UHGV virus genome: UHGV-0152227
Strand: one strand, 5' to 3'
Length of the DNA: 43,955 nucleotides
From: a virus
The notes under the pieces: generated by a model
Database searches by the model: none
The model's input: the letters and a program-made list of their open reading frames with translations, nothing else
Told to the model about the DNA's origin: nothing
Made by a program: the position numbers and the translations under genes
Shown: piece by piece, positions 1-43,955 of the stretch
Position numbering within the stretch: position 1 is the first letter of the stretch
Layout of the letters: each line of letters starts with the position of its first letter

Positions 1-7902: not shown

Positions 7903-8160
7903 ATGCAGCAGTATCACTATCCACTGGAAGACGGATTTACCGAAAGGATTCACACGCCGGGAGGCGTCAGATCACTGGTGGAGGGATCGCACTTGATGAA
8001 ATTACTCCGGGATCTCGATAAGGATGGATTTAATGTCGATGGCCCACTTGCCGAACTGACTGCACTGATTAACTACGTCACCAGCTCACAGATGTCTATG
8101 CAGGATCTGCAAACACATCTCGACTATTGTGCCGAACAATTACGAAAACAAACCAGATAA
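7903..8160 (+). CDS. 85-aa stand-alone homologue of the antirepressor C-terminal domain
   Basis: GGAGA RBS 7 nt before the ATG at 7903. By hand alignment it is about 40 percent identical to the shared C-terminus of the 8476 and 41902 proteins (IH.P.GV..L.E.S.LM.LL..L..DG..V.G..AELT...Y...D.QTH..Y). Confidence 0.7.
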   Translation: MQQYHYPLEDGFTERIHTPGGVRSLVEGSHLMKLLRDLDKDGFNVDGPLAELTALINYVTSSQMSMQDLQTHLDYCAEQLRKQTR

Positions 8161-8191
8161 GGTTTGCAATTACCAAGTGGAGTGCTTATAT

Positions 8192-8238
8192 TTACCTTTG
8201 CGGTAAATTTACATCGCACTCCTCTTGTGCCATAGTAA
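8192..8238 (+). promoter_or_regulatory. operator plus promoter of the antirepressor-1 leader
   Basis: Perfect dyad TTACC TTTGC GGTAA (8192-8206), then TTTACA (8208-8213), 17-bp spacer, CATAGT (8231-8236). Confidence 0.5.
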
Positions 8239-8296
8239 TCGGGTACTGGCAAAATCCAGTGCCGGGATTGGCGTCCCGAGTTACTAAGTGGCGCAT

Positions 8297-8320
8297 ACCA
8301 CGCCAGACGTGGTTTTTTTA
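8297..8320 (+). terminator. rho-independent terminator/attenuator inside the antirepressor-1 leader
   Basis: Stem ACCACG (8297-8302) / CGTGGT (8308-8313), loop CCAGA, then a T6 run. Two more hairpins precede it (ACTGG..CCAGT and CGGGA..TCCCG). Confidence 0.7.
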
Positions 8321-8344
8321 TGCGTTAAGCACAGCTATATCCGA

Positions 8345-8420
8345 ATTATGGTGGGCTGGGCAGGGGTCCGAAAGGACGCCGGTACCACTTAGGCCGGTAC
8401 GCCAACCTTGTCCAGTTCAC
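8345..8420 (+). ncRNA. candidate c4-like antisense RNA 1 (boundaries approximate)
   Basis: ATGGTGG (8348-8354) is complementary to CCACCAT (8471-8477, includes the ant1 ATG). CCACTTAG (8385-8392) is complementary to CTAAGTGG (8457-8464, overlaps the SD). A closing helix pairs 8355-8362 with 8409-8416 (6 WC + 2 GU). No plausible ORF. Confidence 0.4.
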
Positions 8421-8475
8421 CACCAGTAATTGGCGTTGCGGTGGTGATTAAAATCACTAAGTGGAGATAACCACC

Positions 8476-9186
8476 ATGGCTAATGCTCAAACTGCCATCT
8501 TCAAATTTGAATCTGTTAACCCTATCCGTTCCATCATTATCGATGGCCAACCATGGTTTGTAGCCCAAGACGTTTGTAGTGCGCTGCGTATCCAAAACGT
8601 CACCCAAGCACTTGAAAAACTGGATGATGATGAAAGGTCTATGTTCAACATAGGGCATGAACATCGTGCAATTTTTGACAGCCGAGTAAAAGAGATCAAC
8701 ATCATCTCCGAGTCAGGCCTCTACACACTGATCCTCCGCTGCCGCGACGCAGTGACACCAGGCACTATCCCCTACCGCTTTCGTAAATGGGTTACAGGTG
8801 AGGTTCTTCCTCAGATCCGCCGCACCGGAAGTTACATTAAAAACTCGCTCCCGCAGGAAGAACGCATAAAGATGGTTGCCGACCAGGTTGCAAACGCCAC
8901 AGCATCAGCAGTGATGCAGGCAATGAAGATAGAGAACAAAACCTACAGCGCCCCACTGAAGCCCGGCTACCGTAGCCTGATTCATTCGCCGTCTGGTGTT
9001 CTCGGCCTGACGGAGAACTCACTGCTGATGAATCTGCTGAACCAGTTACAGGAAGACGGGCACGACGTATCGGGCGCGGCGGCGGAGCTGACCACCATGT
9101 TCTGCTACATCGTCGGTGTGAGCAAATGCCTGCGTGATATCCAGACGCACGCGGAGTACATCAACGACAAGGCTGGGTTCTTCTGA
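8476..9186 (+). CDS. antirepressor 1 (BRO-N N-terminal domain + shared C-terminal domain)
   Basis: BRO-N signature (FESVNPIRSIIIDGQPWFVAQDVCSALRIQN...SESGLYTLILR). GGAG RBS 9 nt before the ATG at 8476. Confidence 0.8.
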   Translation: MANAQTAIFKFESVNPIRSIIIDGQPWFVAQDVCSALRIQNVTQALEKLDDDERSMFNIGHEHRAIFDSRVKEINIISESGLYTLILRCRDAVTPGTIPYRFRKWVTGEVLPQIRRTGSYIKNSLPQEERIKMVADQVANATASAVMQAMKIENKTYSAPLKPGYRSLIHSPSGVLGLTENSLLMNLLNQLQEDGHDVSGAAAELTTMFCYIVGVSKCLRDIQTHAEYINDKAGFF

Positions 9187-9210
9187 CGGGCGGCGGCACA
9201 GGGATGTGCC
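8944..9210 (+). repeat. 267-bp direct repeat, copy 1 (3' third of antirepressor 1 plus downstream hairpin)
   Basis: About 97 percent identical to 42378-42646. About 7 base differences were counted by eye in the coding part, and all are synonymous. Confidence 0.9.
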
Positions 9211-9230
9211 TTTAAATAATTCTGTACAGA

Positions 9231-9273
9231 TTGCAGACTGTGGGTGAATAGCGTACTATTACCTCAAGGGTAA
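9231..9273 (+). promoter_or_regulatory. promoter plus operator of the toxin-like pair
   Basis: TTGCAG (9231-9236), 17-bp spacer, TACTAT (9254-9259). Perfect dyad TTACC TCAAG GGTAA at 9259-9273, abutting the -10. Confidence 0.55.
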
Positions 9274-9333
9274 ACGGATTGGTTTCATTTTTATTAATCC
9301 GTGTAATGAACTTATGAGATATGAGGTAATGTC

Positions 9334-9513
9334 ATGCGAAACGAAAAATTGCAGATGCGTAGAGCGCAAGCTGCCGCAAGACGTTCTTTCAATGGAAGCG
9401 TAGAGTACGTAAAAGTTACTATGACAAAAGATCACGCAAGTCGCGTATCCCGCGCTTTCTTTGATTCTCGTAACAATAAGGAAAATTATGAGTTCGTCTG
9501 CGTCGCAGAATGA
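9334..9513 (+). CDS. 59-aa basic protein, candidate antitoxin/regulator (below the ORF-track size cut-off)
   Basis: ATG at 9334 with a GAGGT RBS 6 nt upstream. MRNEKLQMRRAQAAARRSFNGSVEYVKVTMTKDHASRVSRAFFDSRNNKENYEFVCVAE. Its 3' end overlaps the next gene start by 26 nt. Confidence 0.45.
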   Translation: MRNEKLQMRRAQAAARRSFNGSVEYVKVTMTKDHASRVSRAFFDSRNNKENYEFVCVAE

Positions 9514-10033
9514 TAAAAATCAAATTGTCAGATATAAGGGTCGAGTATTGCATACGCAAAATTTCTCGGCCCTTTGTGCATCTGATCTTGAGCTGAAGAA
9601 AGTATCTGATGCCTTTACCCAGTATTGGAAAACGGGATACCATCCATCTCTTGGTAAAGATGCTGCATTTGCTCGTCCGACAGAAATGCTTAAACTAAAT
9701 GTCAGGCATACTCATGTCGATAACCAAGACTATATTCCAGAAGATAGTGATAAAAAACACACTGGTAAAAAATCATCTTGGGATGCATGGAAAAATATAG
9801 CGTCTGTGCAAGTAAAATGCATACCAACAAGTGATTGCTTTTTAGTTTATTCGGTAAATCACAATCGTGATGCGCTGGTTATGTTTTTTGTTGACGCAGA
9901 TGCCCACAACATAACTGAGCAAGAAGAGTTTAAAGAGGCAGCAATCACTATCAGTTATCAATTCTTTCAGAAAACAAAAACAGAACCAATGCCTTTAGAA
10001 GAAGATCTTTTTTCTGATAAATGGAAGGAATAA
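9488..10033 (+). CDS. YafO-like toxin-family protein (tentative), 181 aa
   Basis: AAGGA RBS 6 nt before the ATG at 9488. By remembered alignment to E. coli YafO: SLGKDAAFARP..LNVRHTHV matches IFGRDALYDD..ERVAHIHL, and PTSDCFLVYSV...ALVMFFVDADAH matches RTNDEAHLVYC...AWLLIAILKPEPH. Confidence 0.5.
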   Translation: MSSSASQNDKNQIVRYKGRVLHTQNFSALCASDLELKKVSDAFTQYWKTGYHPSLGKDAAFARPTEMLKLNVRHTHVDNQDYIPEDSDKKHTGKKSSWDAWKNIASVQVKCIPTSDCFLVYSVNHNRDALVMFFVDADAHNITEQEEFKEAAITISYQFFQKTKTEPMPLEEDLFSDKWKE

Positions 10034-10055
10034 GCCCGCGTTGCGGGCTTTTTTG
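10033..10055 (+). terminator. rho-independent terminator after the toxin-like gene
   Basis: Stem AGCCCGC / GCGGGCT, loop GTT, then TTTTTG. Confidence 0.85.
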
Positions 10056-10085
10056 TGGACGAAACAAAAGTCAGTGCTACACTCA

Positions 10086-10113
10086 TTGACGCCACATTGA
10101 GGTGGCTTATAGA
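10086..10113 (+). promoter_or_regulatory. sigma70-type promoter of the small secreted peptide gene (no operator)
   Basis: TTGACG (10086-10091), 16-bp spacer, TATAGA (10108-10113). Confidence 0.4.
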
Positions 10114-10126
10114 TGGAAATTTCACA

Positions 10127-10288
10127 ATGAAAAAAGCATTTGCTGCACTGTTCGTTTTGTTGTCTCTGGTAGCTTCAACTCAGGCCTTTGCCGGTCGTTG
10201 TCAGCACGACAGCGATACTGCCGCTGACGGCTCCCGCTGCGGTGGGCGTTCTGCGGATTCCCGCCCTGGCGGCGGTGGCATTCGTTAA
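10127..10288 (+). CDS. 53-aa secreted peptide (signal peptide + 31-aa Gly/Arg/Asp-rich mature part with 2 Cys)
   Basis: MKKAFAALFVLLSLVASTQAFA|GRCQHDSDTAADGSRCGGRSADSRPGGGGIR. GC-rich, with its own promoter and hairpins on both sides. Confidence 0.55.
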   Translation: MKKAFAALFVLLSLVASTQAFAGRCQHDSDTAADGSRCGGRSADSRPGGGGIR

Positions 10289-10293
10289 AAACA

Positions 10294-10311
10294 AGGCCGC
10301 GAAAGCGGCCT
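10294..10311. terminator. terminator hairpin between convergent genes (T-run only on the minus strand)
   Basis: Stem AGGCCGC / GCGGCCT with a GAAA loop. The minus strand continues TGTTTTTA. Confidence 0.7.
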
Positions 10312-10324
10312 GTGACATGTCACA
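10311..10324. repeat. palindrome TGTGACATGTCACA (copy 1 of the GTGACATGTCAC element)
   Basis: Perfect 14-bp palindrome directly between the stop codon of the 186-aa gene (10325) and the terminator hairpin. Confidence 0.9.
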
Positions 10325-10885
10325 CTACATTGATATATGATTCATAAAGTAGCTTAAAGATTTACTTCCCAGAAAAGAAATTTCTTTTCCTGGATATGTC
10401 GCAATAATTGAGCATGACTTATCCCCGTTAGAGGTAACAAATCCTGAATAACCTACTTGTTCTTTACCATTTTGTTGCTTGGCTAAAAAGTAGAGGTAGC
10501 TTATCTTTTTGCCCTCTGGGTAAAACTCTGCCAAACCAGTATCGGTGATTGAATATTTTATTCTCCCGCCTTGAGTAACGTTTTCCATCTCAAGTTTAGC
10601 TATGTCTTTTCTGTTGTATTCAGCATTGATTTTCCTTTCGAAATCAATGTTGTTTTCAAATGAGTAGGAAGCAACAGTCTGAATAGATGGGAACACGTTT
10701 ATCTGGATGCCTCCACAGTCGGCACAGGTATAAAGGTATGAATCAGATGGAATCCCCATAAAAGAAAACTGAGTTACCTTAAATTTATCGCTATCTCCAA
10801 AGTATTGAAGTTCGCATTTAACATTTTGCCCTGCAAAAGAAAATGCAGACATCAATATTGAAACAAAAAATATAATTGCCTTCAT
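10325..10885 (-). CDS. AT-rich secreted/periplasmic protein of unknown function (186 aa)
   Basis: Signal peptide MKAIIFFVSILMSAFSFA|GQ. Its start lies 2 nt after the stop of the 850-aa ejection protein gene (TAATAATG), yet the base composition is clearly more AT-rich than the late operon. Confidence 0.75.
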   Translation of the reverse strand: MKAIIFFVSILMSAFSFAGQNVKCELQYFGDSDKFKVTQFSFMGIPSDSYLYTCADCGGIQINVFPSIQTVASYSFENNIDFERKINAEYNRKDIAKLEMENVTQGGRIKYSITDTGLAEFYPEGKKISYLYFLAKQQNGKEQVGYSGFVTSNGDKSCSIIATYPGKEISFLGSKSLSYFMNHISM

Positions 10886-10887
10886 TA

Positions 10888-13440
10888 TTATTTACCTAGC
10901 ATGAACTGCGATGGTGGGATCAGAAAGTCGTTACCCTGCTCACGCTCAACACGGCGCTGATAACGCTCAAGAGAGCCTGGGTCAAGGGCATCTTGTATCC
11001 GGTTCAATATTAAACCATTCATCGCCGTACGAAGCCAGAACACGTTGAGGAATGGCGTATTGTCAAGTGCCGTGCGATACCAGTCACCCAAATCTGCATC
11101 CCCTCTCGTGGTCTGCTGGAGCAGCGTGATAATGCTGTCAGCGTTCGATGCTGCTGGCCCCATTAGCGACGTAACCGGCCCGGCCCCCATGCGGTTGACC
11201 TCGCCAAACATGAAGTCACCCAAGATGCCAAGACCGCCCCCCTGAGATGCGGCTGCGAGAAACGTCTTGGCATCTGCCGGGCGTGGTGTTTGCCCTTTCA
11301 GCATGAGTTTTGACTGCATGGAGATATAACCAAACATAGTCGCCCAGACAAAGAGGTTTGCAGCACCAAGGAAAGCCCCCTTCCCGTTACGTAGCAGCGC
11401 ATTCGTCAGCGATCCGGTTTTCGACTCACCAAGCCCAGCAGGAATATAACCACGCCCGAATACTTCGCGTCCTAGTACGTTCTGCATGAAGCTTGCAGTG
11501 AACGATTTGTACTGACCAGCGAATCGTATTGCTTCCCCAGCCACCGTTCCTGGCACCGTGCCCATCTTCATAAACGCCTGCGTGCGATCGCCAGGCTCTG
11601 ACATGGCGATATTCAGGCGGTCAAGGATGTAGCCGCGCAACTGCCCTTCCAATTGATCGCGTGCGTCAGCGATAGCGCGCTGCGTTGGTTTGATCCCCTT
11701 ACTCTCTACATAACCGGCAATCACTTCGTCAGGCACGCCGCGGATGCCGCTGGTCGTCATGAACTTACGACCTTCGCTATCGGCCATGTCCATGTTGCGA
11801 AAAATTTCCCACTCACGTTCGCCAATACCGTGCAGATCCAGCACGCGTCGCAGGTCTTCCGGTAGCCGCGCATGAGACTGGTCAGCATTCTTTGCAAGCC
11901 AGTTGGTTATCATCATGGCGTTGCTGTTGCGACCGCTCTCGGTCCAGAAGTTCATGAGGTTGTACTTAAAGAAAAGCTGCTGCGCGCGACCAAGCTTTCC
12001 ATTCAGCGTGTCATCACCAGATATGCGCCGGATGATTTCCTGCGTCATGGAGTCGGAATAAACTCCGATAGAGGAAAGGATCTCTTTCTGCTCCGCGCTG
12101 TTGTAACGCGTGAAGCGGCCTCTCATAGCACCAAGCAACGCCTGCATAAAATTCTGCCCTTGGTAGCGCATCTCGGTAGCGGCGATAGGCACGTCGTTAA
12201 ACGATGAGATTACCGCGCCACCAAGTTGGCTCATACGCAACCAGCCGCGTACAGCCGCCGACGCATTGGCCCAGCCTACGCTGCCAGGAATATTTAGCGA
12301 GCCGTCAACCTGCGGCATTACGGTACGGTTAATGCGACGCACCTTCGTCATGTAGTCAGCCAACGCTGCCGGTCTTCCGGATTTGCTGATATCTTCAGCA
12401 ATGGCGTCCGTCAGGTACTTAAACATGTTCTGTGGGTTAGTGCCCAGTACGCGCATCATGCCCGTTGTGCGGGCAGCGCTGTTTAAGCCACCAAACAGCG
12501 CTTCTCGCAGGCTGCCGGTGCCGAATTGCTGGTTGTACTCGTGCCACGAGATACCATCTTTGAAGTGCAAAATTCGCTCTTGGCTGGCGCGTTTAGCTGC
12601 GTTCGCCGATCCCTTAAAGCCATTCATCCAATCGGGCTTTTCAGATGTAAGATGCACGCCGGAAGCCAGCCCGTTATAAATGTTACGCGTGAACTGCTCG
12701 CGGTCAGCCACGCCGTCAAAAGTGCGCTCATCAAGGCGCGGGAGAATAGCATTTCGCCATGCTTCATAACCTGCGGCGCGGATCTTCATGATGTCGTGTG
12801 ACTGGCGCACTATATAGCCCGGCTCTTTGCGTATCCATGCCCCGGCGCGGTTCTCATCAATGCGCGCAGTTTCCTGCCATTTCATGATGATTTGTGCAGC
12901 GCTTACGGATTGCTTTGTCATACCGTCAGTTGACTGCCCGCGCCCTATGCGCCACATTGCATCGGCAATTTCCCGGTCATTGCTGCCGCTGGCGATGAAT
13001 TGCACCAGCCCGGCACGGTCAAAATCGTAGTTGATACCGGAATGATACTTGCCGCGCAGTTGCGCCACCTCCGAAGATACCGACCGGCGGGCGCCGGTAC
13101 GCGCATCGTTGCGGCCAACCAGCATTGCTTCAAGCCCGATATCCGGGCGGTCTTTCCAGATAGTACGAAGCTCTCTAAGTCGTTGTGCGGCAATACGGGC
13201 GTTGATTGCCTTATTGCGAGCCTCAATCTGTTTTGCCAGCATATCGGCATTGCTCAGTTCTTCCGCTGCGCGCATCGCGGCCTCTTCCAGAGACAGCGCC
13301 TCATTGGTCGCCAGAATTCGCCTAGTGGTGTCGTTCATGTCACGCACCAGCGACTCCATCTCATCGGAAGAAAGCTCGCGACCAGCGGCAGCATTTACAC
13401 TGCGCTCGCACTGCGTCAAAAATTCGTTTGCTGCCATCAC
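10888..13440 (-). CDS. large internal virion / DNA-ejection protein (850 aa)
   Basis: Long ORF in the late operon downstream of the other internal proteins. Its C-terminal third has hydrophobic Gly-rich segments. Position resembles the epsilon15/T7-type core proteins. Confidence 0.7.
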   Translation of the reverse strand: MMAANEFLTQCERSVNAAAGRELSSDEMESLVRDMNDTTRRILATNEALSLEEAAMRAAEELSNADMLAKQIEARNKAINARIAAQRLRELRTIWKDRPDIGLEAMLVGRNDARTGARRSVSSEVAQLRGKYHSGINYDFDRAGLVQFIASGSNDREIADAMWRIGRGQSTDGMTKQSVSAAQIIMKWQETARIDENRAGAWIRKEPGYIVRQSHDIMKIRAAGYEAWRNAILPRLDERTFDGVADREQFTRNIYNGLASGVHLTSEKPDWMNGFKGSANAAKRASQERILHFKDGISWHEYNQQFGTGSLREALFGGLNSAARTTGMMRVLGTNPQNMFKYLTDAIAEDISKSGRPAALADYMTKVRRINRTVMPQVDGSLNIPGSVGWANASAAVRGWLRMSQLGGAVISSFNDVPIAATEMRYQGQNFMQALLGAMRGRFTRYNSAEQKEILSSIGVYSDSMTQEIIRRISGDDTLNGKLGRAQQLFFKYNLMNFWTESGRNSNAMMITNWLAKNADQSHARLPEDLRRVLDLHGIGEREWEIFRNMDMADSEGRKFMTTSGIRGVPDEVIAGYVESKGIKPTQRAIADARDQLEGQLRGYILDRLNIAMSEPGDRTQAFMKMGTVPGTVAGEAIRFAGQYKSFTASFMQNVLGREVFGRGYIPAGLGESKTGSLTNALLRNGKGAFLGAANLFVWATMFGYISMQSKLMLKGQTPRPADAKTFLAAASQGGGLGILGDFMFGEVNRMGAGPVTSLMGPAASNADSIITLLQQTTRGDADLGDWYRTALDNTPFLNVFWLRTAMNGLILNRIQDALDPGSLERYQRRVEREQGNDFLIPPSQFMLGK

Positions 13441-15134
13441 ATCCCCCGGTTAATCATACAGGCGGCAAATGCCCGGAAAGCGTTGCTCATGCTATTGTCG
13501 CTGGCGTCGGCACGAATATCATTGAGTTTCTGGCGCAACGTGGTCGCAAGATCAGGGTTATCGACAGCGATATCGTCAAGCAGGGCGTTACTCAGGTTGA
13601 GCTCGTTATCAAGGTCTGCAGCGGCAGCGGTAATTTCATGATCTGCCTTTTGCGTTTCTTGATAAACCCGATCGGCTGTTTCGCTTGCTGGGCGAGCCGT
13701 TTCATCAACCTGCCGTGCCGGGTTCTGTATGCGATGGATGGCGCGTTCACGCAGTGCCGGTTTGTGCAGTTCATAGAAGGGCTCAACATCTGGGCTACGT
13801 CCTTCCATCATGTGTGCCAGCGCAGCGCGATACGCCTGCTGGTTCACGTTCCAGTCAGCATCCCTGATGGCGCTTGCGGCAGTGCGAACTGCGCCAGCGA
13901 CCGGCGACATCTGCATGCCGTCCAGGATCTGCTGCGCACGCTCGGAAATGGTGACTTTCAGGTCGTCTGGGATCTCACCGCGGGAAATCTGAGACTGGCG
14001 CCAGCGCGCCTGCTCTGCTGTCGCGTTCTGCTCCAGCGATGTGTTGATCTCCTGATTGCGTGCAGCGATGGCGTCTTTCTCGGCCTGAATCTCTTTCAGT
14101 GCCCTAGAGCGCGCATCCTTAAACTTCATCCGCTGCCCCTGATACTTTTTGGTGCGCTGCTGCAGCGTCGCATCAAGCGAGTCAGCATGACGTTGATTAG
14201 CCGCAAGCTCGGCACGCAGGTCGGCAACGTTACCGATCTGACCGCTCTGTAATTCCTGCTGGCGCGCCATATAGTCAGGAACCACGTCGTCATAAGCCCG
14301 GCTGTATGCGTAGCTCTCCGCTTCACTGGAAATGGCCGCCGCCAGATCTGCGTTAGCGCCAACCTCAGGGATATTCACGCCCGCCGGAATGTTGTCAGGC
14401 GTTATCACCGGGGTTGGCTGCGCATCGCCAGAAAACGCCGGGGACTCTCCCGTTGCAGCATCGGGAACGCGACGCGGTCGCACGATATCGGCGATAAGGC
14501 CGCCGCCGGCATGCATTAGACCGCCAGCCATCGTGTTAAAGAAAGTACTTTCCAACGCGTTGCTATAGGTGAAGTCGTCACCTTCCGCCGCCGCTGCCAG
14601 CCCGGTAAGCGGCACGGTCACCACCGCCTGCGCTGCCCCCATGCGTGCACCAGCAACAAATCGCTCGCCAAATCGGCCAAGCACAGAAGCCGCCTTTGCT
14701 TCTCCAGCGAACGGAACCAGCGCCAGCGCCACGTTACCAGGATCTGCCATTGAACCAGCTAGGCTGGCTGCGAAATTAAGCGGCGTGGCTACCCATCCGC
14801 TCGGTGCCGACATCGCGATCTGCTGGCGTGCCAGAGAATCTTTGCGTTCGGCAATAACATGATCGAGAAAAGCCTGCGTAACGCCAGAATCTGGCACGTT
14901 TATGCTCTTTACGCCGTACTGCTTCAGGAGCTCATCCGCTTCCTGCTTACTGATAACTGTAGAGTTTGGGTCATTCGCCAGCGAGTCGGCCTGCGCAAAG
15001 CGGTAGCCGGACATGACCGGCCCCTCTTCAAATCCCTGCTTAAGGGAAGAAAGCAGCGATTCGCCAAGCCCTGCTGGCGCGTTGCCAATTGGCTGGTTAA
15101 TTCCCTGTCCCGGATCATCTGTGTAAATTGGCAT
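13437..15134 (-). CDS. internal virion / ejection protein (565 aa)
   Basis: Overlapping start/stop junctions with both neighbours. Ala/Gly-rich N-terminal half and a coiled-coil segment. Function is inferred from position only. Confidence 0.65.
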   Translation of the reverse strand: MPIYTDDPGQGINQPIGNAPAGLGESLLSSLKQGFEEGPVMSGYRFAQADSLANDPNSTVISKQEADELLKQYGVKSINVPDSGVTQAFLDHVIAERKDSLARQQIAMSAPSGWVATPLNFAASLAGSMADPGNVALALVPFAGEAKAASVLGRFGERFVAGARMGAAQAVVTVPLTGLAAAAEGDDFTYSNALESTFFNTMAGGLMHAGGGLIADIVRPRRVPDAATGESPAFSGDAQPTPVITPDNIPAGVNIPEVGANADLAAAISSEAESYAYSRAYDDVVPDYMARQQELQSGQIGNVADLRAELAANQRHADSLDATLQQRTKKYQGQRMKFKDARSRALKEIQAEKDAIAARNQEINTSLEQNATAEQARWRQSQISRGEIPDDLKVTISERAQQILDGMQMSPVAGAVRTAASAIRDADWNVNQQAYRAALAHMMEGRSPDVEPFYELHKPALRERAIHRIQNPARQVDETARPASETADRVYQETQKADHEITAAAADLDNELNLSNALLDDIAVDNPDLATTLRQKLNDIRADASDNSMSNAFRAFAACMINRGM

Positions 15135-15135
15135 G

Positions 15136-17757
15136 TTATCGTCCTGATTGCTGGCCGTTCTGGAAAATGTTAATCAGGTTGTCGCGCTGACTTTCTGCGC
15201 TGTATTCCTTAGACTGTCCGGGAGTATATTTCACCGGAGTATCAATGAACTTGGTAATGCTGTTCCATACTGATCGGTTGGTTGTTCCCAGTTTCGCCAG
15301 ATCGTTGAACGGCACCGTAATCGGGTTGCCGTCGGCACCGTTGACGATCAGCCCGTTGAGCATCAGGGTAAGTCCTGTTTCGTCGCTGTTGGTAACCCAC
15401 TGCGCATTATCACGAATGCGGGAGATACTCTGCTCACGGTTGACCTCATCAGGTAGCCTTGGGTCACCAATAAGCGGCATAATCTGATCTGCTGACAGGT
15501 TTTTCAGATACGCATTGGCACCATCGTTAACGTCACGAATATCTATCCCTGCACGATTAGGTAGCCGCCAAGTGCCATTGGTCTGGTACTGCTCGCCGAG
15601 GATGTCCTGATACGCCTGTTTTGCTGCATCAGACGCCGACATTCCGCGCTGCATGTTGATGTAAGTAAGTCGTTTTCCCTGCTCGTTGAAGTTATTCCAC
15701 ACGGCAGTGCCACCAGGCTGAACAACCATCGTGCCAGCAAAATCTTTCGATTGGTCATTCCATGACGAGTCGGCGCTATCCGCGTCGGTTTTCTCAAGAC
15801 TGCCGCGTAAGTCAGCAGTTTTAACGCTACGGTTTTGCCAGAGCGCATTTGCCGCGCGCGGGTTCTCGGTAGCCATGACAACCTGCAACGCAGGATAAGC
15901 GCTCTTCTGAACCTGCTGCATCACCTGATCCGAGTATTTGCCGAACGACTGCGCCACCGACTGAATGGCCTTAACGCTAGATTCCTGCGTGTTGTCAATA
16001 CGCTGCAGTACATCATTGACCATGGACTCCGGTAAAACTTTTTTGCTCATTATCCCCAGGCGGTCTTTTTCAGACTGTATGCGGGAAACTAGGTATTCAC
16101 CAGATGAAGGGTCATTCAGGTACTGCTGGAATGCAGCCTGCACAACCGGAGAGTTTTGTTGCAGCCATGCCCCCGGATCCGCTTCCCGCGCCTTCAGTAC
16201 CTGCCCAAGCTTGACCTTTGCCGATGCATAAAGCTCTGCTTTGTATTTAAAGTCAGGGTCGTTTTCCTGCGGTGCCATTGCCTGCACGGCGGCGGTACCC
16301 TGCTGGACGTTGCCCTGCATAATGGTCTGATAAACAGGTTGTAGCGTCATTGCCTGCTGGTATTGCTGGAAGGTTTTTTCCATCTGCAGGCGCTCGGCAG
16401 GCGCTGCCTGAAGCGGCATAACGGCGGCCCATTCGTGCGCTGAAATAGGCGTCACCTGCTTACCGGCCTCAATTTTGGATAGGTCGTCCTGCATTCGACT
16501 CTGTAGCGCAACGCGACCGGCTGAAGCCTGCATGTCGTACATGCCAGCAACCTTGCTCATCATCTGCGACTTTTTGTCCGGACTCATGGCGTTCCAGAAT
16601 GGCTGTGCGATGAGGTTTTCCATCGTCGCAGATCCAGGAATAGCTCCAGCACTGCCAGTTACTTTTGCCACATAATTGCGCGTCTCGTCGTATGGGATAG
16701 CTGCGGCAAACTGGGCGTTACTGACTTCGCCTGTGCGCGGATCGCCAATCTGTTTAATCCAGCCGTCAACCTTTCCTGGGCCAGCGTTATAGGCAGCTAC
16801 TGCCAGAACCGGGTTATTGTCGTATTTCTTCATCTGCGCGCCGAAATAAGCTTGCCCCAAGCGGGCATTATAGCGCGGGTCATTCAACCATTTATCGCGG
16901 TCCCACGGCACGCCAGCAAGGCGGGCAGCTTCGGGGCCAGTATCTTCCGTCACCTGCGCTACGCCAACAGCGCCTTTTGGCGACACCAGAGGTGTTCCGT
17001 CCTTTCCGTACTGATTTCCGCCACTCTCCTGCCAGATTATTGCAGAGAATAACTGCGCCTCACTCGGTGTATCGGTTACCTCAATCTTGCCGTTCGGACC
17101 CATCATCTGTTGATACATCGGCACATACCACGCCTCCGCCGCACCGTTCGCGGCATTCTCGCGCCACGAAACCCAGTTCTGTTCGATCTCTTCCTGACTC
17201 TGGCCGTGGGCTTCGCCGTAAGCGATGATGCTATGATATGCCTTCAATCCTGCCTGGTTTGCCATTGTCGGGTTACGGAACTGCATCGATAGGTTTTTTA
17301 GTGTCGCATCCTGCATATCCGCCTCATACTGGCGAACCTGTCCTATTTCGTACCTCCCGGCCTGCGTAGTGAACTGAATGCGCTGCTGCTGCGCCTGCTG
17401 CATGAAAGCATTACGAGCCTGTTCATCCGGCAGCGACATAGCCAGTTGTTCGACCTGAGCATCAAACTGCTGCGTATACTCCTGACCTTTTCCAATAGCA
17501 TTTTTCCCTTTCAGGTTAAGCAATCCTGTTTCAGGATTATTCAGCAGATCACTGCTTATCTGACTGAGGTTAAGAGATGCCTCCTGAGCCAGAGCGATAT
17601 TGGCACGCTGTTTTGCCTGACCAAAAACATCAATTGCCTCTGTCCCTGCCCGAACAAAAGCATCACCAATACCTGGCTGAGAAAACGTCTGCAAGCCTGC
17701 TGACTGAACTCCACGGCTCTGAACCTGACGGCCGGATACTGTTGGTACGACTGGCAT
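15136..17757 (-). CDS. internal virion protein with soluble lytic transglycosylase (SLT) domain
   Basis: SLT motifs AIIWQESGGNQ...GAVGVAQV...AAYNAGPGKV. The start at 17757 (MPVVPTVSGRQ) forms a TAATG overlap with the upstream stop; the ORF track starts at 17832. Confidence 0.85.
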   Translation of the reverse strand: MPVVPTVSGRQVQSRGVQSAGLQTFSQPGIGDAFVRAGTEAIDVFGQAKQRANIALAQEASLNLSQISSDLLNNPETGLLNLKGKNAIGKGQEYTQQFDAQVEQLAMSLPDEQARNAFMQQAQQQRIQFTTQAGRYEIGQVRQYEADMQDATLKNLSMQFRNPTMANQAGLKAYHSIIAYGEAHGQSQEEIEQNWVSWRENAANGAAEAWYVPMYQQMMGPNGKIEVTDTPSEAQLFSAIIWQESGGNQYGKDGTPLVSPKGAVGVAQVTEDTGPEAARLAGVPWDRDKWLNDPRYNARLGQAYFGAQMKKYDNNPVLAVAAYNAGPGKVDGWIKQIGDPRTGEVSNAQFAAAIPYDETRNYVAKVTGSAGAIPGSATMENLIAQPFWNAMSPDKKSQMMSKVAGMYDMQASAGRVALQSRMQDDLSKIEAGKQVTPISAHEWAAVMPLQAAPAERLQMEKTFQQYQQAMTLQPVYQTIMQGNVQQGTAAVQAMAPQENDPDFKYKAELYASAKVKLGQVLKAREADPGAWLQQNSPVVQAAFQQYLNDPSSGEYLVSRIQSEKDRLGIMSKKVLPESMVNDVLQRIDNTQESSVKAIQSVAQSFGKYSDQVMQQVQKSAYPALQVVMATENPRAANALWQNRSVKTADLRGSLEKTDADSADSSWNDQSKDFAGTMVVQPGGTAVWNNFNEQGKRLTYINMQRGMSASDAAKQAYQDILGEQYQTNGTWRLPNRAGIDIRDVNDGANAYLKNLSADQIMPLIGDPRLPDEVNREQSISRIRDNAQWVTNSDETGLTLMLNGLIVNGADGNPITVPFNDLAKLGTTNRSVWNSITKFIDTPVKYTPGQSKEYSAESQRDNLINIFQNGQQSGR

Positions 17758-18302
17758 TATAATCCTCCGGGTAATCTGGTTCCTGCTGCTGCCCCGATTG
17801 GCGCAGGGGTGCTTTGAGTAAACGGACTCCACGTCCCACCAAACATCTGGTACGCACCGTATGCCTTCAGAGGCGCAGTGAGCAATGTTGTTGCTGCTCC
17901 CACATTCCCCTGTTTACGGGCTGAACTGGCTTCTGCTTTATAGTTGGCAGCCTGAACCTGATAACCGTAAGCCTCGCGTTGCGCGTTATTCACCGTCGTC
18001 AGAGAATCAAGAGCGCCAAACTGGGCAGTGTCGCCAAATATATCCAGCGCGTTACCTGTAGATAAATCAGCGCCGGTAGCCCCCATTGTCGCCGCCTGTG
18101 TACCAAGCCGCTGTCGGGTCTCTCTGCGCCGTTGCTCAGCTTCAGCGTTACCTCTGTTTATTGCATCATTTGCCTGAGCTGTGGCTATATCTGCGTTCGC
18201 TTCTGCAACCTTCGAGGCATACTTTCCCTGTTGGTACTGGGTGTATGCCTGAATGCCACTCATGGCGAGCATTGCGCCACCAGCAATAACCGGATCGCAC
18301 AT
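17757..18302 (-). CDS. internal virion (core) protein, 181 aa
   Basis: Ala/Gln-rich small protein between the tail tube genes and the SLT protein, in the position of T7-type gp14-like proteins. Confidence 0.6.
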   Translation of the reverse strand: MCDPVIAGGAMLAMSGIQAYTQYQQGKYASKVAEANADIATAQANDAINRGNAEAEQRRRETRQRLGTQAATMGATGADLSTGNALDIFGDTAQFGALDSLTTVNNAQREAYGYQVQAANYKAEASSARKQGNVGAATTLLTAPLKAYGAYQMFGGTWSPFTQSTPAPIGAAAGTRLPGGL

Positions 18303-18766
18303 TATTTTCTCTCCATGTGAAATCTGTGGAAATTAAGACCAAGAGCACCATAAGGCGCGGCTTCTTCAAGCCTGAATCCAAGCCAGTGCAGCCATGCTTT
18401 GGCAACATGGTTTCGCTCGTCGACATAGTTTTCCAGGCGCGGATAAACTGCCAGCATCTGCTGCAATACAGGGCGGCAGTGGCGCAGAAATGTCTTCTGA
18501 TATTTTTCAATACGGCTGGTTCCTACCAGCCAGGGCGTACCATTGCCACCGATCATTGACGCCGGAGATACACCAAACATGGTTACCAGTTCTCCGTTCG
18601 CGAACCCTGACCAGGCCATAGTCGCAGTGCGCAGACCAACACGCAGCGCATCTTTGGTAGTCATCAGCGATACCGCATACAGTTCGTCAATATCAGCCTG
18701 ACGAACATCCGGCAAAATCATCTGAAGATGCTCTTCGGTAGCGGGAATAATTTGAACATCGATCAT
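18302..18766 (-). CDS. conserved virion-module protein (possibly GNAT-like fold)
   Basis: 154 aa, with overlapping start/stop junctions on both sides. The family assignment is from memory only and is weak. Confidence 0.55.
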   Translation of the reverse strand: MIDVQIIPATEEHLQMILPDVRQADIDELYAVSLMTTKDALRVGLRTATMAWSGFANGELVTMFGVSPASMIGGNGTPWLVGTSRIEKYQKTFLRHCRPVLQQMLAVYPRLENYVDERNHVAKAWLHWLGFRLEEAAPYGALGLNFHRFHMERK

Positions 18767-21231
18767 CAGAATCCCCCAACAGTAAGGCGAGGAATAACGG
18801 CAAGAACAGACAGCGGCAACGGGTCAAGCTGACGGATTTTTACACGTCCGTTTTTGCCCCAGTTACTGTCCAGTTTCACTTCTACTTTTCCGGTAGCATC
18901 ATCAACAGGATCATCGTAGAACTCGAATTCACGCTGTGGATATTCGTACCATTTGCCGCCGGGCGTAGTCGCCCAGATGCCGCGACTGGCATTCACAACC
19001 AGAGTAACGGACGGGATCACCTGTTTTTTGTCCAGCAGCGTTTCCTGTCCGTTAATGTTGATATCCAGTGTTTCGAATTCAGCAGTTATTGGCAGGCCGA
19101 TGTGCACAACAGCCCCAGGTGATTCCAGCGTGACGGCACCTCCGGAAACCACTTTCTGTGGTTCCACGTTCGCATCAGAGAGAATGTTTACGGTCTGGCC
19201 TTCAAGATGAGACAGGCCTCCAAATGTCCGGCGCGCCATCTGCCAGTTCGTGGTGGCCACATTCCTGAGGGATGGCGGGACGTTCCTGTTAGCACGAACC
19301 ACTACTGCGGTATTGCTGGTTACAGAAATAATGTCGCAACGTAATTCTTTTGACACTTCATCGCCAGTATCAGGATCAGTTCCGGTATAAGGGAACTGTA
19401 GTTGCGCACCGACATCACTACTGGTGAAGTACGCACCACCAGAAACACTGATTGTATATTCCTCGCGGTAATCCCATTCGCCAGAACCACCAGTGATGAT
19501 CATCGTTCTGTCAGACGTATTTCTTCCATCATAGCTAAGGCCAGAATCAACAAAGAAAGCATCTTCATCGCTGGTAAATAAACGGCTGGACAGTCGCTCG
19601 ATGTATCTCACTGTTTGCCCGTTAACGGTTCGGTTAACGACGAAATACACCGCATCTTCATTGCCTTCGCTGATACTGCATGTGCTTTCATATTTTCCGG
19701 TACTGGATTGTGGTGCCCATGCAAAAACCTGCTGATCACGCAAATAGGTCATCACCAGTAATTTACCGTCATCACGAATGCAGAAGGCGCTGGAGTAAGG
19801 GACAATAGAGAAGCACCAGTCAACAATGCTGTGCTTCTGAAAAAGATGATTGGCAAGGATGGTCAGGTCGTTCCCCTGATAGCCGTCAACATCGAATGAG
19901 TAGGCCAGATCACGGACAACACTGCCTTTCTCCTGGACGAACAGAGCAATATTCGCCACGGCAATTGGTGGGACATTGCTCGAGCCATTTGATCCCTGAG
20001 AGCTGAATGCAAATGATGATGGGGTAAGCACTTTGTTCTGGTCGCCGGTGATGACGTACTCACCTCCGGAAGTCAGCGCCACCAGCGAACCGACATCAAT
20101 CAGGTGGCGGATCTCATTAACCTGACGCCCGGCATAGGTGTAGATAATTCTGTCGTCATCCTGCGTAGGATTGCTTTTGCCAAAATCCTTATAATCCCCG
20201 GTACGGCTGACCCAGATAGTCTGAGGGAACGCAGTCGATGCGGCGAAGTAAAGACGTTGTTGATAATAAACAACAGTGCCAGGATAACCATTAACACTGT
20301 TCCAGGCATATTTAGCCCATTTATAGCTGGCATTATCCTCGCCAACTACCTGCGAAGGGATATAGGAAATCACCTCGGCAGTTGCAGTAGTTCCATTTGC
20401 AGCAGTGATACGGGCAATGCCAAAACCACTGTGCAGATATTCCCACTCAATGCCAGTATCATCATCACCGGATCCGCCCCAGCCATCCCATGATGTGCCT
20501 TCTGTATGCGAAGGGCGCAAAGTGCCTGTTTTGCCTACTGTAACGGCGCGATAGTAGTTACTGTCTGCACGGCGAATATCGCCAATTGACGTACTCTTAC
20601 TGGTTTCCCATACCGGCACAGAATCCACTGCAGGCTGTTCCAGATAGAACAATTTGCCTACCTGCTCCGCGCCAAAAATAGAGGCGCTTGCCGTTAACGT
20701 AATTGTCCCGGTGCTGGCGCTGGCATAAACCGTCACTGACTCGTCAATATTGATATCTTCAAATGGTCCGTTCTTCGTTACCACATCAACCAGTTGCCAG
20801 TTGTCATGCGCATAGCGACGCAACTCTTTCGGGGGGTATGCCGGATGAACAAGCGTAAGCACGTCGGCGCTTTGCGTGAATTTAATTCGGAACAGATCGG
20901 CTTCAGTATATGGCGTGGAAATTTCATAAATAACATTGCTGCTGTTCAGCACCAACGCACCATCTTTGATAACGCGCATGTACTGGTGTCCGAACTCCAG
21001 AGCATAAGTCTGAACCGTCGAGAACTGGAACGGGATCAGGCGGCATTTCCGATTTGGGTATTTGGCGGCACCGACAAAACGCGTACCAGGTCGATTCTCA
21101 ACTCCGCCATACTGCCGCACGATAAAGTTATCGCACTTGCGCAATGCCACCTGGTACTTCGCCATACGACCGTACAACGACGGTCCAATCTCACCACCGG
21201 CAAAGCTGGGCTGGATCCAACTGATAGCCAT
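18766..21231 (-). CDS. tail tubular protein B (nozzle), T7 gp12-like
   Basis: 821-aa ORF directly after the tail tubular protein A gene, with the size and order typical of podoviruses. Confidence 0.8.
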   Translation of the reverse strand: MAISWIQPSFAGGEIGPSLYGRMAKYQVALRKCDNFIVRQYGGVENRPGTRFVGAAKYPNRKCRLIPFQFSTVQTYALEFGHQYMRVIKDGALVLNSSNVIYEISTPYTEADLFRIKFTQSADVLTLVHPAYPPKELRRYAHDNWQLVDVVTKNGPFEDINIDESVTVYASASTGTITLTASASIFGAEQVGKLFYLEQPAVDSVPVWETSKSTSIGDIRRADSNYYRAVTVGKTGTLRPSHTEGTSWDGWGGSGDDDTGIEWEYLHSGFGIARITAANGTTATAEVISYIPSQVVGEDNASYKWAKYAWNSVNGYPGTVVYYQQRLYFAASTAFPQTIWVSRTGDYKDFGKSNPTQDDDRIIYTYAGRQVNEIRHLIDVGSLVALTSGGEYVITGDQNKVLTPSSFAFSSQGSNGSSNVPPIAVANIALFVQEKGSVVRDLAYSFDVDGYQGNDLTILANHLFQKHSIVDWCFSIVPYSSAFCIRDDGKLLVMTYLRDQQVFAWAPQSSTGKYESTCSISEGNEDAVYFVVNRTVNGQTVRYIERLSSRLFTSDEDAFFVDSGLSYDGRNTSDRTMIITGGSGEWDYREEYTISVSGGAYFTSSDVGAQLQFPYTGTDPDTGDEVSKELRCDIISVTSNTAVVVRANRNVPPSLRNVATTNWQMARRTFGGLSHLEGQTVNILSDANVEPQKVVSGGAVTLESPGAVVHIGLPITAEFETLDININGQETLLDKKQVIPSVTLVVNASRGIWATTPGGKWYEYPQREFEFYDDPVDDATGKVEVKLDSNWGKNGRVKIRQLDPLPLSVLAVIPRLTVGGF

Positions 21232-21836
21232 CAGGACAACCTCGCAATGGTAAACTCGTCAACCGGTGGCAGTGGTTCCTGTGATTCATTCTGGCTATGC
21301 GAGCCAGCACTAAGAATCACGCGATTGTACATATTGAGGGCAAACGTACCGAGGTCTGCATTCCCAGTCAGCGCCATGTTAATAGCTGCCGCAAGACGCC
21401 AGGCCAACGCCTCCATAAAAATGGCATCAAACATGTTCACATCTGTAACGCGAGATACATACTTGAGCCATGCCTGCGGCTGGTCTGTGTAGATCAACTT
21501 TCCTGTTCCGTTGGTGTCTGCACCAACTTCGTACTGAACGCGCATTGCTGCTGTTGGATTGCGTACACCAGGAAGCATAATTTCAGTAATGCGCAGACAA
21601 TCGGACGGGTACTGGTACGCATATTCCCAGTCAGGCGGTGGATTGCTCGTATCTGCAAGCGCCACGCGTTTGGTAGCAAAGTTCCAGTCAAAATCAGAAA
21701 GCACAGCATCACGGCAGGCCTCAAAGTGCAGCGAACATTCCCCCGCTTCCTTGCTGGCTTCCGTCAGGCTGTTAATACTGCGGCTGTTGCCAATATTGGA
21801 CAGCGCACGATTGCAGATCTCTACTACAGAGGCCAT
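21231..21836 (-). CDS. tail tubular protein A (adaptor), T7 gp11-like
   Basis: 201 aa. The N-terminus MASVVEICNRALSNIGNSRSINSL... is typical of podovirus gp11-type adaptors. Confidence 0.8.
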   Translation of the reverse strand: MASVVEICNRALSNIGNSRSINSLTEASKEAGECSLHFEACRDAVLSDFDWNFATKRVALADTSNPPPDWEYAYQYPSDCLRITEIMLPGVRNPTAAMRVQYEVGADTNGTGKLIYTDQPQAWLKYVSRVTDVNMFDAIFMEALAWRLAAAINMALTGNADLGTFALNMYNRVILSAGSHSQNESQEPLPPVDEFTIARLS

Positions 21837-21858
21837 AAGTTTCTATACTCCTGCAATA

Positions 21859-21876
21859 AAGGGGCCGAAGCCCCTT
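21859..21876 (-). other. stable stem-loop between the head and tail gene blocks (processing/attenuation candidate)
   Basis: Stem AAGGGGC / GCCCCTT with a 4-nt loop. No T-run follows on the transcribed strand. Confidence 0.5.
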
Positions 21877-21892
21877 GTCTGATTCGCGAGGC

Positions 21893-22228
21893 TTACACGC
21901 CCAGTTCTTTACGCTTATCTGCGATCTTCTCGCGTAGCGTTTCGGCTTTGGCGTTATGGTGTGGCTTCTCGTTAAAGAGCAATTCGTACTCTTCACGGAG
22001 CTTATCCAGTTCACCATCATCTGACACATCGTTGATGATTTTGGTGCTGGTTGCTGCCATAGACACCTTTCCTGCAACTTTTGCTTTTGCCTGTCTGGCT
22101 GCATCGTTAACAGGTTCCAGTGCGCTACCAGGCTCACCTTCGTATTCGATTTCTGCCCCCTCTGGCCACAGAGTGTTATGGATATGAGAGAGGCGCAGAA
22201 CGCGGTATCTTGGTTTCTCACCTGACAT
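21893..22228 (-). CDS. head-module protein of unknown function (111 aa)
   Basis: AGGTGA RBS 5 nt before the ATG at 22228 (the ORF track starts at a GTG at 22237). Charged C-terminal helix. Confidence 0.65.
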   Translation of the reverse strand: MSGEKPRYRVLRLSHIHNTLWPEGAEIEYEGEPGSALEPVNDAARQAKAKVAGKVSMAATSTKIINDVSDDGELDKLREEYELLFNEKPHHNAKAETLREKIADKRKELGV

Positions 22229-22238
22229 CGATATCACC

Positions 22239-22676
22239 TTAACCAGTTACTTTTGAGCGGATCGGGTACGGCGTATTGGCATCAACATCCAGACTGATAC
22301 CCGCAGTGAATTTGCCAGCCGTTAGTGGGCCAGTTGCGACGGAGTAGTTAACACGCAGATATCGCTGAACACCGGCAGGCACCTTTGCAGAAACAACTCG
22401 TTTACCTGCTGTCAGGGCGGTCTTTGCCAGTGCGCCACTATCATAAATAGTGGTCCATGAGCTGTTATTCTCACTCGTCTGCAACTGGATGTTTACAGTT
22501 GCATCACCGCTTGCCGCGGCGGCTGCGTTAACCAGCGCCCAAAACTCAAGCGGGTAACCCACGCCGATATCACGACGTTTTCCGTCAATTGGACCGAGAT
22601 CGATTACGTCAGTAGAAGCCGCGGTATTCGTAACCGCCTGAGCTTCGGAGAACATCAACAGTTTGTCGGTGATCAT
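22239..22676 (-). CDS. putative capsid decoration/cement protein (145 aa)
   Basis: Lies directly downstream of the major capsid gene, as do epsilon15 gp10 and BPP-1 cement proteins. The sequence looks beta-rich. Confidence 0.5.
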   Translation of the reverse strand: MITDKLLMFSEAQAVTNTAASTDVIDLGPIDGKRRDIGVGYPLEFWALVNAAAAASGDATVNIQLQTSENNSSWTTIYDSGALAKTALTAGKRVVSAKVPAGVQRYLRVNYSVATGPLTAGKFTAGISLDVDANTPYPIRSKVTG

Positions 22677-22691
22677 CTTCTTTCTCCATTA

Positions 22692-22711
22692 GTGGGTCTG
22701 TTACGACCCAC
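22692..22711 (-). other. stem-loop directly downstream of the major capsid gene
   Basis: Stem GTGGGTC / GACCCAC with a 6-nt loop and no T-run. Likely stabilises or attenuates the mRNA. Confidence 0.5.
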
Positions 22712-22727
22712 AGGTTAATAACAGGCG

Positions 22728-23720
22728 TTACACCACGCGGGCTTCTGTTTCCAGAAGCGCATCAGTTTCACGGATTGGTACACCACGGAATGAAGTCCAC
22801 CACTCGCCTTCTGTCTCTTTTACGCTGATCGCCAGAGATGTTTTCTCCAGAGATTGCAGATCAAGAGCCTGACCTACAGTGCGGTTCATGTAGAACACTG
22901 GGCGCCCCATGCCACGGTTTGGAATGCGATGCAGTGCTTTAACCATCAACTTCGCAATATTTGCGGCAGAGGAAGGTTCTGAAAGATTGCTGACATCGAT
23001 GTTTGCAATGCGAACAACATAACGCCAGTCACGCAGAGCAAGTCCGTTGTCCCATTTGTAATGGGTACGGTAGCCTTCGTACTTGCCGCCATTAGCATCT
23101 TCCAGTGTCACCTGGCCTTTATCTTCCATCTGAATGCCAGCCTTCTGCCCTTTCGGGAAGATGCCATGCACGGTGTTTTCGCCCCACACCACTAACCAGA
23201 TTGAGGTGTTATCTGTACCCGTGCCACCAGCATCAATGATGTTCTGAGCATTACCTGCAGACAGGCTGGAATAGCGGGAGGACAGTCCCATAAACTGCTG
23301 AGGGTTAACGCTGGAATCACCATAAAACAGCGTCTGCGCCATCTGCTGATTCATCGCTTCAATAAATGCGCGGTCTTCAGACAGGCGGAATTCGGCGGTA
23401 TTGCCGTTCAGATCAGCCAGTGACTTATCGACTTCAGCATAGGTTTCCAGCATGCCCACGGAATCGGTTACCTGCACTGTGGTTGATTTGCTTGGCTGTA
23501 CGCCATAGTTCAGCAAACGCCAGGTAGCTGAAGGTAAACCAGAACGAATGGTGGTTTTGTGTCCGGTAGGAAGGTTCCCTTCGACAAAAGGCATATCCTG
23601 AAGGATCGGGTTAGTTTGACCGAGAAGCTCGATAATCTTATCGACTTTCCCATCTGGATCGACGCGCTTACCCCAGTCAGCCAGCGTTAGCGCAGTTAAG
23701 CCTTTAACAGCCATTGTCAT
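22728..23720 (-). CDS. major capsid protein (HK97 fold, epsilon15 gp7-like)
   Basis: 330-aa ORF downstream of the scaffold gene. Sequence recognised as the epsilon15-type MCP family. An alternative ATG at 23714 has better RBS spacing. Confidence 0.9.
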   Translation of the reverse strand: MTMAVKGLTALTLADWGKRVDPDGKVDKIIELLGQTNPILQDMPFVEGNLPTGHKTTIRSGLPSATWRLLNYGVQPSKSTTVQVTDSVGMLETYAEVDKSLADLNGNTAEFRLSEDRAFIEAMNQQMAQTLFYGDSSVNPQQFMGLSSRYSSLSAGNAQNIIDAGGTGTDNTSIWLVVWGENTVHGIFPKGQKAGIQMEDKGQVTLEDANGGKYEGYRTHYKWDNGLALRDWRYVVRIANIDVSNLSEPSSAANIAKLMVKALHRIPNRGMGRPVFYMNRTVGQALDLQSLEKTSLAISVKETEGEWWTSFRGVPIRETDALLETEARVV

Positions 23721-23728
23721 TTCCTCTC

Positions 23729-24424
23729 TTATTTGCCATAGAGCACTTCGGCCGCACTACGCTGGCCTTCATTACCACCGGTGACCATGCCATCTTCAGA
23801 CATCGCCTTTCCGATTTTCACGAACGTTTTGACCAGATCAGGGTGATTACCCAGCCCGGTGGTGTTCAGATATTCTTTGAGTTCAGGTGTCCCGAACTGG
23901 TCAAGCGCACGCTGTGCGGCGCTAAGGTTAGAAATCAACTTGTCGCCACCGATTTCTTTGTCAGCTTTTACATCCGCAGCCCACTGCTCGGTTGTTTTCT
24001 GCCAGGCTTCTGCCTGGCGCTGCTGAACACCTGCCAGAATCTTCGGATAAGCATCAACCAGCTTTTGCGCTTGCTCGTTGGTCAGGTTAAGTTCTCGCGC
24101 CACCGGCTCGAATTCCTTCAACGCTTCTGTATCCAGCTCTACGCCTTCGGCTGCCTGAAACTCGTACTTCTCAGGCGCACCCTCTGGTTTATCGCCGTCC
24201 TTTTTTTCACCCTGCTTATCGTTTTCAGATTTTTTTTCATCATCAGGTTTATCGACATCAACAACAGGTTGTGGCTTATCACCTTCCTGTTGTGATGGAT
24301 CACCAGCTGGAGCAGGGTTATCACCTGCATGCGCTGACGGTTCTGACGCAGCCGGAGCTGCCCCACCATCGACTTGTTGCTCATTGCAAAGACGGCGATA
24401 CAGCAAACGCTCAAATAAACTCAT
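23729..24424 (-). CDS. scaffolding protein
   Basis: Acidic, low-complexity N-terminal part (PQPVVDVDKPDDEKKSENDKQGEKKDGDKPEG) and a helical C-terminus, between the portal-side genes and the MCP. AGGAG RBS 5 nt before the ATG at 24424. Confidence 0.8.
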   Translation of the reverse strand: MSLFERLLYRRLCNEQQVDGGAAPAASEPSAHAGDNPAPAGDPSQQEGDKPQPVVDVDKPDDEKKSENDKQGEKKDGDKPEGAPEKYEFQAAEGVELDTEALKEFEPVARELNLTNEQAQKLVDAYPKILAGVQQRQAEAWQKTTEQWAADVKADKEIGGDKLISNLSAAQRALDQFGTPELKEYLNTTGLGNHPDLVKTFVKIGKAMSEDGMVTGGNEGQRSAAEVLYGK

Positions 24425-24426
24425 GA

Positions 24427-24723
24427 TCACTCCTGTTCACTGGCCTCTTTGGCCATCTTCAAATACTGTTCAGGGCAATGCGCCATAACGCGCTGAAACA
24501 GTTCCAGCGCCAGATTGCGTTGCCCCTCATTAAATGCCATTGCCATAGCATCCATCGGAGAGATAGCGGAAAACACCCGGCCTTTCTCCAGCACCGACCA
24601 GACAACGCGACGCCCCTGTTCACTGCTCATGACAAAGCGAATGTCATCAATTTCACGCTGTGCCATGTCACGTTGCTTACGGGCGTTTTCTTCTTTCAGT
24701 TGATCGTCTTCGTAATCTGTCAT
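24427..24723 (-). CDS. conserved head-module protein (98 aa)
   Basis: ORF between portal and scaffold with overlapping junctions on both sides. Confidence 0.7.
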   Translation of the reverse strand: MTDYEDDQLKEENARKQRDMAQREIDDIRFVMSSEQGRRVVWSVLEKGRVFSAISPMDAMAMAFNEGQRNLALELFQRVMAHCPEQYLKMAKEASEQE

Positions 24724-26399
24724 TGTGATTGCCCACCCTGACCACTAACTGCATTCGCCATAGCTGACAAAACACTCGGATCCGAAGTTTTAGCTTCGCT
24801 TAGCGTCTTGGCACCCTGTGCCGCCGCCATCCCCATCGCCATCATTTGTTGCTGCTGTTGTTGCTGTGCCCGTTGCTGGCGAGCCTGCTCAACCTGTTCC
24901 TGCGGAACAATGACGGTTGGAGACACTCCGGACATATCAGCGAATGCATCGATCGCCTGATCAACGTTGAGTTTGTCGAGAGCTTCTGGTTTCGCTTGCG
25001 CAAGTTGACCAATAAAGTTGACCGTGGATGCCAGACTGGACAGGCCGATAGACTTCTGCGCCTGAGCCATGACGGAAATGTATTCGACCTTCAGGGGCAT
25101 ACCTTCCATCGCGTCAGGCGGTGGCGGCAGCATGTTTTTACGCACCATCATCGAGAAAGCGCGGTCAATGAGAGGATTAAGACATTCGTCGTTCAGACGC
25201 TCCAGAACCGGCCCCAACATCAGAAGTTTTTCTTCTTTCATTTCGATCACTGCTTCAACAGGCATCGAGCGGGTATTGATGTTCTGCAACATCATGAACA
25301 GATCGACAAAGTAGGCGCTGTTAATGATTTGACGAGTGTCCTGAATGTCTGCTACCAGATCTGCTGTACTGGGGTTAACCAGATAAGCAGGCCTGAAGCC
25401 ATCCTGACCAGTAATCTGATCGATATACGTGATGTCGCCAGGAAGAAGGGAGGCGCGCTGATTCTTGAGGGAAGTCGGAGCAACCATCGGCGGATTGGTG
25501 GCTTTATCAATCAACTGCGACTTGCGCTTCTGGAGAAGTTGCAATGCCTTAACAGGTCCAAGCGCCAGCATACCCGGGCATGATGATCCATAAACATCTT
25601 CGCCATTAACTTCCCAGCGCGGAGCCATAATTGGAAACTCATCAAATCCGGACTCACGCAACAACTTGTCGTTATCGCCACCAACCTCGTAATAAACCGA
25701 TTTGAATGGCTTGTTCTTGCTATCCAGCTTCGATGTATCGCGGTCAATGTTCGGGTAAACCGAATGCATCACTTCAATCCACTTCTCGTAGGTGCCGCTT
25801 TCCCACATGCTTTTTACGGATTCGCTGACGTTATTTAGTCCGAACTCCTGAACAAGCTGACGAACAGTCATAGAGAACCTGCGAAAACAGGTGTCTACAC
25901 TGCCACGAGGTGAGTTAGCCAGGTAGTAACTTCCTATCGGGAATGGCATTGTACGAATGATGTCCTCGTCATCCTCCAGCACCGCCATTGCGCCAGTGCT
26001 GTATGTGCCGAGGCTTCCGTATAACTGCGGCAGCGACTGATAGAGATTCGACTTATTGAACATATCGTTCATGCGGTTCTGCACCGCCTCAAGCCACAAC
26101 TTAACAGGGCCATAATCCATCATTTCAGGATCTGGCGTAGCCAGGCGAAACCACGGACGCGCGGGGCTTGTGATGCCTGACATCATGCCGCTGGCGAGAG
26201 TGCGCGCCGCCATAGTCCCGGTCGAATCAATAATGCGTGTATTGCGTCGATCGTTACGGTTGACCTCAGAAGTCAGAAAGCGGGAACCACGCGGGTTGAT
26301 GTAATCACTCAACTCGCGCCAGTGCGGCTCGAACGACTGACGCTCGCTTTCAAGTTGTGCGAACTGTTTGTTCAATCGCTCTTTAGTTGTTTCCGCCAT
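24720..26399 (-). CDS. portal (head-tail connector) protein, T7 gp8-type
   Basis: 559 aa. The N-terminal pattern LNKQFAQLESERQSFEPHWRELSDYI.PR is typical of podovirus connector proteins. Gln-rich C-terminus. Confidence 0.9.
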   Translation of the reverse strand: MAETTKERLNKQFAQLESERQSFEPHWRELSDYINPRGSRFLTSEVNRNDRRNTRIIDSTGTMAARTLASGMMSGITSPARPWFRLATPDPEMMDYGPVKLWLEAVQNRMNDMFNKSNLYQSLPQLYGSLGTYSTGAMAVLEDDEDIIRTMPFPIGSYYLANSPRGSVDTCFRRFSMTVRQLVQEFGLNNVSESVKSMWESGTYEKWIEVMHSVYPNIDRDTSKLDSKNKPFKSVYYEVGGDNDKLLRESGFDEFPIMAPRWEVNGEDVYGSSCPGMLALGPVKALQLLQKRKSQLIDKATNPPMVAPTSLKNQRASLLPGDITYIDQITGQDGFRPAYLVNPSTADLVADIQDTRQIINSAYFVDLFMMLQNINTRSMPVEAVIEMKEEKLLMLGPVLERLNDECLNPLIDRAFSMMVRKNMLPPPPDAMEGMPLKVEYISVMAQAQKSIGLSSLASTVNFIGQLAQAKPEALDKLNVDQAIDAFADMSGVSPTVIVPQEQVEQARQQRAQQQQQQQMMAMGMAAAQGAKTLSEAKTSDPSVLSAMANAVSGQGGQSQ

Positions 26400-26413
26400 T
26401 TCAATGACTCCGG

Positions 26414-26620
26414 TTACTGACCAAGCAGCGTTTTACCGCTGGTATTAGCGGTTGATGTGTCGCCCTGAGAACCGGTAAGCAGCGTAGAACTACGACCAGC
26501 AGCAGCGCGACGGCGACGAGTTTCTTCGTCGCGGGCATCAACAACGGCGGCATCCTGCTCCTGTGGTGCTGCCTGAACTTCTGGTGTTGCAGGCACTGAT
26601 GGTGAGCTACCCATGCACAT
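26414..26620 (-). CDS. small conserved protein preceding the portal gene (68 aa)
   Basis: GGAG RBS 9 nt upstream of the ATG. Low-complexity sequence ending in TLLGQ. Coding status is supported only by position and RBS. Confidence 0.5.
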   Translation of the reverse strand: MCMGSSPSVPATPEVQAAPQEQDAAVVDARDEETRRRRAAAGRSSTLLTGSQGDTSTANTSGKTLLGQ

Positions 26621-26688
26621 ATCAATGACTCCGTACGCAATTAAATTATTACCAATTTAACCACATATGATTTATTTATCGTAGATAG

Positions 26689-26725
26689 TTGACATTTAAC
26701 GCACAAATTATTACCTTTAGGGTAA
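26689..26725 (+). promoter_or_regulatory. promoter plus operator of the tRNA/gp49 moron
   Basis: TTGACA (26689-26694). Perfect dyad TTACC TTTAG GGTAA (26711-26725) overlaps the expected -10 position. The -10 hexamer itself is poor (TACCTT). Confidence 0.45.
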
Positions 26726-27047
26726 GTAAATGGTTCATTCCGGTTATTAACCTGACTGGCTTGTCGTTAAATTGAACAGGTGGAGTGAGCTTTTATTTTG
26801 AGCAGTACGGCGTATGGCACATGCGCCGATAGCGGTCTGGATACGTTTAAGGGGCTCCCTCCCTTGCTCGGGCAAACGAACCAGGTAGCCGGAATGTGCA
26901 AGTCGAGCGGTTTTATTCCGCGCACGGGGATTCACCATCCCGGCGATTCGGTGTGACGCCTCGGAAGAGACGAGGGTACAACGATGAGAGCATTTATGGA
27001 GCCGCGACAAAGTGTGGCGCCTTAACAGGCTAAGTGCTCTCAGCGTT

Positions 27048-27124
27048 GTGGCATTAGCTCAGTTGGACAGAGCAACCGCCTTCTAAGCGGTTGGTCGCAG
27101 GTTCGAATCCTGCATGCCACGCCA
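27048..27124 (+). tRNA. tRNA-Arg (anticodon UCU, reads AGA), CCA encoded
   Basis: A full cloverleaf folded by hand: acceptor GTGGCAT/ATGCCAC, D stem GCTC/GAGC, anticodon stem ACCGC/GCGGT with loop CT-TCT-AA, T arm GCAGG-TTCGAAT-CCTGC, discriminator G, then CCA. Confidence 0.92.
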
Positions 27125-27167
27125 GAATCACGCCTAAGGACCGTGATGCCAGAAGTTCCAGGGGCTT

Positions 27168-27210
27168 GGCGGTGATGGTTTCCCTTGAAGGACTATCACC
27201 GCCCTTTTTA
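27168..27210 (+). terminator. rho-independent terminator downstream of the tRNA
   Basis: 9-bp stem GGCGGTGAT (27168-27176) / ATCACCGCC (27195-27203), then CTTTTTA. Confidence 0.75.
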
Positions 27211-27287
27211 CAGCAGGACGCCATTGCGATGACTTCATGCTGTAAACCAGTACAGCCACGGAAGGCATAACTCATTGCTTCCAGTTC

Positions 27288-27311
27288 GCCCGGTTCGCCG
27301 GGCATTTTTTT
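27288..27311 (+). terminator. second terminator hairpin just upstream of the gp49-like gene
   Basis: Stem GCCCGG / CCGGGC with a TTCG loop, then ATTTTTTT. It ends 11 nt before the ATG at 27323. Confidence 0.7.
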
Positions 27312-27322
27312 AAGGTGAGATT

Positions 27323-27679
27323 ATGAACGACCAGCAAATCGAAAAAGAAATCGTTGAGAAAGGCAAAACCGCTCCGCGAGTTACGCCTCAATATATCGAA
27401 AGCATCATTCTTGAAGAGCATTTCTTTACTGCTTATGACGGCATTCGTGCTGCCAATATGGGAGTTGGCGATTCATGGACAGCGCATAAATCTACAGACC
27501 TCCTGACTTTCTGCGTATTGGTACTGAAGAATGGCTTCACCGTCACCGGAGAGAGTGCCTGTGCAAGTCCGGAAAATTTTGATGCAGAAATTGGTCGGAA
27601 GATTGCCCGGCAGAATGCTGTAAACAAAATCTGGATGCTCGAAGGTTACTTGCTGAAGCAGAAGTTAAGCGAGCAATAA
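27323..27679 (+). CDS. Gp49-family protein (N15 gp49-like, unknown function)
   Basis: AAGGTGAG RBS. The motif LTFCVLVLKNGFTVTGESACASPENFDAEIGRKIARQNA is recognised as the phage Gp49/Gp66 family. Confidence 0.7.
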   Translation: MNDQQIEKEIVEKGKTAPRVTPQYIESIILEEHFFTAYDGIRAANMGVGDSWTAHKSTDLLTFCVLVLKNGFTVTGESACASPENFDAEIGRKIARQNAVNKIWMLEGYLLKQKLSEQ

Positions 27680-27683
27680 CACC

Positions 27684-27695
27684 GTGACATGTCAC
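27684..27695. repeat. palindrome GTGACATGTCAC (copy 2)
   Basis: 4 nt after the gp49-like stop codon and 4 nt before the terminator stem. Confidence 0.9.
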
Positions 27696-27699
27696 AAAC

Positions 27700-27727
27700 A
27701 GCCAGCCGATGAGCTGGCTTTGTTTTA
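27700..27727. terminator. terminator between the convergent gp49-like and terL genes
   Basis: Stem AGCCAGC / GCTGGCT, loop CGATGA, then TTGTTTTA. Confidence 0.75.
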
Positions 27728-27769
27728 TCCTCATCAGAGGATATCAACGACATTATCCCCACTAGCGGA

Positions 27770-29245
27770 TTAAGCATAGGGATCGTAATCTGTGATGGCC
27801 TTGCCTTGCTGGTTCTGCTGCCCGGGAATTCGCAGACGCTTTGACACAGGGAAAGCAAACGTCAGCAGTAGCGCATCGCCTTTACCAGGAGAACGCCCAA
27901 GCCGCTCCTTGATATCTTCCTTCGGTTCGATAACGATTTTACCGTCCACTCGAACTTTATACTCTGCCGCCGACAGGTCGTCCGCTGTTTCCTGGTCATC
28001 CAGCATCCCGCCCAGCCTCAGCCATGTCTTGCATGAGTTGAACATCTCCCCACGCTTGTTGAGCATCTGCGGGTCAGTAGACGCGCCACCGAACGGAACA
28101 AGTTGCCATGTGCGCCCCCAACCATCACCGATTGACTTCAGACCGGTACCGTAACCGAAGTCGATGAACACCGCGTCAGCCTGATACTGGTCTTCAAAGT
28201 CAGCGATACGCTTCGCCATAATCAGATCGTCGGTGGTCTTGTTACCAGTCCATAGCACCTTACTGTGCAGCCCCTGCCGCAGGTATATCACAGCGTCATC
28301 AACGCCGGAGTATGCCGGGTCAACGCCGATTATCACCGGAGCATGCGCCACCTGCGCAGCGGTTACCACCCGTTTCATTGCCTCATCAGTAAGACCGGTA
28401 GGGATAAACTGCAATTCAGATGCATCAGGGAATATGCCGCGCACACGGATTTTAACGAAGTCGCTATCTTCCCCGTAGTCATCAACCCATTTCTGCAACT
28501 GCTGTTTGTTAGTGCCTTCCACCGTCCGGCTGTCAATCTGCGCAGTTTTCCAGCGGTGTTTATATTTGCGGAAACATTCGCGGAAACGCCCGGTGTTACG
28601 AGTAGGGTTTCCGAACGCCACCCAGATAATCTCAGTGTCTTCGTCCGTAAGCGCACCCTCAGCAACTTCCCACACCAGATCCGCAATGTTCGACGCTTCA
28701 TCGAATACCACGATGATGCGTTTGCGCTCGTTGTGTAGTCCGGCGAATGCCTCAGTGTTGTGCTCAGACCAGGGGATTGCGTCAGCTCGCCACCGCTTGT
28801 CGTGCCCAGGATCATTGCTGTACATCGCGGTAGCGGTACAGGTAAACCAGTCTTTCGTGATAGCAAGGTTCGACCACTTGATAATTTCCGGCCAGGTCTT
28901 CGTTCGTAGCTGGTTGTCGGTGTTGGCGGTCACCACGACCTTACAATCCTCGCAAGTGGACATGCCCCAGTTGATCAGCATTGAGATGAATGCGGATTTA
29001 CCAATACCGTGACCAGAAGCGCGTGCCAGCATAAGCGGCTGATAGCGCGTCTCTGGATTCTGCAGGTGATCACGTATCTCTCGGAACGCATCAGCCTGCC
29101 ACTGACGTGGGCCGGTGGCATGTGCCAGTTCAGTCCCCTCTTCCCCCCACGGGAACGCATAGAGGGCATAGCCAAGCGGATCGTGAGTGAACCCTGCAAT
29201 ATCCTCGATCAACTGCTCTTCAGGAGATAACGCTGTATCTGTCAC
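27770..29245 (-). CDS. terL: terminase large subunit
   Basis: Walker A-like LARASGHGIGKS and an acidic patch IIVVFDEAS, with a nuclease-domain-sized C-terminus. It follows terS with a 4-nt overlap. Confidence 0.9.
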   Translation of the reverse strand: MTDTALSPEEQLIEDIAGFTHDPLGYALYAFPWGEEGTELAHATGPRQWQADAFREIRDHLQNPETRYQPLMLARASGHGIGKSAFISMLINWGMSTCEDCKVVVTANTDNQLRTKTWPEIIKWSNLAITKDWFTCTATAMYSNDPGHDKRWRADAIPWSEHNTEAFAGLHNERKRIIVVFDEASNIADLVWEVAEGALTDEDTEIIWVAFGNPTRNTGRFRECFRKYKHRWKTAQIDSRTVEGTNKQQLQKWVDDYGEDSDFVKIRVRGIFPDASELQFIPTGLTDEAMKRVVTAAQVAHAPVIIGVDPAYSGVDDAVIYLRQGLHSKVLWTGNKTTDDLIMAKRIADFEDQYQADAVFIDFGYGTGLKSIGDGWGRTWQLVPFGGASTDPQMLNKRGEMFNSCKTWLRLGGMLDDQETADDLSAAEYKVRVDGKIVIEPKEDIKERLGRSPGKGDALLLTFAFPVSKRLRIPGQQNQQGKAITDYDPYA

Positions 29246-29838
29246 TGATTACCATCCTGACGTTCTTTGAGTCGCTTCCTGGCTGCTGCTATGCGATCAG
29301 CAATTGTCACATTCACATTAACATCCAGACGTTCTTTGAACGCGTTGACATCAACATGCTTACCAATCAGCTCAAGGTTCTTCACCTTGTCAGGCCATTT
29401 AATTTTTTTGAGGATTGTCTCTATCGAATCCTCGTTCATGTTCATGATGGTCGATGACAGATCAAAGCCACTAAGCGTAGTGCGCCAGATTTTCGGCCAC
29501 TCGCGGATTGGCTTAAGGCTCCCATCGTCGTTGAGGATGTCGATCACATCCATCTGGTCGATCTCCACCAGGCGCATAAGAACGTAATCGGCACTGACGC
29601 GCATTCGTTTGTTGCGCTCCTCCATCAGCTCGGCAATCCGTTTTTGAATGCGTTCATCGCGCATCATGACACTGGCTTTAACTGCCGCTGTATTTGGGGA
29701 GAATCCTGCGTTAATCGCTGCCTGAGTCTGGTTTTCAGGCGTTTTGATGTATGACTGGCAATAAGCCTCCTGCATTGCTGTTAGTGGCTTAAATTGCGTT
29801 GATTTGCGTTTATAGGTTTTAGGTTCAGCAGGCATCAT
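29242..29838 (-). CDS. terS: terminase small subunit (Terminase_2-like)
   Basis: KPLTAMQEAYCQSYIKTPENQTQAAINAGFSPNTA is a typical TerS HTH. The start is set at the ATG-ATG pair (29838/29835) after a GGTGG RBS. The 26-codon upstream extension in the ORF track spans a terminator and operator repeats. Confidence 0.8.
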   Translation of the reverse strand: MMPAEPKTYKRKSTQFKPLTAMQEAYCQSYIKTPENQTQAAINAGFSPNTAAVKASVMMRDERIQKRIAELMEERNKRMRVSADYVLMRLVEIDQMDVIDILNDDGSLKPIREWPKIWRTTLSGFDLSSTIMNMNEDSIETILKKIKWPDKVKNLELIGKHVDVNAFKERLDVNVNVTIADRIAAARKRLKERQDGNQ

Positions 29839-29870
29839 AACCACCGTGGTAATAGTTACCGTTGTGGTAA
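29838..29870. promoter_or_regulatory. two operator dyads directly upstream of, and overlapping, the terS start
   Basis: Perfect TTACC GTTGT GGTAA (29856-29870) and 9/10 TAACC ACCGT GGTAA (29838-29852), centres 18 bp apart. On the minus strand this reads as a tandem of GGTA(A)CTATTACCAC. Confidence 0.55.
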
Positions 29871-29881
29871 TAGTACCATGC

Positions 29882-29907
29882 AAAATAAAGCCGCCATAGT
29901 TGGCGGC
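29882..29907 (-). terminator. rho-independent terminator at the end of the early-left operon, upstream of terS
   Basis: Stem GCCGCCA (29890-29896) / TGGCGGC (29901-29907). The minus strand continues TTTATTTT. Confidence 0.75.
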
Positions 29908-29948
29908 AGTATTCAAAACCCATCAAATTCATCATGCATAATCTACTC

Positions 29949-29960
29949 GTGACATGTCAC
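29949..29960. repeat. palindrome GTGACATGTCAC (copy 3)
   Basis: Overlaps the stop codon (29957-29959) of the 113-aa zinc-finger gene and lies 41 nt upstream (minus-strand sense) of the terminator stem. Confidence 0.9.
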
Positions 29961-30298
29961 ACTATTAATTTCGTTTCATGCCAGCCTTTAGTCACCCAGC
30001 ATTGCGAGTCACCATTACACGGGCATGAATTAACTGGAACTCTCTCGCCGCACTTACCGCAACGTTTTCTGCTGATCGATTTTATACGCCCGCGCACCCG
30101 GGCATCATCCTGGCGGATCAGCAGCGCGATGTACTCGGCCATTTCATAGGGATCTCGACCAGGGCGCCGGGCGGCGCAGTTCCGCTCCAGCATTTCAATT
30201 TCCTGAGCATCAAGCACAATCTCCAGCTTACGTACACCGGATTCAGCTTGTCTGGCTCTCTGAGCGGCTTTGCGCTCTGCTGCTGATTTAGCCATCAA
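29957..30298 (-). CDS. 113-aa protein with a basic N-terminal helix region and a C-terminal Cys cluster, candidate regulator
   Basis: AAERKAAQRARQAESGVRKLEIVLDAQEIEMLE resembles small DNA-binding proteins. CGKCGERVPVNSCPCNGDSQC is a zinc-ribbon-like cluster. It is the last gene before the late operon. Confidence 0.6.
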   Translation of the reverse strand: MMAKSAAERKAAQRARQAESGVRKLEIVLDAQEIEMLERNCAARRPGRDPYEMAEYIALLIRQDDARVRGRIKSISRKRCGKCGERVPVNSCPCNGDSQCWVTKGWHETKLIV

Positions 30299-30330
30299 TA
30301 TTTACCTTTATCGCGAACACCTTTACCGGT

Positions 30331-30573
30331 TTATCTCCTTTGCATGGCACGTAATTTTTTCAGATGGTTCTCCTGTTCTGTTTCAGCCAGGATCTGGTGA
30401 TATTCTCTGTGATCAATGTGTTCGAATAAATTATTGAATTTTCTGATGCACACCCTTCCAGGATAGCCATCCATCCTCTTGAAGAATACTGAGTGATCAG
30501 TACTACGAATGATTTTTACTGGATAGCCGGCGCTATCGGTGTATATCTGACCACGTTGAATCAGAGAGAACAT
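30331..30573 (-). CDS. hypothetical protein (80 aa, possibly DUF4222-like)
   Basis: Clean ORF in the early-left operon. Family assignment is weak. Confidence 0.6.
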   Translation of the reverse strand: MFSLIQRGQIYTDSAGYPVKIIRSTDHSVFFKRMDGYPGRVCIRKFNNLFEHIDHREYHQILAETEQENHLKKLRAMQRR

Positions 30574-30634
30574 TCGTTTATCCCCAGATAAAAATATAGC
30601 AATACCAATTACATAAAATACTTCAGGCCAAGCA

Positions 30635-31360
30635 TCATTTCACCTCCTGCGGCGGTTCTGGTAGAGGCATCCAATTGATTACATCGCATTTAGGGATGCT
30701 GATATCATCACCAAGCCACCCTTGACCTTCAGACCAGCATTGCACGTAATACCCGTATTCTGTGTTCACTACGCACCACTGCGCGTCGTTCGGCATTCGC
30801 TCACTACAGCTTATCCAACCATCCGGAGTTACCGGATAGTTGACAGCCAGTCTGCGCAAAACAGCCTTAACAGCCTCAATACGGTCATCATCAACTTTTT
30901 CTACAATATTGGAATTTAAATACTTCGAAGCCTTGCTATGCCAATCGCTGGTTTTAGGGTCTTGTCCATCCATCAAACGCCAAGCTTCAGCGATTAACTC
31001 ATAGCCAGTAACAGTGGCTTCCTGCGCATCACCAATCAGTTGTGTGATCTCTCTTTCAAGCATGCTTAGAGCGTTAGGCATTGGTTTTTCTTCCGGTACT
31101 ACTGGAACGGGTGGGGCGGCGTAGACCTCAATAATTCCATTATCAATAGGCCATTCTCCATCCTTGAGGTAGTCACTTGTGCCGTCAACTTGCTGTTCTG
31201 CAATGTGGAATGCACCTATTGGTTTTGCCTCAAGCGAGGCCAGTGCAATTCGTGCCAGTTCTTCCGCTTCTTCTGCTGGCAGTACAACGTTGCTACCAGG
31301 TCCGTATGTTTCGCGCCACTGCCTGATTGTCAGCAGTCGCTCTTTGGTAATAGTGGTCAT
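30635..31360 (-). CDS. DUF551 domain protein (241 aa)
   Basis: C-terminal signature W...P.....W.........INWMPLPEPP, typical of lambdoid early-region DUF551 proteins. Confidence 0.7.
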   Translation of the reverse strand: MTTITKERLLTIRQWRETYGPGSNVVLPAEEAEELARIALASLEAKPIGAFHIAEQQVDGTSDYLKDGEWPIDNGIIEVYAAPPVPVVPEEKPMPNALSMLEREITQLIGDAQEATVTGYELIAEAWRLMDGQDPKTSDWHSKASKYLNSNIVEKVDDDRIEAVKAVLRRLAVNYPVTPDGWISCSERMPNDAQWCVVNTEYGYYVQCWSEGQGWLGDDISIPKCDVINWMPLPEPPQEVK

Positions 31361-31370
31361 GTGTTAGTCC

Positions 31371-31634
31371 TTATCCTGCTGTACTTTCAACTGATGAGGG
31401 GAATAAAATCTTTTCATCAAATCCGGCATTCATATCATGAACAGCAACACACCAATCCATTGACGAACGATTATCAAGAGCCTCCATGATTTCATCCATG
31501 CGGCGCAGGTCATACAGGTAAATGCTTTTATCGCCAATGGTGTAAAAACCAATTTTTTTCGGTGATGGGCAGCGATCAAGAACGTCCTGTAATTCGCTCA
31601 ACCATGCTTGTTCTTTTTTTGTCAAAGTTGCCAT
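31371..31634 (-). CDS. hypothetical protein (87 aa)
   Basis: AAGGAGAG RBS before the ATG at 31634 (MATLTKKEQAWL...). The ORF track starts at 31688, inside the upstream gene. Confidence 0.65.
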   Translation of the reverse strand: MATLTKKEQAWLSELQDVLDRCPSPKKIGFYTIGDKSIYLYDLRRMDEIMEALDNRSSMDWCVAVHDMNAGFDEKILFPSSVESTAG

Positions 31635-31635
31635 A

Positions 31636-32202
31636 TCACTCTCCTTTAATGCGAATGTCAGCGACGCGTAATGCGTGTTCCAGGTCAATCAGGTAAAGCC
31701 AACTGCCATTTTCTTTAGGTATCATGACATGTCGCTCATCTGCATTTATCGGGTGTCCATATCGAAGGTCGTAGCGAGTCGGTAATTGAACTTCCCGCGC
31801 TTCCAGTTCAGCAATGCGCTTCTCTGCGGCCTCTGCCCTGCATTGTTCCCGTTGGAACATTTTGTGGGTGCGGTCGAGCGCCTCAAGTCTGGCTGCTGAT
31901 GTTTTCTCTTCTGCTTCAAGCTCAACGCGCAGCTTCCCAACCGTAAGCGCAATATCCTCGTTCTCCTGGTCGCGGCGTTTGATGTATTGCTGGTTTCTTT
32001 CCCGTTCATCCAGTAGTGCCAGCACGGTTTCTGGTCCGGCCAGAAATTTGAAGGCGTTGAGCGCATCAATATCCACACCGTAATCTTTAAGTTCCTGTTC
32101 ACTTAACAAATCATCATCAACTGGCAACATTAACAGGCGTTCCATTGCTGGAATTGCACGTTCTGCCGCCTCACGCAGTGCCTGATAGTTAATTTTGGTC
32201 AT
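31636..32202 (-). CDS. Ead/Ea22-like protein, paralogue 3
   Basis: The N-terminus MTKINYQALREAAERA is shared with the 32500-33324 protein. Coiled-coil centre. Confidence 0.7.
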   Translation of the reverse strand: MTKINYQALREAAERAIPAMERLLMLPVDDDLLSEQELKDYGVDIDALNAFKFLAGPETVLALLDERERNQQYIKRRDQENEDIALTVGKLRVELEAEEKTSAARLEALDRTHKMFQREQCRAEAAEKRIAELEAREVQLPTRYDLRYGHPINADERHVMIPKENGSWLYLIDLEHALRVADIRIKGE

Positions 32203-32203
32203 A

Positions 32204-32503
32204 TCACATCACCCTGAAGCCGTTGCATTTACGTAAAAAATCGCAGATATAGCCCTTCATTTTTTCGTGCCAATCTCGATCATTCCCATTGCACCAACCA
32301 TCAGGTGGAGTCCAGTTTTCTATCAGAGCAGCCATTTTCTTTGCTTTCGCCGGAGTAGCTGTTGCGGTATCGCAGTAATGACGAGTGTCAACCAACGTAT
32401 CCATACCATCGATATCAAGTACGCAAAACCATGTGTGATTCGGCATTTCAACAGATGGTATTTGTTGCCCACGTCGACGTTTATCAATAAGACATACAGT
32501 CAC
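32204..32503 (-). CDS. hypothetical protein (99 aa)
   Basis: ORF whose ends abut or overlap both neighbouring genes. Confidence 0.6.
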   Translation of the reverse strand: MTVCLIDKRRRGQQIPSVEMPNHTWFCVLDIDGMDTLVDTRHYCDTATATPAKAKKMAALIENWTPPDGWCNGNDRDWHEKMKGYICDFLRKCNGFRVM

Positions 32504-33324
32504 TGGTTGCCTCCTTTGCGAAGCTGGGCAGCAAAGTCAACTAACCACTCAGTCATTTCAACCTTCCCTACCAGGTCTGAACCAGGGTGCATACAGCAAT
32601 CACTCTGCGCCGCTTTGAAATCCTTATACTCATATTCTTGGGCCACCAGATTTTTTGCAGCTTCTATAGCAGCATCCACCCCCTGCGCCCGAACTTCAGC
32701 CAGGAAAGCGTCGGTGGCTGGGGTTTCGACATTAGGTCGAAGCTCATAATCACAAACTCTTTCAATCCATGGTGATACTCTGTCGCATTTCCTCTTCTTG
32801 CGTTCACCGACCTTGGTTGCCTGCTGAATAATTACCCCCCAGCAAATGCTTTCGACCTCTTCGCTCCATCCATCGCAAGCATCGCCTCTATAGTCGTCAA
32901 TTGCAGCCTCAGCAGCAGCGATAGCCTCCTCAGCAGTTTTGTGACACTCGAAACTAAATTCAGAGCCATATGAGAAATACATAGCCCCGGCCTTCAGCGC
33001 CGCATTCTCCGCTGCCAGCGCCACGAGATTAGTCTCAAGCTCTGCAATTCGACACATAGCATCAATATTTGTGTCCTCCAGGCGCTTAATTTCACCAAGC
33101 AGCTCCAGTGCAACCTTTGGGTTGAACGCGGCAACATAACGAGCGTTGTTCTCTGCATTTTTCTGTCCATCAAAGCCGGTCCATTTGATAACGTCTTCAC
33201 ATCGTTCATCACCGGGCGTGTGCACCGCATAAGTACCAGTATCCGTCGAAATAAATGCGACCCATTCGTCTGGTGTTGCCTTTTCTGCCGCCTCACGCAG
33301 TACCTGATAATTAATCTTGCTCAC
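32500..33324 (-). CDS. Ead/Ea22-like protein, paralogue 2
   Basis: N-terminus MSKINYQVLREAAEKA, the AENAALKA coiled-coil motif, and a C-terminus FAAQLRKGGNQ shared with paralogue 1. Confidence 0.7.
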   Translation of the reverse strand: MSKINYQVLREAAEKATPDEWVAFISTDTGTYAVHTPGDERCEDVIKWTGFDGQKNAENNARYVAAFNPKVALELLGEIKRLEDTNIDAMCRIAELETNLVALAAENAALKAGAMYFSYGSEFSFECHKTAEEAIAAAEAAIDDYRGDACDGWSEEVESICWGVIIQQATKVGERKKRKCDRVSPWIERVCDYELRPNVETPATDAFLAEVRAQGVDAAIEAAKNLVAQEYEYKDFKAAQSDCCMHPGSDLVGKVEMTEWLVDFAAQLRKGGNQ

Positions 33325-33890
33325 TGGCTGCCTCCTTTGCGAAGCTGTTCAGCGATATCTTCGAGAACGCCATCAGAGAATGAGCGGTCAAAATCGCCTT
33401 CCCGCGCATTAGCCATAAACTCAGTAGAGGTAAGAATCATCCGGGCAATATCCGCGGCGTTCTTCGCAGTATCATCAATAAAACCAGCTTCCCAAGCAGC
33501 CAGCATTCTGTTCGCCACAAAGTAAGCGCCCTCCTTGCGTGCTTCAGTCTTCACTTCATCCAGGAAAGTGTCGGTCGCAGGAGTGGTTTTTTGTGGTGAT
33601 AGGGCGATACGAATTGTTTCAAGAGCTGGATCTATTTCCACTGTTGGCACTTTGATAAAACCAAGCTGCACGCCATTCATAATGAACGTGCGGCGATCCT
33701 CACATATCGCCTTCAGCGCCGCATTCTCCGCTGCCAGCGCATTAGCACGCGCCAGTTGCACTTCCAGTTGCGTTGCCAAATCGCTGATCAGCTTTGCCAC
33801 ACTGCGCATATCAACGGCACCACATTCTGCTTTCAGTTCCGAAGCCATCTCATGCCCGGCGGAAACTAACCCTTTGATATTACTTTCCAT
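33321..33890 (-). CDS. Ead/Ea22-like protein, paralogue 1
   Basis: AENAALKA motif and C-terminus IAEQLRKGGSQ. The DNA at 33322-33350 nearly repeats 32500-32528. Confidence 0.7.
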   Translation of the reverse strand: MESNIKGLVSAGHEMASELKAECGAVDMRSVAKLISDLATQLEVQLARANALAAENAALKAICEDRRTFIMNGVQLGFIKVPTVEIDPALETIRIALSPQKTTPATDTFLDEVKTEARKEGAYFVANRMLAAWEAGFIDDTAKNAADIARMILTSTEFMANAREGDFDRSFSDGVLEDIAEQLRKGGSQ

Positions 33891-33951
33891 CTTTACCCTC
33901 GCTTATCCACATAACTTATTGATTACATTGATAACTAAAAAGATCGTCGAT

Positions 33952-34296
33952 TCAGAACTCTTCGATGTTCCAGCCGCCACCTGCTTTCTTTGGTTTAACC
34001 GTTACCCCGATGATGCGGAACGGATACTGATCTGCTGCGACTTTGGTTTTCACCCTGGCGTCGTCGGTCCAGAAACCTTTCACCTCGTGTAATTCCATCT
34101 CGCCGGTGGTGAGCATCACCGCGAAATCTGGCGTATAGAACGTGTTATCAGCTAACCGCAGCTTGATACCCTCGAATCGATACCAGGCGATTTCCCCTGC
34201 ACGTTTACGCAGCTCAAGGTGCTGGCAATACGCAGATTCTGTTTTGTTCATCTGGCCTGTTTTGAGTCGACCAAGAGCCTGTATCTGTTTTCTCAT
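33952..34296 (-). CDS. DUF1064-type PD-(D/E)XK nuclease (putative Holliday-junction resolvase)
   Basis: The pattern YTPDF....ELHEVKG is the DUF1064 catalytic core. Confidence 0.7.
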   Translation of the reverse strand: MRKQIQALGRLKTGQMNKTESAYCQHLELRKRAGEIAWYRFEGIKLRLADNTFYTPDFAVMLTTGEMELHEVKGFWTDDARVKTKVAADQYPFRIIGVTVKPKKAGGGWNIEEF

Positions 34297-34298
34297 GA

Positions 34299-34376
34299 TT
34301 TACCTCTAAGGTAATTAAAAACCACATAAGACACGAAATCAATAGAGCTTAGAATATTTTGTTACCCACCAGGTAA
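34299..34376. promoter_or_regulatory. two perfect operator dyads plus an internal minus-strand promoter
   Basis: TTACC TCTAA GGTAA (34299-34313; overlaps the GAGG RBS of the 33952-34296 gene) and TTACC CACCA GGTAA (34362-34376), centres 63 bp apart. Minus strand: TTGATT, 17-bp spacer, TTTAAT, directly abutting the first dyad. Confidence 0.55.
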
Positions 34377-34413
34377 TTGTTGAGGCGTAAAAAAATGCGC
34401 TATCGCGCTGGTA

Positions 34414-35190
34414 TTACTTGATAAATCCTACCGCCTTTCCCCGCCTGTATTCCTCCATCAGCCACTGCGCCGGTGTTATTCCCCCCAGGGTGGCGGCGTT
34501 AGGCATACACCCGAAACTTCGCCCTGGTGGATGGTAAACGTCTCTCCCTGTGTCCGGAGGTGTACTCATGGGTTCTGGCTTTGCCTGTATGCTGATCACC
34601 GGATCGGGTATCTGCTGTCCGGAAGCCACCTTTTTCGCCCAATCATCGAGCAGCCTGCGCGCGTGTTTCTCAACCTCAATCTCGCTAAGCTGGCGCTGAT
34701 ACATTGCACGGCGGGTATCACATACGACCCAGTACATAACCGGATGTCGCCACGGGAATCTTTCGGGACCACCAGGATATAAACTTTTTTCCTTGCTGTA
34801 CCGGTGAAACTCCGCCATCACATCGTCAATGGTGACGCCAAGAACCATCTTGCTGTCTTTGCACCACTTGATGAATTGCCCAGGCGACGGCCAGAACGGA
34901 GATTCACTGGCGCGGGCGTGGCGCATACCAGCGTTAACCTGTTCCATTGTTGTGATCCCATTCTCCAGAAACGCAAGCATCCATTGCTTACGGAATTCAT
35001 TAAGTTTGTTCTGCTCCCTTATGGTCGAAACGCTTGCAGGAAATGCAGCCTGTAACTGGACAAATAGTTCATTGAAAATTCTAGCAACCTGCTCCTTTTT
35101 GCCATTGCTGTCACGCCGCTCTTCATGCACAGCAACACCATGCTCACGTAAGCGATCGTACTCATTGAGAAGTTCTGGAGTTGATTTCAT
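34414..35190 (-). CDS. replication protein P-like (helicase loader)
   Basis: The motif FWPSPGQFIKWCK and the overall layout are recognised from lambda P family proteins. It follows the O-like gene. Confidence 0.75.
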   Translation of the reverse strand: MKSTPELLNEYDRLREHGVAVHEERRDSNGKKEQVARIFNELFVQLQAAFPASVSTIREQNKLNEFRKQWMLAFLENGITTMEQVNAGMRHARASESPFWPSPGQFIKWCKDSKMVLGVTIDDVMAEFHRYSKEKSLYPGGPERFPWRHPVMYWVVCDTRRAMYQRQLSEIEVEKHARRLLDDWAKKVASGQQIPDPVISIQAKPEPMSTPPDTGRDVYHPPGRSFGCMPNAATLGGITPAQWLMEEYRRGKAVGFIK

Positions 35191-35992
35191 CCCACACCCC
35201 TTCTATCCAGTCAGTGTTATTCCAGTCAAGCTCATCGCTTTTCCCGGCGTTTTTTGATTTTCCCCTGATATGATTTACGTGCCTGGCGAATTTTTGTTCC
35301 CACTGAACCTGCGTGAACACTTTGCCCTCAGCCATCCAGTAATCCCGGAATGCAGCAAGTTCAGCAGGTGTAAATTCCGGTTCCGGCAGGGCCGTTCCCC
35401 ACAGCGCAGCACGCCGTCGAAAATCCGGCGACGGATGCCAGCCATCGGTCATCGGAAATTTCCCGATGGGTTCACTCAGGCCATCCAGAAATTCAGGTTC
35501 AGCCACCTGCAACGGCATACCGTTCGCTTCACTGGTCGGAGCACCCTCGCGCACGTGCGCTATGTGTGGGGTTTTATATATATCTTCCTCTTCCTCTTCC
35601 TCTGGTAACTCCTTTTGTAACGCTGTTGGCGTTACTTTTTGCGTTACTCGTTTTCGATGCTCTGCCACTCTTCTATTCGTAAGTGCACGTTTTTTCGATG
35701 ATTCTCCATTATGTCGCTCAAAGTTTGGAAGAATTAGTTTGCCGTCATGATAAGCAAGCCATCCGACGCTAATGAGGGCGTCAGCAAATCCTGTAATAAA
35801 AGCGAGTCTATCAAGTACTCCTTTTGTAACGCTGCCAGCGTTACCGTCTATTGTTTGCTGGTCAGCCCATGCCCATATACGAACCAGCTTTCCAAGAACA
35901 GCATCTGGATCAATACCCAGAATTTCTGCTATCTGAAAAATTTCAGGTTTATCAGGAGTGATAACTTCAACCTTAATCCAGCTGCTTGCCAT
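35162..35992 (-). CDS. replication initiation protein (O-like, DnaT-like C-terminal region)
   Basis: MASSWIKVEVITPDKPEIFQIAEILG..., an acidic linker EEEEEED, and a C-terminal ELAAFRDYWMAEGKVFTQVQWEQKF. The start is set at the ATG at 35992. Confidence 0.7.
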   Translation of the reverse strand: MASSWIKVEVITPDKPEIFQIAEILGIDPDAVLGKLVRIWAWADQQTIDGNAGSVTKGVLDRLAFITGFADALISVGWLAYHDGKLILPNFERHNGESSKKRALTNRRVAEHRKRVTQKVTPTALQKELPEEEEEEDIYKTPHIAHVREGAPTSEANGMPLQVAEPEFLDGLSEPIGKFPMTDGWHPSPDFRRRAALWGTALPEPEFTPAELAAFRDYWMAEGKVFTQVQWEQKFARHVNHIRGKSKNAGKSDELDWNNTDWIEGVWDEINSRTSQ

Positions 35993-36167
35993 AGGTTTCC
36001 CCTCTTGCACTCTTTAGTGCACAAGCAAATTCATTACGATGGCGGTTGGCGCTATTCATTGCACATTCAACACATGTTCCGTTCAGAACATACCTTTCAG
36101 AGAGATGGCCGTGACGGCACCGCTTTCCTGTGAAATAGCGATTTAACCCGGCTTTTGCGGCCTCCAT
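35973..36167 (-). CDS. small zinc-ribbon protein (64 aa)
   Basis: GKRCRHGH...NGTCVEC pattern. The start is ambiguous between ATG 36167 and TTG 36185. Confidence 0.5.
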   Translation of the reverse strand: MEAAKAGLNRYFTGKRCRHGHLSERYVLNGTCVECAMNSANRHRNEFACALKSARGETYGKQLD

Positions 36168-36263
36168 TCTGGTTACTATCTTCAATTTTTCCGCCCCTTT
36201 TTGTTATTGATATTGGCTATTTTGCACAATTGGAAAATTTGATCAACCAGATTTGGTTTTTTA

Positions 36264-36278
36264 TTACCTTTGAGGTAC
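36264..36278. promoter_or_regulatory. isolated near-consensus operator downstream of the cro-like gene terminator
   Basis: TTACC TTTGA GGTAC (9/10). Confidence 0.45.
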
Positions 36279-36287
36279 GAATAGATA

Positions 36288-36312
36288 TGAAAAGACCGCC
36301 GGGTGGCGGTCT
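36288..36312 (-). terminator. terminator after the cro-like gene
   Basis: 8-bp stem AGACCGCC / GGCGGTCT, loop GGGT. The minus strand continues TTTTC. Confidence 0.65.
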
Positions 36313-36333
36313 ACAGAGGGTTGTAGCTGGATA

Positions 36334-36564
36334 TCATGAGTAGAAGAAGTATGCCAGTTCTGCTTTTGAGCGCAGCCATTGTCTTGTTTTACAGGCTTTA
36401 AAAAGCCCATTCATCAATACTTTACCTGGCATTTTGCGCTTACCTGTTAAGTGAGTCTGGATATAGTGACTCGTCGTTCCGGCTTCCTGTGCGAAGGCTT
36501 CACGCTCATCCGGAGTAAGTGCAAGCCAGTGCTTTTTGAAATCGAAATGTCCGTTATCGCTCAT
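36334..36564 (-). CDS. Cro-like HTH regulator (76 aa)
   Basis: HTH AGTTSHYIQTHLTGKRKMP. It is divergent from the repressor gene across the operator cluster. Confidence 0.7.
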   Translation of the reverse strand: MSDNGHFDFKKHWLALTPDEREAFAQEAGTTSHYIQTHLTGKRKMPGKVLMNGLFKACKTRQWLRSKAELAYFFYS

Positions 36565-36596
36565 AGCTATTGCCTGATATTTATTTCAGATAATAA

Positions 36597-36663
36597 ATAT
36601 TCACCCATAAGGTAACAAAAATCAAGGATAGTTACCTATGAGGTGCATTTACCTGTTGGGTAA
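36597..36663. promoter_or_regulatory. immunity operator cluster (3 dyads) with the leftward cro promoter
   Basis: Dyads TCACC CATAA GGTAA (36601-36615), TTACC TATGA GGTGC (36632-36646) and TTACC TGTTG GGTAA (36649-36663). Minus-strand promoter: TTGATT (36620-36625), 17-bp spacer, GAATAT (36597-36602), overlapping the first dyad. Confidence 0.65.
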
Positions 36664-36718
36664 TATTGCTTTAAATTGAATCATCTACTGATTCATATAT
36701 GAGGCGATTTTCCAGAAA

Positions 36719-37303
36719 ATGAAAAGTATCCAGGACGTCCGCAGGCAAAATCTCAACGACTTGATCGACCGTGAATTCAATGGTGTTCAGACGCGGATGG
36801 CAGAAAAACTTGGAACTCAGGCAAATCTGGTAAACCGCTGGGCTCTTGGCAAGAAGGTTATCGGCGACCAGGTTGCACGAAAAATTGAAGCTGCCGCCAA
36901 TAAACCCCGTAACTGGCTTGATATCGATCGCTCGCTTTCTCAGGAAGGTTTTCAGCCTGTCGGCCCGAGCGATATAGGTCAGCTGGCGGCTCACAACCTG
37001 GAACGCTGGATGAGCGAAAGCCGCGACCTTTCAACGCAGGGAAAACTACACCGCGCATCCGGCGTCGCCCAGGTGACAATCAGCCGCCTGTTAAACAATG
37101 AGGTCAGCGTTTCCATTTCCACCCTGGAGAATGTTGCATCCGCATTCGGGCGTCACGGCTATGAATTACTGATTCACCCGCACGACCCTGCGACCATCAA
37201 CTATGATCGCTCGCGCTACGCATTGTTACCCGAAACCGAGAAAGCAAAGATCGAAAGTTACATTGAATTTGTCATCAACCAGAACGAAAAAAACAAACAA
37301 TAA
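36719..37303 (+). CDS. prophage repressor with two tandem HTH_XRE domains and no S24 peptidase domain
   Basis: HTH 1 is QTRMAEKLGTQANLVNRWALGKK...PRNWLD. HTH 2 is QGKLHRASGVAQVTISRLLNNEVSVSISTLENVASAFG. No Ser/Lys autocleavage module was recognisable. The RBS is weak or absent. Confidence 0.75.
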   Translation: MKSIQDVRRQNLNDLIDREFNGVQTRMAEKLGTQANLVNRWALGKKVIGDQVARKIEAAANKPRNWLDIDRSLSQEGFQPVGPSDIGQLAAHNLERWMSESRDLSTQGKLHRASGVAQVTISRLLNNEVSVSISTLENVASAFGRHGYELLIHPHDPATINYDRSRYALLPETEKAKIESYIEFVINQNEKNKQ

Positions 37304-37323
37304 AATCATATTTTTCAGTAAGT

Positions 37324-37348
37324 AAGCCGCCTTCTGGCGGCTTTTTTA
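37324..37348 (+). terminator. rho-independent terminator of the repressor gene
   Basis: Stem AAGCCGCC / GGCGGCTT, loop TTCT, then a T-run. Confidence 0.85.
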
Positions 37349-37360
37349 TTGCCTATTCGA

Positions 37361-37437
37361 TTACCTAATGGGTAATTTTTTTAACTCATATCTATTGACA
37401 TCAAACCAGATACGCATAATTATTACCTCAACGGTAA
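37361..37437 (+). promoter_or_regulatory. early-right promoter flanked by two perfect operators
   Basis: TTACC TAATG GGTAA (37361-37375); TTGACA (37395-37400), 17-bp spacer, AATTAT (37418-37423); TTACC TCAAC GGTAA (37423-37437). Confidence 0.6.
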
Positions 37438-37456
37438 CAGACCGAGGTAACAAGTT

Positions 37457-37609
37457 ATGCAGTGGAAAATCATCAACGGTTGGTACTGCGTTACTGCATG
37501 CGGATTCATGAGCTGGAAGTTCCGCACCTTACAGGAAGGCATTAAGTGGGCTTTCGTCAGCAAAGAAGCTCGCGATGTGGCCAACGATAACGAGATATGG
37601 GAGGGCTGA
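37457..37609 (+). CDS. 50-aa protein, first gene of the early-right operon (below the ORF-track cut-off)
   Basis: GAGGTAA RBS 6 nt before the ATG at 37457. MQWKIINGWYCVTACGFMSWKFRTLQEGIKWAFVSKEARDVANDNEIWEG. The next gene starts 2 nt after its TGA stop (TGATAATG). Confidence 0.5.
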   Translation: MQWKIINGWYCVTACGFMSWKFRTLQEGIKWAFVSKEARDVANDNEIWEG

Positions 37610-37611
37610 TA

Positions 37612-37911
37612 ATGAACGTTAATCAGCAGAAAAATCTTCAAAAAATCATGCTGGCATTCGACAAGGACTACCGCCTGTCAGAACAGCTATATGACCGACA
37701 AGTTGAACTGATCGAGAGCATCCGGCTTCATCAACTGGCCTCAACTTTCGACGCTGTAACAGGTAAAGGCGTTCGCCAGGAAGTACTGGAGGCCGCTAAA
37801 GACAGTCCAGAGTTCGAAGAACTGATGGATTCCTACCGGCGAGAGGCAATGGCAATTATCGCCCGCTGGGATCTGGCGGATCAGCTTGATGGGCAGAGGG
37901 ACGCGGCATGA
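37612..37911 (+). CDS. hypothetical protein (99 aa)
   Basis: GGGAGGG RBS before the ATG at 37612. Helical and acidic. ATGA overlap with the next gene. Confidence 0.7.
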   Translation: MNVNQQKNLQKIMLAFDKDYRLSEQLYDRQVELIESIRLHQLASTFDAVTGKGVRQEVLEAAKDSPEFEELMDSYRREAMAIIARWDLADQLDGQRDAA

Positions 37912-38729
37912 AACCGGGAATTTATTTCGACATCAGCAACGAAGACTACCACGCCGGTGACGGCGTGAGTAAGTCGCAACTGGACATGGTTGCCAAGAAT
38001 CCGGCGCTTCTTAAATGGGTTCAGGCAGCACCAGAAGACGAAGAGAAAAAGTCTGCACTGGATATGGGAACCGCATTGCACTGTCTGCTTCTGGAGCCTG
38101 GAGAGTTCGACAAACGCTTCATTGTTTCACCGAAATTCGATCGTCGGACGAAACAAGGTAAAGCTGACGAAGAGGCATTTCTTCGTGATATTGCGGATAT
38201 GGGGATTTCGGTACTTGATGCAGAGCAGTGGCGGAAACTGGAGCTGATGCGTGATAGCGCAATGGCTCACCCGGCGGCACGCTGGATGTTGGAAGCTCCT
38301 GGTTACTGCGAAGCATCAATGTACTGGAACGATGAAGAGACTGGTGAGTTGTGCCGCATTCGTCCAGACAAATGGCTGAACGAGCACAACGTGATCGTCG
38401 ACGTGAAAAAGGTTGCAGATATGGACCGTTTTGCACGTCACATCGAGGAATTCCGCTACCACGTGCAGGACGCAATGTACCGCGAAGGCGCAATGAGGGT
38501 TACTGGTCAGCCGCATGGTTTTTTCTTTCTTGCCGTGAGCGAAAGCATTGATTGTGGTCGGTATCCGGTACGCGTGTTCGGGCTGGATGCGCCGGATGTC
38601 GATGCCGGGCACGCTCTGTTCCGCCGGGATCTGAATACCTATCACGAATGCCGCATCAGCGATGAATGGGGCGGCGTGGAAATTATTAAACGCCCTGAGT
38701 GGGCACGCAAACAGGATATGTACGTATGA
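37908..38729 (+). CDS. PD-(D/E)XK exonuclease, RecE (exonuclease VIII) C-terminal-domain-like
   Basis: The patterns YHAGDGVSKSQL, GTALHCLLLEP and IVDVKK are typical of RecE/PDDEXK_1 nucleases. It is paired with recT. Confidence 0.75.
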   Translation: MKPGIYFDISNEDYHAGDGVSKSQLDMVAKNPALLKWVQAAPEDEEKKSALDMGTALHCLLLEPGEFDKRFIVSPKFDRRTKQGKADEEAFLRDIADMGISVLDAEQWRKLELMRDSAMAHPAARWMLEAPGYCEASMYWNDEETGELCRIRPDKWLNEHNVIVDVKKVADMDRFARHIEEFRYHVQDAMYREGAMRVTGQPHGFFFLAVSESIDCGRYPVRVFGLDAPDVDAGHALFRRDLNTYHECRISDEWGGVEIIKRPEWARKQDMYV

Positions 38730-39643
38730 GCAACGAAATTGCAATCACCAATGATGTGTTGGCTATTCGGGGAATCGATGAAGTTACATGGAGCGCTCTG
38801 AAAAACAGTATTTACCCTGGGGCAAAAGATGAATCGGTAATGATGGCAGTCGATTACTGCCGGGCGCGTCAACTCGATCCTCTTCTTAAGCCGGTACACC
38901 TGGTACCAATGAGTGTTAAAGACTCGAAGAGTGGAAAGAATGAATGGCGCGACGTGGTCATGCCTGGCATTGGACTTTATCGCATTCAGGCCTACCGTTC
39001 CGGCGATTACGCAGGCGCTAATGAACCTGAGTTCGGTCCAGATGTAACACAAACGCTTTCAGGAGTGGAGGTTACCTTCCCTCAGTGGTGTAAGTACACC
39101 GTCAGCAAGCGAATGGCAAGCGGGGAAATCGTAGAGTTTAGCGCCAAAGAATACTGGATTGAGAACTATGCAACTGGGGGGCGTGACACATCGGCACCAA
39201 ATGCCATGTGGAAAAAGCGCCCTTATGCGCAGTTGGCAAAATGCGCAGAGGCACAGGCATTACGTAAAGCATGGCCGGAGATTGGTCAACAAGCCACAGC
39301 TGAGGAAATGGAAGGTAAATATATCGACTCACCTGACATTATTGAACGTGACGTAACTCCAAGAAGTCAGGCAAAGCACGGCACAGCATCCAGCATGAAC
39401 AGTCTGATCAACGCTAAAACAGTGAAAAAGCCTGATGAGCAAACGCGTAAAGCGGATAGCCGTGATCCAGAAGAAATGCTGATGGCCTTTACCAGCGCAG
39501 CGATGAATTACAGCACTGTCTCCGAACTGGATAAGGCTTACAAATACATTGCACAAAAACTTTCAGATGATGACGAACTGCTGGCAAAAGCCACCGACGT
39601 TTACAGCGTTCGTCGGGAAGAATTAAACGAAACATCTATGTAA
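38726..39643 (+). CDS. recT: RecT-family single-strand annealing recombinase
   Basis: MMAVDYCRARQLDPLLKPVHLVPM and RPYAQLAKCAEAQALRKAWPE are RecT signatures. The start at 38726 forms an ATGA overlap. Confidence 0.85.
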   Translation: MSNEIAITNDVLAIRGIDEVTWSALKNSIYPGAKDESVMMAVDYCRARQLDPLLKPVHLVPMSVKDSKSGKNEWRDVVMPGIGLYRIQAYRSGDYAGANEPEFGPDVTQTLSGVEVTFPQWCKYTVSKRMASGEIVEFSAKEYWIENYATGGRDTSAPNAMWKKRPYAQLAKCAEAQALRKAWPEIGQQATAEEMEGKYIDSPDIIERDVTPRSQAKHGTASSMNSLINAKTVKKPDEQTRKADSRDPEEMLMAFTSAAMNYSTVSELDKAYKYIAQKLSDDDELLAKATDVYSVRREELNETSM

Positions 39644-39692
39644 CCACCACCGCGGCGCCACGCGCGCCGCACTGCAACCAAGAGAGGTATTT

Positions 39693-39941
39693 ATGAAAGG
39701 TGCATTAGGTAAGAAGGAACTCCTGGCGGTGGTGCCACTGTCATGGAGCACTATCGACCGTATGGAGCGCGCAGGGGAATTTCCTAAACGCTGGTATATC
39801 ACCGATAAACGCTGCGCATGGAACCGTGATGAAGTTGAGCGTTGGCTTGATGAACGTCAGGCAGCAAGCCCGGCAGAGTTCCAGGGTAAAAAACCTCCTG
39901 TTCAGCAACGTGTATATCGTCCTGTGAGCAACGCGGCATGA
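39693..39941 (+). CDS. AlpA-family HTH protein, probable excisionase/regulator
   Basis: LSWSTIDRMERAGEFPKRWYITDKRCAWNRDEVERWL is the AlpA/Xis pattern that accompanies P4-type integrases. Confidence 0.75.
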   Translation: MKGALGKKELLAVVPLSWSTIDRMERAGEFPKRWYITDKRCAWNRDEVERWLDERQAASPAEFQGKKPPVQQRVYRPVSNAA

Positions 39942-40054
39942 GTGTGCTGCTAAGGCACTGGAGCAAATGGTCAGGATGGTACTTATTCCTGGCCTCTGTT
40001 TCAGCATGGCTTTATCTGCTGGCATTAATTTTCAGAGAGGGTTGGATTAAGTGA
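39938..40054 (+). CDS. 38-aa hydrophobic peptide (below the ORF-track cut-off)
   Basis: MSVLLRHWSKWSGWYLFLASVSAWLYLLALIFREGWIK has one TM helix. It has an ATGA overlap with the upstream stop and a GTGA overlap with the downstream start. Confidence 0.4.
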   Translation: MSVLLRHWSKWSGWYLFLASVSAWLYLLALIFREGWIK

Positions 40055-40350
40055 GAAAGTTAAGCCGACTTGAAAAATATCACATGAACAAGGTTTCAAT
40101 GCGCAGCCCTTCAAAGGTTGTTGCCGTTACTCCTGCGGCGATAGAGATCGAAAAACGCGCGATTGAAAGAGAGAAAAAAGGGCAGTTCCGCATTGCCGCC
40201 CACCTTTGGCTTCAGTGTATGGATGTTGCTTCTGGTGATGTTGAACGTGCAAGGATCGCGGTTCGCAGGGACCAATGTATCACAAAAGGTAACGGCCTTC
40301 GCCGTGGCGACTATAGCGGCATAGGATGTTGTGGGGTGGTTTATGACTAA
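40051..40350 (+). CDS. small regulator-like protein (ANR-family-like, tentative)
   Basis: GQFRIAAHLWLQCMDVASGDVERARIAVRRDQC resembles the ANR-family pattern. GTG start, with an alternative ATG at 40084. Confidence 0.55.
   Translation: MRKLSRLEKYHMNKVSMRSPSKVVAVTPAAIEIEKRAIEREKKGQFRIAAHLWLQCMDVASGDVERARIAVRRDQCITKGNGLRRGDYSGIGCCGVVYD

Positions 40351-43955: not shown

Follow-up and report, generated by a model that had tools for sequence, protein, structure and literature searches.

The locus examined here raises the question of what a small stand-alone copy of a protein domain does beside two larger antirepressors which end in the same domain. The window, a stretch of 43,955 nucleotides of viral DNA, is recognized by its sequence as an epsilon15/phiV10-like (Uetakevirus) prophage with an antirepression switch of the SPC32H type. 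The trio of Ant-domain proteins is a modular prophage switch of an essentially known kind, because the small protein is the counterpart, in an E. coli prophage, of Ant from the Salmonella phage SPC32H, an antirepressor induced by DNA damage whose properties and crystal structure are known, and the large pair carries a fused, older paralogue. What is newly seen is the homology between the small Ant and the C-domain of the large proteins, the control of the three members by separate inputs, and what is probably the operator motif of the repressor Rep. The features of the system are collected in Table 1.

Table 1. Genes, RNAs and candidate regulatory sites of the antirepressor system in the window.
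Feature	Position	Strand	Remarks
Operator-like palindrome TTACCTTTCAGGTGA, TTACC-N5-GGTAA family	7812..7826		followed after about 40 nt by the LexA box
LexA (SOS) box TACTGTATAAATATACAGTT	7864..7883		18/20 to consensus, sole site in the window
Small antirepressor gene ant, 85 aa, SPC32H Ant orthologue	7903..8160	+	88% identity, PDB 5D50_E, PHROG 450
Perfect TTACC-N5-GGTAA palindrome	8192..8206		abuts the -35 of the isrK-type promoter
Promoter-like site TTTACA-17-CATAGT, TG-extended	8208..8236	+	spaced for a transcript beginning at the isrK 5' end
isrK-type leader RNA	8243..8319	+	Rfam RF01394, 63.5 bits vs gathering 50
C4-type antisense RNA (P1 c4/P4 CI class)	8344..8427	+	Rfam RF01695, 66 bits vs gathering 45, full model
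Second putative C4 target TTGGCGT	8430..8436	+	complementarity to ACGCCAA
Putative C4 target CTAAGTGG	8457..8464	+	complementarity to the C4 loop; overlaps the Shine-Dalgarno of the BRO-N gene
BRO-N + Ant-like C-domain antirepressor, 236 aa	8476..9186	+	Pfam Bro-N; C-domain aa 157-236, nt 8944-9186
Three operator-like palindromes, cluster between cro-like gene and rep	36601..36663		equivalent layout in SPC32H
Rep, 194-aa non-cleavable repressor, presumed Ant-domain target	36719..37303	+	PDB 5D50_A, 5D4Z
Strong promoter-like site TTGACA-18-TATATT for the ORF6N module	41656..41685	+	without Rep-operator-like palindrome
sRNA-Xcc1-type (C4-like) RNA	41771..41860	+	Rfam RF02221, 64.2 bits vs gathering 53
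ORF6N + Ant-like C-domain antirepressor, 239 aa	41902..42621	+	Pfam ORF6N; C-domain aa 160-239, nt 42379-42621

In BLASTP, the 85-aa product aligns without gaps with the C-terminal ~75 residues of the BRO-N protein (31 of 74 positions identical, 42%; E 9e-16), and the figure applies equally to the ORF6N protein. A sequence-only reading of the window had placed the three proteins in one domain family with about 40 percent identity counted by hand, and both the grouping and the estimate were borne out. The motifs which it had named (IH.P.GV, LM.LL, DG..V.G..AELT and D.QTH..Y) are all invariant columns of the three-way alignment. It had also seen correctly that the large proteins share their C-terminus, of which the last 80 residues (aa 157-236 in the BRO-N protein, aa 160-239 in the ORF6N protein) are identical, and its two N-terminal assignments were confirmed with Pfam (Bro-N, PF02498, 71.5 bits against a gathering score of 25.6, E 1e-19; ORF6N, PF10543, 69.6 bits against 27.8, E 3e-19). 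The profile and structure comparison of the C-domains which it had proposed revealed significant similarity to SPC32H Ant in both sequence and fold. The C-domains of the BRO-N and ORF6N proteins match chain E of PDB 5D50 with the E-values 1e-13 and 5e-14, respectively, and an AF2 model (pLDDT 76.5) has 5D50_G/H Ant as its top Foldseek matches in PDB (probability 1.00, TM 0.61-0.73). At full length, the ORF6N protein corresponds to PHROG 1760 'anti-repressor' (E 1e-91). The shared domain has no family in Pfam or NCBIfam; DUF724, at 17.6 bits, is under its cut-off and was rejected.

A word-indexed homologue search with the small protein revealed close stand-alone relatives only, and an exhaustive profile search was needed for the fusions. 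The small and the large domains constitute separate, anciently diverged clades, which are 31-51% identical and show systematic differences in the long C-terminal helix. Their similarity is not raised within a locus (39-43%). An origin of the trio by recent local duplication was rejected, since the small and large domains belong to old separate clades. Within the trio, the two large C-domains alone are recently homogenised or shuffled: their DNA is 97% identical, and all 7 differences are synonymous (0 non-synonymous).

The 85-aa protein is 88% identical to SPC32H_020 'ant' in tblastn. A PDB search with it at E<=0.01 gave SPC32H Ant as the sole match (5D50 chain E, 'Anti-repressor protein'; phmmer E 4e-47, residues 2-84), and the tailspike gene followed by ant is a gene order shared with SPC32H. 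At 95-99% identity, the gene was found in about 10% of the complete E. coli genomes (529 of 5,426). It is labelled 'hypothetical protein' almost everywhere, and it is often called from a wrong 126-aa start which engulfs its own LexA box. This annotation, the shortness of the ORF and the lack of a Pfam or NCBIfam family would agree with a decayed, untranslated remnant of the 3' end of a duplicated antirepressor. However, a GGAG Shine-Dalgarno is found 8 nt before the ATG, and both the Shine-Dalgarno and the start codon are conserved. The codon differences between ant and its SPC32H orthologue, 34 synonymous and 10 non-synonymous, indicate strong purifying selection; the ORF is kept at high identity in hundreds of E. 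coli genomes; and the orthologue was purified and crystallised (5D50). The remnant is already refuted by the start signals, codon differences, conservation and crystallised orthologue, and its probability is close to nil. The sequence-only reading had named a lack of translation of the mini-ORF as a point which would overturn it, and the Shine-Dalgarno, the purifying selection and the crystallised orthologue speak for translation.

Of the two roles suggested there for the mini-protein, the first, a minimal antirepressor, holds: the protein is orthologous to Ant of SPC32H, which was solved in complex with its repressor (PDB 5D50). The accompanying remark that no function had been described does not stand for either kind of protein. 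The small Ant of SPC32H and its system with Rep have been described (Kim & Ryu 2013 J Virol; Kim et al. 2016 PNAS; PDB 5D50, 5D4Z), and a BRO-N form of the large protein, identical from ~aa 74, was tested in phage ZX5. As summarised in later papers, Ant of SPC32H forms a tetramer which attaches to the C-terminal domain of Rep and takes the Rep tetramer apart; this Rep domain serves both for tetramerisation and for binding Ant (PMC9986798), and Ant is made once LexA has been cleaved (PMC7380047).

The LexA box of the window has 2 mismatches to the 20-nt consensus, while 0 such sites are expected by chance. It is found 20 nt upstream of the ant start codon, aligns with the box of SPC32H, and is kept upstream of ant in SPC32H, phiV10, TL-2011b and Salmonella prophage loci. 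A point mutation of the LexA box is said to make phage SPC32N constitutively lytic. For the promoter under LexA control, no -35 and -10 hexamers could be assigned with confidence, and the promoter scan gave only TAGACA-17-GATATT further upstream. Because both Ant and Rep match those of SPC32H and a conserved LexA box lies upstream, the mini-protein is, on the analogy of SPC32H, an SOS-induced antirepressor.

The repressor matches 5D50 chain A (E 4e-42) and 5D4Z (E 4e-20). Like its homologue in SPC32H, it includes two HTH regions and the C-terminal tetramerisation/Ant-binding domain, and no S24 peptidase domain was found with Pfam. It is 100% identical to the Rep proteins of ZX5 and phiV10, while it is 42% identical to SPC32H Rep at full length and about 48% in the last 44 residues (manual count). 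With Rep only 42% identical to its SPC32H counterpart and Ant 88%, the conservation of their interface is an assumption. SPC32H also differs in lacking large Ant-domain proteins, of which the window has two, and the isrK/C4 module.

The TTACC-N5-GGTAA motif is found at 14 sites in the window, against 0.71 expected, and is probably the Rep operator motif. Besides the palindromes listed in Table 1, its sites include 37361 and 37423. SPC32H has operator-like palindromes of this family at the same places. The palindrome at 7812-7826 is found at the same position in SPC32H and in seven of the eight species loci, and forms a conserved island in the promoter alignment. The mini-gene had been credited by the sequence-only reading with its own operator-controlled promoter; this palindrome agrees with that statement, which is incomplete in that the dominant element is the LexA box. 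Neither the LexA box nor the C4-type antisense RNAs, the elements which define the control of each member, appeared in that reading.

Between ant and the BRO-N gene, a further promoter-like site (8164-8192) lies upstream of the isrK-type promoter, and its -10 end is overlapped by the perfect palindrome. A palindrome ~51 nt before the isrK 5' end is also found in phiV10, TL-2011b and ZX5, and in loci of Salmonella, Klebsiella, Citrobacter, Superficieibacter and Scandinavium. The possible tandem promoters with a master-repressor operator resemble P1 immI with its Op51/P51b arrangement. The isrK-type RNA ends in an intrinsic terminator, a stem at 8297-8313 followed by a T-run. In the C4-type RNA, the loop CCACTTAG (8385-8392) is complementary to 8284-8291 upstream and to 8457-8464 downstream, and the single-stranded ACGCCAA (8399-8405) is complementary to 8268-8274 (wider site 8268-8276) and to 8430-8436. 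These pairing sites were derived from a scan for exact 7-mer complementarity; RNAduplex on the whole leaders produced meaningless long-range pairings and was dropped in favor of the scan. The layout of ant, isrK, C4 and a large antirepressor gene recurs in E. coli, Salmonella, Klebsiella, Citrobacter, Superficieibacter, Scandinavium and Kluyvera.

The ORF6N antirepressor gene adjoins the integrase gene. The loop CTTTCGA (41826-41832) of the C4-like RNA is complementary to 41711-41717 in the leader of this gene and, at its Shine-Dalgarno, to 41884-41890. The 7-mer scan revealed no cross-complementarity between the RNA modules of the BRO-N and ORF6N genes. The ORF6N module shows no isrK match in Rfam, and a P4-like terminator was not confirmed in this leader, which folds weakly and no better than shuffled sequences (z 0.47). 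The family of the 239-aa protein is found in E. coli, Salmonella, Citrobacter and Klebsiella. Among complete RefSeq E. coli genomes, none matches at least 80% of 41650-42650, which covers the ORF6N gene and its leader; a 98%-identical protein is present in draft assemblies (P0181).

The Ant-like paralogue is combined with five or more kinds of N-domain and is limited to Rep-encoding phages: the domain of the large proteins was detected in 34 of 50,697 phage records, and a Rep homologue in all 34. One and the same C-domain allele occurs in fusions with BRO-N, ORF6N, AntA and P22_AR_N; for the domain family as a whole, Phage_pRha is a further partner. The N-domains are freely swapped, and the C-domain allele tracks the phage lineage. 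The ORF6N N-domain is also found in lambdoid prophages with another C-domain. This distribution bears on the possibility that the C-domain of the large proteins only oligomerises, while the activity, be it antirepression or another one such as DNA binding or host takeover, resides in the BRO-N or ORF6N N-domains and Rep is not necessarily involved. Such proteins are usually annotated by their BRO-N, ORF6N, AntA, Rha or P22_AR_N domains, and the Ant domain is certainly able to oligomerise, because SPC32H Ant is a tetramer. That possibility is nevertheless improbable, as the fused domain is confined to phages with Rep, its allele follows the lineage while the N-domains are exchanged, and, in SPC32H, the stand-alone domain suffices for Rep binding (5D50). 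Further evidence against it comes from phage ZX5, whose Rep is identical and whose ORF4 acts on the lysis-lysogeny decision.

The phage vB_EcoP_ZX5 is a close system in which such a protein was assayed. Its small ant, like its Rep, is 100% identical to that of the window, and isrK and C4 are found upstream of ORF4, an 'anti-repressor'. Over its whole length the BRO-N protein shares 81% identity with ORF4, and from about aa 74 to the end the two do not differ. In contrast to the window, ZX5 has no third, ORF6N-type copy. With ORF4 overexpressed, the titre of lysogens fell from 1e9 to 1e6 (Li et al. 2022, PMC9782041). The protein was overexpressed as a GST fusion of the whole protein, with its domains together. 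The paper says nothing about the small ant, LexA or antisense RNAs, nor does it point out that the ORF4 C-terminus is homologous to SPC32H Ant (PMC9782041).

The large antirepressors could alternatively serve as weapons in cross-talk or anti-immunity, aimed mainly at the repressors of other Uetakevirus-type prophages, resident or incoming, and not at their own Rep. Such a role is known for P22 Ant and for the trans-acting antirepressors of Gifsy and Fels-2 (PMC3121763, PMC7380047), and weapons of this sort are typically controlled by an antisense-RNA 'second immunity'. A different specificity could also underlie the systematic differences from the small Ant; with the small and large domains 31-51% identical and different in the C-terminal helix, targets or binding modes could therefore differ. 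On the other hand, Rep is 98.5-100% and the large C-domain 97-100% identical among the E. coli group members, and because both are nearly invariant there, their own Rep type is the most available target. Moreover, ZX5 ORF4 affects ZX5 itself. Such a trans-directed role is considered rather unlikely, and an action on their own Rep is the preferred reading of the large proteins.

The other role suggested by the sequence-only reading was a competitor or buffer: the mini-protein would set a threshold by forming mixed tetramers with the large antirepressors or by competing for Rep. The common fold and oligomeric assembly would allow this, and the small and large genes are adjacent in many prophages. 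However, SPC32H, epsilon15 and three of the eight species-representative loci have the small gene without a large partner, and its product functions there as an antirepressor; because SPC32H and those three loci have only the small gene, the small Ant works without the large ones. The separate ancient clades with their unraised within-locus similarity, and the different signals, LexA for the small gene and antisense RNA for the large ones, are also against a buffer, which remains without support and is very improbable.

The predicted control of the large genes resembles P1/P7 immI (c4 - icd - ant) and the P4 immunity region (seqA - CI RNA - seqC), whose RNAs belong to the same Rfam family, C4, as the RNA at 8344-8427. 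In these systems, too, the RNA derives from the transcript of its target, and its loops are complementary to sites upstream and at the ribosome-binding site of the antirepressor gene. Unlike in P1, the C-domain of the window's antirepressors is unrelated to P1 Ant, and the E. coli version has no icd-like gene, while the Salmonella and Klebsiella versions have a 167-aa overlapping ORF. The isrK - orf45 - anrP region of Gifsy-1 (Hershko-Shalev et al. 2016, PMC4825925) likewise has an isrK-family leader with a read-through terminator; downstream come a processed RNA and a gene for an antirepressor-like protein, the translation of which is RNA-controlled. It differs in phage type and repressor family, and the window has neither an equivalent of orf45 coupled to the antirepressor gene nor an adjacent AntQ. 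P22 immI (Ant, Arc, Mnt and sar RNA) is similar as a second, SOS-independent antirepressor module, and the related TL-2011b has a third Ant-domain protein with P22_AR_N, sar RNA and an Arc-like gene; the window, however, lacks Arc, Mnt and sar, and the Ant-like C-domain replaces P22_AR_C. Tum of phage 186 and GfoA/GfhA of Gifsy follow the same logic as the small gene, in that a LexA box controls a small antirepressor gene and the repressor is non-cleavable (Shearwin 1998; Lemire 2011, PMC3121763). No similarity to these families was found in the PDB search at E<=0.01, in which SPC32H Ant was the sole match.

It is likely that the small gene encodes a LexA-controlled Ant directed against Rep, and that the large proteins are SOS-independent antirepressors which share its domain and are silenced by C4-type RNAs. 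In the lysogen, host LexA would occupy the SOS box, and its removal upon DNA damage would allow the 85-aa Ant to be made. As in the solved complex of SPC32H, the Ant tetramer would bind the C-terminal tetramerisation domain of Rep and split the Rep tetramer into dimers, and the lytic genes would be turned on because Rep dimers no longer hold the operators. In the large proteins, the C-domain would serve as the oligomerisation and Rep-targeting module, and these proteins would be SOS-independent 'anti-immunity' antirepressors on interchangeable N-domains of the KilA-N type (BRO-N and ORF6N). By analogy with P1 immI, P4 CI and Gifsy-1 isrK-anrP, each large gene would be silenced by its own C4-type RNA, which pairs with the ribosome-binding site. 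The trio would thus represent one repressor-inactivating domain placed under three separate control inputs.

A wider scheme can be offered tentatively, as one that may well prove wrong in part or whole. The Ant fold may be a portable 'repressor-disassembly' domain, which Uetakevirus-type prophages would use in the form of two ancient paralogues with a common target, Rep. One would be a free tetramer made available by the cleavage of LexA, and the other would consist of KilA-N-type fusions of at least five kinds gated by mutually non-cross-reacting C4-type RNAs. Rep would bind TTACC-N5-GGTAA beside the promoter regions of the small ant and the BRO-N gene, giving three independent inputs for inactivation, two of them with built-in feedback. 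Such a three-input, two-paralogue architecture is not described for SPC32H or ZX5.

The current understanding of prophage switches is not overturned by this analysis, whose value lies mostly in annotation and in the framing of experiments. The large BRO-N and ORF6N proteins ending in an Ant domain give a testable hypothesis for the repressor-recognising part of modular antirepressors, and the presence of several antirepressors in one prophage may be explained by their different controls. Recognizing the small gene amounts to identifying the SOS-induction gene of a widespread prophage group, which includes O157 typing phages and the EHEC-associated TL-2011b.

The 85-aa product of the small ant gene is an anti-repressor of the type already characterised in Salmonella phage SPC32H. 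It is 88% identical (tblastn) to SPC32H_020, annotated as "ant: anti-repressor protein", and a PDB search pairs it, with the e-value 4e-47, with chain E ("Anti-repressor protein") of 5D50, an entry entitled [quoted passage not shown]. In PHROGs it falls into phrog_450, a stand-alone family of 88 residues labelled as of unknown function. The sequence-only reading had suggested a minimal antirepressor, which these matches bear out; its statement that no function had been described was mistaken, since SPC32H Ant is already known as an antirepressor. As the SPC32H work is summarised in PMC7380047, LexA self-cleavage leads to the production of Ant, which inhibits the repressor through protein-protein contact, and as summarised in PMC9986798, the C-terminal domain of SPC32H Rep both tetramerises Rep and binds Ant. 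The presumed partner in the window, the 194-aa Rep, matches 5D50 chain A ("Repressor"; e-value 4e-42) and 5D4Z (4e-20), and contains two HTH regions but lacks an S24 peptidase domain. In contrast to the 88% of Ant, the identity of Rep to its SPC32H counterpart is only 42% over the full length, and about 48% in the C-terminal part that binds Ant. A small conserved interface patch or different recombination histories of the ant/tailspike and immunity regions could account for this contrast.

The small ant has a GGAG Shine-Dalgarno sequence 8 nt before its ATG, and its codon differences from SPC32H are 34 synonymous and 10 non-synonymous; thus, the gene is translated and evolves under selection. 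Its start is often called at ATG 7780 instead, giving 126-127 aa, as in the cluster representative of 833 sequences. This long form (7780-8160) encloses the LexA box and an operator-like palindrome within the ORF, and is almost certainly a mis-annotation because the crystallised orthologue has 86 aa.

Features of the antirepressor and immunity regions in the window
Feature	Position	Strand	Remarks
Tailspike/tail-fibre gene	4936-7707	minus	neighbour of small ant
LexA (SOS) box	7864-7883		TACTGTATAAATATACAGTT; 20 nt upstream of small-ant ATG
Small ant	7903-8160		85 aa
isrK-family RNA	8243-8319		Rfam, above gathering score; intrinsic terminator at end
C4 antisense RNA	8344-8427		Rfam, above gathering score
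BRO-N gene	8476-9186		236 aa
YafO-family toxin-like gene	9461-10033		Pfam YafO_toxin, e-value 1e-5; TL-2011b gp44 annotated likewise
rep	36719-37303		194 aa
sRNA-Xcc1-type RNA	41771-41860		upstream of ORF6N gene; Rfam, above gathering score
ORF6N gene	41902-42621		239 aa
TTACC-N5-GGTAA sites	7812, 8192, 9259, 10509, 26711, 29838, 29856, 34300, 34362, 36264
TTACC-N5-GGTAA sites flanking rep	36601, 36631, 36649; 37361, 37423

The ORF listing contains the small ant and both large genes where the sequence-only reading had placed them, and the domain shared among the three products is confirmed far beyond chance. Pfam recognizes Bro-N and ORF6N at the N-termini of the two large proteins, and neither Pfam nor NCBIfam has a family for the shared C-domain. 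The last 80 residues of the large proteins are identical, as had been noticed; the underlying DNA (97% identity) differs at seven positions, each of them synonymous. The 85-aa product, described as a diverged copy with about 40% identity, gives a gapless alignment with residues 155-228 of the BRO-N protein, with 31 of 74 residues identical (42%; e-value 9e-16), and the motifs picked out by hand are invariant columns in the three-way alignment. Between the large genes, about 270 nt (42379-42650 versus 8944-9215) are 97% identical and flanked by unrelated sequence on either side; the similarity starts with the shared domain's first codon and ends about 25 nt beyond the stop. This tract looks like the product of a recent recombination or domain transplantation. 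Among the complete RefSeq E. coli genomes, none has a match that covers 80% or more of the segment with the ORF6N gene and its leader (41650-42650). In HEMP4, the same C-domain lies beside int with a different N-part.

Profile and structure comparison, the check proposed along with the shared domain, shows that the large C-domains match SPC32H Ant in both sequence and predicted fold. They match 5D50 chain E directly with e-values 1e-13 and 5e-14. The AlphaFold model of the large C-domain (mean pLDDT 76.5) is all-helical with a long C-terminal helix, and its only significant matches in PDB are the 5D50 Ant chains (probability 1.00, TM 0.61-0.73). The family is small, since only 64 of 1.84 billion representatives searched exhaustively with a profile had e-values of 1e-3 or lower. 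Its members are either stand-alone (about 82-95 aa) or carry the domain C-terminally behind AntA, Bro-N, Phage_pRha, ORF6N or, in TL-2011b gp42, P22_AR_N. The domain is present in 34 of 50,697 phage records, and all 34 encode a Rep homologue. The Salmonella members SPC32H, epsilon15 and SPN1S have the small gene only; in members from E. coli, Enterobacter and Klebsiella, one or two fused copies accompany it. TL-2011b and HEMP4 have three copies each; thus, the trio is not peculiar to the window. In phiV10 (3874-4553 of the phiV10 locus), the annotation splits the BRO-N antirepressor gene into two ORFs, p23 (194 aa) and p22 (29 aa), and the C-domain match falls in two pieces; its Ant-like domain appears disrupted.

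Small and large domains were compared among seven loci with both forms, plus SPC32H with the small form only. Identities are 61-100% between small domains, 52-81% between large domains, and 31-51% between small and large domains, with no rise within a locus (39-43%). Judged from these identities, the two are old paralogues whose lineages have been kept separately, which argues for distinct, non-redundant roles and disfavors the small protein being a recent duplication or a decayed remnant.

The LexA box upstream of the small ant agrees with the E. coli SOS-box consensus at 18 of 20 positions and is unique in the 44 kb, with 0 expected in shuffles. It aligns with the counterpart boxes of SPC32H, phiV10 and TL-2011b. 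Boxes are also found in Salmonella, Citrobacter, Pseudocitrobacter, Scandinavium and Buttiauxella loci, and ATGT-N8-ACAG variants occupy the position in Klebsiella, Kluyvera and Superficieibacter loci.

The palindrome TTACC-N5-GGTAA, with one mismatch allowed, occurs at 14 sites in the window against 0.71 expected, an excess of about 20-fold. It is probably the Rep operator, because clusters flank rep and the layout on both sides of rep is the same in SPC32H; it is probably also the operator meant when the sequence-only reading assigned the small gene an operator-controlled promoter. One palindrome lies about 40 nt upstream of the small-ant LexA box in the window, SPC32H and seven of eight species loci. 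Another abuts the -35 of the isrK-type promoter in the window and overlaps the end of an upstream promoter-like site; nine other loci have a copy similarly spaced from isrK on its upstream side. The palindromes next to the small-ant and isrK promoters, and one upstream of the yafO-like operon, are single copies, similar to the scattered C1 operators of P1. The ORF6N module contains no TTACC-N5-GGTAA site.

Both large genes are preceded by antisense RNA modules; for the BRO-N gene, isrK and C4 lie immediately before it. Within isrK, the sequence CTAAGTGG (8284-8291) is complementary to the C4 loop CCACTTAG, and this target is repeated at 8457-8464, overlapping the Shine-Dalgarno sequence of the BRO-N gene. 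A second C4 segment, ACGCCAA, is complementary to TTGGCGT at 8268-8274 and 8430-8436. In the ORF6N module, the loop CTTTCGA is complementary to TCGAAAG at 41711-41717 and at 41884-41890, the latter overlapping the AAGGA Shine-Dalgarno sequence. A 7-mer scan revealed zero cross-complementarity between the two modules. The P1 c4-ant system has the same arrangement, and that of Gifsy-1 isrK-orf45-anrP is similar. P4 seqA-CI-seqC, as set out in PMC4825925, likewise has this arrangement.

The order small ant, isrK, C4, large ant is shared by phiV10, TL-2011b and ZX5, as well as by Salmonella, Klebsiella, Citrobacter werkmanii, Superficieibacter, Scandinavium and Kluyvera prophages. The third copy of TL-2011b has a P22-type sar RNA and an Arc-like gene in place of the isrK/C4 control. 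This copy, gp42 (6562-7746 of the TL-2011b locus), joins P22_AR_N to a C-domain of the Uetakevirus Ant type, which replaces P22_AR_C, and with the adjoining sar match and Arc-like gene it is a hybrid of P22 immI control and an SPC32H-type effector domain. In Salmonella and Klebsiella versions (L006/L007 5498-6001, L008 1922-2428), the C4 RNA is followed by a 167-168-aa ORF without Pfam match and then by the ORF6N-Ant gene, whose start the ORF overlaps by 8 nt. The position of this ORF recalls the P1 icd-ant translational coupling; the E. coli window has no such ORF.

Five N-domains (two different ORF6N alleles, Bro-N, AntA and P22_AR_N) are followed by one E. coli-type C-domain allele in identical or nearly identical form. 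Identity of the large C-domain is 97-100% within E. coli, 78% for Tyrion, about 70% for Salmonella and 54% for Klebsiella. Thus, the C-domain tracks the phage and repressor type while N-domains are shuffled, as expected if the C-domain is the repressor-targeting module, a role that these comparisons suggest for it. The ORF6N N-domain of the window shows about 81% DNA identity to ORF6N genes that lambdoid prophages carry in their nin region, but the C-domain of those genes is a different one. In the nin region of the E. coli 2013C-4282 lambdoid prophage (L004 2501-4067), adjoining ORF6N and BRO-family proteins have one common C-domain, unrelated to Ant; different N-domains on the same phage-specific C-domain is therefore a pattern that recurs in another phage type. 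The closest experimental result is from phage ZX5, whose ORF4 shares 81% identity with the window BRO-N protein and does not differ from it after about residue 74; the Rep proteins of the two are 100% identical. When ZX5 ORF4 was overexpressed, the lysogen titre fell from 1e9 to 1e6 and transcription of the repressor dropped by 75%; the ZX5 paper makes no mention of the small ant or LexA (PMC9782041).

The window is an integrated Uetakevirus-type prophage. The segment 7600-9400 matches phiV10, TL-2011b, ZX5 and HEMP4, more distantly epsilon15-type Salmonella phages, and prophages of about 10% of complete E. coli genomes. The neighbours of this segment are the tailspike gene, a block of virion genes and an immunity region of the rep/cro-like kind; the right end carries a tyrosine integrase. 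The attP core published for phiV10, epsilon15 and ZX5, ATTGAGTGGGAATGATT, is present in a single copy at 1874-1890; thus, bases 1-1873 are presumably host flank, and the second copy presumably lies past the integrase end of the window. A tRNA-Arg(UCU) gene (27048-27124, plus strand) lies among the virion genes but is encoded on the other strand from those around it. Directly downstream of the BRO-N gene and a perfect operator-like palindrome (9259-9273), a 59-aa ORF precedes the YafO-like gene; the pair (9334-10033) may be a Rep-controlled toxin-antitoxin or abortive-infection moron.

With moderate confidence, the large proteins can be read as SOS-independent, antisense-RNA-gated antirepressors that would reach the same Rep via a paralogous Ant domain. 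The locus belongs to known kinds of system. Three aspects are, as far as could be found, undescribed: the homology between the small and large antirepressor domains, the wide range over which N-domains are shuffled, and the wiring to three inputs.

Follow-up and report, generated by a model that had tools for sequence, protein, structure and literature searches.

The window, i.e., the whole 43,955-nt stretch of viral DNA analyzed here, contains an unannotated intergenic stretch upstream of an antirepressor gene. The features found in and around it, along with the gene for the phage repressor, were the following:

8192-8206, no strand assigned: putative repressor operator, palindrome TTACCTTTGCGGTAA, ending 1 nt 5' of the -35 hexamer
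8208-8236, plus strand: sigma-70 promoter predicted by consensus scan (-35 TTTACA, 17-nt spacer, extended -10 TGc-CATAGT)
8243-8319, plus strand: IsrK-type leader sRNA (c4-a1b1 element plus terminator), Rfam IsrK model
8268-8274, plus strand: a1 box TTGGCGT within the hairpin-2 loop of the leader, exact complement of a', covarying with a' and a2
8284-8291, plus strand: b1 box CTAAGTGG in the linker 5' of the terminator, exact complement of b', covarying with b' and b2
8297-8319, plus strand: intrinsic leader terminator from a terminator scan (hairpin 8297-8313 plus T-run)
8344-8427, plus strand: C4 antisense RNA, full-length match (1-87) to the Rfam C4 model (RF01695)
8385-8392, plus strand: b' antisense box CCACTTAG, located in the hairpin-2 loop of C4 where P1 has its b' CACUAAC
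8399-8405, plus strand: a' antisense box ACGCCAA, located in the unpaired joint that follows hairpin 2, where P1 has its a' CUGUCAA
8430-8436, plus strand: a2 target box TTGGCGT, 6 nt 3' of the predicted C4 end, complement of a'
8440-8447, plus strand: conserved GGTGGTGA, with two alternative pairing partners, TCACCACC of the C4 3' strand (8417-8424) and ACCACC beside the AUG (8470-8475)
8457-8464, plus strand: b2 target box CTAAGTGG, overlapping the ant Shine-Dalgarno GGAG (8462-8465), complement of b'
8476-9186, plus strand: antirepressor gene ant, 236 aa, Bro-N domain, ATG at 8476, presumed regulated gene
36719-37303, plus strand: phage repressor gene, 194 aa, presumed to encode the protein that binds the 8192-8206 operator

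The ant product matched Pfam Bro-N with 71.5 bits (cut-off 25.6), and its homologues are annotated as antirepressor or anti-immunity protein. The product of the gene at 36719-37303 was 42% identical to the epsilon15 gp38 repressor (E = 2e-54), and this gene is flanked by the operator pairs 36601/36649 and 37361/37423. The motif TTACC-N5-GGTAA was found 14 times in the window against 0.71 expected occurrences; it is the motif of the sites annotated 'repressor' in the epsilon15 record, and in related phages its half-sites are kept while the spacer is variable. The initial annotation had described the module as gated by the main operator, and the epsilon15 motif supports this well; however, the concept is not new, because the P1 c4 promoter carries the C1 operator Oc4/Op51. 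The predicted promoter is kept in relatives of the Uetakevirus group, and its predicted transcription start, at about 8243, coincided with position 1 of the IsrK model. The operator is centered near -44, from where the bound repressor might activate the promoter instead of repressing it. Should repression through this single operator be tight in the lysogen, C4 would be scarce there, and infection or induction would be the main occasions on which the module acts. In P1, this difficulty is overcome by a second promoter, for which no operator is annotated; our promoter scan detected no clear equivalent of it in the window. The claim that the gap upstream of ant holds no credible ORF agreed with our ORF check; the small ORFs 8127-8429, 8288-8392 and 8348-8392 were rejected, as their reading frames were not conserved.

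The leader region was recognized by the Rfam IsrK model (RF01394) with 63.5 bits, above the cut-off of 50 (E = 2e-11 over the whole window). Its fold consists of hairpin 1, hairpin 2 with a1 in the loop, a single-stranded b1 and, as the last of three hairpins, the intrinsic terminator, and compensatory changes were found at 9 of the 18 pairs. The c4-a1b1 model (RF03163) stayed about 3 bits below its cut-off at 8230-8282 (43.4 vs. 46.7 bits; E = 8e-10 for a 461-nt stretch), and copies of both the a1 and b1 boxes, as expected of a c4-a1b1 element, lie upstream of C4. The terminator noticed earlier in the leader unit was recovered as the hairpin and T-run listed above, and a T-run of at least 6 stands upstream of C4 in 62 of 63 copies from viral contigs. 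Two other readings of the leader were discarded. The spacing of the leader hairpin CTGG-N7-CCAG, judged by eye, is wrong for a LexA box. The GTGG of b1 could pair with CCAC in the terminator arm as an antiterminator, and this complementarity is not kept in phiV10 or the Klebsiella phages.

Downstream of the leader, the covariance search with the Rfam C4 family that the initial annotation had suggested gave 66.0 bits at 8344-8427, against a cut-off of 45 (E = 9e-11 over the whole window). The mature C4 is predicted to span about 8350-8424 (75 nt), with ends placed by homology with the annotated P1 ends and with the GGU of AU/GGUGG (the slash marks the cut) as its 5' end; the processing motif AU/GGU is present at 8348-8352. 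According to a secondary source (PMC5320573), C4 is cut by RNase P at the GGT motif and b' occludes the RBS; a mature C4 RNA is expected to be about 77 nt long. The minimum free energy structure of 8350-8424 was the consensus fold (z = -4.6), in which two hairpins, the first capped by a tetraloop, and an unpaired joint after the second are enclosed by a long basal stem; b' and a' are both unpaired. The GAAA-capped hairpin described earlier between ATGGTGG (8348-8354) and b' is present, and compensatory changes were observed at 12 of 25 pairs among 13 phages. The box CCACTTAG is an exact complement of CTAAGTGG at both 8284-8291 and 8457-8464, and a' ACGCCAA pairs with TTGGCGT at 8268-8274 and 8430-8436. 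Thus, b'/b2 pairing extends over 8 nt and a'/a2 pairing over 7 nt, as expected of C4 target boxes. All strings quoted in the initial annotation lie where it had placed them, and its pair 8385-8392/8457-8464 is exact and real, but the a' set went unnoticed; the segments it called near-duplicates (8281-8302 and 8454-8475) are identical at 16 of 22 bases. The conserved GGTGGTGA may also play a role through its alternative pairings, and GGTGGTG lies no more than 40 nt downstream of C4 in 42 of the 63 viral copies. The whole 261-nt region, when its folding was compared with chance, gave z = -4.4; together with the Rfam E-values, this places the arrangement far beyond chance.

Box covariation between phages is the basis of P1/P7 heteroimmunity, and it was found here as well. 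A pattern scan of viral contigs produced 122 matches; 59 failed the hairpin-2/joint filter and were discarded, being either chance matches or variants missed by the filter. A MAFFT alignment of the whole region, from leader to ATG, put the hypervariable boxes out of register for pair counting and was therefore replaced by direct matrices of self and non-self complementarity. All three copies of both boxes covaried across the 13 phages and the 63 viral contigs. Among the 13 phages, the four a' variants and at least eight b' variants were each matched both upstream and downstream, and the self and non-self matrices showed the covariation of antisense and target boxes expected of C4. Among the 63 copies, 39 a/b specificity combinations were counted, and matches of 7 nt or more were seen for both a1 and a2 in 97% of the copies and for both b1 and b2 in 94%; the helix lengths were 8.15 nt for self vs. 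5.87 nt for non-self in b, and 6.95 vs. 4.47 nt in a. These results establish, for the window, the RNA families, the fold and the boxes, together with where the boxes lie and how they covary. We propose that the a/b box sequences, which vary from one related phage to another, may label the specificity of immunity.

The P1/P7 immI region (Oc4/Op51 - P51a/b - a1 b1 - c4 RNA - a2 b2 - icd - ant1/2) contains the same RNA family and the same order of elements as the window. As in P1, the a boxes are of 7 nt and the b boxes of 8 nt, with a' placed in the joint and b' in the hairpin-2 loop. The spacing between a1 and b1 is 16 nt in the window and 14 in P1, that between a2 and b2 is 27 and 29, respectively, and a2 starts 6 nt after the C4 end in the window and 4 nt after it in P1. 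In P1, b2 lies 10 nt 5' of the icd ATG, on the RBS of the first gene, and the b2 of the window likewise lies on the RBS of the next gene; both systems have a repressor operator at the promoter and an antirepressor as the product. The box sequences differ (a, TTGGCGT in the window vs. TTGACAG in P1; b, CTAAGTGG vs. GTTAGTG), indicating a different specificity. Since the window has no icd-like leader gene, b2 is placed on ant's own Shine-Dalgarno, unlike in P1, where icd precedes ant1/ant2. The window Ant is a Bro-N protein. The operator is that of an epsilon15-type repressor rather than that of C1, and a strong terminator of the IsrK type closes the a1/b1 leader, whereas the IsrK model gave only 35 bits on P1. 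Moreover, the phage of the window is a chromosomally integrated podovirus prophage, and P1 is a plasmid prophage. The initial reading of the order, with decoy, antisense RNA and target boxes on the antirepressor RBS as in P1/P7 immI, is borne out by the covariance models, the box-by-box match with P1 and the three-way covariation. Collectively, the family, fold, boxes and covariation make it very probable that this phiV10/epsilon15-like (Uetakevirus) coliphage carries a previously unannotated P1-type C4 antisense-RNA module, complete as an immI module. It consists of an IsrK-like leader RNA, a C4 RNA and target boxes on the antirepressor RBS; judged by its sequence, it appears to be an ordinary copy of a known module, a real new member of its kind, and it looks functional.

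The same three Rfam elements are found in the same order upstream of an antirepressor gene in Gifsy-1 of Salmonella (isrK - STnc1160/orf45 - anrP - isrJ). The a boxes are identical to those of the window (TTGGCGT/ACGCCAA), while the b boxes differ (TCGGTGAT in Gifsy-1 vs. CCACTTAG), and the Gifsy-1 leader sRNA has a terminator with read-through, as proposed here for the window. The compensatory mutants G28A/C162U and G31A/C159U (Hershko-Shalev et al. 2016, PMC4825925) map inside a1:a', with G28 and G31 of IsrK corresponding to the a1 box and C159 and C162 to the a' box. In Gifsy-1 lysogens, IsrK and STnc1160 are abundant stable RNAs; IsrK binds Hfq and activates antirepressor translation in trans, raising that of anrP 139-fold. 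The pairing of a1 with a', the activation by the leader sRNA and the stable small RNAs have been demonstrated by others in homologues only, and would apply to the window by analogy. The two loci also differ: the Gifsy-1 promoter lacks the TTACC-N5-GGTAA operator present in the window, its 45-codon frame reaches anrP, whereas that of the window has 14 codons, and it belongs to a lambdoid Q region, whereas the window module lies beside the tail-spike gene. The Rfam scan gave no isrJ match in the window. The Gifsy-1 authors also found that co-expression of STnc1160 strengthened IsrK toxicity, an observation that a simple decoy model does not predict. P22 sar resembles the system proposed for the window in that a small RNA acts against antirepressor translation in a temperate podovirus, but sar is an opposite-strand cis-antisense transcript, whereas the regulator in the window is on the same strand and upstream of its target. 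The sar-type arrangement was not found: a sar-like RNA was rejected, as neither a minus-strand promoter-like site in 8050-8600 (promoter scan) nor a minus-strand RNA family match at the locus (Rfam models) was detected.

By analogy with these systems, we infer transcription, termination efficiency, processing and translational repression in the phage of the window as follows. The promoter at 8208-8236, flanked by one copy of the repressor operator, would start the transcript at about 8243. Most transcripts would probably end at the leader terminator, 8297-8319, to give an IsrK-type sRNA of about 77 nt that displays a1 in a hairpin loop and b1 single-stranded. Read-through transcripts would carry C4, probably excised as in P1, with RNase P cutting at AU/GGU (8350) and a 3' end at about 8424. 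The loop box b' and the joint box a' of C4 would then pair with b2, on the Shine-Dalgarno, and a2 of the ant mRNA; we propose that this pairing blocks ribosome binding, so that no antirepressor is made. The leader sRNA, with identical a1 and b1 boxes, would compete for C4 as a decoy or anti-antisense RNA, and whether Ant is translated would then depend on how much leader there is relative to C4, a balance governed by promoter activity and terminator read-through.

A transcriptional version of this control, compatible with the translational one, was considered rather unlikely as the main effect. As in P4 immunity (CI RNA, seqA and seqC), a small RNA would be cut from the leader of its own target operon, where complementary sites lie both upstream and downstream of it, and C4 would pair with a1/b1 of the nascent leader, in addition to a2/b2, mainly tuning termination or Rho-dependent polarity; less ant mRNA would be made, and translation would be affected secondarily. 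The position of b1, 5 nt upstream of a leader terminator kept in 62 of 63 copies, suits this reading, and the Gifsy-1 authors likened IsrK and STnc1160 to P4 seqA and CI, reporting an 8-fold effect of IsrK on transcription. P1 also favors it, as c4 reportedly causes polarity on ant by repressing the translation of icd. However, the translational effect in Gifsy-1, at 139-fold, is much larger than the transcriptional one, and the comparison of relatives revealed no conserved antiterminator alternative for b1. Moreover, P4 CI causes premature transcription termination, whereas the b2 of the window covers the Shine-Dalgarno, the likeness to P4 being one of layout; b2 lies on this sequence at all examined loci, in agreement with translational occlusion.

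An improbable alternative is the model preferred by the Gifsy-1 authors, who attributed activation to translation of an ORF inside the C4 region and not to release of a C4 block. The leader sRNA would open the RBS of a small ORF starting at the ATG of ATGGTGG, translational coupling would turn on ant, and the C4-like fold would be mere inhibitory mRNA structure. In Gifsy-1, start-codon and stop-codon mutants and a tagged ORF45 support this model, and the ATG at 8348-8350 is kept in all relatives; nevertheless, this ATG coincides with the site of C4 processing and belongs to the basal stem, and b2 lies directly on the ant Shine-Dalgarno, in Gifsy-1 included. In the window, the frame encodes 14 aa and stops at 8390-8392, 83 nt 5' of the ant ATG. 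In relatives, it encodes 3, 8, 14, 15, 33 or 35 aa or is fused with ant, so that the length varies and no ORF is conserved, and the Gifsy-1 authors themselves found the nucleotides conserved and the amino acids variable. The naturally short 'orf45' frame of the window's phage argues that RNA-RNA competition, and not a small ORF, is the conserved core.

The second box pair of the initial annotation, in which ATGGTGG of C4 (8348-8354) would pair with CCACCAT over the ant AUG in addition to the pairing of b', is very improbable and seems fortuitous. The complement is exact over 7 nt, and reaches 9 nt with G-U pairs, but CCACCAT (8471-8477) occurs only in the window and was found downstream in none of 63 other C4 loci. 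ATGGTGG is the same in every C4, P1 included, whatever the downstream start context, because it is the 5' strand of the basal stem; it is locked in this 16-bp stem, P1-type processing would cut through it (AU/GGUGG), and for the CCACC near the AUG, GGTGGTGA at 8440-8447 is a simpler partner in cis. That the module is an inactive relic, C4-like in sequence but with its function lost, is hardly credible, given that all six boxes match perfectly, neither fold is disrupted, no element among promoter, terminator and RBS is missing, and 78 E. coli genomes carry the sequence at 99% conservation or higher. The copy in E. coli ECONIH2 is 100% identical.

Returning to competition between the leader and C4, we tentatively extend it beyond the window, with somewhat more doubt than confidence. 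IsrK-type leaders in general would be dedicated C4 decoys made from the same transcript, and the ratio of leader to C4, not translation of 'orf45', would set the antirepressor level. IsrK (RF01394) and c4-a1b1 (RF03163) would be one element, and the a/b boxes a recombining, combinatorial immunity barcode of temperate enterobacterial phages, here also under the lysogeny repressor. At least 10 a' and at least 30 b' variants were seen. The boxes of the window hint at recombination, as its b box recurs in phiv142-3, where the a box differs, and its a box in phiV10, where the b box differs.

Reports of c4 and c4-a1b1 motifs in gamma-proteobacteria and phages date from 2010, and a 2025 review handled the work on Salmonella IsrK/STnc1160 and on P1 c4 separately. 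The module had been considered undescribed in an epsilon15-type podovirus, and we found nothing on phiV10 antisense or antirepressor control among searchable papers; however, the standard Rfam models find it in phiV10, TL-2011b, Tyrion and others. A scan of phage epsilon15 itself at the gathering threshold found neither IsrK nor C4.

The finding leaves the known principle unchanged. What it adds is a probable function for intergenic DNA that had lacked annotation and that occurs in 453 of 5,426 complete E. coli genomes (about 8%), as well as in many phages of the phiV10-like, Stx-converting and Klebsiella groups. The RNA immunity layer known from P1 extends beyond P1-like plasmid prophages; the module is a portable cassette, found ahead of unrelated antirepressor genes and under unrelated repressors, and its a/b boxes would predict which prophages cross-protect against which superinfecting phages.

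At curated thresholds, an Rfam scan of the whole window found two families within the 8192-8478 stretch that the initial annotation had read as a P1 c4-like module: IsrK (RF01394) at 8243-8319, with 63.5 bits versus a cut-off of 50 (E = 2e-11), and C4 antisense RNA (RF01695) at 8344-8427, with 66 bits versus 45 (E = 9e-11). The C4 assignment, made by inspection, was thus borne out. A permissive scan of 8100-8560 added RF03163 ('a1, b1 targets of C4') at 8230-8282, with 43.4 bits, 3 bits under the cut-off, and found no RNA family match on the minus strand. The 261 nt of 8240-8500 folded far better than shuffled controls (z = -4.4), and the predicted mature C4 RNA (8350-8424) reproduced the family consensus exactly, with its a' and b' antisense boxes unpaired (z = -4.6). 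Compensatory changes were present in 12 of 25 pairs of the C4 internal helices and in 9 of 18 pairs of those of the IsrK-type leader. An intrinsic terminator followed by a T-run lies at 8297-8313, and an ORF search returned nothing convincing in 8240-8475.

RF01394 and RF03163 matched the same element in four places: the window (8230-8319), Gifsy-1 (L137, 931-1020), VT2-Sakai (L012, 682-771) and P1 (L014, 218-312). In Rfam the IsrK family stands outside the C4 clan CL00128, which looks like a curation gap. Separately, in read-through RNA the stem of the leader terminator could be lengthened by GCGCAT/ATGCGT (8291-8296 with 8320-8325), and this pair covaries in Klebsiella and Hafnia phages (CAT:ATG to CAC:GTG), suggesting a structure specific to read-through transcripts.

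All strings quoted in the initial annotation were found where it had placed them. Its near-duplicate elements, 8281-8302 and 8454-8475, were identical at 16 of 22 bases, and CCACTTAG (8385-8392) was the exact complement of CTAAGTGG, present at both 8457-8464 and 8284-8291. The annotated P1 record gives the order operator Oc4 (former Op51), promoters P2c4 and P1c4, a1 (7 nt), b1 (8 nt), C4 RNA (77 nt), a2, b2, icd and ant. With P1 aligned to the C4 model, its b' (CACUAAC) fell inside the 12-nt loop of the second C4 hairpin and its a' (CUGUCAA) in the unpaired joint after it. The window carries boxes at the equivalent positions and their complements at the leader and target sites, and therefore has the full P1 set:

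Boxes of the module in the window
8268-8274, a1 box TTGGCGT, complement of a', in the loop of the second leader hairpin
8284-8291, b1 box CTAAGTGG, exact complement of b'
8385-8392, b' antisense box CCACUUAG, position equivalent to P1 b'
8399-8405, a' antisense box ACGCCAA, position equivalent to P1 a'
8430-8436, a2 box TTGGCGT, complement of a', 6 nt past the predicted C4 3' end
8457-8464, b2 box CTAAGTGG, overlapping the GGAG Shine-Dalgarno (8462-8465), 10 nt before the ATG

The spacings were close to those of P1 (16 versus 14 for a1-b1, 27 versus 29 for a2-b2), supporting the proposed decoy, antisense and target order of the P1 immI region and, at the P1 b'/b2 positions, the proposed pairing of 8385-8392 with the Shine-Dalgarno box. 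The module differs from P1 in lacking a leader gene between C4 and ant, where P1 has icd, and in having its own specificity (a = TTGGCGT, b = CTAAGTGG).

The other proposed pair, ATGGTGG (8348-8354) with the complementary CCACCAT (8471-8477) over the ant AUG, was rejected as part of the system. All C4 copies, that of P1 among them, have ATGGTGG unchanged, and it is the 5' strand of the 16-bp C4 basal stem, which counts against pairing over the start codon; it holds the GGU at which RNase P cuts P1 C4 (P1 annotated ends; PMC5320573, a secondary source). CCACCAT was downstream in 0 of 63 other C4 copies, and the start contexts of relatives differ. A simpler partner for the CCACC beside the AUG, in cis, is the conserved GGTGGTGA (8440-8447).

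The homologous stretch was fetched from 13 other phages (phiV10, TL-2011b, phiv142-3, three Klebsiella phages, Enterobacter Tyrion, Hafnia yong2, Yersinia vB_YpM_41, CP-1639, VT2-Sakai and two Salmonella phages) and compared with the window and P1. IsrK and C4 exceeded the Rfam cut-offs in nearly all 13. Together with P1, they showed four forms of a' (ACGCCAA, AGACCAA, GTCTCAA and CTGUCAA) and at least eight of b', each mirrored in the upstream and downstream copies, at times via G-U pairs; the matrix of self versus non-self complementarity for the 13-phage set displayed box specificity. A pattern scan of viral contigs yielded 63 C4 copies of valid structure, among which 39 a'/b' combinations were represented, and upstream and downstream complements both reached at least 7 nt for 97% of a boxes and 94% of b boxes. 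Mean helix length in these contigs was 6.95 for self versus 4.47 for non-self a boxes, and 8.15 versus 5.87 for b boxes. Family membership, fold, boxes and covariation were in this way all observed for the module. One contig (IMGVR_UViG_2671181028_000005, about 9300-11300) has three tandem units 656 bp apart, each with its own C4, a different a'/b' specificity and a similar downstream protein gene; it appears to be a row of antirepressor-like modules, each addressed separately.

Upstream, a promoter-like site at 8208-8236 (TTTACA, 17-nt spacer, TGc-CATAGT) has its predicted start at about 8243, position 1 of the IsrK model, and the palindrome TTACCTTTGCGGTAA (8192-8206) ends 1 base before the -35 hexamer. 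The window has 14 copies of TTACC-N5-GGTAA (7812, 8192, 9259, 10509, 26711, 29838, 29856, 34300, 34362, 36264, 36601, 36649, 37361 and 37423) versus 0.71 expected. Since the epsilon15 record annotates seven repressor-binding sites with this motif, the gene at 36719-37303 is flanked by site pairs and encodes a product 42% identical to the epsilon15 repressor, and same-genus relatives keep the half-sites with a variable spacer, the module operon is very probably controlled by the lysogeny repressor. Gating by the main operator, as first proposed, is thus very probable, but its novelty fell away, because the P1 c4 promoter is likewise overlapped by an operator (C1). The lambdoid phages that carry the module have another promoter, which lacks this site.

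The sites are dispersed genome-wide, single and paired, which outlines a regulon of the repressor that extends beyond the immunity region. A single copy at 9259-9273, just after ant, precedes a 190-aa ORF (9461-10033, +) with a marginal YafO-toxin match (25.8 bits versus a cut-off of 25), which may be a repressor-controlled toxin or moron. An operator-like site at 26711-26725 accompanies a tRNA gene (27048-27121, +; 73 bits; anticodon loop CUUCUAA, by eye UCU, Arg) that may indicate where the prophage attaches or may be carried by the phage. Upstream of the promoter, the b-box context recurs imperfectly at 8168-8182 (AATTACCAAGTGGAG), making a third copy, and a 12-nt inverted repeat (8174-8185/8216-8227) brackets the operator, which in phiV10 is within a long perfect palindrome.

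In Gifsy-1, anrP is preceded by IsrK, c4-a1b1, C4 and IsrJ, again in this order. Counted from the Gifsy-1 IsrK start, G28 and G31 are the two mutated Gs of a1 TTGGCGT, C159 and C162 are within a' ACGCCAA, and A107 is the first base of the invariant ATGGTGG. It was therefore the a1:a' helix that Hershko-Shalev et al. (PMC4825925) tested with their compensatory mutants G28A/C162U and G31A/C159U. In that study, the read-through mRNA was untranslated, IsrK in trans raised anrP translation 139-fold, and the stable RNA STnc1160 was processed from the C4 region. IsrK and STnc1160 are plentiful in lysogens under all conditions tested. Activation was ascribed to a 45-codon ORF coupled to anrP (PMC4825925), whereas this frame has 14 codons in the window, ending 83 nt before ant, and 3 to 35 codons, or a fusion to ant, in relatives, so the ORF is not the conserved feature.

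In this homologue a1:a' pairing and trans-activation were demonstrated; for the window phage, transcription, termination efficiency, processing and repression are inferred. When the operator-controlled promoter fires, most transcripts would stop at the leader terminator, giving a decoy sRNA that exposes a1 and b1, and C4 would come from read-through transcripts. Through b':b2, helped by a':a2, C4 would occlude the ant ribosome-binding site; the decoy would compete for C4, and Ant synthesis would require an excess of leader sRNA. A point against this mechanism is that a lysogen would make little C4 should the operator tightly close the one promoter in evidence. P4-style control at the level of transcription could act in addition to occlusion by C4.

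The window is a phiV10/epsilon15-like (Uetakevirus) coliphage, 98% identical to HEMP4 and 94% to TL-2011b over the module stretch, and the gene starting at 8476 encodes a 236-aa Bro-N protein with homologues annotated as antirepressor or anti-immunity protein. An 85-aa ORF that directly precedes the module (7903-8160, +) and is of the phiV10p24/epsilon15 gp19 type encodes a stand-alone paralogue of the antirepressor C-terminal ~75 residues (42% identity, E = 9e-16), and its product could modulate Ant or its target. Epsilon15 keeps gp19 without C4 or IsrK in an Rfam scan. Elsewhere, 41771-41860 (+) matched sRNA-Xcc1 (64.2 bits versus a cut-off of 53).

The 291-nt module matched 256 phage records, and of 5,426 complete E. 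coli genomes 453 carry it, with 78 of the 453 copies at least 99% identical; strain ECONIH2 has an identical copy, at which no RNA is annotated. A 2010 report described the c4 and c4-a1b1 motifs in gamma-proteobacteria and phages, and a 2025 review treats IsrK and c4 as separate systems. The initial claim that no such module had been described in an epsilon15-type podovirus stands insofar as no paper describing it in phiV10-like phages turned up in the literature searched, with the motifs themselves known from phages since that report. The initial annotation had correctly picked out a regulatory cassette that is already known, in a group of phages whose records do not annotate it.

Follow-up and report, generated by a model that had tools for sequence, protein, structure and literature searches.

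Two antirepressor cassettes of a Uetakevirus-like prophage end in the same SPC32H-type Ant module, each behind a predicted immunity RNA

The stretch of DNA analysed here in its whole length of 43,955 nucleotides (UHGV virus genome UHGV-0152227; the window) is an epsilon15/phiV10-like (Uetakevirus) prophage located between yfgI and guaA of E. coli, and it carries a direct repeat at the 3' ends of two antirepressor genes. By homology, this repeat is an 80-residue Ant domain of the SPC32H type with a trailing hairpin, placed C-terminally on two otherwise unrelated genes. We propose that two separate antirepressor cassettes end in one Ant module, which circulates among phage cassettes under selection on the protein, and that each cassette is gated by an RNA; we give this reading a probability of about 75%. 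The layout as such is what domain shuffling ordinarily produces in phages, here with strong selection on the protein. An anonymous repeat is thereby turned into an annotated regulatory layout, in which one prophage carries an antirepressor domain of solved structure three times, each time behind a different predicted control: a LexA box in one case and a C4-type RNA of its own in each of the other two. Compared with the first-pass annotation of this DNA, the identity of the domain, the third and free-standing copy, the differing N-termini and C4-type RNAs and the proposed movement between cassettes are new.

The bases 1-1873 represent E. coli chromosome (yfgG-yfgH-yfgI), and all 5,426 E. coli genomes searched contain positions 1-1900 of the window. 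The attL core (1874-1890, minus strand) matches the published att core of phage vB_EcoP_ZX5, ATTGAGTGGGAATGATT, in 17 of 17 positions (PMC9782041). Between the two window ends no att repeats were found because attR lies beyond the window; in the related lysogens L004 and L084 the gene context places guaA just past the window end. The gene of the tyrosine integrase, int (Pfam Phage_integrase and Arm-DNA-bind_3), is located at 42655-43905 on the minus strand.

Alignment of 8944-9210 (copy A) with 42379-42646 (copy B) by BLASTN gave 257 identical positions out of 268 and one gap (95.9%, E = 5e-126). The two copies share the plus-strand orientation, and a repeat scan returned 8931-9187 / 42366-42622, with a spacing of 33,435, as the sole long repeat within the window. 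Each copy consists of 80 Ant-module codons, the stop codon, a spacer (8 nt in copy A, 9 nt in copy B) and a 16-nt hairpin, with perfect runs of 101, 53 and 26 bp. The identity of about 97% reported initially applies to the coding part (97.1%) and not to the whole alignment, and the start given for copy B, 42378, was one base early. In a codon alignment anchored at the stop, antA and antB encode identical protein over their final 80 codons (YSAPL...AGFF), as had been noted before, and the approximately seven silent mismatches counted by eye turned out to be exactly seven (8949, 8955, 8973, 9075, 9129, 9147 and 9174). All of them are synonymous third positions, comprising five transitions and two transversions. 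For these codons dN is 0 and dS is 0.13, and under neutrality seven out of seven synonymous differences have a p of about 4e-5 to 4e-4. The stretch from stop codon to hairpin contains three mismatches and one indel. One codon upstream of the shared 80 (T vs E) the two genes become unalignable.

The gene antA (8476-9186, plus strand; mechanical ORF start at GTG 8461) encodes a Bro-N domain (Pfam PF02498, E = 1e-19, residues 22-117 of the 241-aa ORF), a linker and the Ant module (residues 157-236). In antB (41902-42621, plus strand), which matches phrog_1760 'anti-repressor' with E = 1e-91, linker and module follow an ORF6N domain (Pfam PF10543, E = 2.8e-19, residues 12-97). Residues 1-75 of the module align with residues 5-79 of PDB 5D50 chain E, the 86-aa Ant of SPC32H (E = 3.4e-14). 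A third copy is represented by small ant (7903-8160, plus strand), which encodes a free-standing antirepressor of 85 aa, an ortholog of SPC32H Ant and a paralog of the module. It matches the 5D50 chain E 'Anti-repressor protein' with E = 4e-47 and, in tblastn, 88% identity, and it is 42% identical to the C-terminus of AntA over 74 aa (E = 9e-16). NCBIfam gave no match for any of the three Ant proteins and neither a Pfam nor an NCBIfam model matched the shared C-terminal module, which could receive a model of its own. When the 80-aa module served as query in a protein homolog search, the matches were limited to 18 short proteins of 54-104 aa, and full-length fusions were not among them.

In E. 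coli the module amounts to roughly 1,100 copies, spread over 556 genomes. For a comparison across relatives, 106 module copies from related genomes and IMG/VR loci were collected. Of their 60 polymorphic sites 50 are synonymous, a proportion in which the apparent protein conservation is inflated, since 79 of the 106 copies had been picked as best protein matches. A subset of 20 copies, which lessens this bias as it was not picked by protein identity yet was still found by nucleotide similarity, contained 34 synonymous and 4 nonsynonymous polymorphic sites. The 50 synonymous polymorphic sites of the whole set compare with about 57 synonymous sites in total, and the fourfold site 9147 shows all four bases. 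Within the Bro-N type the N-terminal regions average 76% amino acid identity, compared with 99.6% for the module. Thus, the module protein is under strong purifying selection while its synonymous sites vary freely, and the earlier interpretation of the silent differences as selection on a protein domain is borne out by both the window pair and the 20-copy subset. The invariance of the protein is probably due to the need to fit a conserved Rep.

The same collection bears on the origin of the two copies. Four N-terminal types precede the module among the 106 copies, namely Bro-N, ORF6N, AntA-like and gp42-like, the last of which is annotated as 'anti-repressor Ant' in TL-2011b. Distances between copies are independent of the N-terminal type and of whether two copies share a genome: pairs from the same genome differ at 7.5 positions on average and pairs from different genomes at 7.8, and random between-genome sets were as low or lower in 35% of the draws. 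In HEMP4 the A cassette is the same and the int-side locus carries an AntA-like N-terminus with a different RNA specificity. Copy A of the window differs from that of HEMP4 at two positions, while copy B differs at seven from the HEMP4 B copy and at seven from copy A of the window itself. In L003 an ORF6N gene occupies the A locus. These values also argue against a recent duplication or gene conversion within the genome, by which the 3' end of one ant gene would have been copied onto the other and the silent-only pattern would be due to chance. The sharp edge of high identity at 8944/42379 and the weaker similarity of the linker helix just upstream (AVMQAMKIENK vs AIMEAIKLEDK) do resemble a conversion tract ending in older homology; however, this edge matches the N-terminus of the free-standing Ant and is therefore a domain boundary, a dS of 0.13 is not recent, and chance would have to produce seven synonymous differences out of seven at a p below 5e-4. 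We regard such a copying event as very improbable, in agreement with the first-pass annotation, which had not considered recent duplication or conversion a sufficient explanation. The near-identity of copies A and B would then stem not from a duplication inside this genome but from a module that spreads by recombination among cassettes; if so, any two copies would differ by about seven silent changes.

The hairpin GGCACAGGGATGTGCC, already described as common to both copies, is identical over its 16 nt. On the plus strand the window contains exactly two occurrences, 9195-9210 and 42631-42646, and none would be expected by chance. Hairpin A has a 6-bp stem and a GGGA loop, folds with -10.1 kcal/mol and forms the 3' edge of the module. 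Hairpin B is situated between the convergent genes antB and int, and its minus strand was flagged as terminator-like for int. No stability above that of shuffled sequence was found for either hairpin (z -0.09 and -0.51) and a plus-strand terminator scan called neither of them; therefore, we do not claim a terminator. The hairpin is retained 3' of the stop codon in 102 of the 106 related copies. These copies continue into 15 different downstream contexts which all break at the hairpin, and homology between the contexts stops no more than one base from its 3' end. A role of the hairpin is suggested by this constant position. Hairpin conservation at the 3' edge and the single constant breakpoint would also be expected if the repeat were conserved at the nucleotide level as an RNA gene, a recombination site or another DNA element, with the coding identity being incidental. 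We consider this the least probable of all explanations discussed here, as most synonymous positions are polymorphic while very few nonsynonymous positions vary, no Rfam family matched inside the repeat, and the hairpin, no stabler than shuffles, is degraded (GGCACAGGGACGTGCA) where a strong terminator comes about 20 nt later.

Upstream of the module the two cassettes have different leaders. In cassette A an isrK-type leader (8243-8319, plus strand; Rfam RF01394, 63.5 bits vs a gathering score of 50) ends in a terminator called by the scan (stem 8297-8313, then a T run) and holds the first copy of both C4 target motifs, TTGGCGT at 8268 and CTAAGTGG at 8284. It is followed by a C4 antisense (immunity) RNA at 8344-8427 on the plus strand, matched over its full length (RF01695, 66 bits vs a gathering score of 45). 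Within this RNA, CCACTTAG is complementary to CTAAGTGG at 8284 and 8457 and ACGCCAA is complementary to TTGGCGT at 8268 and 8430; the motif at 8457 extends into the GGAG directly 5' of the antA start. Cassette B begins with a promoter-like site at 41656-41685 (plus strand; TTGACA, 18-nt spacer, TATATT), a consensus match in 11 of 12 positions, and contains a C4-like immunity RNA at 41771-41860 (plus strand; Rfam sRNA-Xcc1, RF02221, 64.2 bits vs a gathering score of 53). Here CTTTCGA is complementary to TCGAAAG at 41711 and 41884, the latter directly 5' of the antB start, and GTGTTCA is complementary to TGAACAC at 41700 and 41860. The predicted RNA specificities of the two cassettes differ. Alignment of leader A with leader B revealed no real similarity; 5' of the module, neither cassette is a duplicate of the other. 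In 12 related loci, too, the cassettes lie behind members of these RNA families.

The predicted target of all three Ant domains is the prophage repressor Rep (36719-37303, plus strand), which matches PDB 5D50 chain A ('Repressor') over its full length (residues 1-190, E = 4e-42) and contains an HTH_3 domain and no further Pfam family among those listed. We infer that the fused module binds Rep. AntA shares 81% identity with ORF4 of phage vB_EcoP_ZX5, and the C-terminal modules of the two are the same; overexpression of this ORF4 reduced repressor transcripts by 75% and brought the prophage titre down from 1e9 to 1e6 (PMC9782041). Moreover, divergence of the module appears to track that of Rep in the three lineages compared, with module/Rep identities of 100/100% in E. 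coli, 79/78% in Tyrion and 55/45% in a Klebsiella phage. Relative to SPC32H, small Ant is 88% identical and Rep only 42%, so that the identities of Ant and Rep are not tightly coupled. The module, being about 40% identical to small Ant, could also have another target, for example the repressor of another prophage.

A candidate LexA box, CTGTATAAATATACAG (7866-7881, plus strand), lies 22 nt 5' of the small ant start and is an exact CTGT-N8-ACAG with an AT-only spacer. Since the window shows no enrichment of the LexA-box pattern (11 matches vs 14.8 expected), this call is based on the position of the site and on the homology of the downstream gene. It is the only site of this pattern with both an AT-only spacer and a relevant gene behind it; the exact matches at 22698 and 27240 carry G/C in the spacer. 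None of the 11 matches falls within 8200-8476 or 41600-41902, i.e., before antA or antB. Taken together, a complete SPC32H-type Ant domain with 3' hairpin follows Bro-N in AntA and ORF6N in AntB, and each fusion is preceded by its own predicted C4-family RNA and by duplicated target motifs, the second set being placed at the ribosome-binding region. All three Ant domains would inactivate a single, presumably non-cleavable repressor, Rep. The small ant route behind the LexA box would respond to DNA damage and the antA and antB routes would be gated by RNA, for example upon infection or superinfection before immunity RNA accumulates.

A more specific version of this model is conceivable, though we hold it only tentatively and think it rather doubtful: Ant module and hairpin might serve as the fixed right-hand homology arm of a cassette exchange at two Uetakevirus hot spots, one beside small ant and one beside int. 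Promoter, RNA specificity and N-terminal domain would then be swapped as a unit while the Rep-hitting effector stays constant. Such an exchange would diversify which resident prophages can silence the antirepressor of an incoming phage, would amount to a P1/P7-style heteroimmunity race run on RNA specificity, and would allow Bro-N, ORF6N and AntA domains to add a second activity to a defined effector.

The two copies had also been considered substrates for RecA- or RecET-mediated deletion of the intervening 33.4 kb. As substrates they are plausible, given their direct orientation, the perfect run of 101 bp (followed in length by that of 53 bp) and the RecE-like exonuclease (37908-38729, plus strand) and RecT-like annealing protein (38699-39643, plus strand) of the prophage, which are colinear with the 'exonuclease VIII' and the 'RecT-like ssDNA annealing protein' of TL-2011b and agree with the RefSeq annotation of related prophages; no deletion product was found among the genomes and module copies surveyed, however. 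Recombination at the module seems evident on evolutionary time scales. The interval does not hold all structural genes as had been stated, since three elements fall outside: the putatively LexA-controlled small ant, the minus-strand tailspike gene at 4936-7707 and the lysis cassette at about 1.9-3.8 kb. Nor would a deletion create the chimeric ant gene that had been predicted: both modules encode the same residues, and the recombinant gene would therefore encode AntA unchanged.

That the repeats matter mainly as deletion substrates, and that defective prophages reduced to the lysis genes, tailspike, small ant, one ant gene and int would result in the yfgI-guaA interval, appears unlikely to us. 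The junction of Bro-N::module with int was found at a coverage of at least 80% in none of 5,426 complete E. coli genomes, a weak negative, since only 23 of these genomes contain an int-adjacent copy and the power of the survey is correspondingly low. A Bro-N N-terminus combined with the int context was likewise absent from the 106 related copies. H76 and H86, each with a single int-adjacent copy, were inspected as possible remnants and both carry full-length prophages. For the reciprocal junction (ORF6N::module, then yafO) no match covered at least 80% of the query; the matches at 72% proved to be not excised circles but full prophages with an ORF6N allele at their A locus. Furthermore, about 21 E. 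coli genomes and HEMP4 (deposited as a complete circular genome, unverified) retain both copies in this layout, and an exchange within the free circular genome would yield two non-viable circles. As the predicted large deletion is unseen in complete genomes, we advise against taking the repeat as the mark of an unstable element. With the circulating module as the preferred reading, the layout can be compared with known systems.

The closest of these is the Rep/Ant antirepression system of Salmonella phage SPC32H (PDB 5D50), which was reportedly described by Kim and Ryu in 2013 and by Kim et al. in 2016. Background on this system was derived in part from PMC9638917. The two phages belong to the same genus and have in common a homologous Rep (E = 4e-42), a candidate LexA box before small ant and a free-standing Ant of 85 aa, which is 88% identical and in both is encoded at the corresponding place, divergently to the tailspike gene; the repeated module is homologous to SPC32H Ant over its whole length. 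Whereas SPC32H and other Salmonella members contain the free-standing Ant only (one place per record), in the window the Ant domain additionally occurs twice as the C-terminus behind Bro-N or ORF6N, about 40% identical to small Ant, and the two fused copies are located behind predicted immunity RNAs instead of a LexA box.

The leaders resemble immI of P1/P7 (c4 antisense RNA, icd, ant) and CI RNA/seqA of P4 in the succession of promoter, target motifs, C4-family RNA, second motifs at the ribosome-binding region and antirepressor gene. Expression of P1 Ant is regulated by the C4 antisense RNA (PMC8201110), and C4 and isrK profiles detect immunity RNA and target site (CI, seqA relatives) beside 'Bro network' genes (PMC10111431). 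The window differs from P1/P7 immI in lacking an evident icd-like upstream ORF, for which the gaps of about 48 nt (A) and 41 nt (B) between RNA and ant start leave no room, and in having two predicted cassettes with different RNA specificities in one genome. No similarity was detected between the antirepressors of the window and P1 Ant. With immI of P22 (arc, sar RNA, ant) there is a likeness through TL-2011b, which has an Arc-like repressor and, with it, an Ant gene that carries this module at its end; IMG/VR relatives with this gene type also carry an adjoining sar RNA, found in two of two gp42-like loci scanned. The window does not contain that cassette, and TL-2011b homology stops at 10323. 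In relatives the P22-type cassette is convergent with the Bro-N gene and the repeats there are therefore inverted, not direct.

The 'Bro network' of domain-swapping phage proteins (Bro-N, ORF6N, KilA-N, AntA, ANT, P22_AR and others) is said to have been described by Iyer et al. in 2002. In a later treatment it comprises 10 models including PF02498 Bro-N and PF10543 ORF6N (PMC10111431). The present cassettes agree with it in the swapping of Bro-N, ORF6N, AntA-like and gp42-like domains before one C-terminal module and in their location in variable zones together with immunity RNAs. They differ in that the C-terminal segment, although covered by no Pfam or NCBIfam model, is tied to a solved antirepressor of known mechanism, by which this branch of the network gains a defined effector domain. 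The C-terminal part of the common E. coli 'Bro-N / ORF6N / AntA antirepressors' thereby acquires a testable function, SPC32H-type Rep binding, and if the module binds Rep, the contribution of the swapped N-terminal domains could be studied cleanly. LexA-controlled small antirepressors of Gifsy/Fels prophages and Tum of coliphage 186 are alike in logic only: there an uncleaved repressor is inactivated by a small SOS-induced protein (PMC3121763).

Alignment of 8944-9210 (copy A, the 3' end of antA) with 42379-42646 (copy B, the 3' end of antB) by BLASTN revealed 257 identical positions out of 268 with one gap (E = 5e-126), and a repeat search found this pair to be the sole long repeat in the window. 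The first-pass annotation had described a direct repeat with exclusively silent differences; copy A and the hairpins were as described, only the start of copy B (42379) had been placed one base off. Counted backwards from the stop codons (9184-9186 in antA, 42619-42621 in antB), the final 80 codons of both genes encode the identical protein YSAPLKPGYRSLIHSPSGVLGLTENSLLMNLLNQLQEDGHDVSGAAAELTTMFCYIVGVSKCLRDIQTHAEYINDKAGFF. Exactly seven nucleotide differences are distributed over these codons, all in third positions and all synonymous, and one codon further upstream the alignment is lost. In the whole window, the hairpin GGCACAGGGATGTGCC was found only twice, at 9195-9210 and 42631-42646. With 57.3 synonymous and 182.7 nonsynonymous sites, the exact alignment yielded dS = 0.13 and, with zero nonsynonymous differences, dN = 0 (Nei-Gojobori). 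Seven random substitutions would all be synonymous with a probability of 4e-5 without transition bias and of 4e-4 at kappa = 8, and the proposed purifying selection on the module protein is therefore supported. The dS of 0.13 also argues against recent copying of the module.

According to Pfam, antA (8476-9186) encodes a Bro-N domain and antB (41902-42621) an ORF6N domain, while no Pfam or NCBIfam model matches the shared C-terminus, which PHROGs places in two function-unknown families only (phrog_450 and phrog_15539). The module matched residues 5-79 of the 86-aa chain E of PDB 5D50, named 'Anti-repressor protein' (E = 3.4e-14). The structure shows Rep and Ant of Salmonella phage SPC32H in complex, and the match identifies the module as a predicted SPC32H-type Ant domain; SPC32H and the window prophage belong to one genus. 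As the alignment starts at chain residue 5, the abrupt loss of similarity at the 5' end of the repeat falls where a complete small protein begins. The Rep of SPC32H binds DNA as a tetramer (PMC9638917), and the window repressor (36719-37303) is homologous to it (E = 4e-42 to the Rep chain in 5D50).

Searching IMG/VR for the module yielded 79 loci; second copies in their flanks and in further retrieved loci brought the total to 106 copies. These are fused to four mutually unrelated N-terminal types: Bro-N (73), AntA-like (21), a 232-aa type represented by gp42 of phage TL-2011b (9) and ORF6N (3). Downstream of the module 15 contexts were distinguished, between which homology stops at, or at most one base from, the 3' end of the hairpin, and the latter was recognisable in 102 of the 106 copies. 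The 5' homology edges differ by gene-type pair, which implies that several independent joining events would have put the module onto its N-termini. The linker upstream of the module (8931-8943; 42331-42378) is a weakly similar helix across all four gene types (AVMQAMKIENK, AIMEAIKLEDK, MLDALREAIKTQTK), and ORF6N and AntA-like genes have a common linker at high identity (FMPAIMEAIKLEDKKE).

Regardless of the N-terminal types paired, modules differed by 5.5-9.2 nucleotides on average, with the exception of the three ORF6N copies, whose mean difference among themselves was only 2. Pairs from the same genome differed by 7.5 and pairs from different genomes by 7.8 nucleotides, and when sets of between-genome pairs were drawn at random, their mean was at or below that of the same-genome pairs in 35% of draws. 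The pairwise differences of the 106 copies gave no sign of homogenisation within genomes or of lineages specific to an N-terminal type. Copies A and B are hence as divergent as copies taken at random from the population, and the earlier assertion that the pair is not merely a product of recent duplication or gene conversion holds. Synonymous changes account for 50 of 60 polymorphic sites in all 106 copies, a count biased by the choice of 79 copies as best protein matches. For this reason the 20 copies found by position only were recounted, resulting in 34 synonymous and four nonsynonymous polymorphic sites. Within the Bro-N type, mean amino acid identity was 76% in the N-terminal region vs 99.6% in the module.

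The closest relative is phage HEMP4 (L086). Its A cassette is orthologous to that of the window (98.5% identity; two differences from copy A in the module). At its int-side locus, module and hairpin are the same but follow an AntA-like N-terminus and a further, predicted RNA specificity; homology to the window is lost at 41350 and regained at 42331. Promoter, RNA and N-terminal domain are apparently exchanged as a whole unit between conserved flanks, the right one being the module. Other full-length prophages have a B-type ORF6N gene like that of the window in their A locus. Directly 3' of hairpin A lies a promoter-like sequence (TTGCAG, 17-nt spacer, TACTAT). The cargo behind it differs among relatives; in the window it comprises a small ORF (9334-9513), a YafO-family toxin gene (9461-10033; Pfam E 1e-5) and a small predicted membrane protein, with one terminator-like hairpin on the plus strand (10032-10050) and one on the minus strand (10294-10311). 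The region (9211-10323) looks like an insertion hot spot for morons.

Both cassettes carry RNAs above the Rfam gathering threshold directly upstream of the ant gene, namely isrK (8243-8319) and C4 RNA (8344-8427) at antA and sRNA-Xcc1 (41771-41860) at antB. Among 12 representative loci analyzed with Rfam, isrK and C4 precede every A-locus cassette and sRNA-Xcc1 precedes the cassettes adjoining int. The P22 sar RNA lies beside the gp42-like cassette in both such loci scanned (L036, L073), and in TL-2011b an Arc-like repressor gene is located directly upstream of gp42. In each window cassette, two short RNA stretches are complementary to motifs present twice, one set upstream of the RNA and one between RNA and start codon, with the final motif extending into the GGAG or AAGGA immediately before the ant start codon. 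The target motifs of the two cassettes differ in sequence and the leaders are otherwise unrelated. This layout of RNA, doubled target motifs and ant gene is that of P1 immI, where C4 antisense RNA regulates Ant expression (PMC8201110). The match is incomplete, since the window cassettes leave no space for an ORF like icd of P1. They also resemble P4 CI/seqA, which C4 and isrK profiles detect next to 'Bro network' genes (PMC10111431). In HEMP4, AACTTCAAAG occurs twice in the leader of the int-side cassette with the AntA-like N-terminus (minus strand, about 1577-2500), once immediately before the start codon, and its complement CTTTGAAG lies between the two copies in a stretch resembling a C4-type RNA, which would give the same module a third RNA specificity.

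Besides the fusions, the prophage has a free-standing small ant gene of 85 aa (7903-8160), with the tailspike gene on one side and antA on the other. Its product is an ortholog of SPC32H Ant (PDB 5D50 chain E, E = 4e-47, 88% identity) and shares 42% identity with the module. A perfect match to the LexA-box pattern (CTGTATAAATATACAG) is positioned 22 nt upstream, at 7866-7881. Box and small ant are a putative SOS arm of induction for a prophage whose repressor (36719-37303) has matches to HTH-type Pfam domains only. SPC32H carries ant in the equivalent position but has no fusion gene; the number of Ant-domain loci per record is one in all Salmonella members and two or three in the E. coli members.

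From the Ant homology, the presence of a cognate Rep, their matching divergence and an overexpression experiment we infer that the fused module would act on Rep. Identities of module and Rep are 100/100% in E. coli, 79/78% in Enterobacter phage Tyrion and 55/45% in Klebsiella phage Kp4865-1, three lineages in all. ORF4 of phage vB_EcoP_ZX5 shares 81% identity with AntA and has exactly its module sequence, and overexpression of this protein reduced the titre of the prophage by a factor of a thousand and cut repressor transcripts by 75% (PMC9782041). Compared with SPC32H, however, the small Ant is 88% and Rep only 42% identical, so that the target of the module could be partly different from Rep. 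All elements are of known kinds: SPC32H-type Rep/Ant, P1/P4-type immunity RNAs, Bro-network swapping and mosaic exchange at module boundaries. The literature examined contains no statement that the common E. coli 'Bro-N/ORF6N/AntA antirepressors' end in the SPC32H Ant domain, or that one prophage has three copies of this domain, each under a different predicted control.

Recombination between copies A and B would delete 33.4 kb, as the first-pass annotation had pointed out. It is plausible, because the copies are direct repeats with perfect identity runs of 101 bp and 53 bp and the prophage carries RecE- and RecT-like genes. All 5,426 complete E. coli genomes were searched with the junction (antA 5' part, module and int side) and its reciprocal, and no place covered at least 80% of either; the module adjoins int in only 23 genomes, so that the search covered few genomes in which the deletion could have occurred. 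Of these, 21 have one or more additional module copies, and the two single-copy genomes hold full-length prophages, not remnants. Moreover, a Bro-N N-terminus is combined with the int context in none of the 106 related copies. The deletion is hence possible at low frequency, without support. The recombinant would encode AntA unchanged and not a chimeric protein, because both modules encode the identical sequence. Nor does the interval hold all structural genes, since the tailspike gene (4936-7707) lies left of copy A, as do the lysis genes (about 1.9-3.8 kb).

Many relatives, among them TL-2011b (L001, 31060-34115) and IMG/VR loci such as L036 and L073, have a third cassette with an Ant gene ending in the same module. 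This cassette and the Bro-N gene are convergent, at a distance of 1.3-1.7 kb; the modules are therefore inverted repeats and substrates for inversion, not deletion. This gp42-type cassette is absent from the window, where homology to TL-2011b ends at 10323. The phiV10 record (L090, DQ126339.2, 19540-20230) lists two ORFs, p23 and p22, for the Bro-N antirepressor gene. The module match is split in two, and at the nucleotide level the matched stretch of the record falls short of the query by about 16 nt. In phiV10 the fused Ant domain is thus apparently disrupted, while the small ant (p24) is intact.

Host sequence, from the E. coli core chromosome with yfgG, yfgH and yfgI, makes up bases 1-1873 of the window and is present in 5,426 of 5,426 complete genomes. 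The prophage begins at 1874-1890, an exact match to the published att core of vB_EcoP_ZX5 (PMC9782041), and belongs to the epsilon15/phiV10 group (Uetakevirus), with HEMP4, TL-2011b and ZX5 as closest records. The integrase gene (42655-43905, minus strand) forms the right end, and in related lysogens guaA follows directly, outside the window. The phage record of TL-2011b contains the same yfg host genes, one of which bears the RefSeq label 'DNA methyltransferase', apparently a misannotation. A tRNA-Arg (anticodon tct; ARAGORN and Rfam) is encoded at 27048-27124 within the prophage and at the matching place in related phages and prophages. Three families of short direct repeats (32-54 nt, 83-100% identity, spacing 0.7-1.1 kb) occur at 32148-33740, corresponding to the variable early-gene region of relatives, and may be paralogous gene segments.

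Follow-up and report, generated by a model that had tools for sequence, protein, structure and literature searches.

The DNA analysed here, called the window below (the whole stretch of 43,955 nucleotides, UHGV-0152227), belongs to an epsilon15/phiV10-like (Uetakevirus) E. coli prophage. It carries two short overlapping genes, the second of which codes for a relative of the toxin YafO, and both are placed behind a promoter with a candidate immunity operator. Are these genes a toxin-antitoxin (TA) pair, and what would a prophage gain from keeping such a pair under its own repressor?

The cassette is not confined to this prophage. Phage TL-2011b has it as gp45 and gp44, with 98.9% identity to the cassette of the window; the RefSeq name for gp44 is 'type II toxin-antitoxin system YafO family toxin', and gp45 is called hypothetical. 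The full cassette is present in 61 of the 5426 complete E. coli genomes. In strain N1131, whose genome was looked at in detail, PGAP names the toxin and leaves the small ORF uncalled.

Two-gene cargo and backbone slot

The features of the locus are the following, in positions of the window.

9195-9210, plus strand: hairpin GGCACA-GGGA-TGTGCC followed by TTTAAAT, directly after the stop codon of the Bro-N antirepressor ORF
9231-9259, plus strand: sigma-70-type promoter, TTGCAG at 9231-9236 (-35), 17-nt spacer, TACTAT at 9254-9259 (-10)
9259-9273, no strand assigned: operator TTACC-TCAAG-GGTAA, whose inverted arms of 5 bp match perfectly and whose first base is also the last base of the -10
9323-9327, plus strand: ribosome-binding site (RBS) GAGGT of the 59-aa ORF, six bases upstream of it
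9334-9513, plus strand: 59-aa partner, putative antitoxin or modulator, matching phrog_6685 (unknown function) over its full length
9478-9482, plus strand: RBS AAGGA of the 181-aa ORF, within the 3' end of the small ORF and five bases before the ATG
9488-10033, plus strand: 181-aa long-form YafO-family protein with an ATG start, putative ribosome-dependent mRNA endonuclease toxin
10032-10057, plus strand: intrinsic terminator AAGCCCGC-GTT-GCGGGCTT then TTTTTTGTGG, with the stem-loop at 10032-10050 overlapping the toxin stop codon
10124-10288: accessory gene next to the cassette, with a promoter that lacks the operator

The earlier note on this DNA had listed a promoter, an operator, the 59-aa and 181-aa ORFs, their overlap and a terminator, and each of these lies where the note had placed it. 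The note had also described the locus as a self-contained unit. All the elements of such a unit are indeed present, but promoter, operator and terminator turn out to belong to a backbone slot that holds other cargo in other phages. This can be seen from phage phiv142-3, which has the promoter, the operator half-sites and the terminator in common with the window, whereas the cargo between them differs. Identity of the two phages ends at about 9274, just past the operator, and restarts at about 10034, at the terminator stem; the slot of phiv142-3 is filled by two small ORFs unrelated to the pair of the window. Since phiv142-3 has the promoter, operator and terminator around other cargo, these elements can be assigned to the slot. 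Judged by this sequence comparison, 9275-10033 is a two-gene cargo in an exchangeable slot and the control elements are part of the phage backbone.

Only 7 of 12 positions of the promoter agree with the consensus, which makes it a weak one, and it is absent from the list returned by a generic promoter scan. When the upstream regions of 10 diverged homologous loci were aligned, a -35 TTG, a TAnnAT -10, the operator half-sites and both RBSs were found at fixed positions, and the sequences between these elements were found to differ. The block ATGAGGTxATGTCATG is kept in the aligned loci except one (L004), and the block GATAAGGxxAAxTATGAGT, which contains the toxin RBS, is conserved across the alignment. 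Upstream conservation is limited to the two promoter elements (-35 and -10), the RBS and the phage operator; no second conserved palindrome fit for autoregulation was found in the aligned upstream regions.

Both genes are served by one promoter and one terminator. The terminator is strong: its stem-loop (10032-10050) has 8 pairs, 6 of them G-C, and a loop of 3, and is followed by the T-run TTTTTTGTGG. A Rfam search gave no match inside the cassette. Two further RNA features were considered and rejected, as neither is conserved in homologous loci: a minus-strand terminator-like hairpin at 9433-9455, which could have indicated an antisense RNA, and a hairpin at 9274-9302, which could have indicated a structured 5' UTR.

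On its upstream side the cassette promoter is preceded by the hairpin at 9195-9210, which by its sequence is a weak terminator-like insulator. It was missed by the terminator scan because its T-run is short, and it has a counterpart in four loci of the upstream alignment (L034, L037, L041 and L042). On the downstream side, the promoter of the neighbouring accessory gene at 10124-10288 has no operator, so the phage is able to leave cargo unrepressed.

A long-form YafO relative and its small partner

The frame of the 181-aa ORF can be extended to a TTG at 9461; homologues conserve the ATG at 9488, its RBS and the N-terminus MSSSASQ. The ORF is under purifying selection (dN/dS 0.04-0.12). Its product matches the Pfam family PF13957 (YafO_toxin) over residues 46-148 with 26.0 bits against a gathering cut-off of 25 (E 1e-5). 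The margin is a small one (1 bit), and 22 of 41 subfamily members match the family at E ≤ 0.01. An HMM search had been proposed earlier, with a missing YafO profile match as the outcome that would speak against the assignment; the score lies above the gathering value, and this objection falls away. Neither protein of the cassette has a match in NCBIfam or PADLOC.

The relation to YafO is clearer at the level of the subfamily. A profile of 23 homologues found 70 proteins among 1.84 billion representative ones, about 40 of them full-length relatives of 165-200 aa, with canonical YafO-like proteins of about 130 aa in the tail of the list. All proteins of the short set (n=11) match PF13957, the best with E 5e-29. 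Profile-profile comparison by hhalign aligned the long subfamily with these 11 PF13957 proteins over 129 columns (probability 99.7%, E 5e-27) and with E. coli K-12 YafO alone at 87% probability (E 4e-6). The long form and canonical YafO have in common the motifs G-[KR]-D, RP, H-x-H, [ST]SD-x-x-L-[VI]-Y and AH. Eight residues are invariant in 41 diverged sequences: F43, G50, G56, H76, S115, Y121, R127 and H140. We regard homology of the 181-aa protein to the YafO family, as judged from these alignments, with high confidence.

The extra length of the long form comes from an internal insertion of about 25-30 aa and from about 20 further residues, PMPLxExLFxxKW, that form a C-terminal tail. The insertion separates the H-x-H and TSD strands and carries the conserved W98 and W101. 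The protein had been described earlier as longer than YafO and as having an acidic C-terminal extension; both are correct, the added length being shared between insertion and tail. The pI of the whole protein is near-neutral (6.2).

An AlphaFold model built from the alignment of 41 sequences reached pLDDT 92.5 and pTM 0.87, and both the insertion and the C-terminal extension are confidently packed in it. It replaced an unusable model (pLDDT 57.9) built from 23 close homologues only. The 41-sequence model shows the RelE/ParE fold: two helices at the N-terminus, an antiparallel beta-sheet and a helix at the C-terminus, superposable on solved toxins of the RelE, HigB or YoeB type. Foldseek searches gave top matches that are not significant in the PDB (E 0.28 or worse) and nothing meaningful among viral structures (BFVD), and no chain with detectable sequence similarity to this family was found among solved structures. 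The model predicts a RelE/HigB-like fold with high confidence. By homology, the 181-aa protein is most likely a ribosome-associated mRNA endonuclease, and the invariant H76, R127, H140 and Y121 are candidate catalytic residues.

The 59-aa ORF, with dN/dS of 0.17-0.36, is by this measure a real gene under purifying selection. In its product, an N-terminal helix of basic character is followed by the core V-x-M-[ST]-x-[ED]-x-[AS]-x-x-[VI]-S-R-x-[FM], and the C-terminus carries a hydrophobic tail F-[VC]-x-A; across the homologous partners the core reads V-x-[MV]-[ST]-x-E-x-[SA]-x-x-[IVM]-S-R-x-[MF]. The tail is also kept in a locus where the partner and toxin genes do not overlap (L053), and hence selection on it acts at the protein level. 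The small protein had earlier been called basic, which does not hold as a conserved property: the pI of the homologues ranges from 5 to 11.

No relative of the 59-aa protein was found in Pfam, among PDB sequences or among named proteins, and its profile found unnamed proteins only when compared with 5.8 billion proteins. Its Pfam matches were discarded as sub-threshold noise (e.g., DUF6955, E 0.041). Pfam gave no match to PhdYeFM or any other antitoxin family, and no recognisable DNA-binding domain was found. An hhalign comparison with K-12 YafN was not significant (probability 0.3%, E 0.24); the best local match, which can serve as a lead only, places a helix of the partner on the C-terminal tail of YafN at that same E 0.24. 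The previous remark that the partner resembles no known antitoxin is thus borne out. We also considered a ribbon-helix-helix regulator, as the V-T-M-T strand and the following helix resemble the first half of that fold. This reading was dropped, as a second helix is missing and no family matched. A role of the 59-aa protein as a putative antitoxin is proposed with moderate confidence.

The two ORFs overlap by 26 nt. In other loci the overlap is mostly 8-53 nt, and a few have a small gap between the genes. All toxin homologues examined are immediately preceded by a homologous small ORF, in several unrelated settings:

44 IMG/VR loci; Cedecea and Serratia prophages
two siphovirus contigs, with the pair between tail genes
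a contig that carries a HicB-like gene along with tail genes of P2 type
a chromosomal site beside a type I restriction-modification system, where the small ORF is uncalled
phage EC.W1-9, with a partner of 139 aa that has the motif at its C-terminus
a lineage in which the toxin gene is overlapped by an acidic 65-aa ORF, itself preceded by an extra gene for a basic 62-aa protein
a canonical short YafO with an upstream small partner

In the lineage with the 62-aa gene, we read the acidic 65-aa ORF as the partner on motif resemblance only. At least one canonical short YafO has a small partner unrelated to YafN. A profile scan of genome contigs with the homologue alignment confirmed no loci. The identities of partner and toxin to the respective members of the window's pair co-vary strongly (Spearman rho 0.92, p 1.6e-7). 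The genes are adjacent, co-oriented and joined in one unit that occurs in varied mobile contexts, which is the organisation of a TA system. The sequence data thus support the pairing of the two genes with high confidence, and the TA layout seen earlier is now backed by comparative evidence: the two genes strictly co-occur, overlap, diverge in parallel and have moved together between unrelated contexts.

Proposed control by the prophage immunity operator

The operator at 9259-9273 covers the likely transcription start of the cassette. The window has 14 sites of the form TTACCN5GGTAA (at most one mismatch) where 0.71 would be expected, and none of 100 shuffles reached this number. Copies abut the -10 of plus-strand promoter-like sites at 7812, 8192, 9259, 26711, 36264 and 37423. 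Others cluster with the last of these around the repressor gene (36601, 36649, 37361 and 37423). The geometry of operator and -10 is identical at 9259 and 37423. In homologous prophages (Cedecea, Serratia and others) the half-sites are conserved and the central 5 nt are variable. The enrichment, the clustering at the repressor gene and the conserved position agree with the earlier placement of the cassette under the phage operator, and we propose TTACC-N5-GGTAA as a candidate operator consensus for the epsilon15/phiV10-type repressor. A palindrome TTAACC-N5-GGTTAA that abuts the -10 in two other loci (L051 and L052) was considered as a heteroimmune operator; it could not be called as such because it occurs as a single copy within 6.6 kb.

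The operator at 8192 heads a unit made up of an IsrK-like RNA, a C4 antisense RNA (Rfam match at 8344-8427) and the Bro-N antirepressor. The operators near the other end of the window flank the following gene.

36719-37303, plus strand: 194-aa helix-turn-helix repressor, with weak matches to helix-turn-helix families

No peptidase domain was detected in this protein. The immunity region is 99.1% identical to the region of vB_EcoP_ZX5 annotated as repressor. Overexpression of the ZX5 repressor ORF21 lowered transcription of lytic genes by about 99.9% (PMC9782041). This is the one experimental paper that we found on this repressor, and operators are not defined in it. As ZX5 lysogens were also reported to release about 10^7 PFU/mL spontaneously (PMC9782041), immunity is not absolute.

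From these data we infer that in lysogens the site at 9259-9273 is bound by the 194-aa repressor, which would thereby shut off the promoter, the identity of the protein that binds TTACC-N5-GGTAA being deduced from position only. Gating of the cassette by the repressor is proposed with moderate confidence.

Possible roles and known systems

On balance, the cassette is probably a divergent type II TA-like module held silent by the prophage repressor. The slot supplies a promoter with the immunity operator TTACC-N5-GGTAA over the -10 and the start site, plus a strong terminator. The 59-aa partner would be translated first from the shared mRNA and would most likely bind and neutralise the nuclease by means of its short helix motif and hydrophobic C-terminal tail. 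Since the -10 and the start of the slot promoter are covered by the immunity operator, the 194-aa repressor should keep the pair silent in a lysogen. Upon induction, infection or antirepressor action, both proteins would be made alongside the other early genes. Control would thus be delegated to the phage repressor, unlike in the autoregulated classical modules. The products may serve to kill or arrest cells that are losing immunity, to compete with other phages or to stop translation during lytic growth; any such specific biological purpose is suggested with low confidence.

Several observations count against a TA module. The PF13957 match is 1 bit over the cut-off, NCBIfam and PADLOC are empty and the Foldseek matches in the PDB are not significant. 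The partner has neither a DNA-binding domain nor similarity to YafN, no second palindrome was found, and the promoter is weak. Moreover, it is not obvious how a pair kept silent in the lysogen would serve addiction or defence. A more far-reaching reading, which we put forward as a speculation and consider rather doubtful, is a TA system that reports the loss of immunity, with the RNase and a labile partner of a hitherto undescribed antitoxin family transcribed only once the prophage repressor is inactivated. Partial or illegitimate derepression, caused for instance by the antirepressor of a competing phage or by an aborted induction, would then leave free toxin and arrest the cell; or else the RNase would push the cell towards lysis by stopping host translation. 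If true, this would be a TA module triggered by the phage's own genetic switch and not by autoregulation or proteolysis alone.

Three other explanations carry less weight. The larger protein could be an early lytic endoribonuclease for turnover of host and phage mRNA, similar to T4 RegB, with a small protein that tunes timing or specificity and is no antidote. An operator-gated early-type promoter alongside other early units would suit such a nuclease, and so would the predicted fold, which is that of the RelE/HigB RNases. However, the same pair also occurs in unrelated surroundings where such gating is absent. For this reason we favour an autonomous TA unit over a dedicated lytic-cycle nuclease and consider the latter improbable. 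We give about the same low weight to an abortive-infection or addiction module that protects the lysogen. Its expression would be leaky, a stable toxin would be freed by host shut-off or antitoxin decay, and the operator would modulate the level. The TA-type layout in a slot for accessory cargo, the relatives that adjoin a restriction-modification system and a HicB-like gene, and the spontaneous phage release by ZX5 lysogens (PMC9782041) are all compatible with this. Yet the placement of the operator over -10 and start is exactly that of the early promoters beside the repressor gene and speaks against a constitutively expressed cassette in the lysogen; the accessory gene at 10124-10288 has an operator-free promoter, and PADLOC gave no match.

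Least probable of all, in our estimate, is a repurposed non-toxic protein of RelE fold, binding the ribosome or RNA or acting in counter-defence, with the small protein as its structural subunit. The near-neutral pI of 6.2, unlike that of many basic RNase toxins, the extra insertion and C-terminal extension confidently packed in the model and the marginal YafO sequence match would all be in line with such a protein. Against it, the motif residues shared with canonical YafO (G56, H76, S115, Y121 and H140) are all invariant, as is R127 (n=41), and the very low dN/dS (0.04-0.12) fits a conserved active site. The preferred reading remains that of a TA-like module under the prophage repressor.

The toxin family assignment is already in RefSeq. 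Our literature searches found nothing on this cassette or on the long YafO subfamily. We have found no description of the long subfamily with its RelE/HigB-fold model, of the family of small partners, of the operator-governed exchangeable slot or of the candidate operator consensus. YafO is among the least understood RelE-type toxins, and the long subfamily provides a confident model and candidate catalytic residues. The small partners make up an undescribed family that is often missed by genome pipelines. A toxin-like pair under an immunity operator also raises the question of what temperate phages gain from accessory genes that are switched on at the loss of immunity.

[quoted passage not shown] E. 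coli YafO attaches to the 50S subunit and, in a ribosome-dependent manner, cuts mRNA 11-13 nt downstream of the AUG, and yafNO is damage-inducible through the dinB promoter under LexA control (PMC7781912). The cassette resembles this system in having a homologous toxin and a small upstream gene tightly coupled to it. YafN-YafO is switched on via LexA at dinB, and the cassette presumably via the prophage repressor, so both would be damage-linked. The toxins differ in length (181 aa in the cassette against 132 aa), the longer one having the W98/W101 insertion and the tail. The partner of the cassette, in contrast to YafN, is not of the Phd/YefM type, no autoregulatory operator is evident, and the cassette is phage-borne.

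HigB2 of the Vibrio cholerae HigB2-HigA2 system and HigB1 of Mycobacterium tuberculosis are ribosome-dependent RNases of the RelE superfamily; their identity to the cassette toxin is only 8-9%, and the structural match by Foldseek stays below significance. HigA antitoxins are helix-turn-helix proteins, and the gene order at higB is reversed relative to the cassette. T4 RegB is an early-expressed phage RNase with a RelE/YoeB-related fold, and the cassette toxin is likewise a phage-encoded protein of RNase fold with putative early-type expression.

With regard to control, a parallel is the immI region of phage P1, where the C1 operator lies on the c4-icd-ant antirepressor operon. The P1 TA module phd-doc is autoregulated and lies outside C1 control. 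As in immI, the immunity operator of the window stands on an antirepressor operon with a C4 antisense RNA; here it also gates the adjacent cargo slot, and the gated cargo is a TA-like RNase pair.

Operator copies and the candidate immunity regulon

TTACC-N5-GGTAA, the inferred operator of the 194-aa repressor, occurs 14 times in the window, and many of the copies abut a -10 hexamer:

7812, 8192, 9259, 26711, 36264, 37423, +: operator copies
29838/29856, 34300/34362, 36601/36649, 37361: further operator copies

The remaining copy, at 10509, is within an ORF. The other copies, which are most of the 14, define a candidate immunity regulon of this Uetakevirus-type prophage. No operator map for this repressor was found in the published literature. 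A tRNA gene and an Rfam match were also noted in the prophage:

26680-27124, +: region with a strong TTGACA promoter, abutted by the operator at 26711
27048-27124, +: tRNA-Arg(UCU), downstream of this promoter
41771-41860, +: sRNA-Xcc1 match (Rfam, 64.2 bits, gathering score 53)

Since a strong operator-abutted promoter is located upstream, the phage tRNA-Arg(UCU) may be repressor-gated. The sRNA-Xcc1 match is close to the integrase end.

The cassette slot and its cargo

In phage phiv142-3 the promoter, operator half-sites and terminator of the slot are the same as in the window, while the YafO-like toxin and its partner are replaced by two short ORFs unrelated to them, of 55 and 52 aa (4087-4254 and 4405-4563 of locus L002). 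Judged from the sequences, cargo is exchanged at this slot.

10086-10288, +: region of the 54-aa gene (10124-10288) following the cassette, with a signal peptide (phrog_14503, "membrane associated protein")

In contrast to the adjoining operator-gated cassette, this gene apparently has its own promoter (TTGACG-17-ATAGAT), which lacks an operator.

In L051/L052, a heteroimmune relative, a TATAAT box is abutted by a different palindrome, TTAACC-AAAGA-GGTTAA (2625-2639), with the module downstream. The toxin is ~35% identical, and the acidic 65-aa putative partner is preceded by an additional basic 62-aa gene.

Divergence and annotation of the partner ORF

Against each of four homologous loci (L034, L036, L037 and L042), dS was several-fold lower in the small ORF (compared over 9334-9483; 0.22-0.74) than in the toxin ORF (compared over 9515-10033; 0.7-2.9). 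This hints either at a mosaic history or at a further constraint acting on the nucleotide sequence. Although conserved and under selection, the 59-aa partner ORF was missed by the PGAP annotation of E. coli N1131, where it is present at 2604-2783 of locus L055. Annotation-based toxin-antitoxin surveys would count the N1131 YafO-like toxin as an orphan.

The antirepressor region

Upstream of the cassette, two Rfam matches are located between an operator-bearing promoter and a Bro-N antirepressor ORF:

7785-7826: operator-gated promoter of the 85-aa ORF
7903-8160, +: 85-aa ORF (phrog_450)
8164-8206: operator-bearing promoter
8243-8319, +: IsrK-like Hfq-binding RNA (63.5 bits)
8344-8427, +: C4 antisense RNA (66 bits)
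8461-9186, +: Bro-N antirepressor ORF

The 85-aa ORF shares homology with the Bro-N antirepressor's C-terminal domain and looks like a stand-alone copy of that domain. The c4-ant layout resembles that of P1/P7 immI, placed in the window under the TTACC-N5-GGTAA operator.

Follow-up and report, generated by a model that had tools for sequence, protein, structure and literature searches.

A dispersed palindrome beside gene ends of an epsilon15-like prophage as a candidate operator of the phage's own putative ribbon-helix-helix protein

Why would a temperate phage carry the same perfect palindrome beside the ends of three widely separated genes? The question arises from UHGV virus genome UHGV-0152227 (43,955 nucleotides, hereafter the window), a phiV10/epsilon15-like prophage, in which the 12-bp palindrome GTGACATGTCAC occurs exactly three times, at 10312-10323, 27684-27695 and 29949-29960. 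A search of the window bore out the three exact copies of the original prediction, including the extension of copy 1 to a 14-bp perfect palindrome, TGTGACATGTCACA (10311-10324). None of 100 dinucleotide-preserving shuffles contained a copy, and GTGACATGTCAC is the sole dispersed 12-mer with three occurrences in the window as well as its sole repeated 12-bp palindrome, so that a chance origin is ruled out. The features around the three copies are as follows.

10284-10311, minus strand: intrinsic terminator of the late/ejection operon, AGGCCGCTTTCGCGGCCT then TGTTTTTAAC; an annotated terminator in phiV10
10311-10324, no strand: palindrome copy 1 (TGTGACATGTCACA), flush on one side with the stop of the last ORF in the late block and on the other with the terminator
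10325-10885, minus strand: 186-aa ORF, PHROG 11983, hypothetical; its TAG stop is 1 nt from copy 1
27323-27679, plus strand: moron gene of the Phage_gp49_66 family (PF13876), downstream of tRNA-Arg (27048-27124) and ending beside copy 2
27684-27695, no strand: palindrome copy 2, 4 nt past the gp49/66-family gene (stop TAA) and flush with a terminator that convergent terL also uses
27697-27729, plus strand: terminator AAACAGCCAGCCGATGAGCTGGCTTTGTTTTATC, between the plus-strand moron and minus-strand terL
29837-29871, no strand: two operators of the type ATTACC-N5-GGTAAT, between the terminator and the probable terS start; a motif distinct from the palindrome, labelled 'repressor' sites in the epsilon15 annotation
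29881-29907, minus strand: terminator separating the regulator gene from terS, GCCGCCAACTATGGCGGC then TTTATTTTG; kept in epsilon15, Klebsiella and Citrobacter relatives
29949-29960, no strand: palindrome copy 3, containing the TGA stop codon of the regulator gene
29957-30295, minus strand: candidate binding protein, 112 aa, PHROG 536 (phiV10 gp55, epsilon15 gp49, N15 gp46)

Gene stops lie beside all three copies as originally described (TAG at 10325-10327 on the minus strand; TAA at 27677-27679; TGA at 29957-29959 on the minus strand, inside the palindrome), and past each copy, in the direction of the upstream gene, there is a terminator-like hairpin with a T-run (10311-10294, minus; 27700-27719, plus; 29907-29890, minus). 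These hairpins have the GC-rich stem-loop and T-run of intrinsic terminators, and for two of them the phiV10 or epsilon15 record gives a terminator annotation. The copies had also been taken for module boundaries, which holds for the end of the late/ejection block (copy 1), the end of the moron (copy 2) and the junction with the late operon (copy 3). The label 'early-left' for the genes ending at copy 3 does not hold: this block is the counterpart of the rightward early (replication/nin-like) operon of phiV10. Similarly, of the proposed spacing of 0-41 nt between palindrome and terminator, the flush placement at copies 1 and 2 stands and the 41 nt at copy 3 does not.

Copy 1 has homologues at 19493 in phiV10 and 19517 in epsilon15, and its hairpin has a T-run on one strand only. 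The adjoining 186-aa ORF is a variable cassette, with the homology of relatives ceasing at the edge of the palindrome. The terminator at copy 2 may be bidirectional, because its 5' arm is A-rich and its 3' arm T-rich. Hitch-hiking of copy 2 with the gp49/66 moron was considered and rejected, as the homologs in Sf6, IME10 and mEpX1 lose the match at the stop codon, just short of the palindrome, and Uetakeviruses exchange the moron yet retain both palindrome and terminator.

Copy 3 is exact in 75 of 78 close relatives. In 27 of the 78, a complete 70-aa gene lies between the site and the terminator; the distance between the two is variable (7, 17-23 and 37-40 nt). Comparison of the relatives indicates that the 41-nt gap in the window is the remnant of a deleted 70-aa ORF; the distance from copy 3 to the terminator is therefore not meaningful, and terminator coupling was dropped for this copy. 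The terS ORF as called from TTG 29916 passes through the terminator, the true start probably being ATG 29836/29833. No convincing sigma-70 promoter for terS was found. A promoter-like match at copy 3 (GTGACA-N18-CATGAT, 9 of 12 positions) is confined to this window and absent in relatives with the 70-aa ORF after the site; GTGACA as a -35 element, which matches at copies 1 and 3 of the window, was rejected as not conserved in relatives. A cos or pac end was discarded as well: the phiV10 record begins inside copy 3 merely through linearisation after the stop of the last gene, and N15 and P2-like phages with known cos ends carry the motif too.

The palindrome is conserved in related phages. A search of these, the check proposed with the original prediction, located it at homologous positions, with all three copies exact in epsilon15, whose terminase region is about 81% identical to the window at the DNA level, and two copies exact and the third with a single mismatch in phiV10. 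Written generally, the motif is YGTGAC-N2-GTCACR, with half-sites that do not vary, a pyrimidine at the flanking position of 135 out of 138 half-sites, and a central dinucleotide that takes several forms (AT, GC, CA, AG, AC, CC). Invariant half-sites, a constrained flank and a variable center have the look of a dyad protein-DNA site, which, judged by sequence, is most aptly described as a pair of adjoining 7-bp half-sites, YGTGACA|TGTCACR. A methylation or restriction site centered on CATG is at odds with the variable central dinucleotide, and a CRP or FNR site with the spacing, TGTGA-CATG-TCACA having 4 bp where the CRP-type TGTGA-N6-TCACA has 6 bp.

If a protein reads this site, which one? 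The motif is tied to the gene that ends in copy 3. In a motif-blind sample of 35 loci (genomes of 35 species, 652 kb), selected with a peptide pattern from the protein, there are 52 occurrences of GTGAC-N2-GTCAC; 34 of the 35 loci contain at least one, and about 25 of the 35 have one 0-36 nt from the 3' end of the homolog. The spacings N0, N1 and N3-N6 do not occur in the 652 kb, and the swapped order of the half-sites occurs 0-1 times. Eight homolog-bearing phage genomes of diverse architectures carry one to three copies each: three in the window, epsilon15, the myovirus ZF40, the linear-plasmid siphovirus N15 and Vibrio K233, two exact copies plus one with a mismatch in phiV10, and one each in a P2-like Yersinia phage and the lambda-like Chlobot. 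The motif overlaps or adjoins the stop codon of the homolog in N15, the Yersinia phage and Chlobot. Neither homolog nor motif is present in lambda, P2 and Sf6 (121 kb). In the reverse test, on 239 loci (the phiV10 record and 238 loci retrieved with the 14-mer), the homolog is encoded in the fetched stretch of 77. The originally suggested binding site for a dimeric regulator, such as the Cys-cluster protein whose gene ends in one copy, is thus strongly supported by the comparative data, because gene family and motif are inherited together in phages of very different kinds, the motif usually lying on the stop codon of the gene itself. We consider it likely, from this pattern of inheritance, that the 112-aa protein and the palindrome are partners. 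Gene and site appear to form a portable cassette common to many unrelated temperate phages of Enterobacterales, Vibrio and Aeromonas, the minimal version, a gene with one site at its 3' end, being found in the lambda-like phage; in Chlobot, the homolog gene belongs to a leftward operon near xis and int.

The 112-aa protein combines a putative ribbon-helix-helix (RHH)-like N-terminal half with a Cys cluster (C79, C82, C91, C99), and its structure model, predicted from a shallower alignment, weakly resembles RHH DNA binders. No Pfam family and no PDB sequence matched, there was no significant match to any RHH sequence family in Pfam, NCBIfam or PDB sequences, and the only NCBIfam match, the LexA-regulated protein NF008671, is sub-threshold (E 0.075). 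The residues of the putative DNA-reading strand differ between clades; as the half-site is constant, the reading element may sit elsewhere in the protein, with the invariant R8 and R13 near the N terminus as one option. The family profile has matches in more than 1000 clusters (90% identity), whose only labels are 'hypothetical' or 'transcriptional regulator'; its members belong to prophages of podo-, myo- and siphovirus type in Enterobacterales, Vibrio and Aeromonas. PADLOC gave no match to a defence system. Nothing on function was found in the literature for epsilon15 gp49, N15 gp46 or Uetakevirus; the exact 12-mer appears in no searchable paper, with no prior description of the motif found, and no link to PHROG 536 could be established for 'gp46' of a telomere-phage lysogen proteome.

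Among the nearest known systems is the RHH omega repressor of pSM19035, which binds unspaced 7-bp units (heptads WATCACW) with a core, ATCAC, nearly the same as GTCAC of the phage motif, and whose minimal site consists of two contiguous heptads, each bound by one dimer (PMC4627068). Omega also binds dispersed sites and has both regulatory and architectural roles. The differences are that the phage units face the opposite way (GTGAC first, then GTCAC) to the arrangement preferred by omega (PMC4627068), that there are two of them compared to omega arrays of 6-10, and that the phage sites lie at gene ends rather than promoters. Thus, the phage units are contiguous like those of an omega-type operator (WATCACW, direct or converging) but depart from it in core and orientation, and the 112-aa protein has no detectable sequence similarity to omega.

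A hairpin with a T-run begins within 10 nt of 16 of 70 motifs, compared to 1.0% of random positions, and within 45 nt of 26 of 70, compared to 4.5%; these terminators point away from the motif in 22 cases and toward it in 5, and the hairpin sequences are unrelated between lineages. A crude gene call places 52 of 69 sites between genes, 17 of these at convergent junctions; some sites are intragenic, in the cII-like gene of ZF40 and repA of N15. The idea of a termination or antitermination accessory site is therefore upheld insofar as the proximity to terminators exceeds chance and reappears with unrelated hairpins. This proximity is not universal: sites without an adjoining terminator exist in ZF40, N15, the P2-like Yersinia phage, Vibrio K233 and Chlobot.

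We propose that the 112-aa protein encoded by the prophage has the palindrome as its cognate operator, the site possibly serving as a polymerase gate at the ends of transcription units, an explanation that, taken whole, we regard as evenly balanced between right and wrong. The RHH-like protein, with its basic N-terminal helix and C-terminal Cys cluster, would bind the dyad as a dimer or dimer of dimers; the 7+7 dyad is compatible with an RHH dimer that inserts an antiparallel beta-ribbon into the major groove. Two more sites are embedded in the phiV10/epsilon15-type backbone flush with intrinsic terminators, one where the late virion operon ends (copy 1) and one at the convergent terL-moron junction (copy 2). 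The bound protein would then act as an orientation-independent roadblock to RNA polymerase that strengthens mainly unidirectional terminators, so that once the early-right operon has made the protein, convergent or read-through transcription would be kept from crossing module boundaries. The roadblock is suggested because RHH proteins are mostly repressors and because a protein block would work both ways, compared to the one-sided T-run of the copy 1 hairpin; this part of the proposal is tentative and somewhat doubtful. Repressor roadblocks within or at the ends of operons include LacI at O2, CodY and CcpA, and, by analogy, the gate would resemble them in that a DNA-bound dimer halts elongating polymerase in either direction. 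We know of no described arrangement in which an operator is placed flush against intrinsic terminators. At copy 3, a roadblock would separate the early operon from terS. Also counting against the proposal are the clade-to-clade differences in the putative DNA-reading strand and the many sites of other phages that lack a neighboring terminator, some of them intragenic.

The main rival, which we consider unlikely, is site-dependent antitermination of the lambda Q type, whereby the docked protein would engage passing or paused polymerase, silence the downstream terminator and open the early-to-late boundary at copy 3. Regulator gene, its DNA site, terminator and late operon follow each other as in lambda Q/qut/tR'; the center of the flush-class palindromes precedes the expected point of RNA release by about 31-37 nt, which can be read as just behind a terminating polymerase; and, with no convincing sigma-70 promoter for terS, late genes may need read-through, which favors antitermination over blockade at copy 3. 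But the same activity would drive moron transcripts antisense into terL at copy 2 and undo the end of the late operon at copy 1, operon ends where antitermination makes little sense, and at copy 3 the site-to-terminator distance varies, with the 70-aa gene intervening in some relatives. A Q-type site inside a constitutive late promoter was not found: the terminator is present downstream, but no conserved promoter overlies the site, and the protein has no match to a Q family in Pfam or NCBIfam. N15 and Chlobot own Q-like genes and carry the cassette too; a general late-gene activator is likewise unlikely, since each of N15, Chlobot and the P2-like phage has late control of its own (Q-like genes or a P2-type system) and the homolog in Chlobot belongs to the leftward operon mentioned above. 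An RNA-level element, in the form of a short hairpin at 3' ends or ahead of ribosome-binding sites that acts on mRNA stability or translation, would fit the constant location of the motif in transcribed DNA right past stop codons, often directly before a Shine-Dalgarno sequence. It is scarcely credible given that the hairpin has 4 bp (-1.2 kcal/mol, z = 0), that stems never covary, variants being single uncompensated changes (GTAAC, GTGAA), and that the flanking pyrimidine/purine is symmetrically constrained. The original preference for a DNA-level role over the weak RNA form is borne out by the invariant half-sites, the lack of compensatory changes and the negligible hairpin.

Other alternatives turn on the likeness of the motif to matS, the site of MatP in the E. 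coli Ter macrodomain. The phage motif equals matS (GTGAC[AG]N[TC]GTCAC; PMC3603311) without its central base, with half-sites, their order and the inner A and T identical, MatP has an RHH domain, and matS sites are dispersed single dyads rather than promoter operators. An architectural role, in which oligomers would tie dispersed sites and loop out modules, copies 3 and 1 enclosing the 19.6-kb packaging and virion block, would also suit the two to three dispersed sites of most homolog-bearing genomes. We judge it quite unlikely since Chlobot and the P2-like Yersinia phage have one site only, and the protein lacks the four-helix bundle of MatP, a coiled coil or other evident bridging domain, and sequence similarity to MatP. 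That the palindrome is the site of MatP itself, or of another Enterobacterales/Vibrionales factor, with the phage gene merely travelling alongside, is highly improbable, notwithstanding the identical half-sites and a cassette host range that resembles that of MatP: the center has 2 bp (12 bp in all) and not the 3 bp of matS (13 bp), GTGAC-N3-GTCAC being absent from the window and from the related loci (652 kb), the motif stays with the stop codon of one phage gene across unrelated genome architectures, and lambda, P2 and Sf6 share hosts but lack the motif. Finally, the palindrome as a recombination linker, a crossover point for cassette swaps between phages, is very unlikely as the primary role. 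Mosaic breakpoints do coincide with the copies, as originally proposed: the homology of relatives breaks at 10323-10326 in 15 of 16 database matches, HSP breakpoints gather at each of the copies (6, 18 and 42), different moron genes adjoin the same palindrome and terminator at copy 2, and lambdoid records annotate comparable short conserved 'boundary sequences' joining exchangeable modules (the bsq features of Sf6). We treat these breakpoints as a consequence because any conserved island between swappable cassettes shows them; there are many stronger breakpoints elsewhere, and the strict conservation of half-site, spacing and flank from Vibrio to E. coli phages, as well as the intragenic sites, would be left unexplained. 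In addition, bsq are longer and have neither dyad symmetry nor a dedicated protein, unlike the strict 14-bp dyad tied to one gene family.

Read most broadly, and rather improbably, the matS-like 14-bp dyad, set flush with intrinsic terminators or on the stop codon of its regulator, together with the RHH/Cys-cluster protein would represent a new class of phage transcription-boundary control that decides whether RNA polymerase stops or reads through. A terminator-proximal DNA site would then govern termination, in place of an RNA element or a factor loaded at a promoter; a variant of this reading is a phage-encoded counterpart of MatP/matS. With the operator proposed here, an orphan protein family gains a concrete candidate ligand, and the palindrome marks module boundaries in phages of the phiV10/epsilon15 type, which serve for reporter and typing purposes. 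True matS sites are reportedly avoided by prophages (PMC3603311), and the one-base difference from the host site raises the question of how two RHH-type systems discriminate by spacing. An operator flush with terminators and over the stop codon of its own regulator is unusual and could reveal a new form of read-through control or of insulation between convergent units.

The 12-mer GTGACATGTCAC has exact matches at 10312-10323, 27684-27695 and 29949-29960 (copies 1, 2 and 3) and nowhere else in the window, and no copy was found in any of 100 dinucleotide-preserving shuffles. It is the only dispersed 12-mer of the window with three copies and the only 12-bp palindrome that is repeated; permitting two mismatches adds just two matches, which is the chance level. 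Copy 1 is part of a 14-bp palindrome, TGTGACATGTCACA. In the original prediction, each copy followed a stop codon and preceded a terminator hairpin, and the coordinates confirm this arrangement.

Stop codons and hairpins with T-runs at the three copies; each hairpin lies in the direction of the gene ending there
10325-10327, minus strand: stop codon (TAG) before copy 1
10311-10294: hairpin and T-run beyond copy 1
27677-27679: stop codon (TAA) before copy 2
27700-27719: hairpin and T-run beyond copy 2
29957-29959, minus strand: stop codon (TGA) of copy 3, within the palindrome
29907-29890: hairpin and T-run beyond copy 3

The window represents a Uetakevirus prophage of the phiV10/epsilon15 type, oriented opposite to the phiV10 record, and the palindrome is kept at matching positions in its relatives. 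Salmonella phage epsilon15, with about 81% DNA identity to the window over the terminase region, carries all three copies exactly (at 2142, 19517 and 39612), each time in the order stop codon, palindrome, terminator. The two exact copies in phiV10 occupy homologous places, one at 2262, beyond terL and its terminator, and the other at 19493, where the late operon ends, immediately 5' of an annotated terminator; the third, with one mismatch, spans the arbitrary ends of the linear record and overlies the gp55 stop codon. Copy 3 is exact in 75 of 78 close relatives, and the remaining three each show a single uncompensated change. As a cis element, the palindrome is thus real and under strong conservation.

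The stop codon overlapped by copy 3 is that of the gene for a 112-aa protein, which matched no Pfam family and belongs to PHROG 536, labeled 'transcriptional regulator'. Scanning IMG/VR twice for the 14-mer brought up many contexts in which the palindrome is exact amid highly diverged flanks, including the 3' ends of homologs as low as 47% identity and terminators with mutually unrelated hairpin sequences. Because this sample had been selected by the motif, a second one was built independently of it, using a peptide pattern derived from an alignment of six diverse homologs, which gave 35 loci from the genomes of 35 species (652 kb). In these loci, GTGAC-N2-GTCAC occurs 52 times, GTGAC-Nx-GTCAC with a spacing of 0, 1, 3, 4, 5 or 6 never, and the swapped order GTCAC-Nx-GTGAC 0-1 times. 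At least one motif copy is present in 34 of the 35 loci and, in about 25 of the 35, a copy is located 0-36 nt from the 3' end of the homolog, the TGA of the motif usually being the stop codon. In a comparison of eight homolog-positive and three homolog-negative whole genomes, the association between gene and motif holds across phages of unrelated architectures.

Homologs of the 112-aa protein and motif copies in whole phage genomes
This window, Uetakevirus prophage: homolog; 3 copies
phiV10, podovirus: homolog; 2 exact copies and 1 with one mismatch
epsilon15, podovirus: homolog; 3 copies
ZF40, myovirus: homolog; 3 copies
N15, linear-plasmid siphovirus: homolog; 3 copies (GTGACTGGTCAC; one on the gp46 stop codon)
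Yersinia vB_YenM_31.17, P2-like: homolog; 1 copy (GTGACGCGTCAC; on the stop codon of the homolog)
Vibrio K233, siphovirus: homolog; 3 copies
Chlobot, lambda-like: homolog; 1 copy (7 nt past the homolog)
lambda, P2 and Sf6, controls: no homolog; 0 copies in 121 kb

On this mainly comparative evidence, the 112-aa protein family probably binds the palindrome. Among the roles originally offered, a site for a dimeric regulator, with this protein as the binder, is thus backed by the gene-site linkage, from which we infer the binding itself. An AlphaFold2 model built from 21 sequences (mean pLDDT 70.8) begins with a basic helix at the N-terminus, followed by an extended segment (RKLEIVLD), a pair of helices and a low-confidence Cys-rich tail; the protein is a likely candidate for the ribbon-helix-helix (RHH) fold. 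The exact palindrome also lies inside a cII-like gene, at 7622 in ZF40 (L242) and in six IMG/VR loci (L025, L163, L165, L176, L184 and L187), where the flanking codons are highly diverged; here, selection acts on the DNA site even inside coding sequence.

The anatomy of the site was derived from 69 motif instances, in which the five-base half-sites were preset by the search pattern. A pyrimidine flanks 135 of 138 half-sites on the outside, 105 of the 138 have A as their inner base, and the central dinucleotide is AT in 49 of 69 instances and GC, CA, AG, AC or CC in the rest. Given the outer pyrimidine, the inner A and the variable center, the site is a dyad of 14 bp in which two 7-bp units, YGTGACA / TGTCACR, directly adjoin. 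The RNA hairpin of the palindrome reaches merely -1.2 kcal/mol, no better than shuffles, and its stems never show covariation, a combination that is characteristic of a dyad protein-DNA site and upholds the originally preferred DNA-level role over an RNA-level one.

The host matS site, GTGAC[AG]N[TC]GTCAC (PMC3603311), becomes the phage motif when its central base is removed, and MatP uses an RHH domain (PMC12756933). Membership in the matS/MatP system was rejected because the 13-bp form never occurs in the 35 homolog loci (652 kb) and the 112-aa protein has no detectable relationship to MatP. The sole matS-spaced match (GTGAC-N3-GTCAC) among the homolog-bearing genomes examined is at 19491 in Vibrio K233 (L244). 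The palindrome resembles the targets of the omega repressor, contiguous 7-bp heptads WATCACW (PMC4627068), in its contiguous 7-bp units but differs in their orientation and placement. The order of gene, site and terminator recalls lambda Q, qut and tR', although without the defining promoter context or the Q protein family. The exact 12-mer was found in no searchable paper, and the literature search returned nothing on the function of the 112-aa protein family.

A terminator-like hairpin with a T-run starts within 10 nt of the motif in 16 of 70 instances (23%, against 1.0% of random positions) and within 45 nt in 26 of 70 (37% against 4.5%), directed away from the motif in 22 cases and toward it in 5. 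The flush layout, with differing hairpins, is seen in Uetakeviruses and in Serratia and Symbiopectobacterium prophages. The originally noted adjacency to terminators therefore stands as an enrichment but is not universal: no terminator adjoins the sites in ZF40, N15, the P2-like phage, K233 or Chlobot, where some sites are intragenic. In 54 of 70 instances the motif marks the end of an open frame that is 60 codons or longer and, by a crude gene call, 52 of 69 instances are intergenic, 17 of these 52 at convergent junctions. The 41-nt spacer between copy 3 and its terminator (29908-29948) is a remnant of a 70-aa ORF (MPKIRYDLEDMRDNS...DEFDGL), of which only the last codons remain in the window. 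Because 27 of 78 close relatives (L288 and 26 others) still have this ORF intact between the site and the terminator, the partner of copy 3 is the gene and not the terminator. The overlap with the stop codon of the regulator gene itself and the flush fit to terminators make an unusual placement.

Hitch-hiking of copy 2 with the gp49/66 moron was considered and rejected, as the homologs in Sf6, IME10 and mEpX1 cease matching at the stop codon; Uetakeviruses retain the copy-2 palindrome and terminator beside differing morons. The late block ends with a 186-aa ORF (10325-10885, PHROG 11983) that has a weakly NlpE-like lipoprotein N-terminus. Megablast against the phage collection gave no relative for it, and it has the look of a cassette acquired recently.

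A protein sitting on the dyad would be expected to affect the passage of RNA polymerase. Tentatively, we favor an orientation-independent gate or roadblock formed by the bound protein because RHH proteins are mostly repressors, because copies 1 and 2 are situated where the late genes run into convergent transcription, with the copy 1 hairpin having a T-run on one strand only, and because antitermination at these two copies would be counter-productive. The main difficulty for a roadblock is copy 3: no convincing sigma-70 promoter for terS was found in the window between the terminator and two ATTACC-type operators, so that late expression may need read-through. Such read-through would suit Q-like antitermination via the palindrome-bound protein, which we retain as an improbable alternative. 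The recombination linker of the original prediction has homology breakpoints at all three copies in its favor, but stronger breakpoints fall elsewhere, and recombination is less likely, as are looping, host-factor and RNA models.

A second dyad, ATTACC-N5-GGTAAT, has 17 matches in the window with at most two mismatches, against 1.3 expected (29837-29871, 26710-26726, 34299-34377, 36648-36664, 37360-37438, 7811, 8191 and 9258). These sites lie before terS, in the cro/repressor divergent region and on both sides of a TTGACA promoter at about 37390, and one overlaps the -10 element of a promoter on the plus strand that is directed toward the tRNA-Arg/gp49-66 moron. The epsilon15 record annotates this dyad as repressor sites before terS, the portal block and the tailspike; it precedes gene blocks, whereas the palindrome marks their ends. 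The longest terS ORF (TTG at 29916, minus strand; 29833-29916) crosses an intrinsic terminator and two operators; the true start is probably ATG 29836/29833 (MMPAEPK...), in agreement with the MPAEPK start in epsilon15.

A consensus LexA box (TACTGTATAAATATACAGT, 7864-7882) is located in the plus-strand accessory block converging on the late operon end, in a region whose homolog in the TL-2011b record is annotated with a YafO-family toxin; in four relatives (L245, L246, L253 and L258), LexA boxes lie directly past the regulator gene or the palindrome. A 301-bp direct repeat with 92% identity (8914-9210 and 42346-42646) links paralogous ORFs of about 240 aa in the accessory block (8461-9186) and beside the integrase (41902-42621). 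Seven tandem copies of an 8-bp repeat, ACAGCAGC, occupy 4763-4820, within overlapping ORF calls near a 923-aa tail-fibre-like gene.

Very probably, the palindrome serves as the operator for an uncharacterized and widely distributed phage regulator.

What the first reader, a model, noticed from the sequence alone, without database searches (positions are those of the whole stretch)
26640..27730. Antiparallel tRNA-Arg(UCU)/gp49 moron splits the packaging-head operon between terL and the portal gene
In this phage type, terL is normally followed closely by the portal gene. Here 1.1 kb of opposite-strand DNA intervenes. It holds an operator-controlled promoter region, a 320-nt untranslated stretch, a canonical tRNA-Arg(UCU) with encoded CCA, two terminators, a Gp49-family gene, a GTGACATGTCAC palindrome and a bidirectional terminator. 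Late transcription must either cross this block antisense or restart before 26620. The tRNA reads the rare AGA codon. The AT-rich acetyltransferase uses AGA/AGG for 8 of its 11 arginines (counted directly), so the tRNA may serve the phage's own foreign-composition genes.
Basis: partly seen in the sequence, partly recalled or inferred. Interest (0 to 1): 0.6.

Follow-up and report, generated by a model that had tools for sequence, protein, structure and literature searches.

The report
Undescribed phage RNA beside tRNA and Acb4
The opposite-strand block between the terminase and portal genes is a real, repressor-controlled accessory unit, and its "untranslated" leader is a conserved, pseudoknotted RNA that matches no Rfam family, occurs in about a third of complete E. 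coli genomes, and sits next to a tRNA and an anti-CBASS sponge gene.

Summary
The window is a phiV10/epsilon15-like podovirus (Uetakevirus). That includes tRNA-Arg(UCU) with CCA at 27048-27124, terminators at 27168-27203, 27288-27303 and 27700-27719, a PF13876 gene at 27323-27679, the palindrome, an operator-overlapped promoter, and the 8-of-11 AGA/AGG count.

Three points change the reading:
- **The block is old.** Every enteric relative sampled has it. Epsilon15 lost the RNA and tRNA by deletion. Only distant Pseudomonas relatives join terL directly to gp3 and portal.
- **"Gp49" is Acb4.** PF13876 is the Acb4 family of cyclic-dinucleotide sponges that block CBASS. A Klebsiella relative carries a Tad2-like sponge in the same slot.
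- **The leader is a structured RNA.** It has a core (26808-26975) with covarying helices, including an H-type pseudoknot, and a closing hairpin (26979-27047) that abuts the tRNA 5' end.

The RNA matches no Rfam family, and I found no paper containing its conserved sequence. It also occurs in P1-like phages, in lambdoid phages just after the early-left promoter (PL), and in 1840 of 5426 complete E. coli genomes.

Its function is unresolved. My best guess is a cis-acting aid to terminator read-through.

The parts
26689..26725 (+). Operator-overlapped sigma-70-like promoter. The -35 is TTGACA at 26689-26694, followed by a 17-nt spacer and a -10 TACCTT at 26712-26717. The operator TTACCTTTAGGGTAA lies at 26711-26725.
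   Evidence: The operator motif is strongly enriched, with 14 sites against 0.7 expected. The -35 and the operator are conserved in six uetakeviruses. The epsilon15 record annotates the homologous site as repressor-binding. The promoter falls below the scan's threshold, and no start site has been measured.
26772..26799 (+). Weak second promoter-like site. TTGAAC, then 16 nt, then TATTTT, ending 8 nt before the first helix of the RNA.
   Evidence: Read directly from the sequence; only 8 of 12 consensus matches. In other phages (L017, L047, L038) a -10 hexamer sits 7 nt before the same helix. Speculative in this window.
26808..26975 (+). Core of the conserved structured RNA.
- P1: 26808-26812 with 26824-26828.
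- Possible loop pairing: 26817-26822 with 26894-26899.
- P2: 26832-26840 with 26881-26889, with a variable tip.
- Conserved 19-mer GGTAGCCGGAATGTGCAAG: 26884-26902.
- P3: 26907-26910 with 26918-26921.
- H-type pseudoknot: P4 26927-26930 with 26938-26941, and P5 26933-26936 with 26950-26953.
- P6: 26959-26963 with 26971-26975.
   Evidence: In 36 non-redundant sequences, 98.2% of cells pair, against 26-47% when partners are slid. Twelve pairs show compensatory changes, and 0 of 500 shuffles reach the observed values. The covariance model hits 26808-26978 at 137.5 bits, E 2.5e-42, as the only copy in the window. No Rfam match at E up to 10.
26979..27047 (+). Closing hairpin ('module 2'). CAACGAUGAGAGCA (26979-26992) pairs with UGCUCUCAGCGUUG (27035-27048). 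The tip is variable. The 3' strand ends at the first base of the tRNA.
   Evidence: Duplex energies are -24 to -33 kcal/mol in 24 of 36 representatives, with different but complementary sequences. The junction was read from the sequence.
27048..27124 (+). tRNA-Arg, anticodon UCU, with encoded CCA.
   Evidence: ARAGORN; Rfam tRNA 73.3 bits.
27168..27203 (+). Terminator T1: a 14-bp stem followed by CTTTTTACA.
   Evidence: Terminator scan. The same GGCGGT..ACCGCC-TTTTTACA terminator follows the RNA unit in uetakeviruses and in lambdoid phages.
27204..27287 (+). Conserved spacer between T1 and T2.
   Evidence: About 80% identical in epsilon15 and Tyrion. No family match and no convincing promoter. 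Role unknown.
27288..27303 (+). Terminator T2: GCCCGG-TTCG-CCGGGC followed by T7, running straight into the acb4 ribosome-binding site AAGGTGAG.
   Evidence: Terminator scan. Retained in front of different cargo genes in relatives.
27323..27679 (+). acb4 homologue (118 aa), a PF13876 / 'Gp49' family gene.
   Evidence: Pfam E 1.7e-34. Weak match to solved SPO1 Acb4, PDB entry 9e4w, E 0.006. PF13876 is defined as the Acb4 family in PMC11722364.
27684..27695 (.). 12-bp palindrome GTGACATGTCAC.
   Evidence: Three exact copies in the window, against 0.08 expected. The other two lie upstream of terS and beyond the last late ORF.
27700..27719 (+). Terminator T3, ending the + strand unit.
   Evidence: Terminator scan, + strand only. 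The phiV10 record annotates it on the - strand.
26414..26620 (-). gp3-like small ORF; the late operon resumes here.
   Evidence: Matches phrog_831 at E 2.4e-36. Homologues precede the portal gene in all relatives.

Best explanation
The block is a long-established accessory transcription unit of the epsilon15/phiV10-like phages. It is read against the packaging and head genes from a promoter whose -10 lies inside a phage operator, so it is probably repressed in the lysogen and switched on early.

**Shown:**
- The transcript would begin with a roughly 240-nt structured RNA. This is a pseudoknotted core plus a closing hairpin, and the hairpin's last pair touches the first base of tRNA-Arg(UCU).
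- Two intrinsic terminators follow. The second is fused to the ribosome-binding site of an Acb4-family gene, and a third terminator closes the unit.
- The cargo slot turns over among relatives (Acb4, Tad2-like, unrelated proteins). The RNA, tRNA and terminator part is the conserved element.

**Inferred:**
- RNase P cleavage at 27047/27048 releases the RNA and the tRNA.
- The tRNA supplies AGA decoding for the AGA-rich early and accessory genes, and may also replace host tRNA under attack.
- Acb4 soaks up CBASS cyclic dinucleotides.
- The RNA most likely acts in cis on the RNA polymerase that made it, letting it pass T1 and T2 so the cargo gene is expressed. In lambdoid phages it would do the same for the early-left genes. 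I put this last step at about 35%.
For: **Anatomy.**

**Repressor control.** Operator enrichment. The -35 and operator are conserved in six relatives, and in SPN9TCW the operator lies only about 28 nt before the RNA. Epsilon15's record annotates the site as repressor-binding.

**Ancestry.** The same layout occurs in all enteric relatives. Epsilon15 has a 40-bit remnant and a deletion running from the P2 loop to the 3' half of T1. Outgroups lack the block.

**RNA structure.** Covariation test and module 2 duplexes. About 86 G-U cells would be A-C mismatches on the other strand, so the + strand is the folded one.

**Not coding.** The antisense frame is broken in most representatives.

**Cargo.** Acb4. 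Tad2-like in the Klebsiella phage. Unrelated proteins in SPN9TCW and Tyrion. The window's allele is only 71% identical to phiV10's, while DNA from 26621 to 27321, just upstream of the gene, is about 99% identical.

**For cis read-through.**
- acb4 has a strong terminator welded to its ribosome-binding site and no detectable promoter of its own.
- The unit carries the same T1 terminator in lambdoid phages.
- In mEp460 the order is operators, PL, RNA, strong terminator, first early-left gene. No N-like protein is annotated anywhere in that genome's early regions.
- In 62 of 131 loci the RNA follows an S24 cI-type repressor gene on the same strand.
Against: - No expression data exist. The promoter is sub-threshold in the scan, and both the start site and the RNase P cut are inferred.
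- The RNA is unrelated to the only known RNA antiterminator, HK022 put. The model finds nothing in HK022, and size and fold differ (PMC9378689).
- No second copy lies on the early-right (PR) side of the lambdoid phages, whereas HK022 has both putL and putR.
- In P1 the RNA lies 2.4 kb from the promoter and directly before ban, with no terminator between them.
- A processive antiterminator in this window would also ignore T3 and run antisense into terL.
- Epsilon15 keeps an intact acb4 behind T2 without the RNA.
- A unit that carries its own terminator, and often a tRNA-like structure and an RprA-like sRNA, also looks like a string of stand-alone RNA genes.
Confidence: 0.5

Rival explanations
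1. The RNA is a stable, trans-acting non-coding RNA. It would be cut out of a multi-RNA precursor by RNase P or RNase E and would act on a conserved host component or on a defence system, for example as a decoy. T1 would simply be the terminator of this RNA gene.
For: - The closing hairpin abuts a tRNA 5' end.
- In other lineages it abuts a cloverleaf-like structure. L017 has a Lys-type anticodon loop CUUUUAA, and L007 has a perfect 7-bp acceptor-like stem.
- About 42 of 120 IMG/VR copies touch a tRNA gene.
- The unit carries its own conserved terminator.
- An RprA-like sRNA domain follows it in some lambdoid phages.
- The neighbouring cargo is counter-defence.
- The RNA also occurs in a lytic N4-like phage.
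Against: - No partner or target is known.
- No protein is a conserved neighbour across the three contexts.
- This reading leaves unexplained how acb4, and the lambdoid early-left genes, are expressed behind strong terminators.
- The tRNA-like shapes are not recognised by ARAGORN or Rfam. The 7-bp closure test has a chance rate of about 20% by my estimate.
Confidence: 0.3
2. The core is a ligand-sensing aptamer (a riboswitch) that gates T1/T2. It could sense a nucleotide signal made by host immunity and turn on the sponge gene when needed.
For: - The fold is complex and pseudoknotted, with long conserved single-stranded stretches.
- Terminators lie downstream.
- RNAalifold finds an alternative long-range pairing that competes with P1.
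- The downstream cargo binds cyclic nucleotides.
Against: - A complete tRNA lies between the core and T1, so there is no overlapping expression platform.
- I found no complementarity between the core and the T1 arms (inspection).
- Downstream genes in lambdoid phages and P1 have no link to nucleotide signalling.
- No ligand evidence of any kind.
Confidence: 0.1
3. One reading: a simple tRNA moron. The 320 nt would be an ordinary untranslated leader, and the unit would exist to supply AGA decoding for foreign-composition genes.
For: - The codon counts are confirmed, including 8 of 11 Arg codons in the GC-poor transferase.
- AGA is concentrated in early and accessory genes and absent from head genes.
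- The tRNA is canonical.
Against: - The leader is conserved with compensatory changes in phages that have no tRNA at all.
- Tyrion keeps the RNA without the tRNA.
- The block is ancestral in the genus.
- Codon supplementation may well be true of the tRNA, but it does not explain the RNA, the terminators or the sponge gene.
Confidence: 0.1
4. The conserved stretch is protein-coding, or is a DNA-level site. The coding candidates are the 87-aa ORF at 26747-27010 (-) and the 83-aa ORF at 27054-27305 (-). The latter is the homologue of the gene annotated as phiV10p04.
For: - Homologues of the 87-aa ORF at 26747-27010 (-) cluster in 81 loci.
- phiV10 and mEp460 records annotate hypothetical proteins over the region.
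Against: - With the frame anchored on the conserved 19-mer, stops or frameshifts interrupt it in most of 36 representatives.
- No Pfam match.
- The variable helices differ in length.
- G-U pairs are strand-specific.
- The 83-aa ORF lies antisense to the tRNA.
Confidence: 0.03

Closest known systems
HK022 put RNAs (putL/putR), RNA-only processive antiterminators
   Same: - In lambdoid relatives the RNA lies immediately downstream of the operator-controlled early-left promoter and ahead of a strong terminator, where putL or nutL-N would be (PMC9378689).
- No dedicated protein partner is apparent.
   Different: - put is about 70 nt with two stem-loops. This RNA is about 170-240 nt with at least six helices and an H-type pseudoknot.
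- There is no sequence or model similarity.
- Each phage has a single copy, not an L/R pair.
- It is also found fused to tRNAs, in P1 and in an N4-like phage.
The same gene block as annotated in phiV10, O157 typing phages 9/10 and epsilon15
   Same: Same position, strand, tRNA-Arg, terminators and PF13876 gene. DNA from 26621 to 27321 is about 99% identical to phiV10.
   Different: - Those records leave the RNA region blank or place spurious ORFs on it.
- Epsilon15 lacks the core and the tRNA.
- The window's acb4 allele is only 71% identical.
Acb4 (SPO1 anti-CBASS 4), PF13876
   Same: Full-length Pfam match and a local match to the solved protein. All eight homologues tested in PMC11722364 bound 3'3'-cGAMP.
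   Different: This homologue has not been tested. Similarity to SPO1 Acb4 is low (20 bits). It has an N-terminal extension, and that half is the part that varies between alleles.
Large phage-associated RNAs next to tRNA genes (GOLLD, ROOL) and the stable 'species 1 and 2' RNAs of the T4 tRNA cluster
   Same: A structured non-coding RNA of unknown function, carried by phages and frequently adjacent to or co-transcribed with tRNAs. This comparison rests on my own knowledge; PMC12286853 was seen only as an abstract.
   Different: - No homology: GOLLD and ROOL are in Rfam and did not match.
- This RNA is much smaller than GOLLD or ROOL.
- It has been found only in Enterobacteriaceae phages.
Morons of lambdoid phages (promoter-gene-terminator units inserted between late genes)
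   Same: An autonomous unit with its own promoter-like site and terminators, placed between two late genes, with variable cargo. Absent from distant relatives.
   Different: It is fixed across a whole genus. It is under operator control rather than expressed from the prophage. Its conserved part is RNA, not the protein gene.

Membership tests
tRNA-Arg(UCU) | Cloverleaf with a UCU anticodon | tested here: met
   ARAGORN; Rfam tRNA 73.3 bits against a gathering score of 29.
tRNA-Arg(UCU) | Encoded 3' CCA, and A20 and C35 as arginine identity elements | tested here: met
   Read from the sequence: D-loop AGUUGGACA, anticodon loop CUUCUAA, 3' end G-CCA. The identity rules are from my own knowledge.
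tRNA-Arg(UCU) | Expressed, processed and aminoacylated | not testable with these tools
   Needs a Northern blot or an acid gel.
Acb4 (PF13876) | Match to the family profile above its curated cut-off | tested here: met
   118.6 bits against a cut-off of 27, profile positions 1-82 of 82.
Acb4 (PF13876) | Sequence similarity to the solved founder, SPO1 Acb4 | tested here: inconclusive
   PDB entry 9e4w: E 0.006, 43 residues aligned. No structure prediction was run.
Acb4 (PF13876) | Tetramer that binds 3'3'-cGAMP and related signals and blocks CBASS | not testable with these tools
   Biochemistry only. 8 of 8 tested family members bound cGAMP (PMC11722364).
Moron | Own promoter and terminator | tested here: inconclusive
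   Terminators are predicted. The promoter is below the scan threshold but is conserved and overlapped by an operator.
Moron | Present in some relatives and absent in others | tested here: inconclusive
   Absent in Pseudomonas phage Tr60_Ab31. Present in every enteric uetakevirus examined.
HK022 put RNA | About 70 nt, two stem-loops, put sequence similarity | tested here: not met
   The covariance model finds nothing in the HK022 regions. The architecture differs.
HK022 put RNA | Makes RNA polymerase resistant to terminators in cis | not testable with these tools
   Only positional evidence is available.
Any Rfam 15 family | Covariance-model match over 26808-27047 | tested here: not met
   Gathering threshold on the whole window. 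E up to 10 on 26560-27760. E up to 0.1 on six related loci.
Structured non-coding RNA (general) | Base pairs kept through compensatory changes, and no conserved reading frame | tested here: met
Riboswitch | Ligand binding and an overlapping expression platform | not testable with these tools
   No platform overlap is evident, because a tRNA lies between the core and T1.

The most novel reading that the evidence does not exclude
The core RNA may found a new class of phage RNA that works without a dedicated protein. One version is a second, structurally unrelated type of RNA-only processive antiterminator, used by N-less lambdoid phages, P1-like phage-plasmids and epsilon15-like podoviruses. The other version is a counter-defence RNA released from tRNA precursors. 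Either way it would be a common, unannotated functional RNA in about a third of sequenced E. coli genomes.
Probability: 0.3. Interest if true: 0.85.

Novelty: new variant of a known kind. Interest (0 to 1): 0.7.

Why it matters
- **An unannotated RNA in E. coli.** The covariation support for this RNA is strong. It is carried by 1840 of 5426 complete E. coli genomes and by model phages such as P1 and phiV10, yet matches no Rfam family, and I found no paper containing its conserved sequence.
- **Position.** It lies at the head of repressor-controlled early transcripts in three unrelated phage lineages, next to tRNAs and immune-evasion genes. A role in early transcription control or in counter-defence is therefore directly testable in standard E. 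coli systems.
- **Early antitermination.** If it is an antiterminator, it would explain how SfV/mEp460-type lambdoid phages, in which no N protein is annotated, express their early-left operon.
- **A counter-defence slot.** The terL-portal gap of epsilon15-like phages would become a cargo slot holding Acb4 or Tad2-like sponges. That is useful for finding new evasion genes.
- **Annotation.** Several GenBank records place spurious ORFs on this RNA and on the tRNA antisense strand.

Tried and rejected
- **Known RNA families.** Rfam gave no match at the gathering threshold or at permissive E-values, on the window and on six related loci.
- **Coding on the opposite strand.** The frame is broken in most relatives, and there is no Pfam match.
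- **HK022 put homology.** No model hit.
- **rRNA mimicry.** A 13/13 identity with 23S rRNA and a 14/15 identity with 16S rRNA fall on positions that vary among relatives, with E 0.017 and 0.26. I treat both as chance.
- **Pas sRNAs of pathogenic E. coli.** These lie in a different genomic context, near Q and the lysis genes.
- **Literature search by sequence words.** Nothing relevant. The catalogue of 10,006 viral structured-RNA candidates could not be checked, because its supplements are not held.
- **P1 and mEp literature.** No mention of the element.
- **PADLOC on the cargo proteins.** No hits.
- **Core-terminator complementarity.** I looked for pairing between the core and the T1 arms that would suggest a switch and found none convincing (inspection).
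- **Terminator census downstream of the RNA in 36 loci.** My script missed at least one obvious terminator (L078), so I use it only for the conserved T1 and not for frequencies.
- **General tRNA-like claim.** The rule that a tRNA-like shape always follows the RNA is only moderately supported and is not claimed as general.
Full report
**What the window is.** The - strand carries terS (29242-29916), terL (27770-29245), a small gp3-like ORF (26414-26620) and the portal gene (24720-26399, PF12236). The region is 96-99% identical to phiV10, O157 typing phages 9/10 and other Uetakevirus records. The window is therefore an epsilon15/phiV10-like temperate podovirus.

**Checking the observation.**
- ARAGORN and Rfam confirm one tRNA, Arg(UCU), at 27048-27124 with an encoded CCA.
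- Three + strand terminator-like sites lie at 27168-27203 (T1), 27288-27303 (T2) and 27700-27719 (T3).
- None is predicted on the - strand, so the 'bidirectional' label for T3 is not supported. It also means nothing obvious stops late transcription from crossing the block antisense.
- The ORF at 27323-27679 is a full-length PF13876 match.
- The palindrome GTGACATGTCAC is at 27684-27695. It recurs exactly at 10312 and 29949, against 0.08 expected, so it is a repeated motif at the edges of late units and not a feature of this block.
- The operator claim holds. TTACC-N5-GGTAA occurs 14 times against 0.7 expected. One exact copy at 26711-26725 overlaps the -10 of TTGACA-17-TACCTT.
- The -35 and the operator are conserved in six relatives, and epsilon15's record annotates the homologous site as repressor-binding.
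- The scan finds no promoter at its threshold, so the promoter is an inference from conservation.
- The codon count is exact. The GC-poor transferase-like ORF at 3979-4830 has 7 AGA and 1 AGG among 11 Arg codons.

**Is it an insertion?**
- In Pseudomonas phage Tr60_Ab31, terL is followed after 12 nt by a gp3-like gene and the portal.
- Phage AF and a Vibrio phage carry same-strand small genes at that junction.
- Within enteric uetakeviruses, however, the antiparallel block is universal: phiV10, the typing phages, SPN9TCW, Tyrion and a Klebsiella prophage all have it.
- Epsilon15 lacks the tRNA, but not primitively. It retains the promoter, the first helix of the RNA (a 40-bit model hit), the 3' half of T1, T2 and the PF13876 gene. 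The deletion runs from the P2 loop to inside T1.
- The block is ancestral to the genus.

**The protein cargo.**
- PF13876 is now known as the Acb4 family. SPO1 Acb4 is a tetrameric sponge for 3'3'-cGAMP and related CBASS signals, and all eight tested homologues bound cGAMP (PMC11722364).
- The window's protein also gives the only PDB match, to Acb4 entry 9e4w (E 0.006).
- In the same slot, behind the same T1-T2 leader, the Klebsiella phage carries a Tad2-like (anti-Thoeris) domain protein (E 4e-26). SPN9TCW and Tyrion carry unrelated proteins.
- The window's Acb4 is only 71% identical to those of phiV10 and epsilon15, with the difference concentrated in the N-terminal half. DNA from 26621 to 27321, just upstream of the gene, is about 99% identical to phiV10.
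- The slot therefore holds fast-changing cargo, and the two cargo genes with an assigned family are both counter-defence sponges.

**The 'untranslated stretch' is a structured RNA.**
- A distant BLAST search with 26621-27047 hit relatives, as expected. It also hit P1/P7/D6/SJ46-type phages, lambdoid phages (mEp460, cdtI, Stx2c phages, Ayreon), an N4-like Klebsiella phage and a phage deposited as infecting Stenotrophomonas. Identity was 75-82% over 110-240 nt, and the regions are unannotated.
- In those nine independently found phages a 19-mer, GGTAGCCGGAATGTGCAAG, is invariant.
- The exact 19-mer recovers at least 120 IMG/VR contigs.
- It also recovers 24 GTDB species genomes. These are Enterobacteriaceae genera plus two doubtful MAG hits, and one of those two is only a partial match.
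- BLAST finds the element in 1840 of 5426 complete E. coli genomes, never annotated.
- Caveat: loci fetched through the 19-mer cannot show variation in it.

**Structure.**
- I aligned 36 non-redundant copies and proposed six helices, two of them pseudoknotted.
- 98.2% of cells form standard pairs, against 26-47% when partners are slid by 1-3 columns.
- Twelve pairs show changes on both sides (72 cells), and 0 of 500 shuffles reach the observed values.
- The best-supported helices:

| Helix | Observed covariation |
|---|---|
| P1 | G-C to A-U in 16 versus 19 sequences |
| P2 base | CUGG/CCAG, CCGG/CCGG, CCAC/GUGG |
| P4 | GGGA/UCCC, ACGC/GCGU, UUGA/UCAA |
| P5 | CACC/GGUG to AACC/GGUU |
| P6 | four of five pairs covary |

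- P4 and P5 interleave as an H-type pseudoknot.
- A sixth pairing, between the P1 loop and the 19-mer, is perfectly complementary but invariant, so it cannot be tested.
- RNAalifold proposes an alternative long-range helix that competes with P1. I could not resolve which forms.
- About 86 G-U cells would be mismatches on the other strand, so the + strand is the folded one.
- The 87-aa antisense ORF is not real. With the frame anchored on the 19-mer, stops and frameshifts break it in most copies.
- A covariance model gives one hit in the window (26808-26978, 137.5 bits) and one per locus elsewhere, apart from a tandem pair in L028.
- No Rfam family matches, and no paper held in the library contains the conserved sequence words.

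**The 3' module and the tRNA.**
- After P6 a long hairpin closes on itself with a variable tip, at -24 to -33 kcal/mol in 24 of 36 representatives and with complementary sequence changes.
- In the window its 3' strand ends at 27047/27048, the first base of the tRNA. RNase P would therefore cut the two apart. This step is inferred.
- Among 120 IMG/VR loci, about 25 have tRNA-Arg(UCU) at this same spacing. About 17 are P1-like and have the CAU-anticodon tRNA (annotated tRNA-Ile in P1) immediately upstream. The rest have no recognised tRNA.
- Some of those without a tRNA have a cloverleaf-shaped sequence in its place. L017 has a Lys-type anticodon loop and a non-canonical T loop. mEp460 has a perfect 7-bp acceptor-like stem closing 129 nt.
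- ARAGORN and Rfam do not call these tRNAs, and my closure test has a chance rate near 20%, so I do not generalise.
- A conserved terminator, GGCGGT..ACCGCC-TTTTTACA (T1 in the window), follows the unit in uetakeviruses and in lambdoid phages.
- The mobile module is therefore core, hairpin, tRNA or tRNA-like structure, then T1.

**Contexts.** Of 131 loci, 62 place the RNA 100-200 nt downstream of an S24 cI-type repressor gene on the same strand. Another 42 are uetakeviruses and 27 are other, mostly P1-like and lying before ban.
- **mEp460.** The order is cI, cI terminator, two TTGC..GCAA operators, a PL-like promoter, the RNA, a tRNA-like structure, a strong terminator, and only then the first early-left gene. 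Q is annotated, but no N-like protein is annotated.
- **L017 and L047.** A -10 hexamer sits 7 nt before P1.
- **P1.** The RNA lies between trnI and ban inside the C1-controlled ban operon.
- **SPN9TCW.** The operator is only about 28 nt before P1.
- In the lambdoid phages, P1 and the uetakeviruses the RNA belongs to a repressor-controlled early transcript.

**How it most likely works.**
- Shown: the anatomy, the conservation, the RNA structure, the operator and the family of the cargo gene.
- Inferred: early expression, RNase P release, and a tRNA role in AGA decoding.
- On the tRNA role: AGA makes up 79 of 836 Arg codons. It is absent from the capsid-to-portal genes and from terS/terL, and enriched in early and accessory genes. 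acb4 itself has none.
- For the RNA I commit, at about 35%, to a cis-acting element that lets RNA polymerase read through T1 and T2.
- Reasons for this choice:
  - acb4 has a strong terminator fused to its ribosome-binding site and no promoter of its own.
  - The same terminator leader precedes whatever cargo occupies the slot.
  - In lambdoid phages with no annotated N protein, the unit and its terminator stand between PL and the early-left genes.
- Reasons against:
  - It is unrelated to put.
  - There is no PR-side copy.
  - P1 has no terminator to overcome.
  - T3 would also be ignored.
  - Epsilon15 keeps acb4 without the RNA.
- The main rival, at about 30%, is a stable trans-acting RNA released from a multi-RNA precursor and possibly acting in counter-defence. 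A ligand-sensing switch is possible at about 10%, but there is no evidence for it.

**Comparison and novelty.**
- The block is already present in annotated relatives.
- The tRNA is ordinary.
- Acb4 has been known since 2024.
- What I could not find described anywhere is the RNA family, its fusion to tRNAs and tRNA-like structures, its spread across three or more phage lineages, and the reading of this gap as a counter-defence cargo slot.
- I rate the whole as a new variant of a known kind. The RNA itself could be categorically new in function.

Noticed in passing
window 8243-8427: An isrK hit (63.5 bits) and a C4 antisense RNA hit (66 bits) lie side by side. The same pair occurs in mEp460 (L007 206-394). 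From my own knowledge, this pairing is typical of P1/P7-type antirepressor control.
   Followed up: no
window 41771-41860: An sRNA-Xcc1 family hit at 64.2 bits, above the gathering score.
   Followed up: no
window 10312-10323, 27684-27695, 29949-29960 (and 24660-24671 with one mismatch): The 12-bp palindrome GTGACATGTCAC recurs at the edges of the - strand late units: beyond the last late ORF, after terL, and before terS. Only 0.08 copies are expected by chance. It may be a binding site for a late regulator.
   Followed up: partly
window 7812, 8192, 9259, 10509, 26711, 29838, 29856, 34300, 34362, 36264, 36601, 36649, 37361, 37423: Fourteen copies of the operator-like TTACC-N5-GGTAA, against 0.7 expected. 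They cluster before terS, in the 34.3-37.4 kb regulatory region and near the C4/isrK locus. They outline a candidate repressor regulon for the phage.
   Followed up: partly
L010 2631-2750; also L015, L016, L017, L078 downstream of the RNA unit: In some lambdoid relatives the unit is followed by an RprA-like 3' domain, UUGCUGUGUGUAGUCUU-GCCC..GGGC-U7. Rfam scores it as RprA at 50 bits, below the gathering score of 70, E 0.0015. This looks like a prophage copy of the 3' part of a host sRNA.
   Followed up: no
L017 (- strand), about 150 nt after the closing hairpin: A cloverleaf-shaped sequence whose anticodon stem-loop reads GACUUUUAAUC. From memory this matches E. coli tRNA-Lys(UUU). It has a long extra arm and a 9-nt T loop, and ARAGORN does not call it a tRNA. 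It could be a decoy for, or a resistant substitute against, tRNA-Lys-cleaving nucleases.
   Followed up: partly
L037, L038, L076, L099, directly after P6: Instead of the closing hairpin, these loci carry a different conserved block of about 200 nt (AUCAGCCAUUCACGCUAAGCAUC...). Its first 13 nt are complementary to the GUGAAU..GGCUGAU segment found after the hairpin in other copies. This may be another RNA module or an alternative pairing.
   Followed up: no
L028 3997-4152 and 4804-4957 (- strand): Two copies of the RNA core about 650 nt apart on one strand. This is the only locus with more than one copy.
   Followed up: no
window 27204-27287: The spacer between T1 and T2 is conserved at about 80% in epsilon15 and Tyrion, whatever cargo follows. 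There is no family match and no clear promoter.
   Followed up: no
window 22239-26399 versus 29957-36564 and 3979-7707: AGA codons are absent from the capsid-to-portal genes and from terS/terL, but frequent in early-region ORFs, the GC-poor transferase and the 923-aa ORF at 4936-7707. Codon usage is split by expression class.
   Followed up: partly
L005 (epsilon15) 3197-3315; Tyrion and Klebsiella homologues: Upstream of P1 these relatives have a further long hairpin, ACAUAACUAAAAGCGCG...UGCGCUUUCAGGUGUGU, resembling the closing hairpin. Only its degenerate 3' half survives in the window, at about 26776-26803. The epsilon15 record marks the area as an RNase III site.
   Followed up: partly
GenBank records of phiV10 (phiV10p04) and mEp460 (gp36, gp37): Hypothetical proteins are annotated antisense to the tRNA and over the RNA unit. 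They are probably spurious.
   Followed up: partly

Follow-up and report, generated by a model that had tools for sequence, protein, structure and literature searches.

Results

The junction between early and packaging genes

The window considered here is the whole stretch of 43,955 nucleotides of the virus genome UHGV-0152227, the late genes of which lie on the minus strand. Read on this strand, nin-like early genes are followed by a gene encoding a 112-aa Cys-rich protein (30295-29957), then by terS (from 29835) and by terL (29245-27770). Around the terS junction, phiV10, TL-2011b and other Uetakevirus phages are 95-100% identical to the window, and the gene order of the window agrees with that of phiV10 and epsilon15. 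The junction is present in 502 of 5,426 complete E. coli genomes. The region is the early/packaging (early/late) gene junction of a common phiV10/epsilon15-type (Uetakevirus) E. coli prophage. The papers on ZX5 and PAS61 contain no statement on termini or late control.

We compared 17 loci from more than ten genera. Besides the window itself, they comprise six phages, namely phiV10, epsilon15, SPC32N, Tyrion, BUCT554 and a Klebsiella phage, as well as ten prophages, one from each of ten further genera. In addition, 75 IMG/VR contigs with a 100% identical TerS gave 18 haplotypes of a 102-nt region.

The Cys-rich protein (112/113 aa; gene at 29957-30298, minus strand, likely start ATG 30295) belongs to the epsilon15 gp49 family (phrog_536) and its gene is the last of the early-right operon. 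It carries an N-terminal ribbon-helix-helix DNA-binding domain and a C-terminal Cys cluster, which had earlier been called a zinc cluster, and we refer to it as RHH-Zn. An AlphaFold model of this protein, obtained from a 57-sequence alignment, is confident (pLDDT 92), and its strand-helix-helix fold is similar to solved ribbon-helix-helix domains.

The gene of the terminase small subunit, terS (29242-29835, minus strand; Terminase_2, Pfam PF03592, E = 1e-29), has also been called with an N-terminal extension of 26 codons. The preliminary description had considered this extension to be nothing but translated operator repeats. We likewise find it to be an artefact of ORF calling, since the single ATG of the relatives aligns with 29835, the first of the two ATGs at the start of terS (29838) is mutated to ATT in some haplotypes, the extension frame is closed by in-frame stops in six relatives, and the long form would have to begin at a TTG located before the terminator described below. 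As judged from these alignments, the true terS start is the second ATG, at 29835 (MPAEP...). PGAP (NCBI) in E. coli genomes and the phiV10 record still annotate the long terS.

A conserved terminator closes the early-right operon

A Rho-independent terminator of the early-right operon is found at 29882-29907 on the minus strand, with a stem-loop at 29907-29890 and a U-tract at 29889-29882. Its sequence, GCCGCCA-ACTA-TGGCGGC followed by TTTATTTT, forms seven pairs, six of which are G-C, around a loop of four, that is, a G+C-rich hairpin running directly into a U-tract. With a folding energy of -16.2 kcal/mol (z = -4.9) it is the best minus-strand terminator within 7 kb, and the good terminator that had been noticed at this place is thus confirmed. 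The spacer separating it from the palindrome that overlaps the stop of the RHH-Zn gene (see below), previously estimated at about 40 nt, measures 41 nt. The terminator is kept in 14 of the 17 relatives; it is absent from the remaining three, where the upstream sequence is unrelated. In one locus (L018) the pairing is preserved by way of G-U wobble changes, and across the 18 haplotypes the terminator shows no variation. The epsilon15 record annotates a terminator at the corresponding place, just upstream of a repressor site.

Several candidates were considered in the stretch preceding the terminator. An 8-codon ORF, MHDEFDGF* (29913-29939, minus strand), ends 5 nt before the terminator, and in four genera only synonymous changes were observed in it. 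We rejected it as a leader peptide, in view of a G-to-V change, of frameshift variants and of its nature as the tail of a deleted gene: about one third of the related prophages carry a full-length accessory gene that ends in ...YDEFDGL* at the same place, and the ORF is a non-functional remnant of the 3' end of this gene. We also rejected a small RNA encoded in the spacer that separates palindrome and terminator, the sole Rfam match, rseX (27.8 bits for a gathering score of 50), being driven by the terminator. Finally, GTGACA-18-CATGAT, a promoter-like sequence ahead of the terminator, is no more than expected by chance (6 such matches in the scan for 7.8 expected), and its spacer is not conserved in the relatives.

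Two operator dyads cover the start of terS

Downstream of the terminator lie two 17-bp dyads, O1 (ATTACCacaacGGTAAC, 29855-29871) and O2 (ATTACCacggtGGTTAT, 29837-29853), each with a single mismatch from ATTACC-N5-GGTAAT. O2 follows one base after O1, so that the starts of the two dyads are 18 bp apart, and it includes the Shine-Dalgarno sequence GGTGG (29845-29841) as well as the A and the T of the ATG at 29838. Two dyads with this spacing, the second one on the start codon and ribosome-binding site of terS, had been recognized before, and we find them at 29871-29855 and 29853-29837. We dropped two other descriptions of the repeats, one as GGTA-N4/5-TACC dyads and one as simple direct repeats, because the family motif ATTACC-N5-GGTAAT puts the sites in a different register. 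O1 is present in 17 of 17 relatives, with invariant half-sites and a spacer that varies across haplotypes. O2 is recognizable in most relatives and degenerate in SPC32N, in the loci L013 and L016 and in the Klebsiella phage; the spacing between the starts of O1 and O2 ranges from 18 to 20 bp among the relatives. A read-through transcript could pair the left half of O1 with the right half of O2, an automatic outcome of two tandem dyads.

The motif ATTACC-N5-GGTAAT is the consensus of seven 'protein_bind: repressor' features of the epsilon15 reference record, which are annotations and not footprints; one of them, site 12-27, directly upstream of terS, corresponds to O1. It was also recovered de novo as the top perfect dyad in epsilon15, SPC32N and Tyrion. 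When up to two mismatches were allowed, we counted 17 matches in the window (1.33 expected), 15 in phiV10 and 18 in epsilon15 (about one expected in each), which corresponds to a 13- to 18-fold enrichment in the three genomes. Although coding sequence makes up about 91% of the window, none of its ten dyads with at most one mismatch falls inside a real gene, and the family amounts to about 12 intergenic copies in the window.

Some of these sites surround the repressor gene, others lie within the early-right operon, and others again precede terS, the portal operon and the tailspike gene. Beside the repressor gene, two operators 62 bp apart (37360-37376 and 37422-37438, plus strand) accompany the most clear-cut sigma-70 promoter of this phage, the PL-like TTGACA-17-AATTAT (37395-37423); another operator (36648-36664) lies between rep and a cro-like gene, and a further one (36263-36279) behind the terminator that follows the cro-like gene. 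The early-right operon contains a pair on the minus strand (34377-34361 and 34315-34299), which is preceded by a terminator and whose proximal operator ends 3 nt before the ATG of a DUF1064 gene. The operator upstream of the gp3/portal operon (26710-26726) corresponds to the epsilon15 site 2931-2947, and another one is located between the tailspike gene and the divergent gene ant (7811-7827). At four junctions in the window, one or more operators come about 10-25 nt behind a terminator. This recurrence suggests that the genome is built from insulated transcription units, several of them with a promoter covered by the repressor Rep.

The window encodes both a Rep homologue and a small LexA-controlled antirepressor, as expected for a Rep operator regulon. 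The prophage repressor Rep (36719-37303, plus strand), an SPC32H repressor homologue with an HTH_3 domain, is the predicted binder of O1 and O2. It matches the SPC32H repressor (PDB 5D50) over its full length (E = 4e-42), it is only about 42% identical to the Rep of epsilon15/SPC32, and its gene is flanked by operators and by the PL-like promoter. The half-site is the same in all 17 loci, even where Rep identity is down to 41%. According to two later papers that cite the SPC32H work, SPC32H Rep binds DNA as a tetramer, and a tetrameric Rep could occupy O1 and O2 together. The antirepressor gene ant (7897-8160), divergent from the tailspike gene, has a LexA box upstream (7864-7883), and its product is 88% identical to the Ant of SPC32N. 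In the Klebsiella phage, a gene with a LexA box upstream of terS was considered as an Ant homologue and rejected, no similarity being found.

Both O1 and O2 match the 17-bp dyad, dyads flank rep (36648, 37360 and 37422) and the motif recurs between genes. We infer that O1 and O2 are members of a genome-wide Rep operator regulon and predict that Rep binds both of them. The earlier view that this region controls the onset of the packaging operon is supported. The dyads match the genome-wide repressor operator of the phage family.

A conserved extended -10 element overlaps O1

The preliminary description had reported no sigma-70 promoter in front of terS. We observed, nevertheless, a candidate extended -10 element, TG-g-TACTAT (29870-29878, minus strand), which overlaps O1 and is invariant in the 17 loci. 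It begins ten bases after the U-tract and consists of a TG (29878-29877), one free base and the hexamer TACTAT (29875-29870), the last two bases of which are the first two of O1. The TG stands one base before a hexamer having T1, A2 and T6, as in a sigma-70 extended -10 promoter. The hexamer agrees with the consensus at four of six positions and is not accompanied by a -35 element, so that this putative promoter, P_terS, may be weak or need help; a two-hexamer promoter scan did not list the element.

The string TGnTA[C/G]TAT fused to TACC occurs exactly once per locus in 17 of 17 loci, always directly upstream of terS, and it is retained in the three loci that lack the terminator and have unrelated sequence upstream. 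Four further loci carry TATTAT, which is nearer to the consensus than TACTAT. The same register of -10 and operator is found at the PL-like promoter, where the last two bases of the -10 are again the first two of the operator; it is identical to that of P_terS and O1 and is kept in five phages.

The haplotypes point in the same direction. Only one of 33 columns predicted to be constrained varies, compared with seven of 13 predicted to be free (Fisher p = 2e-4). The TG and the -10 hexamer are invariant in the 18 haplotypes; variation was observed at the free base of TGn, in the O1 spacer, at the base between O1 and O2, at position 2 of the O2 spacer and at the base between O2 and the second ATG. 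The half-sites are invariant as well, except for the final base of the right half-site of O2, which differs in one haplotype.

From this conservation we infer that TGnTACTAT is an active promoter for terS. Transcription is predicted to start near 29863, which would place O1 at about -8 to +9 and O2 at about +11 to +27 and would give a leader of about 28 nt. A structured 5' leader hiding the ribosome site was rejected, since the predicted leader folds no better than shuffled sequences (z = -0.96).

A palindrome accompanies the RHH-Zn gene

A perfect 12-bp palindrome, GTGACATGTCAC (29949-29960), overlaps the TGA stop (29959-29957) of the RHH-Zn gene, where it had already been noticed. A second exact copy (27684-27695) lies between the terL stop and a convergent gp49/66-family gene, beside a bidirectional terminator, and a third one (10312-10323) fills the gap between the last gene of the structural operon and the terminator of this operon, with 1 nt to spare on either side. 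Two of the three copies thus abut terminators. By an arithmetic estimate, about 0.003 copies of an exact 12-mer would be expected in the window. The same three places are occupied in epsilon15 and also in phiV10, where the copy at the gene stop has one mismatch; in phiV10 and Tyrion the palindrome spans the junction of the record, as shown for phiV10. A palindrome is present on or next to the RHH-Zn stop in 15 of 17 loci, that is, in every locus with a readable stop.

We also sampled ten independent loci encoding distant RHH-Zn homologues (28-45% identity) on Mu-like, lambdoid and other backbones. The exact GTGAC-N2-GTCAC was found in five of these ten loci, with seven sites in total for about 0.06 expected. 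The palindrome is probably the cognate site of the RHH-Zn protein, as their co-occurrence suggests. Palindromes of this form travelling with the RHH-Zn family across unrelated phages are possibly a new side result. We propose only tentatively that together they constitute an undescribed phage module, in which matS-like 12-bp sites placed where transcription units have their 3' ends would be recognized by a Cys-tailed ribbon-helix-helix protein.

Discussion

Probable repression of a local terS promoter by Rep

Direct repression by Rep of a local terS promoter is the explanation that we favour and consider reasonably probable. The early-right operon would close with the RHH-Zn gene, bearing the palindrome on its stop, and with a strong intrinsic terminator, and a small extended -10 promoter devoid of a -35 would serve terS-terL. 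In the lysogen, Rep bound to O1 and O2, from about -8 to +27, would exclude RNA polymerase from P_terS and would also block any polymerase leaking through the terminator. Upon DNA damage, the LexA-controlled Ant would inactivate Rep, and the packaging operon would then fire from its own promoter without a dedicated antiterminator; the same dyad would guard nearly every transcription unit of the phage. Occlusion of terS by an operator-binding protein, as proposed in the preliminary description, appears well supported, since the dyads cover the 5' end of terS and match the repressor operator of the family.

The preliminary description had also deduced, from the apparent lack of a promoter, that late transcription depends on an activator or an antiterminator. 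This deduction is not supported now that an extended -10 invariant in 17 loci stands before terS and that no member of the Q, N, Mor/C, Ogr or sigma families was found in Pfam scans of 24 proteins encoded in or next to the early region, a set that includes part of the small ORFs. A requirement of terS for a phage activator or antiterminator, with Rep as a second lock, was nevertheless considered. The -10 hexamer of P_terS, matching the consensus at only four of six positions and lacking a -35, may call for an extra activator. The RHH-Zn protein could come into question because its gene stands upstream of terS in every relative, either adjacent or one inserted gene away, and because the genes of its distant homologues neighbour those of late regulators (Mor, Q) or immediately precede lysis or packaging genes. 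The other possible actor is a PerC-like protein (40051-40350), a PerC-family activator of the early-left operon and the only extra candidate regulator in the Pfam scans. In addition, the portal and tailspike operons share an unexplained motif, ATGTGGTT; they have an operator, and we found there no promoter comparable to P_terS, so that the phage may use a further late-transcription factor. However, RHH-Zn makes an unconvincing classical activator of terS, since its probable site, the palindrome, is fixed on its own stop and not on the promoter, at a distance from terS that extends from about 90 to about 450 bp. The centre of the palindrome is at about -92 here, and where relatives carry an inserted gene it is some 400-450 bp away from the -10, which does not fit the fixed distance between activator site and -10 that is seen with P2 Ogr or Mu C. 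Besides, two other operons have the palindrome at their 3' end, next to a terminator and not to a promoter, and the homologues of RHH-Zn co-occur with Q or Mor instead of replacing them. Lambda-type antitermination by Q finds no actor either, as none of the 24 scanned proteins matched Phage_antitermQ or Phage_antiter_Q. Overall, we regard an activator-dependent terS promoter as rather unlikely.

Some of the same observations could be read without any working terS promoter. The packaging genes would then be transcribed by read-through from upstream, and Rep on the operators would do no more than halt polymerases that leak through, as the 'stoperators' of mycobacteriophage L5 do. Operators stand downstream of terminators at four junctions, in three relatives without the terminator the upstream gene runs directly into the operators, and in the relatives with an inserted gene the stop of this gene lies 4-5 nt before the terminator stem. 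A stop codon 4-5 nt before a terminator stem can weaken termination when the gene is translated. The four-of-six match of the P_terS hexamer also suits a roadblock. However, such a mechanism gives no reason for the strict conservation of TG and TAsTAT, which show no change in the 17 divergent loci or in the 18 haplotypes, next to free positions that do vary. Promoter occlusion is also favoured by the bona fide PL-like promoter, where -10 and operator overlap in the identical register; the terminator, moreover, is strong and conserved. We consider a pure roadblock unlikely. Recognition of the repeats by TerS itself, as pac- or cos-binding boxes of the type of SPP1 pacL or lambda cosB, was also envisaged, given that the repeats are directly upstream of terS, that they remain with terS where genes are inserted upstream and that this TerS is of the SPP1/SF6 Terminase_2 family. 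Repeats of the SPP1 or lambda type would be specific to the packaging origin, whereas the same dyad occurs here about 12 times in the genome, at immunity, replication, portal and tailspike promoters, with a concentration around the repressor gene. Furthermore, it is by convention that public records open just before terS. A packaging signal is therefore highly improbable, and repression of a local promoter by Rep is the reading that we retain in what follows.

Comparison with known systems

The closest system is the immunity of epsilon15/SPC32H, with a homologous Rep (PDB 5D50), a homologous LexA-controlled Ant and the same 17-bp dyad at the same places; the epsilon15 record differs in that O2 and the extended -10 are not annotated there. 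A terminator followed by a probable, operator-covered terS promoter is an ordinary layout for phiV10/epsilon15 phages and is already partly annotated.

The operators resemble lambda OL/OR in that dyads sit on the -10/+1 region of sigma-70 promoters, with adjacent sites and a cooperative oligomeric repressor. However, the lambda repressor touches early promoters only, the late genes being silent because Q is absent, whereas the operators of the window are also placed on the packaging, portal and tailspike units. The junction likewise recalls lambda pR'-tR', with a terminator just ahead of the late genes and the weak promoter-like GTGACA-18-CATGAT just upstream, but we found no Q homologue among the 24 scanned proteins and the promoter-like match is at chance level. 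For this phage group, the expected picture of late control is altered, as it does not appear to follow a lambda-style cascade ending in an antiterminator; the genome seems instead to consist of short units closed by terminators, several of which are opened by Rep-covered promoters. Such an insulated design, extended to the packaging operon, would explain how packaging and virion genes are tightly silenced in the lysogen and released by a single antirepressor. Since the prophage is common in E. coli, the correct start of terS and the regulatory sites matter for annotation.

One repressor acting at many scattered sites, including late regions, and silencing units directly is known from phage P1 (C1) and from mycobacteriophage L5 (gp71). 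The P1 and L5 sites are asymmetric, and the L5 stoperators act inside transcribed regions in one orientation, whereas the sites of the window are symmetric dyads at the starts of units, often just behind a terminator.

As for the palindrome, its half-sites equal those of matS, a 13-bp site, GTGAC[AG]N[TC]GTCAC, with a 3-bp centre (PMC3116907, PMC3603311), but the phage site is 12 bp long, GTGAC-AT-GTCAC, with a 2-bp centre. The RHH-Zn protein is devoid of the four-helix bundle and the coiled coil of MatP and has a Cys cluster instead, and no homology between the two was found at the sequence level. By analogy, RHH-Zn might tune termination or read-through at the palindromes, or bridge them as MatP does with matS. 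The link between RHH-Zn and its palindrome is a separate, testable lead, and the terS junction is a further instance of a known, partly annotated regulatory design.

Annotation of the terS start and the slot upstream of it

In a preliminary description of this DNA, the N-terminal extension predicted for terS was proposed not to be real. This proposal was borne out by our analysis, and the TTG start codon of the extended form is located upstream of the terminator. Long-form terS, carrying the spurious extension, is found at 29242-29916 in the window and at 785-1459 in the locus L113. The extension, of 26-27 codons, is annotated by NCBI's PGAP pipeline (WP_001090120.1) and in the phiV10 record; in the TL-2011b and epsilon15 records, terS is in the short form.

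The slot that separates the gene of the zinc-cluster protein RHH-Zn from the terS terminator is a hotspot of gene insertion and loss. In the window it contains an 8-codon ORF, MHDEFDGF* (29913-29939, minus strand), which is what is left of an accessory gene; in about one third of related E. coli prophages this gene is still full-length and ends in ...YDEFDGL*. In a relative, Klebsiella phage ST512-KPC3phi13.3, this slot (2340-2680) is occupied by an 85-aa gene preceded by a perfect LexA box, TACTGTttaaatatACAGTA. Since its product is unrelated to the SPC32-type antirepressor Ant, this phage has a second SOS-controlled gene immediately ahead of the packaging operon.

On the minus strand, the stretch from palindrome to terminator (29883-29968) resembles the Hfq-binding sRNA rseX in Rfam, but below threshold (27.8 bits, for a gathering score of 50). 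The score comes mainly from the terminator, and the match is probably due to chance.

Operator pairs and associated repeats

Two pairs of operators with starts exactly 62 bp apart are present in the window, at 34299-34377 and 37360-37438. Such pairs occur at two junctions in each of the three phages (window, phiV10 and epsilon15), and this recurring spacing suggests looping by a tetrameric repressor. Unlike these, the terS operator pair has a spacing of 18-20 bp. Immediately 3' of ant, a degenerate operator, TTTACCtttgcGGTAAA, is enclosed by the inverted pair GGTAAATATAAGCAC / GTGCTTATATTTACC (8182-8207; 20487-20521 in phiV10).

The octamer ATGTGGTT is repeated on the minus strand (34327, 26666 and 7779), a short way 5' of the DUF1064 gene, the gp3/portal operon and the tailspike gene, with repressor operators near its copies. 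It also occurs in epsilon15 (2991 and 24754), where the lysis operon likewise has a copy shortly upstream, and in the locus L019 it comes after a distant RHH-Zn homologue. It is absent in this form from the terS region. The octamer could belong to a late promoter of a type not yet recognised, or it could serve in processing.

A palindrome at the 3' ends of operons

In the window, three operons have an exact copy of the 12-bp palindrome GTGACATGTCAC at their 3' ends (10312-10323, 27684-27695 and 29949-29960), and intrinsic terminators directly adjoin two of the three copies. The same three positions are occupied in epsilon15 and in phiV10; in the latter, the gene-stop copy has one mismatch. GTGAC-N2-GTCAC sites are also present in unrelated phages encoding distant RHH-Zn homologues (loci L020, L023, L025, L108 and L110). 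When the phage palindrome is compared with matS, the half-sites are identical but the centre is 3 bp in matS and 2 bp in the phage site.
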